Origin: Oopsacas minuta
Taxonomy: Eukaryota > Animalia > Porifera
Direction: 5' to 3'
Length of the DNA stretch: 58,311 nucleotides
Assembly (NCBI GenBank): GCA_024704765.1
Contig: JAKMXF010000040.1
Coordinates: 1 to 58,311, forward strand
Part shown: positions 1 through 58,311 of the stretch, in pieces
How the letters are laid out: each line of letters begins with the position of its first letter
Numbering within the stretch: position 1 is the first letter of the stretch
Position numbers and translations under genes: made by a program
Notes under the pieces: generated by a model
What the model saw: only the letters and a program-made list of their open reading frames with translations
The model's database searches: none
Told to the model about the DNA's origin: nothing

Positions 1-412
1 GAATGATTGAAGAAATTTAGATCTAGTTAGAAGATATATTAGTTCCTGCTACTAAATCACTTAACAGTTTTGTAATGATTTTGGTTTCCTATTCCTTTAA
101 TATATTAATGTTGTTTTAGACCTATTATTATGTTATTATTTCAGTTATAAGCAATGATATGCTATGATAATAAGATACTTTATTTAAATGACTTCTATTT
201 CATCCCTGGTCCAATTTCAGAGTCGATTTCCAATAAAATAAGTACATTTATCGTTTAAAGTTCATAACTAATAATAAATAGCAAAAAAACGAATGCACTT
301 GTAGTTCATCCATGGTCCAGTTTTTATTGCTGTTTCCAGTCCTTATATTACGTAGTTCACGTTTGGAATTAATATTACTAAATAATTATTTATTTTGATG
401 AAGTATGTATAC

Positions 413-813
413 CTCTATCTTTCCAGAATTTATTGATATAACTGTAATCAGCTGGAGGTAGTTGATCAGGAGGATTCTCATAGTCAATTTCAAGGATCCT
501 ATTCGTCTCTGCCTCAACTGGTGCTTCCTCGTACTTGATATCTAGCCTATCCATAGCAACAATTAGTATCTGAACTACAATGTAGATGTTACGATATACG
601 AGAGTACGGAAGTTATTCAGTTCTGCTTGTGAATAAGGCTTGCCATGTAGTATACGCATTTGTTTGATAAACGTAGTTTTACCCGATTCGCCTGTCCCCA
701 GTAAGAGAAGCTTCTTCGTATTTTTCAAATCTTTCTTGTTTCTTAAGATCTCGCTGGATCTGTTGATTTACTTCTTCGGCATGCCTCGCCTCCGGAGTAG
801 GTAAACAACTCAT
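413..813 (-). CDS. Heterotrimeric G-protein alpha subunit, Gq-class-like, exon 1. One frameshift near 735; the remaining exons are not identifiable in the window.
   Basis: ORF 390-728 has KLLLLGTGESGKTTFIKQMRILHG (G-alpha P-loop). An ATG at 813 gives MSCLPTPEARHAEEVNQQIQRDLKKQ, a G-alpha N-terminal helix, in an adjacent frame. GT donor at 412-411 after FWKDR(G). Confidence 0.88.
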
Positions 814-1324
814 TTTCTATTTACCCACACTATCTAATTGTATTTGAACGAAATAAGGGTTTATTAGCTACCGAATATATATTTCGAAACAGTAGTTGAT
901 AACGAGTATTGTAACTAAGTTTTACGGTATACATACGCATGGTGAATGTACTACCAAATTGAGAGATCACATCATCCCACAAGGTTACATGATATCACAG
1001 AAGCAGGATTTGAGTGATGCTCCTTCTCTCTACAAATGTTCATTATGGTCATTTTAGAACGAAAGTCGACCATTATTTAAATCAGCCCTCGAGGTCTTCC
1101 AGTTTCTTCAATCAATTCTGGAAATACAAACATATATACACAAATACAGATTAATTGGGTTTTAATAGATAGATAAAAGGGGCTTGTTTTGTGTTTGTTC
1201 AGTTGCTACATACTATTTTCTACTTACAAGGGTTACATATTGACTATTGATTATGTAAATTTAGCTTAATTGATAATGTAGGAACTATCACCATACGTAA
1301 TAGATCAGTTATTCTTCAAACATC

Positions 1325-2248
1325 ATGAATTCTAAAGAAGATCTCCAATACAGAGAATCTACTAAACTTGTTCGATTCGCTCTCGCATCAACAAGTAGCA
1401 TGACAGCATCATTTATTACTAACCCAATTGACGTTACTAAAGTTCGTATGCAGCTTGAGGGTGAATTAAAATCGCATACACCGTTATATAACCGGTATTA
1501 CAAAGGGTTTTTACGTGGTGCAGTTAGAATATTATTAGATGAAGGTCCCAGAGGTTGGCTTAAGGGTGTGACGCCTAGTTTGATGCGGGAATTTTCCTAT
1601 GGAGGAATTAGACTAGGTGCTTATGAGCCAATTAAGGAATTATTCGGCGCTACAGATCCAGCACATACTCCTTTGTGGAAGAAGATCGCGGCAGGCGGCA
1701 CTAGTGGCATGGTGGGATCAGCAATAGCCAACCCAACAGATCTTGTAAAAATTCGCATGCAAGGAACCAAAGTTGGAAAACGTTATAAGACAACATTTCA
1801 CGCGTTTGCACATATATTCCGCACTGAAGGCATTCGTGGGTTGTGGCGTGGTGTAGGCCCTACAGTACAACGTGCTATGATATTAACCGCGAGTCAAACT
1901 TCATCATATGATCATACCAAACATACGATACTAAATTTAGACCTAATGGTGGAAGGATTACCTCTACACATAGTTTCTAGTATTACCGCTGGTTTTGTAT
2001 GTGCTCTCTGCACATCTCCATTCGATGTTATAAAAACACGCATTATGAATCAAGAATCAGCCAAAGAGGGTGGAGGTAAGGTTTACAAGACTATGCTAGA
2101 TTGTTTAGTCAAGACTGTTAGAAGCGAAGGTATGTCAGGGCTGTATAAAGGATTTTTTCCGAATTGGATGAGATTAGGTCCACACACTATTATATGTTTT
2201 CTGATTTTCGAACGTTTAAGGATTATATTTAATATTAGACCAATTTAA
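1325..2248 (+). CDS. ucpB: Mitochondrial carrier (SLC25) of the UCP/ucpB-like group, intronless, 307 aa
   Basis: Three carrier signatures PIDVTKVRMQ, PTDLVKIRMQ, PFDVIKTRIM. UCP-type motifs GVGPTVQRA and GFFPNWMRLGPHT. Confidence 0.9.
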   Translation: MNSKEDLQYRESTKLVRFALASTSSMTASFITNPIDVTKVRMQLEGELKSHTPLYNRYYKGFLRGAVRILLDEGPRGWLKGVTPSLMREFSYGGIRLGAYEPIKELFGATDPAHTPLWKKIAAGGTSGMVGSAIANPTDLVKIRMQGTKVGKRYKTTFHAFAHIFRTEGIRGLWRGVGPTVQRAMILTASQTSSYDHTKHTILNLDLMVEGLPLHIVSSITAGFVCALCTSPFDVIKTRIMNQESAKEGGGKVYKTMLDCLVKTVRSEGMSGLYKGFFPNWMRLGPHTIICFLIFERLRIIFNIRPI

Positions 2249-2691
2249 TGGTTATTTATTAAATCAGATTATTTATTCTGTTTATGTACTAGGAAATTAC
2301 TGTTTCATTATTGTTACAGATAACTGCAGGGTTTTTAAATGTGATCAGTACACATTGATATTTCTAATTATAGAATACGCAGAACCCTGATTATAATATA
2401 TGGATATTTCATCACCTTTTGATATGTTTATGATAGATTACTATTCAATTATTAATTATAGTGTGGCAACCTTGTAACAGTGTAATATCTCAGTCTAATA
2501 CATTTATAGTTTGTAATAGATTATGATGCAAGTTATATTACCACAAAGTCGAGTAATCTCTTTCCGAAATTTTTGTCTACAAATAGAATATTTAATACTC
2601 TTTCACTTTACAAATATGCAATTCCTAATCTATTATATCATCTTATTGTATCTATAAAAGCAAGAATCTAACAAACAAATGTATTTATACA

Positions 2692-3744
2692 ATGGGTTTA
2701 CAAATTAATGCTAGTAATATTGAGATAATAATTATTTCGATAGCATCTATCCTATTCTGCTTGTTGGCTGTATTTACATTAATTTTCTTTGTAAGAAGAC
2801 GATACTTGTTATTTAAAGAAATAAATAGGATCCCAAGCGAATTTCTGATAATTCAATCTTACAAAAATCATTTGAAGAATCTTAAGATAAGAGCTATGAT
2901 AAATAATTTTATTATTATCATTCTAATATTAGAAATAGTGGAAACTGTATCTTCTGGATTTTTCTTAGTTTCTGAATGGATTGTATTTGCTGATGAGGAA
3001 AATGACTATCCAGTAATAACACTAAGTTATGTCCGGCAAATAAATAGTTATCTTCTTATAATTGTAAGATACTCCCTCGTCCCTACGCTATCTTGTCTGA
3101 TGAATGTATTGTGGTTAGTTTATAGAAAATATATGTATAAATATGCTATTATTAGATGGACGGCGTATATATTGGTTAGAGCATTTATCATCTGTTGTAT
3201 GGGTAGCTTTTTTTATAGTCATTTATATTTTTCTGACGATTACAAAATTTTGTCACATTGTGTTACATTTACTGTAATGGGATTTTTCTACATTTTTGAT
3301 TTTTTCCAGTTTATATATTATTCCAGAAAATTCTATTTACATCTCAAGAGCAGAGAGCATGAAATTTTGCTATTCTATTATGATAATACAGCATATCTCG
3401 ACAGTAAATTCCTGCGTATACATTTTCTAATCGCTACTATATTAGTTAGTATTTCTCTATTCTTTTTTATTATTGGATATTCTCTATCATCATTTTCAAG
3501 CATCCTTTTCGTGATTTCATGGTTCCCATCAAATTGGGAACATATTTTGTATACTGGAGGGAATTTAATGTCTGTGTATATTTTCTTTCCCTCCAACCTC
3601 ATATATAGGGTTTTAATTATTGTTAATTATTTGTACATATTTGTTGTTGTTGTTTACAAGTCGGTGAGAGACAGACAAAAGCTAGTACACATCAATAAAA
3701 GGATTCAACCCTTAGTTGAAGAATACCATAATACAATTTTTTGA
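2692..3744 (+). CDS. Orphan multi-pass membrane protein with about 7 hydrophobic segments (7TM/GPCR-like topology), intronless, 350 aa
   Basis: Long intact ORF with about seven 20-25 aa hydrophobic stretches separated by basic loops. No family motif recognised. Confidence 0.7.
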   Translation: MGLQINASNIEIIIISIASILFCLLAVFTLIFFVRRRYLLFKEINRIPSEFLIIQSYKNHLKNLKIRAMINNFIIIILILEIVETVSSGFFLVSEWIVFADEENDYPVITLSYVRQINSYLLIIVRYSLVPTLSCLMNVLWLVYRKYMYKYAIIRWTAYILVRAFIICCMGSFFYSHLYFSDDYKILSHCVTFTVMGFFYIFDFFQFIYYSRKFYLHLKSREHEILLFYYDNTAYLDSKFLRIHFLIATILVSISLFFFIIGYSLSSFSSILFVISWFPSNWEHILYTGGNLMSVYIFFPSNLIYRVLIIVNYLYIFVVVVYKSVRDRQKLVHINKRIQPLVEEYHNTIF

Positions 3745-3937
3745 TAGAAATTGATATATATTTAAGTTCAGATGGTTATCATTATTATTACATGTAATTT
3801 TATTGTTGTAATGTTGTTTAAGAAACCCATTTTGAGGCACTCCTGGCTTGTTTGGAGCGGAGTATACTCTTTCTTTGTTGCTATATTGGATGTTTAGTGG
3901 AAAATCTTCCTCCGACCATAGCCTACAATATCCTATT

Positions 3938-4190
3938 ATTACTCGTTAATCGTTAAACTATTCCCAAATCAGTATAGCCCCGAATTCCCATATCCTGATA
4001 ATACATTTTGATAGATCTCTAACCCATATGACGTAATTGGGAATATGCCCATCTATGGTTATATTTAACTTCACGTAAGATAATATTCAGGGATATCGTC
4101 TTAAAATGTATTATCAGGGTATGGGAAGTTGGGTATTTACTACCTATTGGCTATACTGATTTGGGAATAATTATAACGATTATCGAGTTA
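3938..4190. mobile_element. Fold-back MITE-like element (~250 bp)
   Basis: Outer inverted repeat ..tattcccaaatcagtatagcc / ggctatactgatttgggaata.. and inner inverted repeat ttcccatatcctgataatacatttt / aaaatgtattatcagggtatgggaa. Confidence 0.7.
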
Positions 4191-4848
4191 TAATTGGGTA
4201 TTCATAAAAAAGAATCGTGCCTGGTCTCTCCTGTAACAGTTAGTTTGATAGGCACGTAACTTGATACTAAAAATAATCCTCCAGTTTTCCAAACTATTGG
4301 CGAGTTACCCGTAGGGATATTCTATGACTTCGTGATTTGAGCGAAGCCAATTTGAGCTATACATATCACAACGTGTAAGGTTATCAAAATGTTACTCGAA
4401 TCGCTCGAAAAATGAATAACTCAAGAATAAGCCAACTTTTGCATTACAAAATTTTGATATTTTATGTAAAAACTATTTATAGATGATTTCATAGATTCAC
4501 TTAGAAATGAAATATTCAATATTTAACGTTATACAAGGCATCAAAGAATGAAATATTTTCCCAATAATATGTTTTGTAGGCACATGTTTAATTTGTTGTT
4601 CTAACAATTGCAATACATTTATTTGGGCCCAAATGTACCGTTTCTGCTATAGACATCACATGGAATCTGTTCCATCGGGTTACCTTAGTTCAATTAATTT
4701 CAGGCCTTATATAGAGTTGGCTATGCTCCAACGAATGTTCTCTTAACACCAAACTAACCCATCTATCATTCCATTATTGATACTAAACACTACATACAAT
4801 CTATCCCTACAAACTATTTCTAGACTAAAGTGCCGTCATATCTTTGCT

Positions 4849-4893
4849 CACTTAGCAAATATGTCAGAGAAATGCTGACATATTTGCTAAGTG
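4849..4893. repeat. Perfect 19-bp hairpin with 7-nt loop
   Basis: cacttagcaaatatgtcag-agaaatg-ctgacatatttgctaagtg. Confidence 0.9.
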
Positions 4894-5349
4894 TACAATT
4901 TTGTAACTCTTATAAAGTGTTAATATAATTTATACATTTACAAATTCGAAATGTATATACCATGGGACTTAAGGATGTTTCAGTTACAAATATCAACAAT
5001 AATTTTCTAATAAAATTCTCTCACAATGGAATTTTAAATTTTGTAATTTACTCTACTATTATCGATAACTGACGTGGTGTTACATTCGTAACAAAATAGG
5101 AACACGAAAATTACCATTCGTTTTAATCAATTCACTCACCAAACCGAGATTTTAGCACCTTTTTCATGTCATAAAATCACACTTCCCGCCGTATTTAGTT
5201 AAGGGCTGAAACTTTCAAGGTAGAACGACAATTACTATCTGGCGTGCGTATAATTTTTGAAGTGGGTCTGCCACTTTTGTGACACTTCTTTCCCCATAGA
5301 AATTTTTCATTAGGTTAATACTACGATACTACCCATATAATACTGAATA

Positions 5350-5839
5350 ATGGAATGTATATACATCGAATATCAAGGAGAGACAAAGACGCTTTACATT
5401 AAGAATAAGTTTGAAGTAAGTGAATGCTATGTTACTGTCAACTCTTTATCTCCATAAGTAACCAACAGAACGGATGCAATTAGAAATCCTTTTACCGTAA
5501 ATCCGGGTATAACTTATGAGAACTTTTGAATTCCTCAACATGGGAATTCTCATGGGTTTCCGACCTGGGAAATCCTATGGGAATCTTGTGGGAAAATATT
5601 TTCAAGTTGTACGCTAGACAATATAGTGGTTAAATATATAGATGTCCTCTTCTAGGATTACAAAATATCAAAACTGAGAATGTGTGTAAGGCTCTTGACT
5701 GGTGTTGAGGACGATAAACAACATTTACTCTACGAATCAAAGGTTCTAGAGAATAGTCACGATAGAAGAGTGATGTCCTTCCAGGACTATGGTATATATT
5801 CTGGTGCACATGTTGTTCTGGAATTGAGATTGAATAATG
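5350..5839 (+). CDS. Spliced ubiquitin-like domain gene (exons 5350-5415 and 5656-5839; possible third exon 5952-6058)
   Basis: Exon 1 MECIYIEYQGETKTLYIKNKFE ends at GTAAGT (5416). A phase-0 AG at 5654-5655 opens DYKISKLRMCVRLLTGVEDDKQHLLYESKVLEN..SFQDYGIYSGAHVVLELRLNN. The joined peptide aligns by eye along the whole ubiquitin fold. Confidence 0.72.
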
Positions 5840-8800
5840 GTATTTCCCCCATTCCTGTGAAAAACACTAAAATGTACTTATATATGTTTGTTTTATTCCT
5901 AATATTCTTCATTTATTATTTTTATTCAAACTAAAACATTCCTCTTTATAGAAGAACTTACTAGTTACTGCTGTTATATGTTCAGTCACTGTTATATACG
6001 AAATATTATTCAAAGCAATTTTACAGGAGAAATAATAAATTGTTTTAGGGATAATTAGAACACTTCAGTTCAAGTTACCACCAATAATACCATATTGGGG
6101 AGTTATAAACAAGGAATCATCTAGTAGCACTGGACGCTCCTCTAGGCGTATGGTATGAGCTTGAAAATTGACGATCTTTCACTATACCACAAATAATTTT
6201 CTGATTTAGCGTATGAAAATTTCAGAGGTGCATTAAGACCGTGCTCCGAATAAGCTGTAAATAAATGTAGGAGCTGCATACCTACTACAGTGATCATATC
6301 AATATTGGGTTTTCCAAATAAATATCGAAATATAGCCCCCCCGTGCTTCCGTCGCCCTTGACTGCTTGTATATATTACAAATTTTAGTTGTTTAACCTAT
6401 TCCAATTGTAATAGAGGAACATTAGTATACTAACGAGATTCCATTATTATCGACCGATGGATTCAGGCTATCAGATTGTATCTTCAATAGGCAGTTATTT
6501 CGTATATTTAGACTTGATTATTTCTATGTTAGGGGCTTTTATATTAAAGCAATATCTAGAAATCCTTTGATATCCATATGCATACGGGAGGGCAAATATG
6601 TTTCCTCAAAGAGATTCCTTTAGATAAATTTACATTACATCTAGATGTAACTGGATTGGTTATTCGTAAATTTGATAAATGCCAGAAAAGTTCTCTCGAT
6701 TATACTCTAACAATAAAACACCCTTTCCCAAAGGTTAGCCCCATTCCGCTAACTGAGATGATCAGCAGTAGCGATCAAGCAACGTCGAAATAACTCATTT
6801 CCCCCTAAAATGGCGTTACAATGGCAAGAAAGCTTTAGTTAAGCAAAGAAATTACTCCAACTCACATTGAAGGTTACTTTAGTTGACAAATGTTGCACAG
6901 TACTTGCAATGCACTCAAATGTCAAAGTTTAGAAATCTACCTGACCAACTGCTGGCGAAGAATTCATCATAGAGTCTCAGAAGCTGCAGAAGTGAATTCT
7001 CTCAACTCGATACTCATTTACTCTCCCACACATACTCGCCAGTTAGCTATAAACTAGTAAAGAAGGTTTACTAAAACCAACTAAAAGAACCAAACAAATC
7101 GTTATGTTCATAATGGTTAGACTAACAATCTCAACAACTCTGGAATATATTAGTCAAATTTTCACTGCTTTGTGCAAGAAGGATGATACACAAGTGGAAG
7201 AAATCTGGAAGATAGGCAAGAGTAGTAAACGTAGTTACTTTAGGTAAGCTGAACTTTCTACAACCGTAAGTAGAGACAAACAAGTTAGAATAAAAGTATA
7301 AATTTACAAATTATAAAGGAATGGAGAAAAACGAAAAAGTCAAAGGATGGATTATTGCAGGATATAAAATGATGTTATTTGTTGTAAATCCGAAAATACC
7401 ACTAACATACATGTGAGTCAAACGAATCATTAAGTAAAGAGAGTATTATAGAATTTGATAATATCAAGACATACGATCTTGGAGAGATCAGTCCAGTCAA
7501 CTCATCATGGCCAACAGAGAAATGTTATGAAAATCAGCCGATTGGTAAATCCCTGCAAATCCGTAAATTTGTTCCCTCAAAAATTTACACATGGAGTAAA
7601 TATAATGAAACTTTATCCACAATTACTGTAACGAGCTATCCTATTTGTACACACAGGTTTATAGTATTATGATGCCACATGTCGACAATTTTGACCACTT
7701 CTAGTTGTTAGATCAAGAAGGTCTACAAAGGTGAAATGTAGTACAGGAAATAATCTTCACAAAAACAACAGATTTGTGACACAATGACACTTTTTCTAAA
7801 GTTATCTGATTTTCATGTAACACCTCAAACTCACATAGAAACTGATGCAAAATTATGTCGATAAATACAAGGGGGTTGTGTTGTATGGGAATGAGCTGGG
7901 TCAATACTACAAAGATAGACAGTTTATAAATATGCATAGGTGACGTACCCAAGGGTCAGGGTAGAGTGTTGGGGCTATTCTTCGATAATGCACAGTAAAC
8001 CTGGATCGATTAAGTTGTGGAAATTGAGGCCCCCACAAATATGTGTATTCAATTTGTAGGATAGCATAAGGATATTTATATACAAATATATAGTGACTAA
8101 TAGAGTTACTGTCTACATCAATACAAATACATTACAGAGCTAATTAAAGTACAAACACTCCACCAGAACTAATTTTATACATTTAAGCCTAATTATACAA
8201 CTCTACACTCTGATTAGGTATAATACAGAAATGTCAAAAGGTTTGAAAGTATACACATAAGAAATTTTTGAATTGTTAGGGGCACAACTAGATGTCACTA
8301 CGAGTATGCATGCCAAATTTGGTGTCTGAATATATCAAGGTGTGAACAGCACAGAGCGAAAACAGATATATATACATTGTCAAACATTTGAACTGAGCTA
8401 CTATACAAGTAATCAACACAGTAAATGAATTGAAGTATGACAGTGAAAGTATTATTGTAGAACCACATAGCTAAGATATAGTCTGTAGATGACATGATAG
8501 TGCATAGAATATATTTGATAATTCACACCATATATTACAATTAACAACACAACAACATTTCAACACTACAAGTCAACAACAACATATTTTCGTGAGTTTG
8601 TTACTTTTGATTGTTTGTAATTTGATATTCAATACGTAAATACAAACATAGTATATCCTAGACTTGTCACTTGGATATTACATCCAGGGTTTCTTCCAGC
8701 TTTTATATGTAGCGCGCCTAAATGAGTTCTCGATTTCACTTACGCGCCTAGACTATTTGAATTTTCGAAGCATCAAAGTTAAATTTTAATCAAACCAGAC

Positions 8801-9210
8801 ATCCATTACATATTTTACGGTTAATACTACATTCCAGAGGTGTAATACCAGCAGTATTAGGACTCAACCTACATACCATATATCAAGCTTCCTCCCTCCA
8901 ATTATACACAGTTTACCTTTTGAATTATTTTACAATATTAATGAATTCAACTGATTAATATTGTAAACAATAATACATTTGAATTGACCTTTATGATTGT
9001 TACTATTATTACATTATTCGCCAAAATTGGCTTGTGACATACGCCTAACTATCAAAATTTTCATACGTTTTGGTTATTCACTAAGTTGTTTTATATGTCT
9101 TTTAATGAAGATGTATTGTACACGGCTAATGATATGACAGCGAGCTGGACAATTTTGTAATTTTCCCCGAGAAATATTTACATAAATATTTTTGAATTTC
9201 TAGAATAGAA

Positions 9211-10410
9211 ATGGCTGCAGTTTTCAATGTCGATCAAAAGCTAGAAGCTCTGAAAATGGAAATAGTAAGAACTTTTGATGAACTTTACCAATATCTGTCA
9301 GATCGCAGAAATTGTATTCTGTCTAGACTCGCTAAAATGAAGGAAGGACACGACAAGAATGTAGAATTGGAGGAAGCAATAAATCAGTTGAGGATTTCCA
9401 AAGATCAAATACTAGCTACAATGACTAACAACTTGGTAGGAGGATTACTTGACACAATGAAACAAACGCTAGATAGAAACATCGAACTGAGAATAGCTGA
9501 AAAGGTAAAAGTAGATAACTTGGAGTTTATTGAGTTTCGTTGTTACTCTGATAAAATTGGTAAAACCATTGCTGAAATAGATTTGTTTGAAATCAGTCCT
9601 GAATACGTCAGGAGGGAGAACCCTATTCTTAAAGTTTGTAAGAGGGGTAGAGGAAATGGGGAGTCGCATAGTCCCAGAGGAATAGCTGTAGATAGAGCAA
9701 GTAATGAAATGTATATTTGTGACAACGGCAACAGTCGTATTCAAGTGTTGAATACTGAAGGAAAGTATTTACGTTCTTTTGGGACTGACCACTTGAAGGA
9801 GCCATACGGTATATGTCTGTCAAAAGAGGAAGTATTCGTTACTGATAGAGCTAAAGAGTCTCTTGTAAAGTTTAGCCTAGCAGGACAATTCCTAAAGAAA
9901 ACAGGCTCAAGAGGCAATACAGAAGGACGATTTACTTCAATCGCAGGATTGTGTCATGAAGCTGGGTTAATATATGTCTGTGATGGTTGTCTACGAAGAA
10001 TTCAAATATTTGATTCTAATCTTAACTTCATTAAACAGTTCGTCCACGGAGAACTCATTCATCCAACAGACATTACAGTATTCTCTGACAGAATCTACAT
10101 CCTATCTCAAAGCAACAACTCCATCCACTGCTACAACAGAGACTGTACTCTCCATAATATTATACAGCTGACTGGACAGGAACAGCCAATGATAGCAGCT
10201 GGCTTCTTCACGATTGATAAGAAGGGGAACTTCTTAATTACAGACAATACAGCTAACGAAATTTGTATCTTCTCACCTCAAGGAGTGATGAAACATATTC
10301 TGGGTAGAGGACATCTCCCTTACTTATGCGGTATTCTATTAGATAACTCAGATAATATTATATGTGTGAATGGTGGCATGGAAGGCAAAGGCTGTTTCCA
10401 GAAATATTAA
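9211..10410 (+). CDS. Coiled-coil + NHL-repeat beta-propeller protein (TRIM-NHL-like C-terminus with no RING/B-box), 399 aa
   Basis: Heptad-rich N-terminus followed by repeated PRGIAVD..MYICDNGNSRIQV, PYGICL, IYVCD..RRIQIF and PTDITV NHL blades. Confidence 0.9.
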   Translation: MAAVFNVDQKLEALKMEIVRTFDELYQYLSDRRNCILSRLAKMKEGHDKNVELEEAINQLRISKDQILATMTNNLVGGLLDTMKQTLDRNIELRIAEKVKVDNLEFIEFRCYSDKIGKTIAEIDLFEISPEYVRRENPILKVCKRGRGNGESHSPRGIAVDRASNEMYICDNGNSRIQVLNTEGKYLRSFGTDHLKEPYGICLSKEEVFVTDRAKESLVKFSLAGQFLKKTGSRGNTEGRFTSIAGLCHEAGLIYVCDGCLRRIQIFDSNLNFIKQFVHGELIHPTDITVFSDRIYILSQSNNSIHCYNRDCTLHNIIQLTGQEQPMIAAGFFTIDKKGNFLITDNTANEICIFSPQGVMKHILGRGHLPYLCGILLDNSDNIICVNGGMEGKGCFQKY

Positions 10411-10569
10411 CATTTTCCTTACTTTGAGTGTATTTCCTATAATCTTCTTTATCCAATTAGTATAATACTCATTTTTCATTTCTTATTTTCTCATTTTGTA
10501 GTATTTACAAATATTTCTAATCCACAATTTTGATACATATTTCGGTATATAATTCATATGGGAGAACTA

Positions 10570-11010
10570 TTACTTATGTGAAAAATGTATTGCCTGATGG
10601 TAATTGTTTGTTCAAATCTCTTTCATATGTCATACAGTTCTAATCATTATCATAGAGAAATAAGGGAACAATTAGTATTCAAAATGAGAGGGAAATACTA
10701 GATTGTTGTTCAAATTACTGCAATTCACACTCAAATTCAATCGCTACAACACAACTATTCTTCAATTCAGCAGAATATAAAATTAAGTAAGATTGACGGA
10801 ACTGGAAATTTGGGAACAAACTTGGATTCATTTTTAACAGCACAACTGCTGAAAATATATTTTCGTATACATGGATTTGACTGCAGTTGGTATAAATTTT
10901 CTGGTCATGGATTTGATGCTAAGAAGGATGTCCACGATTTAACTGAAAGAAGATATAGCTTTGCCTCTACTCAAGTTATTTTCAACCAGTTTGGAGTGTA
11001 CAGGCGAATG
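10570..11010 (+). pseudogene. Decayed OTU-family cysteine-protease domain
   Basis: Frame at 10575-10630 reads YVKNVLPDGNCLFKSLSYVI (OTU DGNCLF Cys-loop). After frameshifts, GNLGTNLDSFLTAQLLKIY resembles the WG-x-E-x-x-A-A variable loop. Confidence 0.6.
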
Positions 11011-11558
11011 TCTGGGGCTTATTTTCAAATGTACTATCTCCAAATTTGAGAGTTTCGGAGTCTGAAAGTTACAAATTCACAGATTTATCATATGAATAAT
11101 CATATTTCCATACCTTCTTGCATATTATTCCAAATAATGCTAGAGATTTCATTTTAACTGCTAGTAAGGTGTACTCGAGTATGTAGATTCCAATTTTGAT
11201 ATTTTTCAAATCTATATCTATTTGATTTACAATATGATTAATCATAACACAAACAAATAATCCTGAGCTGCACTTCCAGTCTGTCGGCTGGACATTTTTA
11301 ATGTACGATCGTGATCGTGATAATTGATTTGGCTATCGGCTGATGCCCTAGCTATATCCATAAAACTACAAGGGGTTTACATAAATTCTAATATCCTTTG
11401 TATGCATTATTCAAATCTATTGCATTGTCAGTAAATTGTCCAATTGGGGGACGATTTTTATAAATACAATTTACAATTCAATATAAAGAATAAACGAGTG
11501 AGATGATTTGGTATTCTGGAGGCCATAAATGATCTAGGGTTCGAATGTTTTCCCTCAT

Positions 11559-12462
11559 CTAGCTTTATGCCTGGCACCCATAAATTAGTCAAAATTGTAT
11601 ATAACTAGTATTTATGGTCTCAAAAACCTTTTCATCTTTGTTATCAAAAAAAGAAAATTTGGAAATAGAATGAGAATTTTGGAAATCCCATTCAAATATA
11701 GATTGCTAAATAAGTTGGTTGAATTTGAGTACTTTGGATCCTATTAATATCATACATCTCATACATGATTGTTGTATGACATTATTCCTTATCTGGGATA
11801 CTCTATAATCCAGGAGAATGATTCCGGAGTATTGTCATACTTCTGGTAGAATGTAACATTATCCGATAATCCGGGATCACAATTCGTACAAGTAGTATGT
11901 TGGTTGTTCAGTTCTAAAAGGCAACACGTGTAGAAACAATTATGTGGAAACAGGTTTTGAAGCTGTCCAATTATCCATAGTATATGTCAACGTGGTTCTT
12001 CTAATTGATTTCTATAATGATAATTCAAATTGGAATTCACTTGTTTGAGCAGCGTTAAATTGAGATTATATATATAAATTTAAACAATTTGTTTCCTTTA
12101 TTCATATCATAAAAACAATAATAAATTTGCATATAAAAACCTTGGAAACTCAAAATTCGGATTCAGCTTACTTACATACCCCTGGGTACCCGTTTAGAGC
12201 TATCATGTACGTGTATTTTGAGATTTGGCTACTTGTTTACGTTATATTCATAAAAACAACAATAAATTTACATATGATTAATCCAGAAGTGTGAAAATCG
12301 GGTTCGCATGTTCGATATATTTAGTGAAGTTTTATTGAATTCTTTTACTACCTTGATTAACACAATAAATACATAGTTATGCTAGAGTTTCAAAATTGCA
12401 TACCCTAAATCCTTCCCTTGACAACGGACAAACAAACAATCACTGAGATTGAATAATATAGA
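11559..12462 (-). mobile_element. Non-autonomous Helitron-like dispersed repeat (copy 1)
   Basis: The minus strand begins A|TCTATATTATT..TTGTTTGTTTGTCCG at 12462 and ends ..GGCATAAAGCTAG at 11559. About 850 bp is shared with 26415-27283. Confidence 0.5.
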
Positions 12463-13875
12463 TTAATCAAATACATAATGGGTCAGGATGGGTCAGATAA
12501 TGAACTACAGCGTGTGAACAACAAGAAGATTAAATAACTGTAAAACATATAATGTCGGTAAAAGGAGTAGTCAACAAGGCCATGAGTATACAGAAACCGT
12601 ATGGTTTATCACAGATGCATGGGGATAAATTCATTTCTAAACTCCAATAACTGTCTAATATCTCATTTTGGCATACTGGAAGAAGAGTTTTATGGATTTT
12701 GGAGTATTCAAGCTAATAGACAAATGCTTCTCATAATATAGACGCAAACTAGACGAAAGTTCAGCAACTTTATTCCGAGCTTCAATGTAGATGGAATGGG
12801 TAATTGAATTAGGTCTATGAAAATACATACTCCATATGTTTAAATACAGAATTGTTGAAATATGAAAACCCCATTCATAAAATGACCCTCTTTCTGAGAA
12901 CGCAAGCGAGAATGATATCGTATAGAGACCTGAAATCCTTCATAATAATTCAACAGACTAATTATGACTAAATTTTGCAGCCCAAACTTCAAGAATACTG
13001 TTCACAAGGTCATCTCTGATTGTGTTATATAGGAAACTAATCTTGGGCATCTTTTTGTAAAAGTTGGGTTGATAATCAAGGAATATAACGCTGTGGTCGC
13101 TGACTCTAAGAGGGGTCTAGCAAAAACGTACCTAACATGATAGGGAGGGAGGCGCTAGTGTATAGGCGGTCCAATCAATACCTCATAGACTAAAATCACC
13201 TAATCGAATCATGTTATTGTCTGGGATGGATCGAATAGTGTTACGCAAGATTGGGTACGATCATGTAAAGATTTGGCAAACGATAAAAACCGCTATAAAC
13301 AGATATTTGTAGAGGAAAATTCACTTAATTATAACAACGTGGAAGTCATGAACATTTTCTTATCAATATACACTGAAACACTATGAGTGTGAAGTTGGCA
13401 GCGAAATACATCGAGCACCCTTTAACACGTTATAATTATGTCTCCAGTGAAGTTAGAGAGATGCCATTTGGACTATACCAATACTATCCTGGGAGGTTTA
13501 TGTCATGTTATATATTATATATGATAATAGTGTATTTTTGTTGCCTACAATCACTCTAGTAGTTTAATAGAGATAGAGTAACCAGTATTACTTTACCAGC
13601 ACTTAATCTTATATATATAATCTAGTATACGTATATCTAAACACGCCAGAATGCTCAGGTAGACCTGAACAATTGTATACTTAAGTAACAGAGGTCGTAT
13701 ACATAAAATTGTAAAAATGTGAGGAAAGACCCATCAAAAACACATGAAGATGAAATAAGGAAAAGAAAAGTATAATTGGAGAATACCAATAATAAACAAA
13801 TAGTAATGGAAAAGTAATTAATAAATAAGCAAAGAAATTATTCAAATGACAAAAATGAACTATGGAAATTCACCT

Positions 13876-14510
13876 AACGCTTTCATTTGTTCGAATTTGC
13901 ATGTTGTCATTTGTTAGAAATGATGAGGCTGTCAAATGTTCAATTAATCATTTCCAATGTTGTCATTTATTCGGCTAGTATTCAAAATCTCGCACTTTTT
14001 CCAAACATATTTACAAACTTTCTACCATTTTCTACATATGTATCCATATTATGCAACATTATACATCTGCTTCTACATTATCTATAAAACTAAAAAGAGA
14101 CTTCAAAAATAGCTGAAAATCTAAAAAATCCCTGGTCCAAATTTCCCAAATATATAACACAGAGCCACTTACAGTCGTTTACCAGAGGTAATAACAGTTA
14201 AAAACACTGTGATCCCATTGTCCATCCTATAAATACAATACCTGCTATCCAGAACAGTAAACAGCAATCAGAACAAAACATTCATCACCATTAGGTTAGT
14301 ATAAAGATCCCCGATTCCCTCTTCTTACAACCTATTGCTAACGAACCTAGTAAATATCCCGTGATGATTCCGTACTATCTCATAAATCCCGCGATTTCTA
14401 CCAGTCGGACAAATGACAACATTTGGAAAATACAAGTCGAACAAATGATGCATCTGAAATAACTAGTCGAACATATGACAACCTCATTATATCGAACAAA
14501 TGCAGTGCCC
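13876..14510. mobile_element. MITE with ~110-bp imperfect TIRs built of tcatttgttcga sub-repeats, inserted in the 3' flank of the NHL gene at 14549
   Basis: 13878-13980 is the inverse of 14400-14510. Flank homology to the 3' region of the NHL gene at 49952 resumes at about 13860. Confidence 0.6.
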
Positions 14511-14548
14511 TCAAAATCACAACACATAAACATAGATAGATTTGTATA

Positions 14549-15421
14549 TCAAAATATATGTAGAAAGTTCACATTATGATGACACACTACTATAACTCTG
14601 TCATGATTGTCTACTGTTACTGCTGTTGGTTGCTCAGAGACTGGAATATGGTGAATTGATTGAAATTCTGGGTTGAAGATGGCAATAGAATTAGAGTTAT
14701 AATCAGCAATTAGAATGTTGTTAGAATTGTCAATAAAGAAAGATCGGGGATTAATGACCTGATTTCCTTTTCCTCGCGAAATTACACTCTTCAGGAGTAT
14801 GTGGTTATGATTGAATAGATGGATACAAGGATTTGATTTATCTGACACAATAATGTATTCATTAGAGAGTTTAACATCACTAGGGTATTTGAATGAACTT
14901 AATTGTGATTTGTATTTGAAATCTTGTGAGAGTATTTGAACTCGATTGTTATGATAATCACAAATGTAAATATCATCATTAGATTCATTGATTGCCATAC
15001 CCCAAGGAATGCCGAATTCTAATTCACCATTTCCCTGTTTACCAATTCTAGAAATAAGTTCACCATCAAGATTATAATTCAGTATACCATGGTAATGAGT
15101 AATTAGAATCCTACTCCTACAAATAACTAATCTTCTTGGATAGGTCATGTTTCCTTCTCCTGTACTATCACCAAATTTGAACATATACTTAGCAGTACTG
15201 TCAAATACTTTAACACAGTCATCAAAAGAATCTAATATATAAATATCCCCAGTTATGTCATCTACTGCAACACAATTTGGATACTTGAGTTCCTCATTTC
15301 CATTTCCTCCCTTACAAATACTCACTAGAGGTTGTATCTTACTCGAGTAGTCAATTCCAGTTCTCACTCTCTCTAAATTATCCTCAACAGATTCTAGTCC
15401 AATAGGATTAGATGTGGCCAT
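14549..15421 (-). CDS. NHL-repeat six-blade beta-propeller protein, subfamily A (NHL-1), 290 aa, intact
   Basis: Intact ORF. NHL blades CVAVDDITGDIYILD, PWGMAINESNDDIYICD and PTAVTVDNHDRVIV. Confidence 0.9.
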   Translation of the reverse strand: MATSNPIGLESVEDNLERVRTGIDYSSKIQPLVSICKGGNGNEELKYPNCVAVDDITGDIYILDSFDDCVKVFDSTAKYMFKFGDSTGEGNMTYPRRLVICRSRILITHYHGILNYNLDGELISRIGKQGNGELEFGIPWGMAINESNDDIYICDYHNNRVQILSQDFKYKSQLSSFKYPSDVKLSNEYIIVSDKSNPCIHLFNHNHILLKSVISRGKGNQVINPRSFFIDNSNNILIADYNSNSIAIFNPEFQSIHHIPVSEQPTAVTVDNHDRVIVVCHHNVNFLHIF

Positions 15422-17058
15422 TATTGCTAAATATTTATAGGAGTATGAATTAATACAAATAGTCAGTAGACATACATGTAGCTCATGGTCATATACGAAA
15501 AATTACTAGTGATAATAGTCGATGAAAATGGTATAACAGTTAAATGTAAAGTACGTATACTTCACAGATTCTTGTAATTGGTTGAATGTTACTCATTTGG
15601 GTTTGTTATAATGCACAGTGGACTTGTTACATGGAGTGCTAGCAGGGTGACCAGATGTCATCCTTTGGGAAGGTCAGTGCGTTGTAGCCTCGCTAATCCG
15701 AACAGCATAGTCCCAATTGCAAAATATATCGTTCTGGCTAGCGAAATTGAATAAAACTATACTATAGTCTCTAGGAGTACATTGCTTTGGAAGTAGTCAA
15801 TTGAAAGGCCTTCGAAGTATGTAATATTGCACAATTAGGGTTGTTGATGGTTCTTCAACTTCTAAGACCGGTTATCGTCTCTCTTCTAACTCAATACTTT
15901 GGTAATACCAGGGTATTATGATTCTAGTGATTGCAAGGTTTTAATTCAAAATATGACATCATAGGAAAATTCACTTATCGAAAATTCAATATTTGAATTT
16001 CTCTAATTTCGTATTTAATTCGAATAAATATTCACCAAATATGTTTATAAATCAATACGTCATCACGTCTTCATATGTTACTCCGATTATTTCATGAATG
16101 GATTTTTAGAAATATATTTTTAATGTACAAATTATAAATTGTGAAATCTTTGCTGTAATAAGCTATCTTTGAACTTAGATTATCTTAATTGTAAAGCAAA
16201 TGAACAAATCAATTATCCTAAAATCAACTAGGATATTACGTGTCTTTGTTACACAAAAAATGCAAACACTAAAGTGGTATAAATGAACTAATCATCGCAT
16301 AATTGCGCCTAAACTTGATGAAGATGACTGTTTGAACTTTTACATTAGTCTAAGTTGATTCCTTAGATGTCCTTACCCTGAAAAGGTTCAATTCAAAACA
16401 TTGAAGGAAAAATCTTTCTTTAATGAAACATATAAAATTTAACTCTTATCTTATTCTATGCATAATTTGGCAGCATTGTTCTGATTCAGTACCCGAATAT
16501 GATATATTTTGGATAGCCTGTGTCAAATTTAAGATTCCGGGAAATATTCACAGGTATTTGAGAACTGGGTTCACCACTAATCAGGGGTTCATGTCTGCAA
16601 TAGAATTGGATACAATTAAGTATTTTGGAAAAAGAATTTATGGAATTGGGGCAAAACAGTTGTGTATTCTAGCTTAAGAACAAACTAAGCTATAATTTGA
16701 TGCGATGAAATACCGACAAGAACAAGCGTTACTGCTATTCAAAGGTTCCCGCAGAGTAAAGATGGAGGTCCCAAATGCTTGAATATATTCATGGTTATAA
16801 TATAAATTATAAACATGAATAAATTATTGTTTGTTTGTTTATCTGTCTGTTCATTGTCAAAAGAAAGGAGTATTGATTTGCTACTATTAGATTGAATTAG
16901 CATTTCCAGATGTTACTTAGCAAAAACTCAGCACAGTGCCAAAACTGGGGTTCACAGAATCGTAAAACTAGATTTGCTGACTTGTAGTCTATTGGAGGGA
17001 TTAGTTTATGACATAACCGTCTCTCCGGGGGTGCTACATAATGAAAGTAACTACTCAC

Positions 17059-17215
17059 CTTTATCTAGAATTAAGACAATAAATATTTAGAAATATCTTT
17101 AGTAGAATAAAATATAATAATATTAACAGAAATATAAAATCAGAATAACATCAAGTTATATAATTACTGATATACATATAGTAATGTGATACTACTGTAT
17201 TCTCTTGTACATATT
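17059..17215 (-). repeat. Exon-like ~157-bp dispersed repeat, copy 1 (CAG| ... |GTGAGT)
   Basis: Shared with six other copies and flanked by canonical acceptor and donor on the minus strand. Confidence 0.8.
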
Positions 17216-18032
17216 CTGATACTTAATAAATTGTGTTATGACCAAGATTATTACAGATGTGTGCAGTTATAGAGAACTAAACGAATGATAAATCGAACCC
17301 TCCAACTCCCTGAACGAAACAAATTATTGGAGTCAGTCGTGTCCTGCTGTGGGAGCGAGTTGGAGCGCCGCTCCCATACTTGTTTAAACAAATCAAATTA
17401 TCAAGTAACAGTAGTTCACAAGTTACTGAATTTGTGTACCTGATATCTACAGTAGCATACAATCAATATTTGAAAGAAATTGAAATTTGTTCCAAATATT
17501 TTTAAGTTGAGTTAAGAGAGGAAATGTTTACTATAAAATATATTTCTTCATTCATAAACCCTTTGCAAGTCTATACTATGCCATGATTTTGAAACCACTT
17601 GCGTTACTAGTAAGTAGTACTTTGGTCGTATATGCTGTACCCTGCTGCGCCCCTGGCTATGGGCTATGGCTCTAAACATTTTTTTCAGGTAGTTTAGTGA
17701 TAGTCAACTTCCTATTCACTATTTTAGTTCATTCTTTACGCTTCTAGGTCATTTTAGATAGCATAGAGGCTACATGAATAGCACTTGATAGCATCCATAA
17801 ATTGTCTGATGCTACATCTTAGGGTATTGATAAGCTATACCCTGATTACAGTAAAAATATGAGACAACACTATCCTATTAGACTTCGGAGGACATAAGGA
17901 AATTGTGAATATTTTCGTAATTTCTCGAAGTTGCTAATATTGAATTTTTTGCAAGATATTATCTAAAATATATATTAGTGATAATTGTAGTCTTATTTTC
18001 TTTCAGTAAAATTAGATAATTTTCTGTCTCAG

Positions 18033-20385
18033 ATGACGTCAAATGAATCAAGTTCAAGTTATGAAGAACATGTCCTCAATGAGCAGTGAGATTTCTCAGA
18101 CTCCTTTTTAGATTCAGATGATATCTCCTATATTTCATCGCCTCCTGTACCTTCTCTTGATACTACCTTACTTCTATATCCATCTCAAAATGAATCTACC
18201 TCTGAGACAGTAATTAGTCCAATATCTCCAGGGATTTCACAATCACTCACCTCTCTTGGATTGTCTCCTACCACTTCGAAATTGGTAAACACATGGGACG
18301 CCCCCGAAAACGTCGGATCTTTGGAAATAAATATAAAACTTGTACATCATCTCTTACAGATTTGGAAGACCAATCATAAACCTTATCGCAAATCACCTAA
18401 ACCAAAGAACCAGAAATACGTAAAGGTACTCCATCACAGAGGTTACATTTCAAAATTTCGCATTCCGCCAACGACGCGATCTAAACCTGTGTTACTGCAT
18501 TCAGGCTCATGAGAAAAGGTGAGAAATGCACACAGACCAACTGATATGAGAATTCTTGATGTTGGCATCCTAGCAGAGGTATTCTCTACCTTTATTTGCG
18601 CCGAATGTGTTGGGAGTCTTTCTCATTATGAAGAAAAATGGATTCATGGTTGGCAGACCTTTACAGAGTCAAATGTAATAGATGTCACAAAGAATATGCT
18701 ACCTTCCTTCTTCACGCTCTCTCGATATTCCTAGCCACCATACATGTGTCAATATGCCATTTATACCCAGTGATATGAATGAAGTTACGATGAGGTCAGT
18801 TATGGCTGTACACTCTACTGCTATGTCGTGGCGTAATTTTCACAAGCTATCTACAATATTTGATATGCCCCCACCAGTTCAGAGCATGCCATCTCCATAT
18901 CTGAATCGTCTTGAAAATGTTACTAAATTTGCAGTAGGGACTGCCATGTCTGATGCCGCTCAACGGCTACACCAGAGATCAGACTGTGAAGTATCACCTG
19001 AATCTAATGCTACCAACATAGCAGTCAGCTTCGATAGCTCCTGGAAGACCAGAGGATTTATTCCAAAATAGGTTTCGGTGCTGTTATCTCTACCGACACC
19101 AAGAAGGTACTGGACTACGAAATCACGAGTCGTCTCTACGAGAAGTGCTCTGTCTGGACAGAAGAGAAGCGGAAAGATAGACCAGCCGAGTACGAGAAGT
19201 GGTTAGATTGTCATAGGCTAAACTGCAACCAAAACTACACTGGATCTTCTCAGAGTATGCAGAAACAGCCAAGAGGATTTGGGGACGCTCCTTAGTGAAG
19301 AATCACCTGGCATACTCGGTTTTTGTTGGAGATGGAGATTCAAAAAGTTTTCAGCAGGTGGAAGATCCAAATCCATACACTCTTGTCAAGGTTCGAAAGG
19401 AGGAATGTAAAACGCATGTAGTTAAGCGGCTGAAGCGAGCTCTGAAGAAGAAGAAGAGAAGTACAAAAATTCTACTTATGTACAATACGCACTAACTGAA
19501 TGGAAGGCTGACTATATCGCTGCAAATTATTCTACAGTGATCTATCAACACCGTGGCTTAGCATCAACCAAGCTGTGTTCTGCTCTACACATACTAGTTG
19601 ATCATGTGGCAGGGGATCATTCGAGCTATCCTACTGGAGGACAATCTTGATGTAGATGGAGAAACCCATCAAGCTCTTCAGCACCTACTGCTCTTACAAC
19701 CTTCAAACCTATTGATATAGAAAAGGTACGGGAAGTATTCAATACTTATGCCTCACAAGAATTCTGTAACCATCTCACATTAGGACTAACACAAAATGCT
19801 GATGAATCTCTACACAACACTATATGGAGTCTCTGTCCCAAGAGCAAGTACTTATCACCACAATCTATTAGGATAAGCACCGCTATCCTAATCCTAACCT
19901 TCAACGAAGGGGAATTTTCACTATTCAGACTCCTGACTGACCTTGGCCTGTCTCCCTCTTGGCGGACTTATAATGCTATTCTCAAACGAGAATACTGGTC
20001 AGATTATTCTCGATGTGCTCAGAAGAAGTCTAATTATCAAAGACGAAGAAGAAAAGCGAGATTATTCAGACAATATATAGAGAGTGCTCTGTTGAAAACA
20101 GAAGGCTGAAGAAGTTATAAAGGGGGACAGTTTGGGTCTGAGAATGCCCCAAAGTAGAAATGTGCAAAGAGAAGAATGAGACAACTTAGTGTCTCTCCTG
20201 TCACTTCACAGTCTTCGTCTGATTCATCCAGCAGTTCAGACTCTGGTATCCTGTGTAGCAATTGCAATCAAAGAGACCCCATACCAGTACCATTGAGGAG
20301 AGTGGGTAAAAAGGAACCATCGGAGTGGGTCATGTGTGATACATGTGAAGATTGGGTACACTGTTATTGTACCGATGTGGTCATA
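18033..20385 (+). mobile_element. Decayed 'Mutator-like' (PF20700-type) DDE transposase gene with a C-terminal PHD finger
   Basis: Frameshifted segments read VSFDSSWKTRGF, VISTDTKKVLDYE, NYTGSSQSM, YSVFVGDGDSKSF, KEECKTHVVKRL, TQNADESLHNTIW. PHD: CSNC..WVMCDTCEDWVHCYC, truncated at about 20385. Confidence 0.8.
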
Positions 20386-20388
20386 GAA

Positions 20389-20610
20389 ATATATTTCATT
20401 GCTTCAATAGAAGGTATTATCGCAGCCACTTTAGCCTCGATATAACGGGAGTAGACTAACAGGAGCATCACTATAGACAAGTTAACAAGTGTATTAAATT
20501 GCAGTACATTAACTGAGTGTGCTCTCTCATTAGATTACACATAATTATAAGGATTTATCTATATTATGCATAAAATTTAATATTGTTACTAGAAAAGTAG
20601 TTCTGATACA
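20389..20610. repeat. ~220-bp duplicated segment (second copy 29244-29466)
   Basis: atatatttcattgcttcaatagaaggtattatcg ... ctagaaaagtagttctgataca is near-identical at both sites. Confidence 0.85.
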
Positions 20611-20835
20611 CCCAAGAGCGTGGCCAGCATAGAATCTAGGGAGGTCAAAGTGACCAGTTGCGAGCGTAGCGAGCATTTTTGGGGTTTGTTTCAGGTCGCG
20701 TTTCCATTATCTGGGCTCACCATGATAGGGATTGCGTTGCCTGAATAACCTCCGGGTAGAGGTCCCCACAAAGTTCGATGTACCTTGCCTTTGAGCGTTT
20801 TCGAATGATGGAAAATAGTCGTGAAACGCTAAGAA

Positions 20836-23800
20836 TTAGTCAGAAGAGTGCAATAGGTAGAATACAGCATTGAGTGACCCGATGAAAGTGTCGCAGTCCC
20901 AAAGTTGGATAATTGGTTTTCTCATTTCGTCATATTTGTAGAATTGCCCGTTTTGGTAAAGGATTGAATAGAAGTGTCTACTACTCAATATACTAAAGCC
21001 AGCAAGTTGGTAGTGAAGTGTCCGTTGGTTGTGACTGATGGTAAAGTGTTTGTCAATATCACCTACAAAAATGTCTGGCAATTCGGGTAGATGTCCGATT
21101 TCAATTGTTAGCATGACAGGTATTGACTTGAATTGACCAGATATCCTCTCTAAGACAGCAGTAGTTGATCCACAAGACTTGCATTTAATAGGAACGAGAC
21201 TTCGATTAACAGATGATTCCAGGTTTGTAATAACGCCTCCTATATTACTAATCATGGATTGTGTCTCAAAGATTGGTGCTTTGGTGGCATTGGAAGATAG
21301 TGAAATATTTGTCGTTGCACAAATCTTCTGTTCGTAAATATTTGATGATGTTACCCTCTGATCCAAAGAAATCGTAAGACCGTATCAATCCTGAGGAATC
21401 ATAAAAAACTTCAAGCCCAATTTTGTAGCAACATATTCTCGAAGTTTCTCAAATTCACAATTAGCAGCCAATTGGAATATGTAGTGGAATTTAGCTTCAA
21501 TATGTGTACTTCCGATTAACTTCAGTGAGTCTATGATGGTTGCTTTATTCGAACTAAGAATAGCCAATATACTGTCGATAGAACAGGTGTTAGATTGCAC
21601 GATGTTGTTATACTCTCCTCCATTTAGGATATGTATAAGATCTGATGTATTTTGTATAGATTGTTCTGGTATTTCAATGATCTCATGAACTTGCTCAGTT
21701 GGGAATATTAACTCAATTATTACTGGTAATAGAACAGCAATTGGATAGTCAAGATCTCTTCGCGTCTCTTCAGGTATTTCAGGAGGATAAGAGGAACGAT
21801 ATTCTGTGTACCAATTACCGGCTGATACAGCAAGTTTCTCCTTAATCTCAAAATTTAGTTCGTTGGGTGGATGGTAAGAATATAGTAAATTCAATGAAGT
21901 TAGAGATGCAGCTTTTGTAGCGAGTTTCTCATGTAGTTGGGTTAAGTAGGTGTTATTGATAAGGGCTGATAGTATTCGAGGTTTCAATTGAAGTAGCTCA
22001 GAGTCGATATTTTCATAGATTGAGTGTTGTTGCAGTGTTTCAAATGTTTCTTCCATGGTATCCAGGTTCAATATATCATCCAATGAATCTAAATACATAA
22101 TAAATATGTGAAATGTAGGATTGCCATTACGTATTAATCGAATCAATACAGAACACAACTAGTTTTCTATGTACGTAATCATGGGCTGAGCCAATTAGTT
22201 ATAGTTCAGTACAATATTGTCTCGCTAATATTTTTACCGCTAGGAGGGAATTTGCAAGATCTTTTGGGCTTCTTTGATTTGCCTGTCTTCGTTCGAACCT
22301 GCCTTTTTTTCGTTCATGCGAGAATGATATTTTCGTGATAGATGGATAGGTAGTTTTGTTGTTTTGCTATCTGGGTCTTTGCGAGCAACTAGGTGGCTTA
22401 GTTTAACTTTCTCTATCGTATATGGTCCCAAATATTTCCTTGCATCTTTTGTTCCTGGGAGTCGCTTGGCTTTCTTTATATTATGTACAAGTACTTCATC
22501 TCCTTTCCACAAATTCTGATCTAAAGTTAAAACAGTGATTATAATTATACAAAGAATTATAATCTGCCAATTACGTACAGTTTGTAATGATGCTAATTTT
22601 ATAACTAAAAGTAAGTGTTTTGGAATTCAAGAATTCATATAGTTGAGGAAACAATAAATTAGTTCCGATTTAAGATTATTTCATATTTACCTGATTATAC
22701 AACAGTCAGTTAATTCAATTTAATTTTAGTAAGAGATGATGTATGAAATTCCAACATGTTACATCACAACAAGAATGTGTTTCTTTATTACTTACCTGTT
22801 GTGTTTAACTTTGCTGTCATATGTTTTCTTTTGAACTTTCTGACCAGCCTTGATGTTTTCAATAGCAGTCATCCTGTCAGCTTTACGTGTGGAAGAAAGA
22901 TTTTCTATCCATTCGTTATCAATTATAGGAAAGTCGAATGAGCGTGGTTCGTTTGCATCCATTTGAATATTCTCATCTTCTGATACTTCTGCCTCTGAGA
23001 TATCAGCTTCGGTTAGTAATCTGGGGTTAGTTGGAGAAGTGATAAGATTGAGAAGGTTAGATGAATCAAAGTCTCTCCCAAACATGAGATAAAAGGGTGT
23101 GTAGCTTGTAGAGATTTTGGTTTGAGTATTTGCTGCTAGTACTGCTGTCTGTAATTTCTCTGTCCATTCAGTGTCCCATCAGATTGCATCTTGTTGATTT
23201 TTCTATTTGTAAAAAGTGTTAAATAGATTCAAAGCTATCTAATTATAAACGTATGTTAGGCTTATAATATATATACATTTATATTTAGCATCAATACTCA
23301 CGTTTTCAATATTTTGTTGTATGACTCAACAAGCCCGTTACTTTGTGGGTGGTATGCTGTGGTTCTTCTGGTGTTCACATTTATCTTCTTGTGAAATTCT
23401 TGAAATTCCTATTTTGAAAGTAAATAAGAGAACAATAACAATCTACTACACGCATGTATTTAGTTTTGTACAACAATAGTTAGAAAGATAAAACGATTAA
23501 TAAGGTATATTTTCCATCTGAAGGTAGTAGCATTAATTCGGAAATTCTTATTTATTAGTATTTAACATAAATTAAAATCCAATTTTCCACACGGTTTCTT
23601 AAATATAGCCATCAGGACGCACAATATCCTACCAGGGTATATAGTGAAGCAATGCGTTGACAATTGACAATGCAACTTGTTACGTACGTATATCCAATAT
23701 AGTAAGTTGTATTGTGTATCAGGAATAACTTACTTGGTGTATTTACAATTACTAATCTCGAGTATGTAAAAAATATGAGTTATCTTGCTTGAGAATTCTG

Positions 23801-25139
23801 TTCCCTGATCATGTTGGAGGATTTTAGGTACACCGAATGAGAGATAAATTACCTGTAAACAATCCAATATTTCTTTAGAAGTTTTAGTCTTGAGTGGTCG
23901 GGCAATTACAAATTTACTCAGGTAGCACACGATGACAAGAATGTGCTGAAATCCAAGTACAGTGCGAGACTTATTGCGTACAAGATCAATTCCACAATGA
24001 CACCATGGTTCTTCAGGAGGAGGAATAGGTTGAAGCTCTCGTTGTGGCTGAGGAGGTAGAGCAGCAGAGGTTTGACAGTCATGGCAAGTTCGGATCTAGA
24101 ACGGGAAATGAGTTAGTTGTCAGTTTGTAGTCCAGTCTAATGTAATTTGCCACGTCCCAGATGTCCCACTAAATTAGCATTCCGTCCCGCTTTTTCTTCA
24201 CTCAGGTTGGCAAATATATGTGAAATACTCCCACTACCTATCCCAATTACTAACTACCGCAAGGATCATTAGTTGTTAGTTACATGGTTGGTTGGTTGGT
24301 TGTACCGTACAAATAGATTTCCATATGATATAATTGTATACCCCGGTATACTAAATATCATCAGATCGCACAATATTAATTTTACAATCGCACAAATAAA
24401 GCTGTATACAGTAGAATAATTACAAGGTGAATAACCTCAAACTATAAAATACATTCTGTTCTCAGTCTTAACAACACCTTTTGCAAATTTCCCTAGATTT
24501 TCAAAATTTGTAATCCAGGGATCCCTGGAGGGTTGGTAAGTCTGTGTTCTCAGCCACATTTTCTTGGAAAATCACATATGAAAGAAATAAGTAATTTAGT
24601 AACTCACGTAGGATCCAACATCATTGTATATGCCATTCCAATCATATTTGTTTCGGATTCCATCAATGGTAGTGTTGAGTCCAGGATGAGTGACATTGTG
24701 ATAGAATCCGATAATGTTGTCAATTTCTGAGACTAGTGGAATCTCCAAGTATTTCACACAGCCATTTTTCTTTCTGAAAATCTACAAGAAAATTATTTTA
24801 GTTAAACTCAGAGGTTGTAGGTAGCATTGAGGGGCAGAGGAGCCCCCTAGCGTTTTCGCCCTTCTCATCTCCCTATGGTACGCAAATTTAATGAGACAAC
24901 TACATATCTGCCTCCTCGCAGATATGTAGTTACCTCAAGATTTCTAATTATGTCCCGAAATATGCATAAATCAAACATATCATTCAGGAATATACCTTCA
25001 TTAGCTTATTCTCTTGAAAGTAAATCCCCTAACACTTTCTGACAAAATTCTTCTTTCTGTAGCGATCACTCTTGATTTCTGGTGGGATAATATTCGTCTG
25101 GAGGTATCCACGAATTGCTTCATACTCTGTCGCATCCAT
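20836..25139 (-). mobile_element. Ginger-like intron-containing Gypsy-type integrase/transposase gene with a C-terminal USP-like protease (element A, decayed)
   Basis: Exons 25139-24996 (MDATEYEAIRGYL..), 24781-24608 (..YHNVTHPGLNTT..YDW..), 24095-23784 (IRTCHDCQ..GIDLV..HDQGTEF), 23408-23302 (TAYHPQSNGLVESYN), 23202-22796, ~22520-22240 (YLGPYTI) and ~22160-20836 (SNTCSIDS ... RHFYS..FYKYD). Contains a stop, frameshifts and one GT>AT donor. Confidence 0.85.
24898..24931. repeat. Perfect 14-bp hairpin in intron 1 of element A
   Basis: aactacatatctgc-ctcctc-gcagatatgtagtt. Confidence 0.85.
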
Positions 25140-25172
25140 AATGAAAAATGTCAAAAGTAAATATATTACATA

Positions 25173-26024
25173 TCAAAATATCTGTAGACAATTCACAGTA
25201 TGATAACACACTACTATAACTCTATCATGATTGTCTACTGTTACTGCTGTTGGTTGCTCAGAGACTGGAATATTATGAATTGATTGGAATTCAGGATTGA
25301 AGATAGAAATAGAATTAGAAGAATAATCAGCATATAGAATGTTGTTAGAATTGTCAATAAAGAAAGATTGGGGATCAATAACTTGATTTCCTTGTCCTCG
25401 TGAAATGATTCTCTTCTGGAGTATGTGGTTATGATTGAATAGATGGATACAAGGATTAGATGTATCTAGCACATAAATGTATTCTTTAGATAGTTTAACA
25501 TCACAAGGGTATTTGAATGAACCAAATTGTGATTCGAATTGGAAATCTTGTGAGAGTATTTGAATTCGATTGTTATTAGAATCACAAATGTAAATATCAT
25601 CATTAGATTCATTGATTGCTATACCCCAAGGAATGTCGAATTCCAACTCTCCTTTTCCATGTTTACCAATTCTAGAAATAAATTCACCATCAAGATTATA
25701 ATTCAGTATGTCGTGGTCATGAGTAATTAGAATCCTACTCCTACAAATAACTAAGCTTCTTGGACTGAACATCTTTCCTTCACCATTACTGTCACCAAAT
25801 TTGAATATATACTTAGCCGTACTGTCAAATACCTTAACACAATTATTAGAATAATCTACTATATATATATTTCCAGTCAATTTGTCAACTGCAACACAAA
25901 GTGGACTGTAAAGTTTATCATTTCCTTCACCTCTCTTACTAGAACACACCAGAGGTTGTATCTTGCTTGTGTAATCATTTCCAGTTTTCACTCTCTCCGT
26001 TTCAATAGTAATAGCTGTGGCCAT
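25173..26024 (-). CDS. NHL-repeat beta-propeller protein, subfamily B (NHL-2), 283 aa from ATG 26024, intact
   Basis: Homology to all paralogs starts at MATAITIETERV. The upstream in-frame extension in the ORF track is not conserved. Confidence 0.9.
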   Translation of the reverse strand: MATAITIETERVKTGNDYTSKIQPLVCSSKRGEGNDKLYSPLCVAVDKLTGNIYIVDYSNNCVKVFDSTAKYIFKFGDSNGEGKMFSPRSLVICRSRILITHDHDILNYNLDGEFISRIGKHGKGELEFDIPWGIAINESNDDIYICDSNNNRIQILSQDFQFESQFGSFKYPCDVKLSKEYIYVLDTSNPCIHLFNHNHILQKRIISRGQGNQVIDPQSFFIDNSNNILYADYSSNSISIFNPEFQSIHNIPVSEQPTAVTVDNHDRVIVVCYHTVNCLQIF

Positions 26025-26414
26025 TGTTGCTAAATGGATATAAGGGGTAGAATAGCTAAAATTAGCGCAGATTGGAGAATACAATAGTAACAGGAGATCT
26101 GTATACATGTGTGCGTATAGAAGGTTAGATTTCAGATTTGGTATACAGGTGGCATAATGTCTCAAAAATGGTTGGTTTCCCAATTCAGATAGAGCAGACA
26201 TATTAACTAGGTAGGACTCAGGACATGTTTGTCATATGAGGCATTTTGCCGATAGTAATCATCTGGTACAGTGCAACCCGGAAAATCCACCAAACAGATT
26301 ATTGCGGGTCAATTCTGTCCGTCTACCAATTCATATGCATAATAATACTAATGGCGTGTTCCGCCACCTACCATAGGTTATGTGAACCAATTACGTCATT
26401 AATTACACTCATTA

Positions 26415-27283
26415 TATAAATTAGCCATAATTGTATATAACTATTATTTATGGTCTCAAAAACCTTTTCATCTTTGTTATCAAAAAAAGAAAATTTGGAA
26501 ATAGAATGAGAATTTTGGAAATCCCATTCAAATATAGATTGCTAAATAAGTTGGTTGAATTTGAGTACTTTGGATCCTATTAATATCATACATCGCATAC
26601 ATGATTGTCGTATGACATTATTCCTTATCTGGGATACTCAATAATCCAGGAGAATAATTCCGGAGTATTGTCATACTTCTGGTAGAATGTAACATTATCC
26701 GATAATCCGGGATCACAATTCGTACAAGTAGTATGTTGGTTGTTCAGTTCTAAAAGGCAACACGTGTAGAAACAATTATGTGGAAACAGGTTTTGAAGCT
26801 GTCCAATTATCCATAGTATATGTCAACGTGGTTCTTCTAATTGATTTCTATAATGATAATTCAAATTGGAATTCACTTGTTTGAGCAGCGTTAAATTGAG
26901 ATTATATATATAAATTTAAACTATTTGTTTCCTTTATTCATATCATCAGAATAACAATAAATTTACATTTTAAGAACCTTGGAAACATTACATTTAGGAT
27001 TCAGCGTACTTACATACCCCTGGGTATCCGTTTAGAGCAATCATGTACGTATATGTTGAGATTTGGCTAATTTGTTTACTTTATATTCATAAAAACAACA
27101 ATAAATCTACATTTGACTAATCTAAAAGTGTGAAAATCGGGTTCACATGTTCGATATATTTAGCGAAATGTTATTGAATTCTTTACTACCTTGATAAACA
27201 TGATAAATGCATAGTTATGCTACAATTTCAAAATTGCATACCGTAAATCCTTTTCTTGACAACAGGAGAACAAACAAACAAAC
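26415..27283 (-). repeat. Second copy of the 11559-12462 Helitron-like repeat, lacking both putative termini
   Basis: Near-identical to 11597-12090 over about 480 bp, then visibly more diverged through to ..cttgacaac..aacaaacaaac. Confidence 0.8.
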
Positions 27284-27361
27284 ATGTTCGGAAGAGATGG
27301 CTTAGATTATGGTGTGGCTACAAGGAGCTGTAAAATCGAACAACAACATAGAATATTATCA

Positions 27362-27540
27362 AACTACTCAACTTTAGGTTGAATTAAGACAATAAATATT
27401 TAAAGATATATTTAGTAGAGTAAATAGAATAATAGTAACAGAAATATATAAAATCAGAATAACATTAAAGTTATATAATTACTGCTATACGAATAGTAAT
27501 GTAATGTGATACTACTGTATTCTCTTGTACATATTTTGAG
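27362..27540 (-). repeat. Exon-like dispersed repeat, copy 2 (both splice sites mutated)
   Basis: Same core sequence. The donor reads AAAG|TTGAGT and the acceptor CAA|AATATG. Confidence 0.75.
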
Positions 27541-28081
27541 ATTTATGAGTTCTCAATATATTTTCCAAATTATTGCAGAACAGCAGTTAAACGGAACTAA
27601 ACGAAAGAATAGAACCACTATGCCCTGAGAGGAGCAGATCGAACGCTGATAACTCCAATATTAACTTAAGTAAAGCAAACGAACTGAACATGTATCATGT
27701 TGAGTAGATCTGTTTCAGATACTTCTTGACCCTGTCATTCCTTCGAATGGAAATTCAAATTATAAATATTCAAAGTTGCCATTTGTCAAATTGTTAACAT
27801 TTCTTTACGAGCAGTTGAATTTCGCAGGAATTTGAATACTATGACTGCCTATTTAGAATCCCACCCTGCCACCCATCACGTAGGCGTATTTATATGAATT
27901 TCGTTATGAATTATTGGTTAGTCTCAAATCCCCAGAGAAATTCAAAATGAGAAGGAAAAATCAAAGAGAGATTGTGTTCACATTAGTGAGTATCACATTA
28001 GATCTGTCAGACTTTCTGGATAACTATGAATAATAAAGGCCACTGAAAGCTATAAGAATACCAAATATTTAGTGAAATAAT

Positions 28082-28356
28082 ACAATCTTTCCTTCACCTA
28101 TACTGTCACTAAATTTGAATATATATCTAGCAGTACTGTAAAATACTTCAACACAGTTATTAAAACAATCTGCTATATACATATCTCCAGTTATGTCATC
28201 AACTGCAACACAACCGGGATAGGTAAGTTCATCATTTCTATTTCCTCTCTTACTAGCACTCACCAGAGGTTGTATCCTCCTTGTGTAATCAATTACAGTT
28301 CTCACACTCTCTGGATAATCAACAGGTTCTGGTTCATTAGGATTAGCTGTGGCTAT
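28082..28356 (-). pseudogene. NHL subfamily A 5' fragment (NHL-3)
   Basis: Start codon ATG>ATA at 28356 and upstream AG lost. Reads ATANPNEPEPVDYPESVRTVIDY..GEGKI, then homology stops. Confidence 0.85.
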
Positions 28357-28439
28357 TATTGCAAAATATTTATAGATGAACTAATCAATAGTAATAATCA
28401 GTAGACATTTCAGTGGTCGTGATCTATTGAAGATTAGGA

Positions 28440-29140
28440 CTTATCACTTCTTTGGACCAGGGATAAGAGGAAGTGGATATATTTGATGAGAAATCAAGAA
28501 ACTAGTACATTTCCACAATAATATATGTATTTTTGATTTGTAAGAATTCACAAATGCCACATGTTTGAAAATTTCAGATCGAAGTCAAGTAATTTGTTAA
28601 CGTAGTTGGAAAATATATAAATACTTGCTCCGTCTTTGAGATTATGTAGAACAATTACTATGTATCTATGTTCAAAATGTTGAAATATCAAATAATCTAA
28701 AACAGTCTCTGTACAGAATTTATGAATCTTTTCATGATAAGTTTAGCAAGTTTCTGAGTTATCATACAGCCCATGGATGTTGTATGTTTAACCGATATCC
28801 ACTTATAACTCTATAATCATGGAATGTATTGTCGTAACAGGATAGCAATTCTATAGTATACTCCCAACTTCCCATACACTTATATTATATCTTGATATGA
28901 TATCTCTCAAGATTATTGCGCAATCCAAAAAATGACAATATATGGGCACATTCATGATTACGTATGTCACTTCGATCTGAAATATTCACAAATGTGGCTT
29001 TGGTGAATTCTTACATACCAATAATACATTATTTGGGTGACAATGTACTAGCTGCCTATTATCGACGACTATAGATTTTCCTATCAAAAATATATCCACT
29101 TCCTCTAATCCCTGGTCCAGTGAAAATTGACTTAGTGATC
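28440..29140. mobile_element. ~700-bp MITE with long imperfect TIRs
   Basis: tggaccagggataagaggaagtggatatattt (28453) versus aatatatccacttcctctaatccctggtcca (ends 29119), plus a second inner inverted pair at about 28540-28590 / 28958-29016. Confidence 0.75.
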
Positions 29141-29995
29141 AGGCTTATCATTAGTAGACTAAGCTGTAGTGTAGCTAATGGTCATTTACTACATGATTAC
29201 TATTCAATAAATATGGTACTAAGCCACCAAAGTAATTGTAATATATATTTCATTGCTTCAATAGAAGGTATTATCGTAGTCACTTTAGGCTCGATATAAC
29301 GAGAGTAGACTAACAGGAGCATCATTATAGACAAGTTTATAAGTGTATTAAATTGCAGAACATTAACTGGGCGTGCTCTCTCATTTGATTACAGACAATT
29401 ATAAGGATTTATCTATATTATGCATAGAACTTAATATTGTCACTAGAAAAGTGGTTACTGATACACATTTATCATTAATATTACTAAATTTGTTGAAACA
29501 TGTTCGCCAGTGATTATTTAGTATTTACCCAAAACTATAGAGAACTCGTTACACTGAAGTGTTCGTGAACCTTGTACGAGAACAAGCGTTGCTGATAATC
29601 AAAGGTCTCCGGCAGCAAATAATTAAACAATTCATAACCCATTGTATCAATAGAAAATCACCAAATGTATATTTAGAAAACCAATCAATTCAGGAAATTA
29701 ATCAATGAAAAATTAGAAATATACTAAAGGAATATATAATATATAAATTATAAACATGAATATAATATTGTTAGTTTGTTTATCTGTCTGTTCATTCTCA
29801 AAGGAAAGAAGTATTAAATGCTATTATTAGATTGAATTAACATTTCCCAAATGTTACATAGTGATAACAGCAGTGCAAAACTGGGGTTCAAAGAATCGTA
29901 AAATATAATTGCAAACTGAAGGATATCGGAGGGGATTAGTTTATGGCATGGCTGCCTCTCTGAGGGTGTAACACATAATGAATGAAAATACTCAC

Positions 29996-30154
29996 CTGTA
30001 TCTGGAATTAAGACAATAAATATTTAGAGGTATCTTTAGTAGAATATAATATAATAATAGTAACAGAAATAATAGAAAATCAGAATAACATCAAGTTATA
30101 TAATTACTGCTATACATATAGTAATGTGATACTATTGTATTCTGTGTACATATT
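29996..30154 (-). repeat. Exon-like dispersed repeat, copy 3
   Basis: CAG|AATATG ... TACAG|GTGAGT. Confidence 0.8.
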
Positions 30155-30576
30155 CTGATACGTAATAAGTTGGAAAAACGATGCTCAAGATTACTACAGA
30201 TGTGTGCAGTTATAAAAAGCTAAACGAATGATCGATCGAACCCTCCAACTCCATGAACGAAACAAATAATTTGGGTTGAGGTTAAGATCTGGATGTAAAC
30301 GAACTAAACAGACGTGAGGCAAGATTAAAGGAATTGTTCCAGTTTGTTCGTGAACCTTTCATCCACTGATGAAAGGTTCACGCAGGATAATATCCAAACC
30401 CAGCAATATGGTATGTGGATCAGAGTTGCCTAGATGGGTCACTTTTTTCAGATAGGTTAGTGGGTCATGGGTTAAGGATTATGGGTTGAGACTACCAGCG
30501 TAAACTTTACCAAAACACACAGGGTGCCACTACACTTTGTTCATTTCCTAGTTATATATTTTTCTGAATAAATATT

Positions 30577-32593
30577 TCATTTTGTGATATCATGATGCGT
30601 AGTATTATCTGTTAGAATAAATACATACAGTAAATTGGATAAAGTGTATATGATAATTCGTTGAATTGTCTACAGCTTACCTCTCTTATTCCTTATACAG
30701 CATATGTATGACATAATGAAGAATAGTACTATGAATAGTATCAGTAGTACACCTCCAATAGCTCCTATTACTCCTACGATTATAGCTACAGACAGACAGA
30801 TATACAGATAATAGTGATAGAATCAGACAGATAGATATACAGATAATAGTGATAGAATCAGACAGATAGATATACAGATAATAGTGATAGAATCAGACAG
30901 ACAGATATACAGATAATAGTGGTAGAATCAGACAGATAGATATACAGATAACTTACGGAGTAAGGTAGCAGTAGGAGCTATTAGATAGAAATATATAAAT
31001 GGATAAACGGGTACACAGAATTACTGGCTAAGGCAGGGGTGAACAAACTAGCAGGGTGAAAATAGTTCTCTTGGCCTGTGCTAATGAATGCAAATAGACT
31101 CACTCATTGCTGTAGTTCCAGTATCATTAACAGATGTAGCAGTAGCAGTAGGAGGGGTAGGAGGGGTAGTGGTCATAGGTGGATTACCTAAAGAATACAA
31201 ATAGTACCATGGATATTGAAGAATAGATTAATGACGATAATATCAAAACAGAGATTATTCCAAATATTACCAGAGTTATAGACAGAACACCTCTGTATAC
31301 CAGTCAATTGTTGTCCATACTGTTGTGCAATGTTAAGACAAGCAATTATGATAGTTAATACTCCTGTGTTATCAGAGGAAGTATGTGGAGTTATGTTTAT
31401 AGAGTAAACAGTGATAGAAGAGAGTTGTAGGAATGTAGAAGAGTTAGAAAACTGGTCAGTAGTACCAGATAGAGTGTGAATATAATACAGCTCTAATGAG
31501 TACTCTATGAGGATATCCTGATCCACTAGTGATGGTAGGAGAGACTATATAATAGGATTAAACAATTAGAGAGAGTAAACAAACAAACAAACAAACAACT
31601 CACCCATTCTAAAGTAAGCATTCCATTTGATTGATTATAAGTGAGGAATATATCTGGGTTGTTATCAGCCAATGAATAACCTACATAGAATCAATAAACA
31701 AATAAACAGATAAACAAATAATAATTCTAACACTTACTTATAACAGCAATAGGATCAGCTGTTTGATTAGTAGAGTTACCAACACAACTCATAGCTATTA
31801 TAGAATATGAATAATCTGTATTTAACTGTAAGAAGTTAAGAAGGAATATTGAGTGATAGAAAAATTGAAATTATTTATATCAGCTCCATCCTCAAACAGG
31901 AAGTACTCAATCTCTCTGTCACTAGCTCCAGCTGTCCAGGATAGATCTACTGTACTCTCACAGATGTTAGAATTAATTCCTGATAGAGTAGATAGGAGGG
32001 AAGAGGGAGGAAAGGGAGCAGCTAGAGGATAGGAAATCCATAAAGGAGCTAGAGGATCAGGAAATCTAACTCTAAGTAAAGAATTACTCACCAGCTTGTC
32101 CCATAGGCATACCAGACACTAAAGCACCAGAGATAGCCAAATTAGTGAATGTTCCATGACATCCAAAGGTAGTATCACTATCAAGGGGCAGATAACTAGA
32201 TATTATCAGTCTAATACCAGGTGTAGCAGAGGTAATAACTAGTCCATCTGTGTTAGCTGAGTATCTGGTGAGATTTACTGCTTCTATTACTTCATTGGTG
32301 TTGATTTGACTCAAATTAACAGCAGTAGATCCATTGAATGATACTAGAGCTACTGCTAATGCAAATGATTCAAAAGGAGGAGCTTCTACGTAGCAGATCA
32401 TCTCCAGCTGTTCTCCGACACAAAGAAGTTCATTGGGGGAAAATGTTATGCTCACTAGAGGAAAAGAGAGTAGAGGTTAACAGATAACATATGCATAGCC
32501 CATGGTGTAAGTAAGGACTAGGTTATAATAAACCTTGAGCTGTATTTCTTATAACGTTAAAGATAAACAACAACAGAGAAAAGAACACAACAT
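30577..32593 (-). CDS. Eight-exon type-I membrane protein: signal peptide, Ig-like, FN3, FN3-like, Thr/Pro stalk, TM and short tail. Two single-base frameshifts (pseudogene or assembly error).
   Basis: Phase-compatible GT-AG exons 32593-32534, 32454-32092, 32021-31738, 31680-31604, 31544-31301, 31187-31104, 30977-30957 and 30785-30681, plus terminal exon 30608-30577 (nine segments counting the 21-nt micro-exon). FN3 motifs VDLSW and LQLNTDYSYSIIA. TM PIIVGVIGAIGGVLLILFIVLFFIMSYICC-IRNKR. Confidence 0.75.
30791..30951. repeat. 35-bp minisatellite, about 4.6 copies, filling an intron
   Basis: Unit gacaga(c/t)agatatacagataatagtg(a/g)tagaatca starts at 30791, 30826, 30861, 30896 and 30931. Confidence 0.95.
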
Positions 32594-33009
32594 CAAAATC
32601 AAGTATAATCACGGATACCGACAATTCGCACCTAATTTGATTGGTCAATTTGATATGATATTAGTTAATTAATTTAATCTAAGTACACATAAATAATCAA
32701 TTTTCTAATAATTATTTCTGCACACGAAAGTCTTAATTGGATAGATAATTCTAATTTTAGATGACATGACTCCATGAATCCATTTAATGATATGAATTCC
32801 AAAGATTGCTATAGTAAGTATTAAGTAAACACACACGAAGTAAATACTCTTAGGGCTATACTTGGTAAAGAGGAATGTAGTAAACAGGATATGATCAGCT
32901 GTGATATTTGCAATCCTCGGACATAAATAGAAAATGATCTAGTTCAAACTCAGATTCGTTTTCTCAATATTACTTATTACATTGTGTCTTTGAAATTTAA
33001 CAATCCTTA

Positions 33010-33470
33010 ATGGCGAAACCTCTTGACCAGCCGACCTTTAGGCTGATCAAGTCACAAAGAGGAGGAGATAAACTGTCGGAGATGTGACGCATTGGTTGTG
33101 TGAGCAAAGAGAGGTCTGCAAAGCTAGAGTTCATACCAAAGGGATGGTGATAGTCAAGCGCACGAATGAGCACTCCCATGGGCCTGACGAGCAGGCAGCG
33201 GGCTGTTGTGAAGCGAAGGTAGGCATGAAGAGGAAAGCACGGGAGTCCCAGGATAGCACACACCACATAGTGGGCGAGAGTTTTCAAACAGCATCAGAGG
33301 GTACTGCTGCTAAACTCCCCAAACTGGACAGCCTGAAGCGGACGATACAACGCCAACGTGCTAGTGTACTTGCAGCTCCAGCACAGCCTACCACTCTAGC
33401 AGAGCTAACTCTACCAGCAGTCTACCAACAGACAGCCAAGGAAGAACAGTTCTTACTCTACGACTCTGGT
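33010..33470 (+). mobile_element. FLYWCH-type MULE transposase 5' fragment
   Basis: MAKPLDQPTFRLIKSQRGGDKL..THWLCEQREVCKARVHT..TNEHSHGPD..LPKLDSLKRTIQRQR..TAKEEQFLLYDSG, truncated before the DDE core. Confidence 0.8.
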
Positions 33471-33471
33471 G

Positions 33472-33900
33472 CAGAATGTCAATTTAGCACTTCGAATATT
33501 TGACAACTCAACAGCTGTAGCTTTAACAGTCCACGCTTTGTTGCCCTAGCATTTCTTATTTCTATATTAATACAATTTGTGTTGTAGTGTAAAATATGAC
33601 TACCTTCCATCTACCATTTCGTACGACTATTGTCAAAAACAATGGTATTACAGGGCCGTAGGAGCCGGTGCGGCAGGTACGGTGCTCACCGCACCAATAA
33701 TTCAGAATTTCTATTATTATAACGGTTAGATGTGATGAATGCCGCACCAATGCAATGTAACTTGCCATACAAATAATATTTTGCTTCCTACGGCCCTGTA
33801 TTAATCTCAACATATCATATTCAATGTAGCACTTTATATAATCCATGATCCAAATGAACAATCAGGCCTTATATTCCGAAGGTCACAATTTTGATTTTTG
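33472..33900 (+). mobile_element. P-element/THAP9-like transposase relic
   Basis: QNVNLALRIFDNSTAVAL at 33472-33525. This segment is shared with the one starting at 52940. Confidence 0.6.
33651..33798. mobile_element. 148-bp MITE with CAGGGCCGTAGGA..TCCTACGGCCCTG termini
   Basis: 13-bp TIR with TATTA directly flanking both ends (33646-33650 and 33799-33803). Confidence 0.75.
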
Positions 33901-34418
33901 TAACTTCTGTTATTATTATTCGGTTCCAATACTTTTCTTTTTTGAAAGATTTCCATCCTTCATTAACCAATCACGGCTGTGAAAGGTAATTCCTTCCACA
34001 AATATTTCCGAGAATGCTATATGATAGTTAAACTCCCAAAATATTACTTACGACGATAATACATCTCAGTGTCTTGAATTACTGAAATACAGGCTATCAA
34101 GAAGTTTATTATGTATACTGTTAACGGCCAACACAAATTTATCCCTAAAGCGAAGTAATAGTATGTGTATTAAAGAAGTCCGTGACAATACTGAGGTAAA
34201 TTCTCGTAGTATAACCACATGTCATAGAAAATTATAGGAAATTGACAGCTGGTATCAATCTCGGTATTGATCTGACAAATTTCGGTTAGATTATCGATGG
34301 ATGAATTTTGGGCGAACTGCTTCATATGACATACATGTTTACATATCTCCTGCTATATTGTATCCCACAATCTGAGCTCATTTCAGGTATACTAACTCTT
34401 TCTATCAATTTAGCAACA

Positions 34419-34601
34419 ATGGCCACAGCTATTACTATTGAAACAGAGAGAGTGGAAACTGGAAATGATTACACCAGCAAGATGAAACCTCTAGTATGTG
34501 CTACTAAGAGAGGAAAAGGAAATGATAAACTTTACTGTCCACTTGGTGTCACTGTTGACAAGATGACTGGAGATATTTATATAGTAGATTCTTTGAATAA
34601 C
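34419..34601 (+). pseudogene. NHL subfamily B 5' fragment (NHL-4)
   Basis: MATAITIETERVETGNDYTSK..IYIVDSLNN, then homology ends. Confidence 0.85.
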
Positions 34602-34666
34602 ATTTCGTTTTCCTCCTTTCGTATGTGCAATTTCCATTTTGATTTCATTAGTTAGTATTTTGCCTA

Positions 34667-34746
34667 TAGGTAGGTAGGTAGGTAGGTAGGTAGGTAGGTA
34701 GGTAGGTAGGTAGGTAGGTAGGTAGGTAGGTAGGTAGGTAGGTAGG
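34667..34746 (+). repeat. (TAGG)20 microsatellite
   Basis: 80 nt of perfect TAGG repeats. Confidence 0.98.
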
Positions 34747-34802
34747 TGTGTATTTATGTTTGTATGTCCACAATTGATTTAAGAAACTGGAGGACCCACA
34801 GG

Positions 34803-35392
34803 CAGGGTAGGACTGGCTCAATAATTCGGCCCAGGGAAATTTTCAACCGGCCCACTTCACTAAAAATAGAAACTGAAAGTGTAATATATCTTGGCAATTA
34901 GTATAGAATTGATTTAGGAACTGGTAAGTAAGAGCTAGAGACTAGTTATTTATCATGTGTGTAGAATTTGATAAAATTCTAAGATCTAAATGAGATGTCT
35001 TCCCCTTGCAAATATGAGGGTATATGTCCGTTTATCAATTGGGATAGTCTTGCCGTATCAAATTTTACACTAACACGTGCTAATTAGAATGCACAAAATG
35101 CCGTGGTTTCGACCTCTACAGTAGCCCAGACAGCTAGATAAGGATTACGTAAATATAATTTGGAAAAAATAGATTACCGAAATAAATAGACAATCAGAAA
35201 CGAGCAAAACGATCGTTATAGTGAACAAACCTTGAAATACTCCTATATTTTATCGTAGTTTAACAGTTGTTCTATGATGTTTTGATAAAATTCTTACACT
35301 GCACAGAAGGGATTATAAGGAGCTCACTGGCTCATCGACCACGGGCCACCACAGAAAATCTCCCGTTCTCCCCGTAGGCCAGTCCGTCCCTG
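34803..35392. mobile_element. hAT-type MITE, 590 bp, with an 8-bp target-site duplication
   Basis: TIR CAGGGTAGGACTGGC / GCCAGTCCGTCCCTG (13/15). TSD CCCACAGG at 34795-34802 and 35393-35400. Confidence 0.88.
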
Positions 35393-36938
35393 CCCACAGG
35401 GCTGATTTTTAGGATACAGGGGTATTTTTGGCCTTCTCGGACAAATTATGACGTCATTGTCCATTTTGGATTTTCCAAAAATCACATTCACCACTTCTCA
35501 GCCAAAATACATGATAGAAGTTTAAAATTTGAATCACAGGTACTTCTTAATGTGCCAAATGTTGTAACTTCATGATTCTGACCAAAAGCTAACTAGTCAT
35601 AGTATTATTACGTCACCATGACTGTACAAAATACCATAATTTCCCTAATTCCAAATTTCAGAATTTCCTATCACAGGGGGAAGAAGTCCCGAGATTACTA
35701 ACCCAAAGCGGCGTAGCATCTCCAGTATCAGCAGAGAAGGCCATTGAATATAATTTAGATGGGCCAAGGATAATATAATCCCAAATATTTAAGTATTCTT
35801 TGAATTAGAGGCACCTAGTGGAGAGGATATTTTGTCGCGTTGCTACCAATAATACCATAAAATCTAGCTGTAAAATAATTAGCTAACCTGTAACAGTAAG
35901 CCTTCGCACAGCGTGGTAGCAAGCAAAGCGCGCTATTGAAACTACATGATGACATAATTGGCTTAATCCATAATCAACTAATAACGAGTTTCTATAATTC
36001 TGAGGTTTTTCTCAAAGTCTTTACTGAATTTCTTACGTGTATGACAATTTCTCAAGTAATGGCCTTTCTCTGAAGTGCTTGATATATTATAACCTATCCT
36101 CAGTAAATCCATCAATCTATGAATGGATTGTGTTCTCAGAAAATCTATATAGACTACCATTTATGTAATACTTCCTCTAATCACATAATCGCAAGGGAAA
36201 TTCTTCCAATTTATACATCCTTATTGGTCTCTGGGTTAGCCGTTCTCACATATAGAGATATGACTACATCAATATTTCATAACCATAAAGTATCTCCATT
36301 GGCCATTAACTCTTAGTCAATAATTACAAACAAAGGTCCGAACCAGCCTTGAAGGAAATACTAACGAAAGTTGCATCCGTATTTCTACAATAGTCACTCT
36401 CACTCAGGTATAATGAAGCACATAATTGAGGTTAGCATTTATGGATGGTTTATAAACTCCCACAGAACACAATACACAATTCTGTAGTCAATAATCATCT
36501 CTGTTCAAGAAATTATGGAAATTTGGTCAAAACACTTTACAACACTATGTAAGCAACAAAGAAACAACAATTCTTAATTAGAGAATGCACATATATTAAA
36601 CAATATTAATTACAGATTGTGAAATAAATACAGGAAAATTAACGGCAATTACAGGCCACAATAAAAAAAATCTGGGAAATACTTCGATACACCCGATGAA
36701 CACAATATTGGGAAGTCACGCCAGCACATGAAAATATACAAAATTAGTATAATTGAATAAGTAAATGAATAAACAAATACTAATGGAGGAATAAACAGTA
36801 CATAAGCAACAAGACAGGAAATAATAAATCTAATCAAGAATAACAATAATGTAAGGCTATATGTGAAGGCGTTATGTTAAGAAAGGGAAAGAAAATATAA
36901 TGAAATATAGAAATAAACCACATAGATAGAATTGTATA

Positions 36939-37810
36939 TCAAAATATCTGTAGACAGTTCACGTTATGATTACACACTACTATAACTCTATCATGATTGT
37001 CTACTGTTACTGCAAATGGATGCTCAGAGATTGGAATATGGTCAATTGATTGGAATTCAGGATTGAAGATAGAAATAGATTTAGAAAAATAATCAGCAAT
37101 TAGAATGTTGTTAGAATTGTCAATAAAGAATGATTTGGGATTAATGACTTGATTTCCTTGTCCTAATGAAATTACACTCTTCAGGAGTATGTGGTTATGA
37201 TTGAATAGATGGATACAAGGATTAGATTTATCTGACACATAAATGTATTCATTAGAGAGTTTAACATCATGAGGGTATTTGAATGAACCAAATTGTGATT
37301 TGAATTGGAAATCTTGTGAGAGTATTTGAACACGATTGTTGATAGAATCACAAATGTAAATATCATTATTAGATTCATTGATTGCTATACCCCAAGGATA
37401 GTTGAATTCTAATTTTCCTTTTCCCTGTTTACCAATTCTAGAAATATATTCACCATCAAGAGAATATTTCAATATACCGTGGCCCTGAGTAATTAGAATC
37501 CTATTCTACAAATAGCCAAACTTCTTGGATAGTACATCTTTCCTTCACCTCTTCTGTCACCAAATTTGAACATATAATTAGCAGTACTGTCAAATACTTT
37601 AACACAGAGATTGTAACAATCTAATACATAAATATCTCCAGTTTTGTCATCTAATGCGACACAACTTAGCCATTTAAGTTCAGCATTTCCATTATCTTTC
37701 TTACAAACACTCACTAGAGGTTGTATCTTGCTTGTGTAGTCAATTCCAGTTCTCACTCTCTGTAAATTATTCTTAACAGGTTCTGGTTCAATAGGATTAG
37801 ATGTGGCCAT
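36939..37810 (-). pseudogene. NHL subfamily A gene (NHL-5), full length with one 1-nt deletion near 37505
   Basis: ORFs 37493-37810 and 36939-37472 join into a 290-aa paralog if one base is restored (TGT AGA A-T AGG versus TGT AGG AGT AGG). Confidence 0.85.
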
Positions 37811-38671
37811 TATTGCTAAATATTTATTAGAGCAAGAATTAATACAAATAGAAATTGTCAGTAGACATACCTATAGTGTAGCTCATGGTCATTTCGCACA
37901 TGATTAGTGAATCGTATTAGCTACATAATCTTATACAAACATTCCTGTCTCCAATCTTGAGCTATCTTTTATCCTTAGACTATGAGTATATCTACTTTGA
38001 TAATACAATTAATCTTAGGACATTTAAGATGGTTGATTGTATTTATTTGTAATTTTTCCGTGCCAAAGCTGTGAAATTATATTACATTTATATATATATA
38101 ATCCAACCACAAGTGATAATATACCCAAACTCAGACTTATGCCATGTAAATACATTACTTGTTTCCCAATTATTTATGATAGTCCAGGTTCGATCCGGTC
38201 AGGGGTGAATTCTTAAACCGTTCCATCACTAGCGGTACTGATCTATAAATTATTCTAACATATAATCCAATAATAAATATCTGTGTAAGTAATTGATTTT
38301 GGGTTGAGAGTAATTTGAGGGATATTTTTATCATCCAAAAAATCCATTCGATAATTACAAATAACTTACACATAACTCAGCTATATACTATAGTACAGAT
38401 TTGTGTAGCTTTGATATCTTCTAGGAAAGCTCATTTTTCGGGGTTGATGAAAGTCACATTTTAGAATGAGGGTATGTGGTTTAGTATTGCAAAAAACTGC
38501 ACTATACTATAGCTCAGCTATGTATAAGGAATCTCTTATTATACGTATTACTGTAACTGCGGGCTATAGCTTACTATATACACGGCTAGATAAGCAAAAT
38601 TTGCCAAAAAAATGTTCCTGGACATTGATTATATTCACTTTGATCGTGTAGAATTGCAGTTTTCATTACAA

Positions 38672-39555
38672 ATTCTACTATAAATAGGTTTCCATATACG
38701 GCGGAGACTTCTAGAAGACTTTTGTACCTGCTTTTCAGGTTATTTACTCACAATGACTCAAACAAAGTTCATGCCCATATGTGGTAATTTTCCAGAAATT
38801 CTCAAAACTTAATCTAATCATTTTATCAAATCTCTTTACTTGTTAAATGTTAGTTTAAGTAACCAAGAGAAGATCTTCATTTTCATAAACATTCGTTAAA
38901 TAATCATTTTAGCGATATTCACCAAAAAACAAGTCAATAATTGAAAATTGAAGAAATTCGATTAGAAAAATGTATTCGAGGACAAATGAGTCAAAATTGT
39001 TGCCCAACCTAAGTTGTTAAATATTTCTTTTAATGAAGACGTAATACTTATTTCATAATACATATTATACTTTCAATCTACAACTTTGGTAACGTAACTT
39101 CAATTAGGCTGATTTCTGCACAGATATTATACATAAAAACAGAAATTCTCGAAATGTTAAAGAGAAATTTAAGCATAGTTGATTAAATTATATAATACTT
39201 GATAATTATATGATATAAGTCTAAAAATGTCAAAATCTCATATTTCGAGATTAACCTAGACGTATAATACGTACAAATAGATCACGTATAAGGTATTATA
39301 CGTTATACCCGTATTATACAACTAACTATATAACTTTAATACAGTCTTTCTGTTGTGTTTTGTGCGCTAAGTGAATACGAATCATGATTCATTTCATGAA
39401 ATTTGTGGATTCTTGATAATGCTGGTATTTCTAAGTTAAAAAATTACGATAATCAAAGGTGAATTTGATTGCCTCATTGTCGGTAAAATAGCCTGGAAAC
39501 AGGTACAAAATTATTCCAGATATCTCCGCCATATGTAGAAGCCTATATTTATAGT
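38672..39555. mobile_element. ~880-bp MITE-like element with ~70-bp imperfect TIRs
   Basis: ..catatacggcggagacttctagaagacttttgtacctgcttttcagg versus cctggaaacaggtacaaaattattccagatatctccgccatatg.. Confidence 0.55.
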
Positions 39556-39928
39556 TAAACTTGTAAAGATAACTGCAATTCTTCATTATCAAAGAGCATA
39601 TAATAAATGGTGGCCAGGATAGTATTTTGGCGATTCTTTGCTTAGCTAGCCGTATATATAGTAGGCCATGGGCGGGCCTTCTCCTATAGTTACCCTACCC
39701 TGCCCTACATCTGGGCAACCATGGGGGTGCACGTGCCACTTGTGCCCTATGCAAGGCACGTGCATGGGTTCACTGCTGGATCCTGGAAACGAAACTGATC
39801 TCACCCTGATAGGAGCCAGTGTTAAGCTAGGAGGTTGGAAATATTTCAAAAATGGTTCGAAATCTGTATTAGTTTATTGTATGGCAACCTCTCCAAGGGT
39901 CTAACACGTAATGAAAGAAGCTACTCAC

Positions 39929-40043
39929 ATTTATCTTGAATTAAGACAATAAATATTGAGAAATATCTTTAATAGAATAAAATATAATAATAGTAACAGA
40001 AATTAAGAAATCTGAATATCATCAAGTTATATAATTACTGATA
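39929..40043 (-). repeat. Exon-like dispersed repeat, copy 4 (cut off by the insertion at 40044)
   Basis: Donor GTGAGT retained. Homology ends abruptly at ..ataattactgata|gggattac. Confidence 0.8.
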
Positions 40044-41040
40044 GGGATTACTTATATGTCGGCGCTCTACATTGTCGGCTAGCCGACAAATAAGGAATTA
40101 CACGATATATAAGGATTTACTCGACATATAAGGATACGGACTATATAAGGATTTACCCGACATATAAGGATACGGACTATATAAGGATTTATAAGGAACA
40201 TATAATGATTATTATAAGGAATGTTATATTGCTACACTAGAGAAAGTATCCATAACTAATACACTGTGACAACGTACCAAATTTTCATTTGTATTTATCT
40301 GTATTCCTTTTCTTCGTCCTAACATCGTTAAAGCTCCGTTTTCTTTTATTAGAAGCGCGCCCTTTGGATCGAACACGTCTAGGATTTAGGATTGTTGCGA
40401 TACTTAGAATAATTGCTCCACTTTCCTGTGGTATAGGTCTTAGCAATTGGTCCATTTCGGATAATTTACCTCTCATAACCGAAAAAGTTGAATGGTCAAA
40501 TGATGCAAGATGAGCAATGTGTTTAAATTCTGTTGTTAGCATGTTATACCTTTCGTCTTTCGTTAGGATAGGATTATTTTGATAATCATTTTCTTGTAAT
40601 TCTATTACATTGTGACTACCAATACAGCTGTAGATATTAGAATTGTGATCTGCTTGATTCTCTATCTATTATGAGACTATATATTAATAGTTGAAAGAAC
40701 ACAAGGACACAGCGTTAATAATTTGGCGAGTCATTACGTAATTCTGATATAACCGAGTGTGATTGCAAAAGTATCTGTGCTGTATCGAATGGCTGCTTAA
40801 TTTCCAGAAATCGACTATATCTTTGTCGTGTATATTCGTTACTTTCTCGTGATGATAAACGATAAGCATGTGACGACATGGTAAACCCCATGATGATGGG
40901 AATAAGCATGTGAAAGATATCAAAGTTGTCTTACGGCTGGACTTAGCAAAAACCTTCGATAACCCGAGGTCCATAGATGTTAATTTCTCCTTGTTGGTAC
41001 GTTCCGACAATCCTTCTCTTTCAACTAGAATACAGACAAA
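40044..41040 (-). mobile_element. MULE transposase 3' fragment (SWIM zinc finger) with terminal and subterminal repeats
   Basis: TCLFPSSWGLPCRHML (SWIM CxC..CxH, first Cys lost) and a basic tail NPRRVRSKGR. Tandem atataagga repeats at about 40105-40200. Confidence 0.7.
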
Positions 41041-41366
41041 ATACGTATTTGAATTAGCATAAATTATTATACGTACACTCGAACCTCTTATCTGGACTCC
41101 GATATCCGGGCACCTCCCTCAACCGGGCACCATTTTTCCAAAAGGATTGAAATTGATTCGGCCATTTTCTAATTTCAGTAAATATTCCTTATAGTAGAGC
41201 TGTTTTACTCGTACTTCATATCTAACACGTTTCTTTGTAACTAAAAACCATCATAACAGCTATATCCGTCCATATCGATAGAAATAGTAATGGAAGATGA
41301 AAGGAATAAATAAACAAAGAAAGAATTTAAATGACAAACAGAAATACAAATACATAGAGTTACATA

Positions 41367-42239
41367 TCAAAATATCAGTAGACTGTTCACAGTATGATTA
41401 CATACTACTATAACTCTACCATGATTGTCTACTGTTACTGCTGTTGGATCCTCAGAGACTGGAATATTATGAATTGATTGGAGTTCAGGATTGAGGATAA
41501 AAATAGAATTAGAATCATGATCAGCAATTAGAATGTTGCTAGAATTGTCAACAAAGAATGATTTGAGATTAATGACTTGATTCACTTGTTCAAGTGAAAT
41601 TACACTCTTCAGGAGTATGTGGTTATGATTGAATAGATGGATACAAGGATTAGATAAATCTAACACATAAATGTATTCTTTAGATAGTTTAACATCATGA
41701 GGGAATGTGAATGAACCAAATTGTGATTTGAATTGGAAATCTTGTGAGAGTATTTGAACTCGATTGTTAATAGAATCACAAATGTAAATATCATCATTAG
41801 ATTCATTGATTGCTATACCATAAGGATAGTTGAATTCTAACTCTCCATTTCCCTGTTTACCAATTCTAGAAATATATTTACCATCAAGGGTATAATTCAG
41901 TATACCGTGGTTATGAGTAATTAGAATCCTAAATCTACAAGTCATTAAGCGGTTTGGACTTGACATCTTTCCTTCACCATTACTGTCACCAAATTTGAAT
42001 ATATACCTAGCAGTGCTGTCAAATACTTTAATACAGTTATTCAAACAATCTAATATATAAATATCTCCAGTTTTGTCATCTAATGCGACACAACTTAGCC
42101 ATATAGGTTCAACATTTCCATTATCTTTCTTACAAACACTCACTAGAGGTTGTATCTTGCTTGTGTAGTCAATTCCAGTTCTCACTCTCTGTAAATTATT
42201 CTTAACAGGTTCTGGTTCAATAGGATTAGATGTGGCCAT
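41367..42239 (-). CDS. NHL-repeat beta-propeller protein, subfamily A (NHL-6), 290 aa, intact
   Basis: Intact ORF, paralogous to NHL-1. Confidence 0.9.
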   Translation of the reverse strand: MATSNPIEPEPVKNNLQRVRTGIDYTSKIQPLVSVCKKDNGNVEPIWLSCVALDDKTGDIYILDCLNNCIKVFDSTARYIFKFGDSNGEGKMSSPNRLMTCRFRILITHNHGILNYTLDGKYISRIGKQGNGELEFNYPYGIAINESNDDIYICDSINNRVQILSQDFQFKSQFGSFTFPHDVKLSKEYIYVLDLSNPCIHLFNHNHILLKSVISLEQVNQVINLKSFFVDNSSNILIADHDSNSIFILNPELQSIHNIPVSEDPTAVTVDNHGRVIVVCNHTVNSLLIF

Positions 42240-44083
42240 TATTGCTAAATATTTATTAGAGCAAGAATTAATACAAATAGAAATTGTCAGTAGACATACC
42301 TATAGTGTAGCTCATGGTCATTTCGCACATGATTAGTGAATCGTATTAGCTACATAATCTTATACAAACATTCCTGTCTCCAATCTTGAGCTATCTTTTA
42401 TCCTTAGACTATGAGTATATCTACTTTGATAATACAATTAATCTTAGGACATTTAAGATGGTGGATTGTACTTAGACATATACCACCATTAATCTAGGTA
42501 TTGGCAAACTTTCGGGATCGTCTTATTTTCCGGTGCTATAACTGTGAAAGTATAACACCTTTCTTTAATGAAACCACAAGTGATAATATACCAAACTCAG
42601 ACTTATGCCATGTAAATATATTACTTGTTTCCTAATTAATTATGATAATCCAGGTTCAATCCGGTCAGGGATGAATTCTTAAACCGTTCCATCACTAGCG
42701 GTACTGATCTACAAATATATTCTAACATATAATCCAATAATGAAAATCTGTGTACGTAATTGATTTTGGGTTGGAGTAATTTGAGGGATATTTTATCCTC
42801 CAAAAATGCATTTTATAATAACAAATAACTTGTATATAGCTCAGCTATACTATAGTACAGATTTAGGTATTAGCTTTGATATCTTCGAGGAAAAGTCATT
42901 ATTCGGGGTTAATGAAAGTCACATTTTAGAATGAGGGTATGCGGTTAGTATTGCAAAAAACTGCACTATAATATAGCTCTTCTATATATAAGGAATCTCT
43001 TATAATACGTATTACTGTAACTTCGGGCTATAGCTTACTATAAACACACTGCTAGCTAAGCAAAGAATTGCCAAAATAATTTCCTAGCAATTGATAATGG
43101 TAAACGGAACTTTCGTCTCAGGAAATTTGGTATCCTTTAGCTGTTTTAGTAATCTTTCTTTTGTTTTTAGAAAAGAAAAGAAGATGGATAATGTTGCAAA
43201 AGATCGATAGAATAGGTAGAAGGTTACAAAAAGGTGGTAGAAAGGGCGGAATGTATAAGATAGGACGAGACCATCACGGATATTTCTTAGATTAGCTAGC
43301 AAAAGGTTATACGAAGGGTTGATCGGGGATTTTAATGCTAGACTAGATTCTGATGAATGTTTTGTTCTGATTAGCTACATAATGGTCTGGGGTGGGAGAT
43401 ATGTGTTTTATATAAAGGAGAAGATGATGGCTATGTTTCGAACTGTCATTAATGTTGCTAAAGTCGATTGTAAGGTGTGGGATATTTGGGAAAATGGGAT
43501 CAGGAATTTTTTTTCGAATTTTTAGCGGAATAAGTAGTCTCTTTGTTTTATAGAAAAAGAAAAACAAGATAGGTAATGTTGCAAAGATCGATATAATTGG
43601 TAAAAGCGTACGAAAATTCCAGAGACTATGTCATTGTGGTTAAAATAACCTGAAAAGCAGGTACAAAATTTTTGTAGATATCTCCGCCATATGTAGAAGC
43701 CTATATTTAAAAGAATTTTTAATGATAACTACAATTCTTCATTATCAAAGAGAATATAATAAATGGTGGCCAGGATAGTATTTTGGCGATTCTTTGCTTA
43801 GCTAGCCGTGTATATAGTAGGCCATGGGCGGACCTTCTCCTATAGTTACCCCATCCTGCCCTACACCTAGGCAACCATGGGGTGCACGTGCCACTTGTGC
43901 TCTATGCAAGGCACGTGCATGGGTTCACTGCTGGATCCTGGAAACAAAACTGATCTTACCCTGATAGGAGTCAGTGTTAAGCTAGGAGGGTGGAAATATT
44001 TCAAAAATGGTTCGAGAGTTGCATTAGTTTATTGTATGGCAGCCTCTTCAAGGGTCTAACACGTAATGAAAGAAACTACTCAC

Positions 44084-44243
44084 CTTTATCTAGAATTAAG
44101 ACAATAAATATTGAGAAAAATCTTTAGTAGAATAAAATATAATAATAGTAACAGAAATATATAAAATCAGAATATCATCAAGTTATATAATTACTGATAT
44201 ACATATAGTAATGTGATACTTACTGTATTCTCTTGTACAGATT
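44084..44243 (-). repeat. Exon-like dispersed repeat, copy 5
   Basis: CAG|AATCTG ... ATAAAG|GTGAGT. Confidence 0.8.
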
Positions 44244-44751
44244 CTGAGATTTATGAGTTTTCAATTTATGTCTCAGATTATTGCAAAACAGCAGCCAAAC
44301 GGAACTAAATGCACGAATAGAACCACAATACCCTGCTCAGGCAAAATTAGAAAGTGACATACCATATAGAAGCAAAAAGTCAAGAACAAGAAGCTGGTTA
44401 CGCAGGCCTTGTGATAATTACCATTAATTCAATTAAATAGGATTGAAATTAATCAGAAATTCTACACATACCAAATATGAATTAACGTTTGGGGCCTGCT
44501 TCAATGTTGCGTCTATTGCTACACCATTGCCATGTCACCAATGACTCACATGACACATACCATGACAAACCGAAAAGAAAACGTGGAGTAATGTGACGTA
44601 ACAGCCCTATTATTTTGTATACCTATGGCGTATACCCATAATTGAGAAATTCGAATTCAATACAACATTCAATAAATCTTTCCTTGACTAAGTACAACAA
44701 ACACACAACTATTGACTTTACTAATATAGATTAGTTAATGAAACTACTCAC

Positions 44752-44911
44752 CTTTAGCTAGAATTTAGACAATAAATATTTAGAAATATCTTTAGTAGAA
44801 TAAAATAGAATAAAAGTAATAGAAATTATATAAAATCAGAATAACATCAAGTTATATAATTACTGATATACATATAGTAATGTGATACTGCTGTATTCTC
44901 TTGTACATATT
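44752..44911 (-). repeat. Exon-like dispersed repeat, copy 6
   Basis: CAG|AATATG ... CTAAAG|GTGAGT. Confidence 0.8.
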
Positions 44912-45212
44912 CTGAGATGATAAGTCATAGCATTCTATACATTAAGGCAATGGCACTCTATTCAAATTCTAGACCATGGATGGCAATTACCCTGGACTTT
45001 CAAAATTTCAAATATTTGCTATAATGCCTTTCAACGCTATTCTAAAGTGCTCTAATGTAACATTTGTTATATTTTGATGATTTACAACCTCTCAACCCAA
45101 TTATAATTACCATATTATAATACTTTAATAGTCCTTGACAAGATTGACAACCATTAGACTTCCTAATGTAAGAAAAGACTGCAAATCCTGCAATATATTG
45201 ACGTGTAAGGTG

Positions 45213-45620
45213 TTATTTTTCCATTTTCCAAGCTAATAGACCAGCTGATGTTGTTTCATGGTAAATTTTTAATGCGAAACTAACATTTTGTCGTTCTAAC
45301 CTAGATGGCCAAAAAGATTTCACTGTTAATTTTGGTGCTCGCTTCAAGACATTGCGTTTATCAGATTTAAACAAATTACGGATATCTTCAAACGGTGTAT
45401 AACAAATTTGGGGATAATTTGATTTAGAGATAAATTGAATGTTCGAAATACTGGCTCGAGAAATTGAGACGTAAAAAGATTTATTTGTTTCACTTACATT
45501 TCGTTTTGGATTTCCACTTATCTGGCAATCACCGAATTTCGGGAAATGAATGTATTATCCAATTTTCAAGATTTAACCAATTATTCCTGATGGATTTAAT
45601 GATGTGAACAATATTAAAAC
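45213..45620 (-). mobile_element. P-element/THAP9-like transposase fragment
   Basis: VHIIKSIRNNWLN and FEDIRNLFKSD..APKLTVKSFWPSRLERQNVSFALKIYHETTSAGL on the minus strand. Confidence 0.75.
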
Positions 45621-46068
45621 ACAGAATCAAATTTCTTTCTGGATTGCATGGGTGTTATACTTTTGGTTGCAGTGTTGAATCAGCGGAAAAACATTTGAAT
45701 AATCGAACATTGAGTGGATAGTTGTCTGTACACACAGCTTAGATAAACAGACAACAATCTTAATTATCACAGATAGTGGATTTAACAATAGGATATAAAG
45801 TTTTACAGAAGAAGAGCCTAAAGGTATTAACCGAACAATAGAAGAGAACCTGGTTGATAAACTAGAAACCATCATAGAAAATACAGTAGTGTGTGGATCA
45901 TCAGGATTGTCAATCTATCCGATTACCCTTCCCCTCCCTTATAAGACGCATCACTACGAATGTGGAGTTCATCCATTTGAAGTATGACATCACGCTCTAA
46001 ATCATTAAAGCCGAAGCAACCTCACATAGAATTTTAGTATACCCGCTCTCCAATCCAATATGCATTAG

Positions 46069-48756
46069 ATAGAACATGGAGAACCGTTGTACGTTCATGC
46101 GATGAGGGAGAAAGGGTTTTAGAATCTTGCCATTCCAGTGACTTTGGTGAGTATATTAGTAATTCATTTACAACAATGTAATAGAACTATAATTTCTTCC
46201 ATAGAAGTAATTTCTTTTACAGTTTAAAATTATCTAGGTGGACATTTTGGGCGAGACAAAACGTACGAAAAAGTTGCAGCCCGTTTTTACTGGCCTAATA
46301 TGTACAATGATGTACGTAAATATGTTGCAGCTTGCGACATTTGTCAGAGAGTGAATGAATCTGGAAATTTTATAAAGGCTAAAGCTCCCTTACATCCGAT
46401 AAAAGTTGATCCAGAGGTATGGAAAATGGTACGTTCTTCTGTCGATTTTCATTCGCACCGTTCTAATTTTACATCGATGTCTTTTTAACTTTTATAGGTG
46501 GGAGTTGATTTGATTGGACCACTTACAATGACACCAAGAGGTAATAAATACATTATTACCATGGTTGATTACTTCTCAAAGTGGCCAGAAGCAGATGCAT
46601 TACCAGATAAGAGTGCTAAAGGTGTTGCTCTCTTTCTTTATAAGACTATGTGCCGGTTTGGATGCACTCAGGTAGTTATCAGCGATCAGGGTAGAGAATT
46701 CGTTAACAAAGTGAATCAAGAGCTATTTGATCTAACTAAAACAACTCATAGAATTTCTACCGCCTACCACCCTCAAACAAATGGTTTAGTTGAGCGATTT
46801 AACCAGACCATTCAACGCGCTCTCCTAAAGCTTGTAATAAAAGAACAAGATAATTGGGATATGTACATTGATGGAGTTCTATTTGCATATAGAACATCTG
46901 TACAAAAGACAACAAAAAAATCGCCTTTCGAAATAATGTACCTTCGGTGAGATATTTGTAACTGTTCTATGCTAGAATTTTTAACTCGATTACATTCTAC
47001 AGTGAAGCTATCCTGCCGATTGAGATGGATTTTATGCCTGAATATCTAAATATCCCTGCGGACCCTAACATAGATGCATTTATTTGCCAGATGAATAACA
47101 TAAAGAAGTCGCTTTATGGAAAGGTTGATAAGAATATCCAGGAGGGACAGGAAAAACAGAAGAATGAGTATGATAAAAAACAAAAGCAATCTAAAGTAAG
47201 TCTTCTTAAGAATTATTTAGTATTTACATACCAGTTTATATGTTTTGCTCTAGAATTTTAAACCAGGTACACTAGTTCTCCTTCGAAATAGTGCTAAGGA
47301 TGGAAGAAAGGGTGATAAATTTCGAATGCGGTATCTTGGACCATATGAAATTTTTCAAGATATTGGGAAGGGAGTTTACAAGCTTCGCAATTGTGTAACC
47401 GGAATTCTCCTCAAAAAAACTCAGAATATCTCCCGTCTAAAGTTGTACTGCAAGAAGAAATTTCAAATCAGATCGAATCATGTATCAGGCTACAGATATT
47501 CAAAACAAAGAGCGATGCAAACTGGAATTGTAGAGTCTGAAAACGAACTGTGTGAGAAGGAACCGAAAGAAGAACTTGTCATTTCTGTTGACAGAAAAGA
47601 CAACGTAAGTAATCATTCTATATAAATTTAGGACAATCAACGCAAACAATTCAACCTCAATAATCATGGTTGATACAAAATGGTTTGTGTAGCTTCTCTT
47701 TAGTTTAAAATTTTCATTCTGAACTCTAAATCGAGAAATTATCCGTTAGAATATACACAATTTCATAAAATCACCTGATAGTCCCCCTTACACGAATAAA
47801 TTCTACCTTCTTTAATAGGAGTCAATAAACGGTACAATATCTTCAAGTCCTCCATCACCATCTCCATTCTGGGTGCACAATCTGTATCTCAGCCCAACTG
47901 ATGAGCTAGAAATACTAAATGGACTTTGGCTGACAGATAAACACATTGTTGCGGCTCAAAAATTGTTGAAAAACCAGCACCCACTTACAAATGGGCTTGA
48001 AGATCCCCTCATGCTTGCAGAAAAGCTTTCATATAAATCAACTTCAATCTCATTTGTCCAGATTGTCAACTTAGGTAGGACACACTGGGTCTGTGTCTCA
48101 AGCTTTAATTGTCTACCTGGAATTGTGGATGTTTATGATAGCATTCCAGCATGTTCTCTGGGTTCGTTATCTTTGAGAAAACAAGTGGCCTCAATAATTA
48201 AAGCAACTGAACGCAGTTTTGAACTACATTTTGTTGAAACTCAAAGACAATCAGGGGGAACAGATTGTGGACTATTTTCTATAGCCTTTGCTACAGCACT
48301 ATGCCAAGGCATTGACCCTCATACGTGCTCCTTTGATCAAACTCAGATGAGGATACATCTGCACAGCTGTCTAGAACAATTGAACATGACTCTGTTCCCT
48401 TCTTCAAAAAAGCCACGTCGAAAGTGCACGAAGAGATGGCAGAGAAAGATCGTAGTAGCAAACTGAGTAGAAATATTTGAATTTGAAATAGGTTTCACTA
48501 GTACAATACAAAGGTATTTAGAAAGTAGATAATATCTTTGGATAAATCCGCACTAGTGCCAGAGGTCCGCTGGGGGACATCTGACCCAAAGTGGGGACTA
48601 CTTACCCTAGTGTCAGAGGTCCGGGGGGACACTCCACACTAGTGCCATTCGTCGGCGGGACTCCTTGCCCTAGTGTCACTAGTCCGGGGGACATTTGGCC
48701 CTAGTGCCACTAGTCCGGGGGGACAGAATTTAGGGAGGACACATGACACTACCACA
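46069..48756 (+). mobile_element. Ginger1-like DNA transposon (element B): spliced integrase + GPY/F + Ulp1/C48-like protease, with right terminus
   Basis: Exons 46069-46146, 46238-46428, 46498-46946, 47003-47195, 47254-47604 and 47819-48466 splice in frame with no stop. H2C2 (CH..GHFG..CDIC), DDE (GVDL, SDQG, VERF), protease (THWVC, VYDS, QSGGTDCGLF). GC-rich ~31-bp subterminal repeats at 48550-48725. Ends ..CCACA|CCGG. Confidence 0.88.
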
Positions 48757-49092
48757 CCGGAACTCTGTGCCCGTAAGGGTTCAGTAGTTCCTGGATCAAG
48801 AGTCTCAGGCTCTGCCATCGCTAATTACTCTAGCTACCAGGTAATGTGAATTGAAAACCGATAATTATGATTAAAGTAAACAAAAACAAATACAAAATGA
48901 ATAAAAACTAAAATAGATAAACCATAAATTGATGAAAATATCCCACAATCATTTTGTATTTGTTTTTGTTTACTTTAATCATAATTATCGGTTTTCAATT
49001 CACATTACCTGGTAGCTAGAGTAATTAGCGATGGCAGAGCCTGAGACTCTTGATCCAGGAACTACTGAACCCTTACGGGCACAGAGTTCCGG
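48757..49092. repeat. Perfect 144-bp inverted repeat with a 48-bp spacer, bounded by CCGG at both outer ends
   Basis: 48757-48900 is the exact reverse complement of 48949-49092. Confidence 0.95.
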
Positions 49093-49278
49093 ACCCACAG
49101 AGCGACAGGAACTCAGTTCTGACGTGTTATCCGATACATAAGAAGGACAATAATAGAGCTAGAGGAAGTGGATGCAGGGGAACAAGTGGGTACAGCCTTA
49201 GAACAATATTTGGCAAGTAAAGAAGCCAATGAAGCTGTCAGGAAATATATTAGAGATGCACAAGAGAAAAATTTACAA
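49031..49278 (+). pseudogene. First coding exon of an unidentified host gene (one 1-nt deletion near 49138; no downstream exon found)
   Basis: ATG 49031 MAEPETLDPGTTEPLRAQSSGPTERQELSSDVLSDT joins IRRTIIELEEVDAGEQVGTALEQYLASKEANEAVRKYIRDAQEKNLQ|GTATGC if one base is restored. Confidence 0.5.
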
Positions 49279-49951
49279 GTATGCCCTTCTTTTGATTATT
49301 CCTTTACCGCACATATCTGTCCATTAGTCGTTTTAATCTTGGTTGGGCTTTTCTCTCATTCAATGATTAGTGTCGATCATATCTCAATATCCACAACGAC
49401 ACACAAATTCTGTATTCCCTTAGCAAGATTTTGTATCACAAATTTTGTAATATCATTGTGTTTTTCTATACAATAAAAATACATTTTCAATGTCTTGCAT
49501 TAGTGGAATACGGGCGATCAAGAAGTATAATATGTATACTGTATTCTGTCTACGCTAACAACATCGTAAAACGAAGTAGAAAGTCTGTATTTAAGAAGTC
49601 CGTGACATTCATGAGGTAAAATTCTCGGAATATTGCCATATGGAATAACAATGATCAGAAATTGACAGCTGGGATCAATTTCAGGATTGATCTGACAGGA
49701 TCCGGATATATTATCGAAGGGAGTTATTTCGGCGAACACACTCTGAAGGAAAAAATCTCATAAGTCCTAATAAACATACCTACACTATCTGAATGAGGCA
49801 ACTAACCATTTTGAGACATTATGCCACCTGTATACAATTCTGAAATCAAACATTCTATACACCCACATGTGTATACATCTCCTGCTACTATAGTATTATA
49901 CAATCTTAGCTCATTTCAGGTATACTAACTCTTTATATCTATTTAGCAAAA

Positions 49952-50803
49952 ATGGCCGCAGCTATTACTATTGAAACGGAGAGAGTGGAAACTGGAATTG
50001 ATTACACAAGCAAGATAGAACCTCTGGTATGTTCTAGTAAGAGAGGTGAAGGAAATGATGAACTTTCCCGTCCACTTTATGTTGCAGTTGACAAGATGAC
50101 TGGAAATATATATATAGTAGATTATTCCAATAATTGCGTTAAGGTATTTGACAGTACTGCTAAGTATATATTCAAATTTGGTGACAGTAATGGTGAAGGA
50201 AAGATGTCCGATCCAATAAGCTTAGTTATTTGTAGGAGTAGGATTCTAATTACTCATGACTACAGTATACTGAATTATAACCTTGATGGTAAATATATTT
50301 CTAGAATTGGTGAATATGGAAGTGGAGAATTAGAATTCAACTTTCCTTGGGGTATAGCAATCAATGAATCTAATGATGATATTTACATTTGTGATTATCA
50401 TAACCATCGAATTCAAATACTCTCACAAGATTTCCAATTCAAAACACAATTTGGTTCATTCACATTCCCTCTCGATGTCAAGCTCTCTAAAGAATGCATT
50501 TATGTGTTAGATGGATCTAATCCTTGCATCCATCTATTCAATCATAACCACATACTCCAGAAGAGTGTAGTTTCATTAGGACAAGGATATCAAGTTATTG
50601 ATCCCTTCTCTTTCTTTATTGACAATTTTAACAACATTCTAATTGCTGATTATTCTTCTAATTCTATTTCTATCTTCAATTCTGAATTCCAATCAATTCA
50701 TAATATTCCAGTCTCTAAGCAACCAACAGCAGTAACTGTAGACAATCATGATAGAGTTATAGTAGTGTGTTATCATACTGTGAATTGGCTACAGATATTT
50801 TGA
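49952..50803 (+). CDS. NHL-repeat beta-propeller protein, subfamily B (NHL-7), 283 aa, intact
   Basis: Intact ORF, closest to NHL-2. Confidence 0.9.
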   Translation: MAAAITIETERVETGIDYTSKIEPLVCSSKRGEGNDELSRPLYVAVDKMTGNIYIVDYSNNCVKVFDSTAKYIFKFGDSNGEGKMSDPISLVICRSRILITHDYSILNYNLDGKYISRIGEYGSGELEFNFPWGIAINESNDDIYICDYHNHRIQILSQDFQFKTQFGSFTFPLDVKLSKECIYVLDGSNPCIHLFNHNHILQKSVVSLGQGYQVIDPFSFFIDNFNNILIADYSSNSISIFNSEFQSIHNIPVSKQPTAVTVDNHDRVIVVCYHTVNWLQIF

Positions 50804-52157
50804 TATGTAACTCTATCTATGTATTTGTATTTCTCTATATCTTTTTGTCATTTGAATTATTTCTTTGCTTATTTATTCATTACTTCTTCCATTACTATTC
50901 TTTATTATTGTAATTCTTCAGTTATACCTTCCTTGATTCGTTATTTCATTTTCATCTGTTTTTGGTGGGTCTTTCTTCTAAGTTTTAGAATTTTGTGTAT
51001 TAGACCGCTGTTACCTAAATTTTATATATTTCAGGTTCACCTGAGGATTTGGCGTATGGAATTTCATATCAGAGCCTTTTGCTTGTCGCTTCGCGATGAA
51101 CTCTGCTCATTTCGCCTCGAGGTATCCATTATTCTCCAAATTGACGCTCCTTTGAGTATTATTATATAGATATATTCACAACAATGTATTTCACAAATAT
51201 TCGTATATGTCATCTGTATTATTGAAATATTTTGTAAGATCACCCCTTTCTAGTCGTTGCAGGCAAGTATCCACGTATATTTTGAGATGTATAATTTGTT
51301 TACTTTTTATCATTATTCCAATAGTATGATAATCGGGTTTAGCATTTTCGATGTTTATAAGGAATTCTATTTACTTCCTTGATTATACGATAAATAGTTA
51401 GTTATGGAACAATTTCTAGATTGCATTCCGTAAATGGAGATAGATTTAGTATCAGTTAGCGAGACTTGGTTAATACTGATTTCAAATTGAACAAACCTGG
51501 ATATGCGCAAAGACAATGTGTACAGATTTTCTGATATAAATCTTATCTACTCAAGACATAAAATCTAATATATTTCATAGTCTCTATCCAGTGCTTTGAT
51601 TGCTATCTACGTATCTATGTAGGGAGACACATTTCTGCGTATTTTTCGCTTGCATTTGGTTATTCGTCAGGAAATGCAGTAAATCTTGTTTTAGATTCCT
51701 TATTGGTTCAACAACAAGTTGGTAGTAATACTTACTCTACTTACAATTGATGTTGGAAAAGAGAACTTTTAGATAGTTTCAACCCGTTAACTACTTTAAT
51801 ATTTAACTTAAAATAATAATTACAACTGAACAATCGAATAAGTAGCAAAACGTCGGACTTCCCGTTCGTTTAGTTCCATTTTGCTGCTGTTCTGCAATAA
51901 TCTGGAAAATATATTGACAACTCATAACTCTCCGAAATGTACAAGAGCATGCAGTGGTATCACATTCGTATAGCAGGAATTATATAACTTGATGCGTGAG
52001 ATACGTAATATAATGCCTGACTATTGTGCATAGAATTACCTACCATGGATAACTTAAAGTACATTTTGTAATTCACCCATAATTGTAACATGCAAAATTG
52101 ACATTTTCTGAATTACTGAAATTCTGTCTTAATCACTTCTCCTATATAACTTAAGTA

Positions 52158-52414
52158 CAGTGACGTAGCCAGCCTTGAGTGATTGCCAGGCACAAGGCAA
52201 GATTGGATTTAGACCACATATACAATGAATGCCATAATACGAATTGAAATGATATTAATGAATATATTATTGAGCGAATAGAAACACAACAAAACGGGTT
52301 ATTAATAAGTAGAACTAATTTGCTTCAAGCAATTAAATATACCCAGGAATGAAAATAAGTTGCCGGGTCATGACGGTCAATTACCGTGCAAGCTCGTGTG
52401 CGGCGACGCCACTG
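52158..52414. mobile_element. MITE with CAGTGACGTAGCC / GGCGACGCCACTG termini
   Basis: 13-bp imperfect TIR. The TSD is degenerate. Confidence 0.6.
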
Positions 52415-52624
52415 TATAGGTATATATATAATTTGCCCGAGATTATGTCCCCCAGCCTTTCTTTATTTAAGATTGTACATTTTTCTCTTATTCTGCAATT
52501 CTGTTTCATCACTGATTAGCCTTGATGCTTAACACTTGCTCTTCACCTGGAGCTGGAGTAATTCTTCAGGGGAGTCATATACACCAGTATTCAGATTACC
52601 CTCAAACTCTGAACTTAGAGAAAA

Positions 52625-53005
52625 TAGTCAGCACTGAAATGGATATGCCTCAACCTGATGGCTCACTCTTTGAATTGTTTAATATTTCCCCACCCAACAA
52701 CTCTACTTAGTCTTTATGGACCTATTGGCTTAGAGTGTGAGTTGCAAACATATTTGAAGACTTCTACTGCTAATCTCAATAACCAAGAAAAGAATATTAC
52801 ATTACATATGAATGAAATACATGTCAAATCAGAGTTTTCTTACACAGGTGGGAGAATACTAACTTGAGCAAAATTCTGTCTCTAAAACAGCCCACCAATT
52901 TACAGCCAGAACTTGCTGGCCATCTAGCCTTGAAAGATAGAATGTCAATTTAGCACTTCGAATATTTGACGCCTCAACCGCTGTAGCTTCAACAGTCCAA
53001 GCTTT
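52625..53005 (+). mobile_element. P-element/THAP9-like transposase relic with an internal deletion
   Basis: CLIFPHPTTL..YLKTSTANLNNQEKNITLHMNEIHVKSEFSYTGGRI, followed by CWPSSLER*NVNLALRIFDASTAVA. Confidence 0.75.
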
Positions 53006-53812
53006 GTTGCCCTAGCATTTCTTACTTATTTATTTATACAATTTTTGTTGTAGTGAAAATATGATTACCTTCCATCTAACATTTGGTACGACTATTGTCA
53101 AAAACAAATGTATTACATGGCATTAGGGGCCGGTACAGCAGGTGCGGCCCTCGCCCACCAATAATTCAGAATTTCTATTATTATCACGGTCAGGTGTGAT
53201 GAATGCCGCACCAACACAATGTATCTTGCCGTACCAATCATTTTTTGCTTCATACGGCCCTGTATTCATCTCAACATATCATATTCAATGTATGCACTTT
53301 GAGTAATCCATGGTCCGAATGAACCGTCAGGCCTTATATTATGTAGGCCACGCTTGGTGTAATTTTGATTTTTATAACTTCTGTCACTATTGTTCGGTTC
53401 CAATACTTTTCTTTTGAAAGATTTCCAACCTTAATTAACCAATCACGGCTGTGAAAGGTAATTCCTTCTGCAAATATTTCCGATAAAGCTAAATGACAGT
53501 TAAACTCCAAAATATTACTTACGACGATAATACATTTCAGTTTCTTGCAATAGCGGAATACGAGCTATACGTAATAGTAGGTTTATTTCAGAAGTCCGTA
53601 ACAATATTGAGGTAAATTCTCGTAGTATAACAATTTGAACGCTGGTATCGATCTCAGTATTGATCTGACAGAACTCGGTTGGATTGTCGATTGATGAAAT
53701 TTGGGCAAACTGCCTCATATGACATACATGCATACACATCTCCTGCTACTATAGTATTCTACAATCTGAGTTCATTTCAGGTATACTAACTCTTTCTATC
53801 AATTTAGCAACA

Positions 53813-53995
53813 ATGCCACAGCTATTACTATTGAACCAGAGAGAGTGAAAACTGGAATTGATTACACAAGCAAGATACAAACTCTGGTGTGTTCTAGTAG
53901 AGAGGTAAAGGAAATGATGAACTTGACTGTCCACTTTGTGTACCAGTTGATAAGATGACTGCAAATATATATGTGGTACATTATTGTAATACTTA
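53813..53995 (+). pseudogene. NHL subfamily B 5' fragment (NHL-8), frameshifted
   Basis: ATG-CCACAGCTATTACTATTGAA.. homologous to NHL-4. Ends at the same codon position as NHL-4. Confidence 0.85.
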
Positions 53996-54647
53996 ATACT
54001 TCTAACCAATTAAAAAATTTGTATATTTGTAATGAATGTAATATGAACAATTAGTTATTGATATGATTTAATAATGTTTATATTATTCATACAGTAGATT
54101 CTAGACCTTCTTATTGTACAATTACGAATAACATAACAATAGATTCTTTAATTAATCAATTCAGAAATTCATTAGAGGATTGACTAAATATTTTATATTC
54201 TGAATTTCTCCATTATATAAGTCATATTTGCTGACAAAGTCACTAAATTCGATATCCAATGCATTTTACTATTCATATAGTTTGTGTAGTTAAACGTGAA
54301 ATGAGTAATGAGTATTATGGCCCTCCACGATTATTGTCAACCTGACGCCCCTGGTACTATGTAATTACTATTTATTTATCTCTGAAAAGTGTATTCTAAG
54401 CCAAATTGAGCTAATGATTTACTAAAGAAAAATTCTTTCATTCCTCAGCCATTTATCCCGTTTACCAATGTCAGTCATTTAGGGAATTTATGTTGTGTAT
54501 CTTGTGTACTTTCTTCATTGATCGGAATAAGACCTAATTTGAAGTAGTAATAAGACATAGAATGATCAAAGTAGGAAACAGTCCTAAATACTTCTTAGCT
54601 GCTATCCATATAGTGTACTGATATGCTCATATTTTCGCTAAGGCCAG

Positions 54648-54725
54648 CAGTGGCGGATCCAGGAATCTCTGGTGGGGGGGATATCAACCCAGCTGGGGGT
54701 CTGGGGGGCGCTGTAAGCCCCTGGC
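54648..54725 (+). mobile_element. GC-rich MITE terminal fragment (CAGTGGCGGATCCAGG..ggggtctggggggcgctgtaagcccc)
   Basis: Typical PIF/Harbinger-like MITE terminus. No partner end seen. Confidence 0.45.
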
Positions 54726-56317
54726 CACCCAACTAACTGCAATTTCATGTGTATTTTATTCTATTCTCACTGATTGAAGGTCTTTCCTATATTCCACTTG
54801 TATCCAGTTTAGATTACTACATTTAATCTATATCATCTAATAGCGCATGCACGTANCTTTTGTAGCTGCTTAATTGCAGGAGTTCATAGCTTGATAGTGT
54901 GGTAGTAAGTTTGTTACCACACAGGATGATTATTTAGGGCGCACAAACTTATTTGATGTTTCACTTACAATTTACGATTGTTTGGTAGCTTCATAACTTC
55001 TGCTGCCTACTTGAGAGGTACACAACTACTAAAGCCATCAACTCGTAGCACTACAAATCAAACCTATGCAAGGATTTTATTATCTGATAATTTGAGTTTT
55101 CATTTCTACTCGACATTTCGAACATTGAATATATTTAATCTATTTTGGAAAATATGGAAACTAAATGCTATGACATAATAGAAATTACATCTTATATTGT
55201 ATAATTCATTGAATAATTCATAATGAGTCAACTGAGATCAAACAATTGATATTCTAGTAATCTGTATGCGTTACTATAGTTAGAATAGATTGGAATGTTT
55301 CAATAAATTTGTGTGCTTAGTACAAATCTAATAGAGACTAGACTCAAACAAGATAGTTTTCAAACCTAAATATCTCAAATGATTTTGACTATTTTAACAT
55401 AATATTTTATACACATAAACATTCATACAGCAGGAATACATGCCCATGATTTCAAGAAAACTTAATATGTTTAAGTATACTAAATCCATAAGTGAACTAC
55501 TGCTGGTTAGATGCACCAATTTCTAATAGAAAAATATACATTCATTCCAGATACGTCTGTATCTCTTCTTTCGAATTGTCAAAGATATTTACATTCTGAC
55601 CATGGGAAGTTAGTCTAATTAATGAGTGAAGTACTGCTGGTCGAATATTCAGCCAACTTCACGCTCATTGAAAAGTAATATACTTGTTTCTCATCCCAGC
55701 CAGTCCCAAACTTTGTCCCCTGAGCTGAATGATTTTATTTGTATTTCTTCCAAATTTATACATAATTCTTTAGTCATAGAGTGTGCAATCCACATTTTAC
55801 TAGTTGTATAGTTGAAAACTTAGAATGTGATAAGATAATCAAAGGATGAAATATTTGATATATTAACTGACCTTTAAAAATATATTTAAAATACCGCCCG
55901 CTGTCCAAGTTTCTGAAGAAATTCCGGATGGGAAACAAGTAATATACTTACATGGCCTAAATCTGAGTTTGAGTATTATTCATTTGTAGTTTCATTATAT
56001 AAAGGTGTTGTACTTTCACAGCTGTAGCACGGGGAAATATGACGATCCTGAAAAAAATGCCAAAAAACTAGACCCTCGGCGGTATATCTCTAGGTACGGC
56101 TGACCACGAATTTACATGTCTTGAAATTATCTGTGTTGATAAAATAGATATGCTTATATTCTAAAGACAAGAGATAACTCAGGATTGGAAATAGGAAGAT
56201 TATGTGGCTAATACGATTCACTAATCATGTGGTAGATGACCATGAGCTATACTATAGGTATATCTACTGACAATGTCTATTTGTATGAATTCTTACTCCA
56301 ATAAATAATTAGCAATA

Positions 56318-57204
56318 ATGGCCACATCTAATCCTATTGAACCAGAACCTGTTGAAGATAATTTAGGGAGAGTGAGAACTGGAATTGATTACTCGAGCAA
56401 GATACAACCTCTAATGAGTGTTTGTAAGAAAGAAAATGGAAATGATGAACTCAAATGGCCGCAAGGTGTTACAGTAGATGACAAAACTGGAGATATTTAT
56501 ATGGCGGATTGTTTTAATGACTGTGTGAAAGTATTTGACAGCACTGCTAGGTATATGTTCAAATTTGGTGACAGTAGAGGTGAAGAAAATATGTACCATC
56601 CACGAAGCTTGGTTATTTATAAGAGTAGGATTCTAATTACTCATGACCACGGTATATTGAATTATAATCTTAATGGTGAATTTATTTCTAGAATTGGTAA
56701 ATATGGAAATGGAGAGTTAGAATTCAAATATCCTAAGGCGATAGCAATCAATGAATCTAATGATGATATTTACATTTGTGATTATTTTAACAAACGAGTT
56801 CAAATACTCTCACAAGATTTCCAATTCAAATCTCAATTTGGTTCACTCAAACGCCCTCTTGATGTTAAACTATCAAAAGAATACATTTATGTGTTAGATG
56901 AATCTAATCCTTGTATCCATCTATTCAATCATAACTACATACTCCTGAATAGTGTATAAGAGACAGCTATGTTTCACTAGGACAAGGAAATCAAGTCATT
57001 ACTCCTCGATCATTCTTTATTGACAATTCTAACAACTTTCTAATTGCTGATTATTCTTCTAACACTATTTCTATCTTCAATCCTGAATTCCAATCAATTC
57101 ACCATATTCCAATCTCTAAGCATCCAATATCAGTAACAGTAGACAATCATTATAGAGTTATAGTAGTGTGTGAGCATGCTGTGAACTGTCTACAGCTATT
57201 TTGA
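56318..57204 (+). CDS. NHL-repeat beta-propeller protein, subfamily A (NHL-9), interrupted by a 14-nt insertion that overlaps an adapter sequence
   Basis: Removing taagagacagctat (56957-56970) restores ..LNSV-VSLGQGNQVITPRSFFID.. through to TGA at 57202-57204. Confidence 0.8.
56952..56966 (+). other. Tn5 mosaic-end / Nextera adapter remnant (probable assembly artefact)
   Basis: GTGTATAAGAGACAG is the 3' 15 nt of AGATGTGTATAAGAGACAG. Confidence 0.8.
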
Positions 57205-57552
57205 TTTACAAATCTATCTATTTGGTTTATTTCTATATTTCATTTTATTGTATCCCCTTTCTTATCATAACATCTTCACGTATATCTTTACATTATAGTT
57301 ATTCTTGATTAGTTTACTATTTCCTGTTTTGTAGCTTATGTATTGTTTATTCTTTTACTTGTTCGCCAAGAATTCTCAAATATTTTCTATATCCTACTTT
57401 CGTAATATCGAAAGGATATTTAACGTATCCAATGTCAGGAAATTTCCACAATTTCGTATCGTATTGGAGATTTAACACAAGTTTTGTAACAGATAAGTTG
57501 GGCAGAACCGATATTTACCGATAATTATCTGATACAAAGCTTATCATAACAG

Positions 57553-57711
57553 AATATATACAAGAGAATACAGTAGTATCACATTACTATATGTATATCA
57601 GTAATTATATAACTTGATGTTATTCTGATTTATATATTTCTGTTTTTATTATAATATTTCATTCTACTAAAGATATTTCTAAATATTTATTGTTTTAATT
57701 CAAGCTTTTAG
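57553..57711 (+). repeat. Exon-like dispersed repeat, copy 7 (plus strand)
   Basis: ACAG|AATATA ... TTTTAG|GTGAGT. Confidence 0.8.
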
Positions 57712-58311
57712 GTGAGTAGTTTCTTTATTCTAACTGTTGCTGTTCAATTTTCACCCAAAATGTTCGCAGGGAAGCATAGCTTACTTGTTATTCGCAATAA
57801 CTTTATCTTTCTATTATCAGTTAACGACTCATGTGATACTCATACGTAATATCCATTCTATATATCTAGTCATGGCTACTATAATACTGCTATACATGCT
57901 GCCAAATCATACATAGTATAAGATAAGAGTTTATATATTTCATAAAAGAATAATTTCAGCCCCAATATTTCGAATTGAACCTTTTCAGAGTAATGACATC
58001 CAAGGAATCAATATAGACTGCTTAAAATGAAGAAACAGTCATCTTCATCAAGTTTAGGGGCAATTATGCGATGATGTGTTCATTTATACCACTCTAGTGT
58101 TTTCATTTTGTGTACCAACGACACGTAATATCCTAATTGATTTTAGGATATTTGATTTGTTCATTTACTTTACAATTAAGATAATCCAAGTTCAAAAAAG
58201 ATAGCTTATTATAGTAAAGATTTCGCAATTTATAACTTGTACATGAAAAATATATTTCTAAAAATCCATTTATGAAATAATCGGAGCAACATATGAAGAC
58301 GTGATGACGTA

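What the first reader, a model, noticed from the sequence alone, without database searches (positions are those of the whole stretch)
14549..57204. Array of stand-alone NHL propellers whose variation concentrates on one face: candidate diversified recognition system
Seen: nine intronless 283-290 aa paralogs or fragments with nearly invariant strands (VKVFDST, AINESN-DIYICD, QILSQDF, NPCIHLFNHN). The xxPx residues opening each blade vary strongly across NHL-1/2/5/6/7/9. Blade 1: KYPN, YSPL, KWLS, IWLS, SRPL, KWPQ. Blade 2: TYPR, FSPR, YYPR, SSPN, SDPI, YHPR. Blade 3: GIPW, DIPW, NYPW, NYPY, NFPW, KYPK. Blade 4: KYPS, KYPC, KYPH, TFPH, TFPL, KRPL. Blade 5: NPR, DPQ, NPK, NLK, DPF, TPR. The residues after the blade Asp also vary (DSFD, DYSN, DCYN, DCLN, DCFN; CDYH, CDSN, CDSI, CDYF). 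Established: these loops form the top ligand/RNA-binding face in Brat and LIN-41 NHL domains. Inference: a cytosolic receptor repertoire (no signal peptide, no RING/B-box) under birth-and-death and possibly diversifying selection, for example against viral, symbiont or transposon ligands.
Basis: partly seen in the sequence, partly recalled or inferred. Interest (0 to 1): 0.75.

Follow-up and report, generated by a model that had tools for sequence, protein, structure and literature searches.

The report
Glass-sponge NHL propellers with fast-changing face
The glass sponge Oopsacas minuta has a cluster of small ring-shaped (NHL propeller) protein genes with a nearly fixed frame, while about 30 residues on the partner-binding face change faster than silent DNA sites, which is the pattern of an inherited set of binding proteins whose targets are unknown.

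Summary
The window is an Oopsacas minuta contig. It holds nine NHL copies: four intact (283 or 290 aa), two full-length but frameshifted, and three fragments. A distant coiled-coil-NHL gene lies at 9211-10410.

An AlphaFold model (pLDDT 89.6) is a six-bladed TRIM-type NHL propeller. Variation sits in the d-a and b-c loops, which define the top face.

I tested 16 intact paralogs (4 from the window, 12 from other contigs).
- Thirty positions defined by motif, five per blade, give dN/dS 3.5 (p=1.6e-7 against 1) with a normal silent rate.
- The rest of the propeller gives 0.49 and the bottom loops 0.41.

The propeller-only form is one clade. It arose from the about 409-aa coiled-coil-NHL family by an in-frame deletion of about 117 codons, flanked by GTGAGA repeats.

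The top face is not positively charged, so RNA binding like Brat is not favoured. Expression could not be tested because no RNA runs were available. Ligands are unknown.

This scan already reported the same hypervariable family on other DNA of this genome. I found no published description.

The parts
14549..15421 (-). NHL copy 1, intact, 290 aa, propeller-only
   Evidence: ORF; Pfam NHL E=1e-19; AlphaFold six-bladed propeller, pLDDT 89.6
25173..26024 (-). NHL copy 2, intact, 283 aa. The ORF runs on upstream to 26201, but homology and the conserved start are at 26024
28084..28356 (-). NHL copy 3, fragment covering residues 1-92, 63% identity
   Evidence: tblastn
34446..34601 (+). NHL copy 4, fragment covering residues 17-68
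   Evidence: tblastn; ORF 34308-34655
36939..37810 (-). NHL copy 5, full-length pseudogene with one base lost near codon 103 (872 nt)
   Evidence: The public gene model P0019 skips the break with an artificial intron
41367..42239 (-). NHL copy 6, intact, 290 aa
49952..50803 (+). NHL copy 7, intact, 283 aa
53839..53978 (+). NHL copy 8, small fragment covering residues 17-63
   Evidence: tblastn
56318..57204 (+). NHL copy 9, full-length pseudogene with 14 extra bases after codon 213 (887 nt)
9211..10410 (+). Distant relative (26% identity), 399 aa, coiled coil plus NHL propeller. No RING or B-box ORF lies upstream
20836..25139 (-). Transposon-derived ORFs between copies (context)
Evidence: ORFs; no Pfam match for these two ORFs. 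I did not check it further
46069..48760 (+). Transposon with integrase core and Ulp1-like protease ORFs between copies (context)

Best explanation
These genes are a propeller-only branch of a large coiled-coil-NHL family of glass sponges.

Shown:
- Each protein is a rigid six-bladed NHL propeller.
- About five positions per blade change by amino-acid replacement faster than silent sites. They are the two residues before and the one after the conserved Pro that opens strand a, and the two residues after strand b. By strand topology all lie in top-face loops.
- The strands, the remaining loop residues and the bottom loops are under purifying selection.
- The branch arose once, by an in-frame deletion of the coiled coil, and then multiplied to about 20 annotated copies on at least seven contigs.
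- Copies are lost through frameshifts and truncation, and the array is full of transposon-derived sequence.

Inferred:
- The top face binds diverse partners, so the family is a germline-encoded set of binders. The partners are more likely proteins or other non-RNA ligands, because the face is rich in Ser, Tyr, His, Asn and Trp and is not basic.
- The conserved acidic bottom face may dock a common partner.
- Without the coiled coil the short forms would be monomers. They may act as soluble binders, decoys or competitors of their coiled-coil relatives.
For: - Identity and fold: Pfam NHL. AlphaFold model with pLDDT 89.6, pTM 0.87 and 24 strands. Foldseek TM 0.83-0.86 to the Thin, Lin41/TRIM71 and TRIM2/3 NHL domains and 0.72-0.75 to Brat. 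Profile hits to the same chains, E=4e-62 to 2e-30.
- Definition of the top face: PMC4015489.
- Selection by structural class: b-c loops 2.0 (p=0.02), d-a loops 0.89, strands 0.56, bottom loops 0.41.
- Selection at the 30 motif-defined sites: omega 3.5, LRT p=1.6e-7, relative silent rate 0.9. Other top-loop residues give 0.54 and the rest of the propeller 0.49.
- Site-mixture tests: LRT 168. With silent-rate variation the LRT is 62, and with a separate tree per third of the gene it is 7.4, 26.3 and 40.5.
The tree-free Nei-Gojobori ratio is 2.7, bootstrap 95% interval 1.46-6.35.
- The same positions vary in the 409-aa family: 22 of its 30 most variable positions are in the motif set (consensus).
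- Origin: the short forms are one clade (support 0.999), sister to the O. minuta 409-aa genes. DNA alignment shows about 351 nt lost in frame, with GTGAGA at both edges in the long genes.
- Birth and death.
Against: - No RNA data were available, so transcription of any copy is unproven.
- No ligand or partner is known.
- Whole-gene omega is high (0.73-0.8), so some copies may be drifting.
- The d-a loops as a whole class are not above 1.
- Paralogs show mosaic similarity, for example L002_10001 and L005_7436, so a single tree is only an approximation. The first third of the gene gives a weak signal (LRT 7.4) once silent-rate variation and its own tree are allowed.
Confidence: 0.65

Rival explanations
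1. They are RNA-binding regulators like Brat, LIN-41/TRIM71 or NHL-2, and the top face has diversified to read different RNA motifs, for instance transposon or viral RNAs.
For: The closest solved folds are RNA-binding TRIM-NHL domains, including RNA complexes 6FQ3, 8J72 and 4ZLR. Those domains bind RNA on the same face. Several paralogs carry Arg, Lys, Tyr and His at the variable sites, with a net charge at the 30 sites of up to +7.
Against: The net charge of all top loops is -9 to +4 and negative in most paralogs, and the whole proteins are acidic. A positively charged top face is what distinguishes RNA-binding NHL domains. No effector part (RING, B-box or coiled coil) remains.
Confidence: 0.15
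2. They are functionless leftovers. After losing the coiled coil the copies drift towards pseudogenes, and the loops vary simply because loops tolerate change.
For: Five of the nine copies here are dead. Whole-gene omega is 0.73-0.8. CDS identity is similar to the identity of the flanks. There is no expression evidence.
Against: Neutral drift gives omega near 1 everywhere. Here the scaffold is at 0.49 (p=1e-12 below 1), the bottom loops at 0.41, and the 30 top sites at 3.5 (p=1.6e-7 above 1). At least 16 ORFs of 283-290 codons stay open at a silent divergence of about 0.18.
Confidence: 0.08
3. The signal of positive selection is an artefact of gene conversion among paralogs, or of a local mutation hot spot.
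For: Mosaic pairs exist. Divergence is uneven along the gene in 26 of 120 pairs. Site models can be misled by recombination.
Against: Segment-specific trees keep the signal in two of the three thirds. The silent rate at the 30 sites is 0.9 of the gene average, so there is no hot spot.
Confidence: 0.05

Closest known systems
TRIM-NHL proteins (Drosophila Thin/TRIM32, Brat and Mei-P26; LIN-41/TRIM71; TRIM2/3; C. elegans NHL-2)
   Same: Homologous six-bladed NHL propeller: profile E=4e-62 to 2e-30 and TM 0.83-0.86 to Thin, Lin41/TRIM71 and TRIM2/3, 0.72-0.75 to Brat. The working surface of those proteins is the same top face.
   Different: No RING, B-box, filamin or coiled coil. About 20 young paralogs instead of one conserved gene per type. 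The top face is not basic. The contact positions are under positive rather than purifying selection.
The about 409-aa coiled-coil-NHL family of O. minuta and of an unidentified ENA assembly (ERZ25766962)
   Same: About 60% identity. Coding region without interruption, tandem copies among transposons, and the same hypervariable positions.
   Different: The window's genes lack residues 19-135, the coiled coil, through one in-frame deletion. Short ENA entries are gene calls that start at internal Met codons, not this deleted form.
Podospora anserina NWD/HNWD genes (het-e, het-d, het-r): WD40 propellers in fungal non-self recognition
   Same: A multigene family with a beta-propeller whose interaction-surface positions are hypervariable under positive diversifying selection (PMC1805685 and PMC2873952, listed; details from my own knowledge).
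   Different: A different propeller family (WD40, not NHL). The fungal proteins carry NACHT and death-effector domains and diversify by repeat shuffling within a gene. Here whole single-domain genes duplicate.
TRIM5alpha and fish finTRIM B30.2/SPRY families
   Same: Expanded intracellular TRIM-derived families with positive selection in the loops of the C-terminal recognition domain (my own knowledge, not tested here).
   Different: The recognition domain is SPRY, not NHL, and the RING/B-box/coiled-coil effector part is retained.

Membership tests
NHL-repeat beta-propeller (Pfam PF01436) | Match to the NHL repeat profile above the curated cut-off | tested here: met
   59.5-78 bits against a cut-off of 20 for all four intact copies
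NHL-repeat beta-propeller (Pfam PF01436) | Six blades of four antiparallel strands, closed by an N-terminal strand | tested here: met
   AlphaFold gives 24 strands, and strand 33-38 completes blade 6. TM 0.83-0.86 to solved NHL domains
TRIM-NHL (RBCC-NHL) proteins | RING, B-box and coiled coil N-terminal to the propeller | tested here: not met
   Only 32 residues precede the propeller, with no such Pfam match. The coiled coil is deleted relative to the 409-aa relatives
TRIM-NHL (RBCC-NHL) proteins | Positively charged top face suited to RNA | tested here: inconclusive
   A residue count gives a net top-loop charge of -9 to +4.
Diversified recognition repertoire (as in fungal NWD propellers or TRIM5/finTRIM) | Multigene family with gain and loss of copies | tested here: met
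   About 20 annotated short copies on at least seven contigs. Five of nine are dead in the window
Diversified recognition repertoire (as in fungal NWD propellers or TRIM5/finTRIM) | Hypervariable positions cluster on the binding surface | tested here: met
   with the face defined by strand topology
Diversified recognition repertoire (as in fungal NWD propellers or TRIM5/finTRIM) | dN/dS above 1 at those positions | tested here: met
   Omega 3.5, p=1.6e-7. Out-of-sample 7.2 and 2.7
Diversified recognition repertoire (as in fungal NWD propellers or TRIM5/finTRIM) | Genes are expressed | not testable with these tools
   No RNA run is on record. The four runs found are DNA-like contigs of one sample
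Diversified recognition repertoire (as in fungal NWD propellers or TRIM5/finTRIM) | Demonstrated binding of varied ligands and a downstream response | not testable with these tools
   Needs bench work

The most novel reading that the evidence does not exclude
Glass sponges use the NHL propeller as the variable module of an inherited intracellular recognition system for non-self, allorecognition, symbionts or viruses. Coiled-coil forms act as oligomeric sensors. The propeller-only forms in this window act as monomeric decoys or competitors. Other family members may be wired to cell death: an earlier, unchecked note of this scan reports caspase-NHL fusions in the same genome.
Probability: 0.3. 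Interest if true: 0.85.

Novelty: new variant of a known kind. Interest (0 to 1): 0.66.

Why it matters
Sponges lack antibodies and are known for expanded innate receptor families such as NLR and SRCR. An NHL propeller used as a diversifying binding scaffold has not been described in the papers I could search.

If the family is expressed and binds varied targets, it would be a new kind of germline-encoded recognition repertoire in an early-branching animal. It would also be a small, stable, single-domain scaffold with about 30 naturally tolerant contact positions.

The propeller-only branch gives a natural experiment on what the coiled coil contributes.

Tried and rejected
- Ancestral-state counting (SLAC type) was planned, but iqtree2 on this machine declines ancestral sequences. 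I did not try another route. I used likelihood tests that sum over ancestors and pairwise counts instead.
- The first mixture run failed numerically at omega=0 and was repeated with a floor. One iqtree call failed on the thread count.
- RNA evidence: the single run search found only four runs of one sample with no RNA label. Laid on 36800-42400, they cover genes and spacers alike as short contigs, so they say nothing about expression.
- Retrocopy origin: I saw no poly(A) tract where homology ends, 25-60 nt after the stop, so I do not favour it.
- Homology between copies covers the coding part plus about 70-800 nt upstream only.
- A RING or B-box exon upstream of the 399-aa gene at 9211: none among the ORFs of 4000-9211.
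- Uneven divergence by thirds of the gene mostly reflects the more divergent first third, so it is a poor recombination test.
- Residue-by-residue mapping onto the RNA-contact residues of Brat or Lin41 was not done. The HMMER alignments are out of register between blades and model coordinates cannot be exported.
- The large representative-protein search was not used, because family placement was already clear.
Full report
**What the window is.** The best protein matches are annotated proteins of the glass sponge Oopsacas minuta, assembly GCA_024704765.1, and one match sits on a contig of exactly this window's length. GC content is about 33%. Neighbouring ORFs are eukaryotic: a G-alpha fragment, a mitochondrial carrier and transposon ORFs.

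**Checking the observation.**
- Four copies are intact: 14549-15421, 25173-26024, 41367-42239 and 49952-50803.
- Copy 5 (36939-37810) has lost one base near codon 103. Copy 9 (56318-57204) has 14 extra bases after codon 213.
- Three copies are fragments of 47-92 codons.
- All full-length copies match Pfam NHL above threshold.

**Fold.**
- An AlphaFold model of copy 1, built on a 98-sequence alignment, has pLDDT 89.6 and pTM 0.87. It shows 24 strands, that is, six blades of four strands. Strand 33-38 serves as the last strand of blade 6, and residues 1-20 are disordered.
- Foldseek places it with the NHL domains of Thin/TRIM32, Lin41/TRIM71 and TRIM2/3 (TM 0.83-0.86, rmsd about 2 A) and, less closely, Brat (TM 0.72-0.75). 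A profile search of PDB sequences agrees.
- By definition the b-c and d-a loops form the top face and the a-b and c-d loops the bottom. In Brat the top face binds RNA (PMC4015489).

**More sequences.** I fetched seven other loci of the same assembly and extracted 12 further intact genes. The 16 coding sequences align without gaps, apart from a 7-codon difference between the 290- and 283-aa types.

**Where the variation lies.**
- Mean column entropy is 1.02 bits (d-a loops) and 1.18 (b-c loops), against 0.49 (strands), 0.45 (a-b loops) and 0.27 (c-d loops).
- The few variable 'strand' positions are mostly the first residues of strand a, at the top edge.

**Is it selection?**
- Pairwise Nei-Gojobori ratios are 1.19 for top loops, 0.64 for strands and 0.35 for bottom loops.
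- I wrote a codon-likelihood model (F3x4 frequencies, fixed iqtree topology). It gives 2.0 for b-c loops (p=0.02 against 1), 0.89 for d-a loops, 0.56 for strands and 0.41 for bottom loops.
- A free mixture over a grid of omega values fits far better than one capped at 1 (LRT 168). About 9% of sites sit at omega 4 or more.
- Allowing the silent rate to vary leaves an LRT of 62. Giving each third of the gene its own tree gives 7.4, 26.3 and 40.5.
- I then defined 30 sites by motif alone, in all six blades: Pro-2, Pro-1 and Pro+1 at the start of strand a, and the two residues after strand b. These give omega 3.5 (p=1.6e-7) with a relative silent rate of 0.9, so there is no mutation hot spot.
- The other 52 top-loop residues give 0.54, and the rest of the propeller 0.49.
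In the 12 genes from other contigs they give omega 7.2 (p=1.4e-5) and a tree-free ratio of 2.7 (bootstrap interval 1.46-6.35).
- Sites with posterior 0.95 or more are 27 of 78 in top loops against 2 of 52 in bottom loops (p=2.3e-5).

**Origin of the propeller-only form.**
- The next relatives are hundreds of proteins of about 409 aa, at about 60% identity. Two are in O. minuta (P0021 and P0022) and the rest in the unidentified ENA assembly ERZ25766962. They carry a coiled coil before the propeller.
- In a tree rooted on the 399-aa gene of this window, the 18 short proteins form one clade (support 0.999), sister to the two O. minuta 409-aa genes (0.93).
- At DNA level, short nt 1-54 match long nt 1-54, and short nt 55 onward match long nt 406 onward. 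About 351 nt (117 codons) are missing in frame.
- The hexamer GTGAGA stands at both edges of the missing part in the long gene.
- The 283-aa type lacks a further 7 codons.
- Short ENA entries are gene calls from internal Met codons, not this form.
- The same positions are the variable ones in the long family: 22 of its 30 most variable positions are in the motif set ('x' positions of the consensus). The variable face is therefore older than the deletion.

**Gene turnover.**
- Homology between copies covers the coding part plus about 70-800 nt upstream and 25-60 nt downstream. I saw no poly(A) tract at that point.
- Window copies are often closer to copies on other contigs than to their neighbours.
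- Partial copies occur in other loci as well.
- Transposon ORFs separate the copies.

**What the face looks like.**
- The 30 sites are rich in Ser (14%), Tyr (14%), His (10%), Asn, Thr and Trp.
- Net charge of the top loops is -9 to +4. The bottom loops are always acidic, at -5 to -11.
- This argues against a general RNA-binding role like Brat, whose top face is basic. It fits protein or other ligands better. This is inference.

**Limits.**
- Expression is untested.
- Recombination among paralogs is likely. It was handled only by segment trees and pairwise counts.
- The face was assigned from strand topology, not from measured geometry.

**Relation to earlier work.**
- Full-text searches found no paper on this family.
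- NHL orthogroup expansion is mentioned in passing for merulinid corals (PMC11639872).
- The nearest analogue in logic is the Podospora NWD WD40 family (PMC1805685).
- This scan has already reported the hypervariable NHL family on several other pieces of this genome, and one first-stage note proposes the coiled-coil deletion. My tests on independent data from this window agree with those notes.

Noticed in passing
window 9211-10410 (+): A 399-aa coiled-coil plus NHL gene only 26% identical to the array copies, with no RING or B-box ORF upstream. It is a second, older branch of RING-less NHL proteins beside the array.
   Followed up: partly
window 15422-15510, 26025-26110, 37811-37900, 42240-42330, 49860-49951, 56230-56317: About 90 nt before the start codon are conserved among copies. 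All six full-length copies share TTTAGCAA, one variable base, then AATG. This could be a short leader or a splice acceptor for an upstream non-coding exon.
   Followed up: no
window 20836-26024 and 36939-37810: Two public gene models look wrong. P0010 joins copy 2 to a downstream integrase. P0019 removes the frameshift of copy 5 with an artificial intron.
   Followed up: partly
window 1325-2248 (+); L005:11297-16300: A mitochondrial-carrier gene lies next to NHL copies both here and on contig JAKMXF010000111. This may be a trace of a larger duplicated block.
   Followed up: no
L004:14930-17062; L008:4087-4917: ORFs with a weak RAG1 RNase-H-like match (Transib-type transposase?) sit beside NHL copies in O. 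minuta and in the ENA assembly.
   Followed up: no
L008 (ENA ERZ25766962, contig ctg16898_69x_l): An unidentified assembly holds hundreds of 409-aa relatives in tandem among reverse-transcriptase and integrase ORFs.
   Followed up: partly
L002:10001-10873 versus L005:7436-8305: These two paralogs are nearly identical over the first half and diverge in the second half, which suggests gene conversion or recombination between copies on one contig.
   Followed up: partly
window 390-728 (-): An ORF fragment that reads like a G-protein alpha subunit by eye. It is probably one exon of a larger gene at the window's edge.
   Followed up: no

Follow-up and report, generated by a model that had tools for sequence, protein, structure and literature searches.

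In the alternative transposition of Ac/Ds and P elements (sister-chromatid or reversed-ends), a transposon end becomes joined to a rearranged flank that carries an inverted duplication. The two ends that take part come from different copies, and reciprocal deletions or duplications are left behind. Cut-and-paste copies that have lost their 5' part usually stem from abortive gap repair after excision. DNA repair and replication offer further relatives of the structure described here. Fold-back inversions with an asymmetric spacer have been documented in yeast (PMC7467729) and in humans (PMC3907307), and local fold-backs as well as inverted double insertions have been reported (PMC11724301). In the yeast double insertions, one locus contributes two overlapping fragments in inverted orientation, and 2-119 bp separate the junctions (Yu et al. 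2024, PMC11724301). Finally, Ginger1 transposons are defined by TGTNR termini and an OTU or Ulp1 C-terminal domain, have terminal inverted repeats of ~40-270 bp, and produce target-site duplications that are CCGG in 75% of cases and CCGT/ACGG in 24% (PMC2836005).

The locus considered here lies in a 58,311-nt stretch of the glass sponge Oopsacas minuta (GenBank assembly GCA_024704765.1, contig JAKMXF010000040.1, positions 1 to 58,311), which we call the window; its contig is C40, and other contigs of the assembly are numbered likewise. In it, a young transposon of the Ginger1 type adjoins a piece of an essential gene (dynein) that is doubled back on itself (Table 1). The structure at 48757-49092 is a real-looking, one-off rearrangement of known kinds, that is, a DNA-repair scar and not a new mode of transposition. 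A link between the palindrome and Ginger activity is unproven.

Table 1. Coordinates of the features at and around the palindrome (window positions unless a contig is named).
Feature	Position	Strand	Description
Unclassified multi-copy repeat X	44926..46061		Left terminus intact, internal deletions, broken at 46061 (junction J1)
Ginger1-type DNA transposon copy	46063..48756	+	Positions 720-3411 of a 3411-bp element; 5' 719 bp missing
CCGG at Ginger terminus (junction J2)	48757..48760		Usual 4-bp target of the family; outer end of the left arm
Left arm, reversed fragment of the dynein gene	48757..48900	-	First 62 coding nt and 82 nt upstream of the ATG; homology C33:312231-312374
Spacer	48901..48948	-	The following 48 nt upstream in the dynein locus; only the left arm is collinear with it
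Right arm, forward fragment of the dynein gene	48949..49092	+	Ends in an intact, footprint-free CCGG (empty target site)
Remnant reading frame	49031..49141	+	36 codons of dynein exon 1, then TAA
Remainder of dynein exon 1 (to 49280) and 57 bp of intron 1	49093..49337	+	C33 homology ends at 49337
NHL-repeat paralogs	14500-15500, 25100-26100, 36900-37900, 41300-42400, 49950-50830, 56200-57260
Ginger derivatives, 284 bp	C335:54776-55059, C299:230757-231040, C55:50748-51031, C340:212831-213114, C322:109053-109336, C66:1104202-1104485
Ginger derivative, 253 bp	C44:635713-635965

A repeat search of the window returns a single perfect inverted repeat in this region, with 144 nt per arm, 100% complementarity and a 48-nt spacer, at exactly the coordinates given by the first-pass annotation of this DNA. 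A palindromic CCGG caps the outer edge of each arm (48757-48760 and 49089-49092). Read from the left, the first copy runs from its CCGG through the arm into 48 nt of upstream sequence and turns back at 48948/48949 (junction J3); the second arm, its CCGG, the remainder of an exon and part of an intron follow. In other words, the Ginger end is joined at CCGG to an inverted copy of a sequence that itself continues uninterrupted through the second CCGG, and here too the first description was accurate. The right-arm CCGG is unchanged and identical to that of the parent sequence on C33. In the alignment, no clear microhomology is present at the turn-back, with no complementary bases at 48948/48949 and 48900/48901, although microhomology at 48948/48949 could be masked by base changes in the spacer since the event.

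When folded as RNA, the palindrome region reaches -268.7 kcal/mol compared with -71 +/- 4.6 in shuffled sequences (z = -43), which is hairpin folding far beyond chance. The resemblance to the Rfam microRNA precursor MIR8562 (73.8 and 71.2 bits on the two strands against a gathering score of 211) is far below threshold and is that of a generic long AT-rich hairpin. On the minus strand at 48639-48818, a 59-codon chimeric frame leads from the left arm's ATG into the Ginger 3' end and is probably meaningless.

The origin of the duplicated DNA can be traced to another contig. In a search of the 61.46-Mb genome (365 contigs), the sole other match of the 336-bp core is C33:312231-312423. Window positions 48757-48949 correspond to C33:312231-312423 and positions 48951-49337 to C33:312374-311981. 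Left arm and spacer together form a single aligned block with the parent's upstream region (query 1-193 to C33:312231-312423), with 39 of the 46 aligned spacer bases matching the parent, and the alignment of the right arm stops at its inner end. Compared locally with 60 kb of C33, the window has only 443 bp in common with it (C33:311981-312423), which rules out that C40 is a haplotig of C33.

In the C33 gene, exon 1 precedes two open exons, one of 590 codons and one of more than 2574. Searched one by one and not as a joined gene model, the C33 exons carry DHC_N1, DHC_N2, AAA_6, AAA_7, AAA_8 and dynein lid domains, and they match structures of the human cytoplasmic dynein 1 heavy chain (DYNC1H1) with E = 1.6e-179 over residues 97-657. 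By these domain and structure matches the parent is a cytoplasmic dynein-1 heavy chain gene, and the window fragment spans ~130 bp of its upstream region together with exon 1 and 57 bp of intron 1. As a side observation, the sponge gene is very intron-poor in this stretch (C33:302001-312301), with its one open exon of more than 2574 codons.

This identification changes the reading of the locus in several respects. The first-pass annotation had taken the duplicated DNA for the start of a local host gene or gene family, and the sequence beyond the right arm for unique and coding-like. Judged by its homology, the former is instead a decayed dynein 5' fragment, homology to NHL-repeat paralogs starting at 49333, and the latter is homologous to C33. 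The reading frame that opens at the right-arm ATG (49031) does run through the second CCGG, as had been stated; it goes no further than a TAA at 49139-49141, after 36 codons. Nor is a hairpin RNA against the host gene family, as had been proposed, likely. The target would be dynein and not the NHL-repeat genes. Moreover, the two head-to-head, promoter-proximal copies would be expected to transcribe outward and the adjacent Ginger lacks its 5' region, both of which make such an RNA improbable.

The fragment has diverged from its parent throughout. Each arm differs from C33 by 4 substitutions and 2 indels in 144 nt, and the exon/intron part by 9 substitutions and 3 indels in 245 nt; over the whole window fragment this is ~3% substitutions, with five indels and a frameshift. 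A 1-nt deletion leads to the stop after 36 codons (the parent's exon 1 reads 85 codons to the splice donor), and two 3-nt deletions are also present. These differences mark the fragment as a decayed pseudogene piece of the dynein-1 heavy chain gene, which is not a retrocopy, since intron sequence is kept.

All six differences between arm and parent are common to both arms. The duplication of the arms, or else their homogenisation, must therefore postdate the divergence of the fragment. Polymerase errors are ruled out as the source of the differences, since both arms carry them all although the right copy extends past the start of the left copy and so could hardly have been copied from it. If the arms were as old as the Ginger copy, finding 0 differences in 144 bp would have a probability of 0.42-0.65; at the age of the fragment, the value falls to 0.0002-0.013. 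The age of the arm duplication is therefore compatible with that of the Ginger copy and not with that of the fragment, unless the arms have been homogenised.

On its left side the palindrome abuts the transposon. When 48480-48756 is used as a genome query, ~40 places are found, and every full match stops at the same last base. The terminus ...CACTACCACA at 48756 is shared by at least 13 other copies, nearly always with CCGG after it and with CAGG and CCAG once each, which makes 48756 the true end of the element and bears out the earlier observation that the left arm starts at the CCGG after the Ginger end. Such a joint appears too exact for a random break and would be the signature of integrase-catalysed joining. 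At the other end, the 5' terminus of the family is TGTCAGAGGGG, preceded by CCGG, ACGG or TCGG. The flanks of 25 Ginger ends are mostly CCGG, with ACGG in the copies on C310 and C109 and a single instance each of TCGG, CAGG and CCAG. Two copies (C310:915769-919179 and C109:25821) have unequal flanks, 5' ACGG and 3' CCGG, which is consistent with the minor class of targets in the published definition, or with a duplication that has decayed since the insertion.

Both termini fit TGTNR, the 5' end being TGTCA and the reverse complement of the 3' end TGTGG. Inverted repeats are limited to subterminal 31-bp arrays (82-84% over 69-90 bp), and the extreme termini share little beyond TGT. MITE-like derivatives of 284 bp, consisting of the ends only and mostly flanked by CCGG, occur at seven or more loci. 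In the window copy, the open reading frames at 46300-48466 contain an H2C2 zinc finger, an rve integrase core, an SH3/GPY-F region and a weak Ulp1/C48-like tail. The rve domain (PF00665) scores 42 bits against a cut-off of 32.6 and Integrase_H2C2 scores 24.6 against 25.5; SH3_Tf2-1 is weak, with GPYEI visible in the frame at 47326; and the tail resembles Peptidase_C48 (E = 0.0073) and a YopJ-type C55 peptidase (E = 3e-4), both short of the Pfam cut-offs. Target, termini and integrase features thus match a Ginger1-type element.

From element position 720 onwards, the window copy is 99.7% identical to the C310 copy (8 differences in 2694 bp) and is, by this measure, young. Positions 1-719 are absent throughout the window. 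In the C310 copy, these positions hold the 5' terminus, the start codon and ~63 codons, and a copy that lacks them cannot encode the full protein.

Further to the left, the broken inner end of Ginger meets repeat X. This repeat has more than 40 genomic matches that begin at window position 44925/44926, and none of its open reading frames gives a Pfam match. In four other copies, common sequence runs beyond the equivalent of 46061, so the window copy is broken there. It is also joined from three pieces, which lie 620-650 bp apart in other copies (e.g. C122) and overlap here by 1-8 nt. Junction J1 (46061/46063) therefore unites two broken elements, X and Ginger, with 0-1 nt of overlap. That X is nested in Ginger is ruled out, as X is broken at the junction and the 5' part of Ginger is absent from the window; that X is a relative of P elements, a guess from one motif, has no Pfam support.

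To the right, homology to dynein and homology to NHL-repeat paralogs overlap by ~5 nt at 49333-49337 (junction J4). Similarity to the closest NHL paralogs, those on C58 and C111, starts only at 49333, and the dynein fragment sits upstream of an NHL-repeat gene. The NHL-repeat genes of the window show no similarity to 44925-49477, which rules out the arms as a first exon of this family. On the contig itself, paralogous NHL-repeat genes (six-bladed propellers) with 84-92% similarity to one another are clustered, some in one orientation and some in the other. A repeat of ~190 bp is interspersed among them (e.g. 44069-44250 and 44737-44918), and a tandem 35-bp unit is present in four to five copies of 87-94% identity at 30782-30956.

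How did these pieces come together? The comparisons above establish the anatomy of the locus, what each of its pieces is, how old these are relative to one another, and that Ginger's terminus meets CCGG in the canonical way. For the order of events and the repair pathway, we infer a sequence of steps in which the fold-back came first and Ginger second, and we give this account roughly an even chance of being right. An old, decayed 5' fragment of dynein-1 would have been present upstream of the NHL-repeat gene. A broken or stalled DNA end would then have folded back, or switched template, during repair or replication and so produced the inverted duplication. Subsequently, a young Ginger1 would have integrated by ordinary chemistry into the CCGG of one arm, the other arm representing the empty site. 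Later still, the first 719 bp of Ginger and the DNA beyond them would have been lost, e.g. by abortive excision/gap repair with a flanking deletion, which would leave Ginger fused to a truncated, unrelated repeat X.

The fold-back type of origin, already suggested by the first-pass annotation, fits the anatomy. In particular, only the left arm runs on collinearly into the spacer, which is the asymmetry expected of fold-backs (PMC7467729, PMC3907307, PMC11724301). The joint of terminus and CCGG is the same as in at least 13 other copies, as ordinary integration would have it, and an empty site kept in the right arm means that the filled and the empty copy do not result from one simple insertion. 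Against the account stands the need for four separate events within 4.5 kb. There is also no visible microhomology at 48948/48949, and yeast fold-back junctions usually have some. Moreover, the assembly holds no remnant of the expected left flank (reversed exon-1 remainder, CCGG, Ginger 5' end). Simpler models fare worse. Simple inversion, staggered-cut inversion and a hairpin at an excision site each predict either a CCGG at the inner junction or a palindrome centre at the joint, and neither is seen.

The arms and the transposon could also have been produced together, a reading we consider rather unlikely. In such a coupled event, a double-strand break beside the still single-copy fragment would give a hairpin-capped or folded-back end, or a fork would stall at a Ginger strand-transfer intermediate and reverse, and the integrase would join a single Ginger end to a CCGG there. 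Joining at the CCGG 144 bp from the hairpin tip would open the hairpin and yield the inverted duplication, and end joining would attach the inner end of Ginger (position 720) to the far side of the break, within repeat X. This one step would account for a left arm that begins right at the terminus-CCGG joint opposite an intact right CCGG, for a spacer that belongs with the left arm, and for a one-ended Ginger fused to a broken repeat X with 0-1 nt of overlap. The identity of the arms (0/144 differences) is likewise compatible with the youth of the Ginger copy. However, no direct evidence links these steps, and a mirrored flank, scored as an inverted copy of the first 20 nt of flank within 1.5 kb, is found at only 1 of 25 distinct Ginger ends, namely at this locus. 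To our knowledge, one-ended integration in vivo is undescribed for Ginger, as is an inverted duplication as a by-product of one-ended integration for integrase-type DNA transposons.

The absence of the pattern from the 24 other ends also bears on alternative (sister-chromatid) transposition, which the first-pass annotation had put forward as one possible cause. This proposal is not upheld. A second transposon end at the same target was looked for, and no 5' part of Ginger is present in the window; the element is instead broken at position 720 and fused to a truncated repeat. The reciprocal junction (exon remainder, CCGG, Ginger 5' end) is absent at up to 3 mismatches from the assembly, which may be incomplete. 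The Ginger 5' fragment on C109 is ruled out as the missing partner, as it stops at an assembly gap (N) and has an unrelated flank.

The junctions are taken solely from the published hybrid assembly, and the turn-back junction, or the whole patchwork, might be a chimera of that assembly, with a polymorphic Ginger insertion as a possible contributor. We regard such an artefact as distinctly improbable. The genome was assembled from Illumina and Canu-corrected PacBio reads with SPAdes (k up to 99) and finished with SSPACE, pilon and GapFiller; the libraries came from different adults, coverage was ~186x, and no amplification step is mentioned (PMC10280926). The hybrid method and the use of different individuals make chimeras conceivable (PMC10280926). 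Furthermore, contigs break within Ginger copies (C188:1-133 and C46:1-95 start at Ginger ends) and C109:26104 holds an N after Ginger position 283, so scaffolds are unreliable at this family. A chimera would likewise give perfectly identical arms. On the other hand, the spacer is genuine sequence from upstream of dynein and not an adapter, and the arms measure only 144 bp with outer flanks that are different and meaningful, unlike the palindromes caused by missed adapters. A turn-back junction would also have to occur in k-mers and reads at ~186x to survive assembly and polishing, and genome amplification is not mentioned for these libraries (PMC10280926).

A very improbable reading is that the palindrome was born with the fragment. 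That is, a templated inverted double insertion would have filled an old break, gene conversion would have homogenised the arms, and Ginger would have arrived later. The overlap of 144 bp and the gap of 48 bp resemble yeast break-repair products (PMC11724301), and the ~5 nt by which the homologies overlap at 49333-49337, the outer junction, would suit such an insertion. Yet every one of the 4 substitutions and 2 indels would have to have been homogenised, and the inner junction lacks the microhomology whose median in yeast is 6 bp (PMC11724301). Last, the hairpin structure and the CCGG at both outer ends would suit a common MITE or fold-back transposon with duplicated CCGG on its flanks. This reading is refuted by copy count and has next to no probability left: the arm sequence occurs only here on C40 and in the dynein gene on C33, and the right arm is collinear into dynein exon 1.

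The locus offers a tidy case of the scars that break repair leaves in a natural genome, here that of a glass sponge, with four non-homologous junctions within 4.5 kb. It also corrects the record, in that the palindrome is neither the start of a host gene nor a silencer of the NHL family, and from its preserved empty target site the Ginger joint can be seen to be both canonical and recent. Should the coupled reading be true, a target-bounded inverted duplication would be a direct by-product of one-ended Ginger integration. If other Ginger ends in this genome were found to carry such target-bounded mirror duplications, they would point to a new aberrant-integration pathway for integrase-type transposons.

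Among the described systems, Ac/Ds and P alternative transposition differs from this locus in that only one transposon end is present here, no reciprocal product was found in the assembly, and the centre of the duplication lies 170 bp from the end of the element. The transposon itself is close to Ginger1 as described by Bao, Kapitonov and Jurka (2010, PMC2836005). It shares the 4-bp CCGG/ACGG targets, the TGTNR termini and a Gypsy-like integrase with zinc finger, DDE core and GPY/F region, and may also have a C-terminal cysteine-protease-like domain. It differs in that the window copy is the 3' 2694 bp only, and in that its family's two termini have hardly anything in common besides TGT and the inverted 31-bp subterminal repeats. 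The inverted double insertions of yeast (PMC11724301) are alike in their overlapping inverted fragments of a distant donor, the tens of bp between junctions and the short outer overlap. The present locus differs in its donor, a gene diverged by 3%, which would require the arms to have been homogenised later, in the larger size of its pieces, and in an inner junction without the reported 2-11 bp of microhomology. As for the fold-back inversions of yeast and humans (PMC7467729, PMC3907307), the palindrome here has arms of only 144 bp (389 bp counting the right copy to its end), is interstitial and not chromosome-terminal, shows no microhomology at the turn-back and has one arm that ends in a transposon joint. 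In common with them, it has opposite arms of one locus, a short asymmetric spacer collinear with one arm, and secondary rearrangements alongside.
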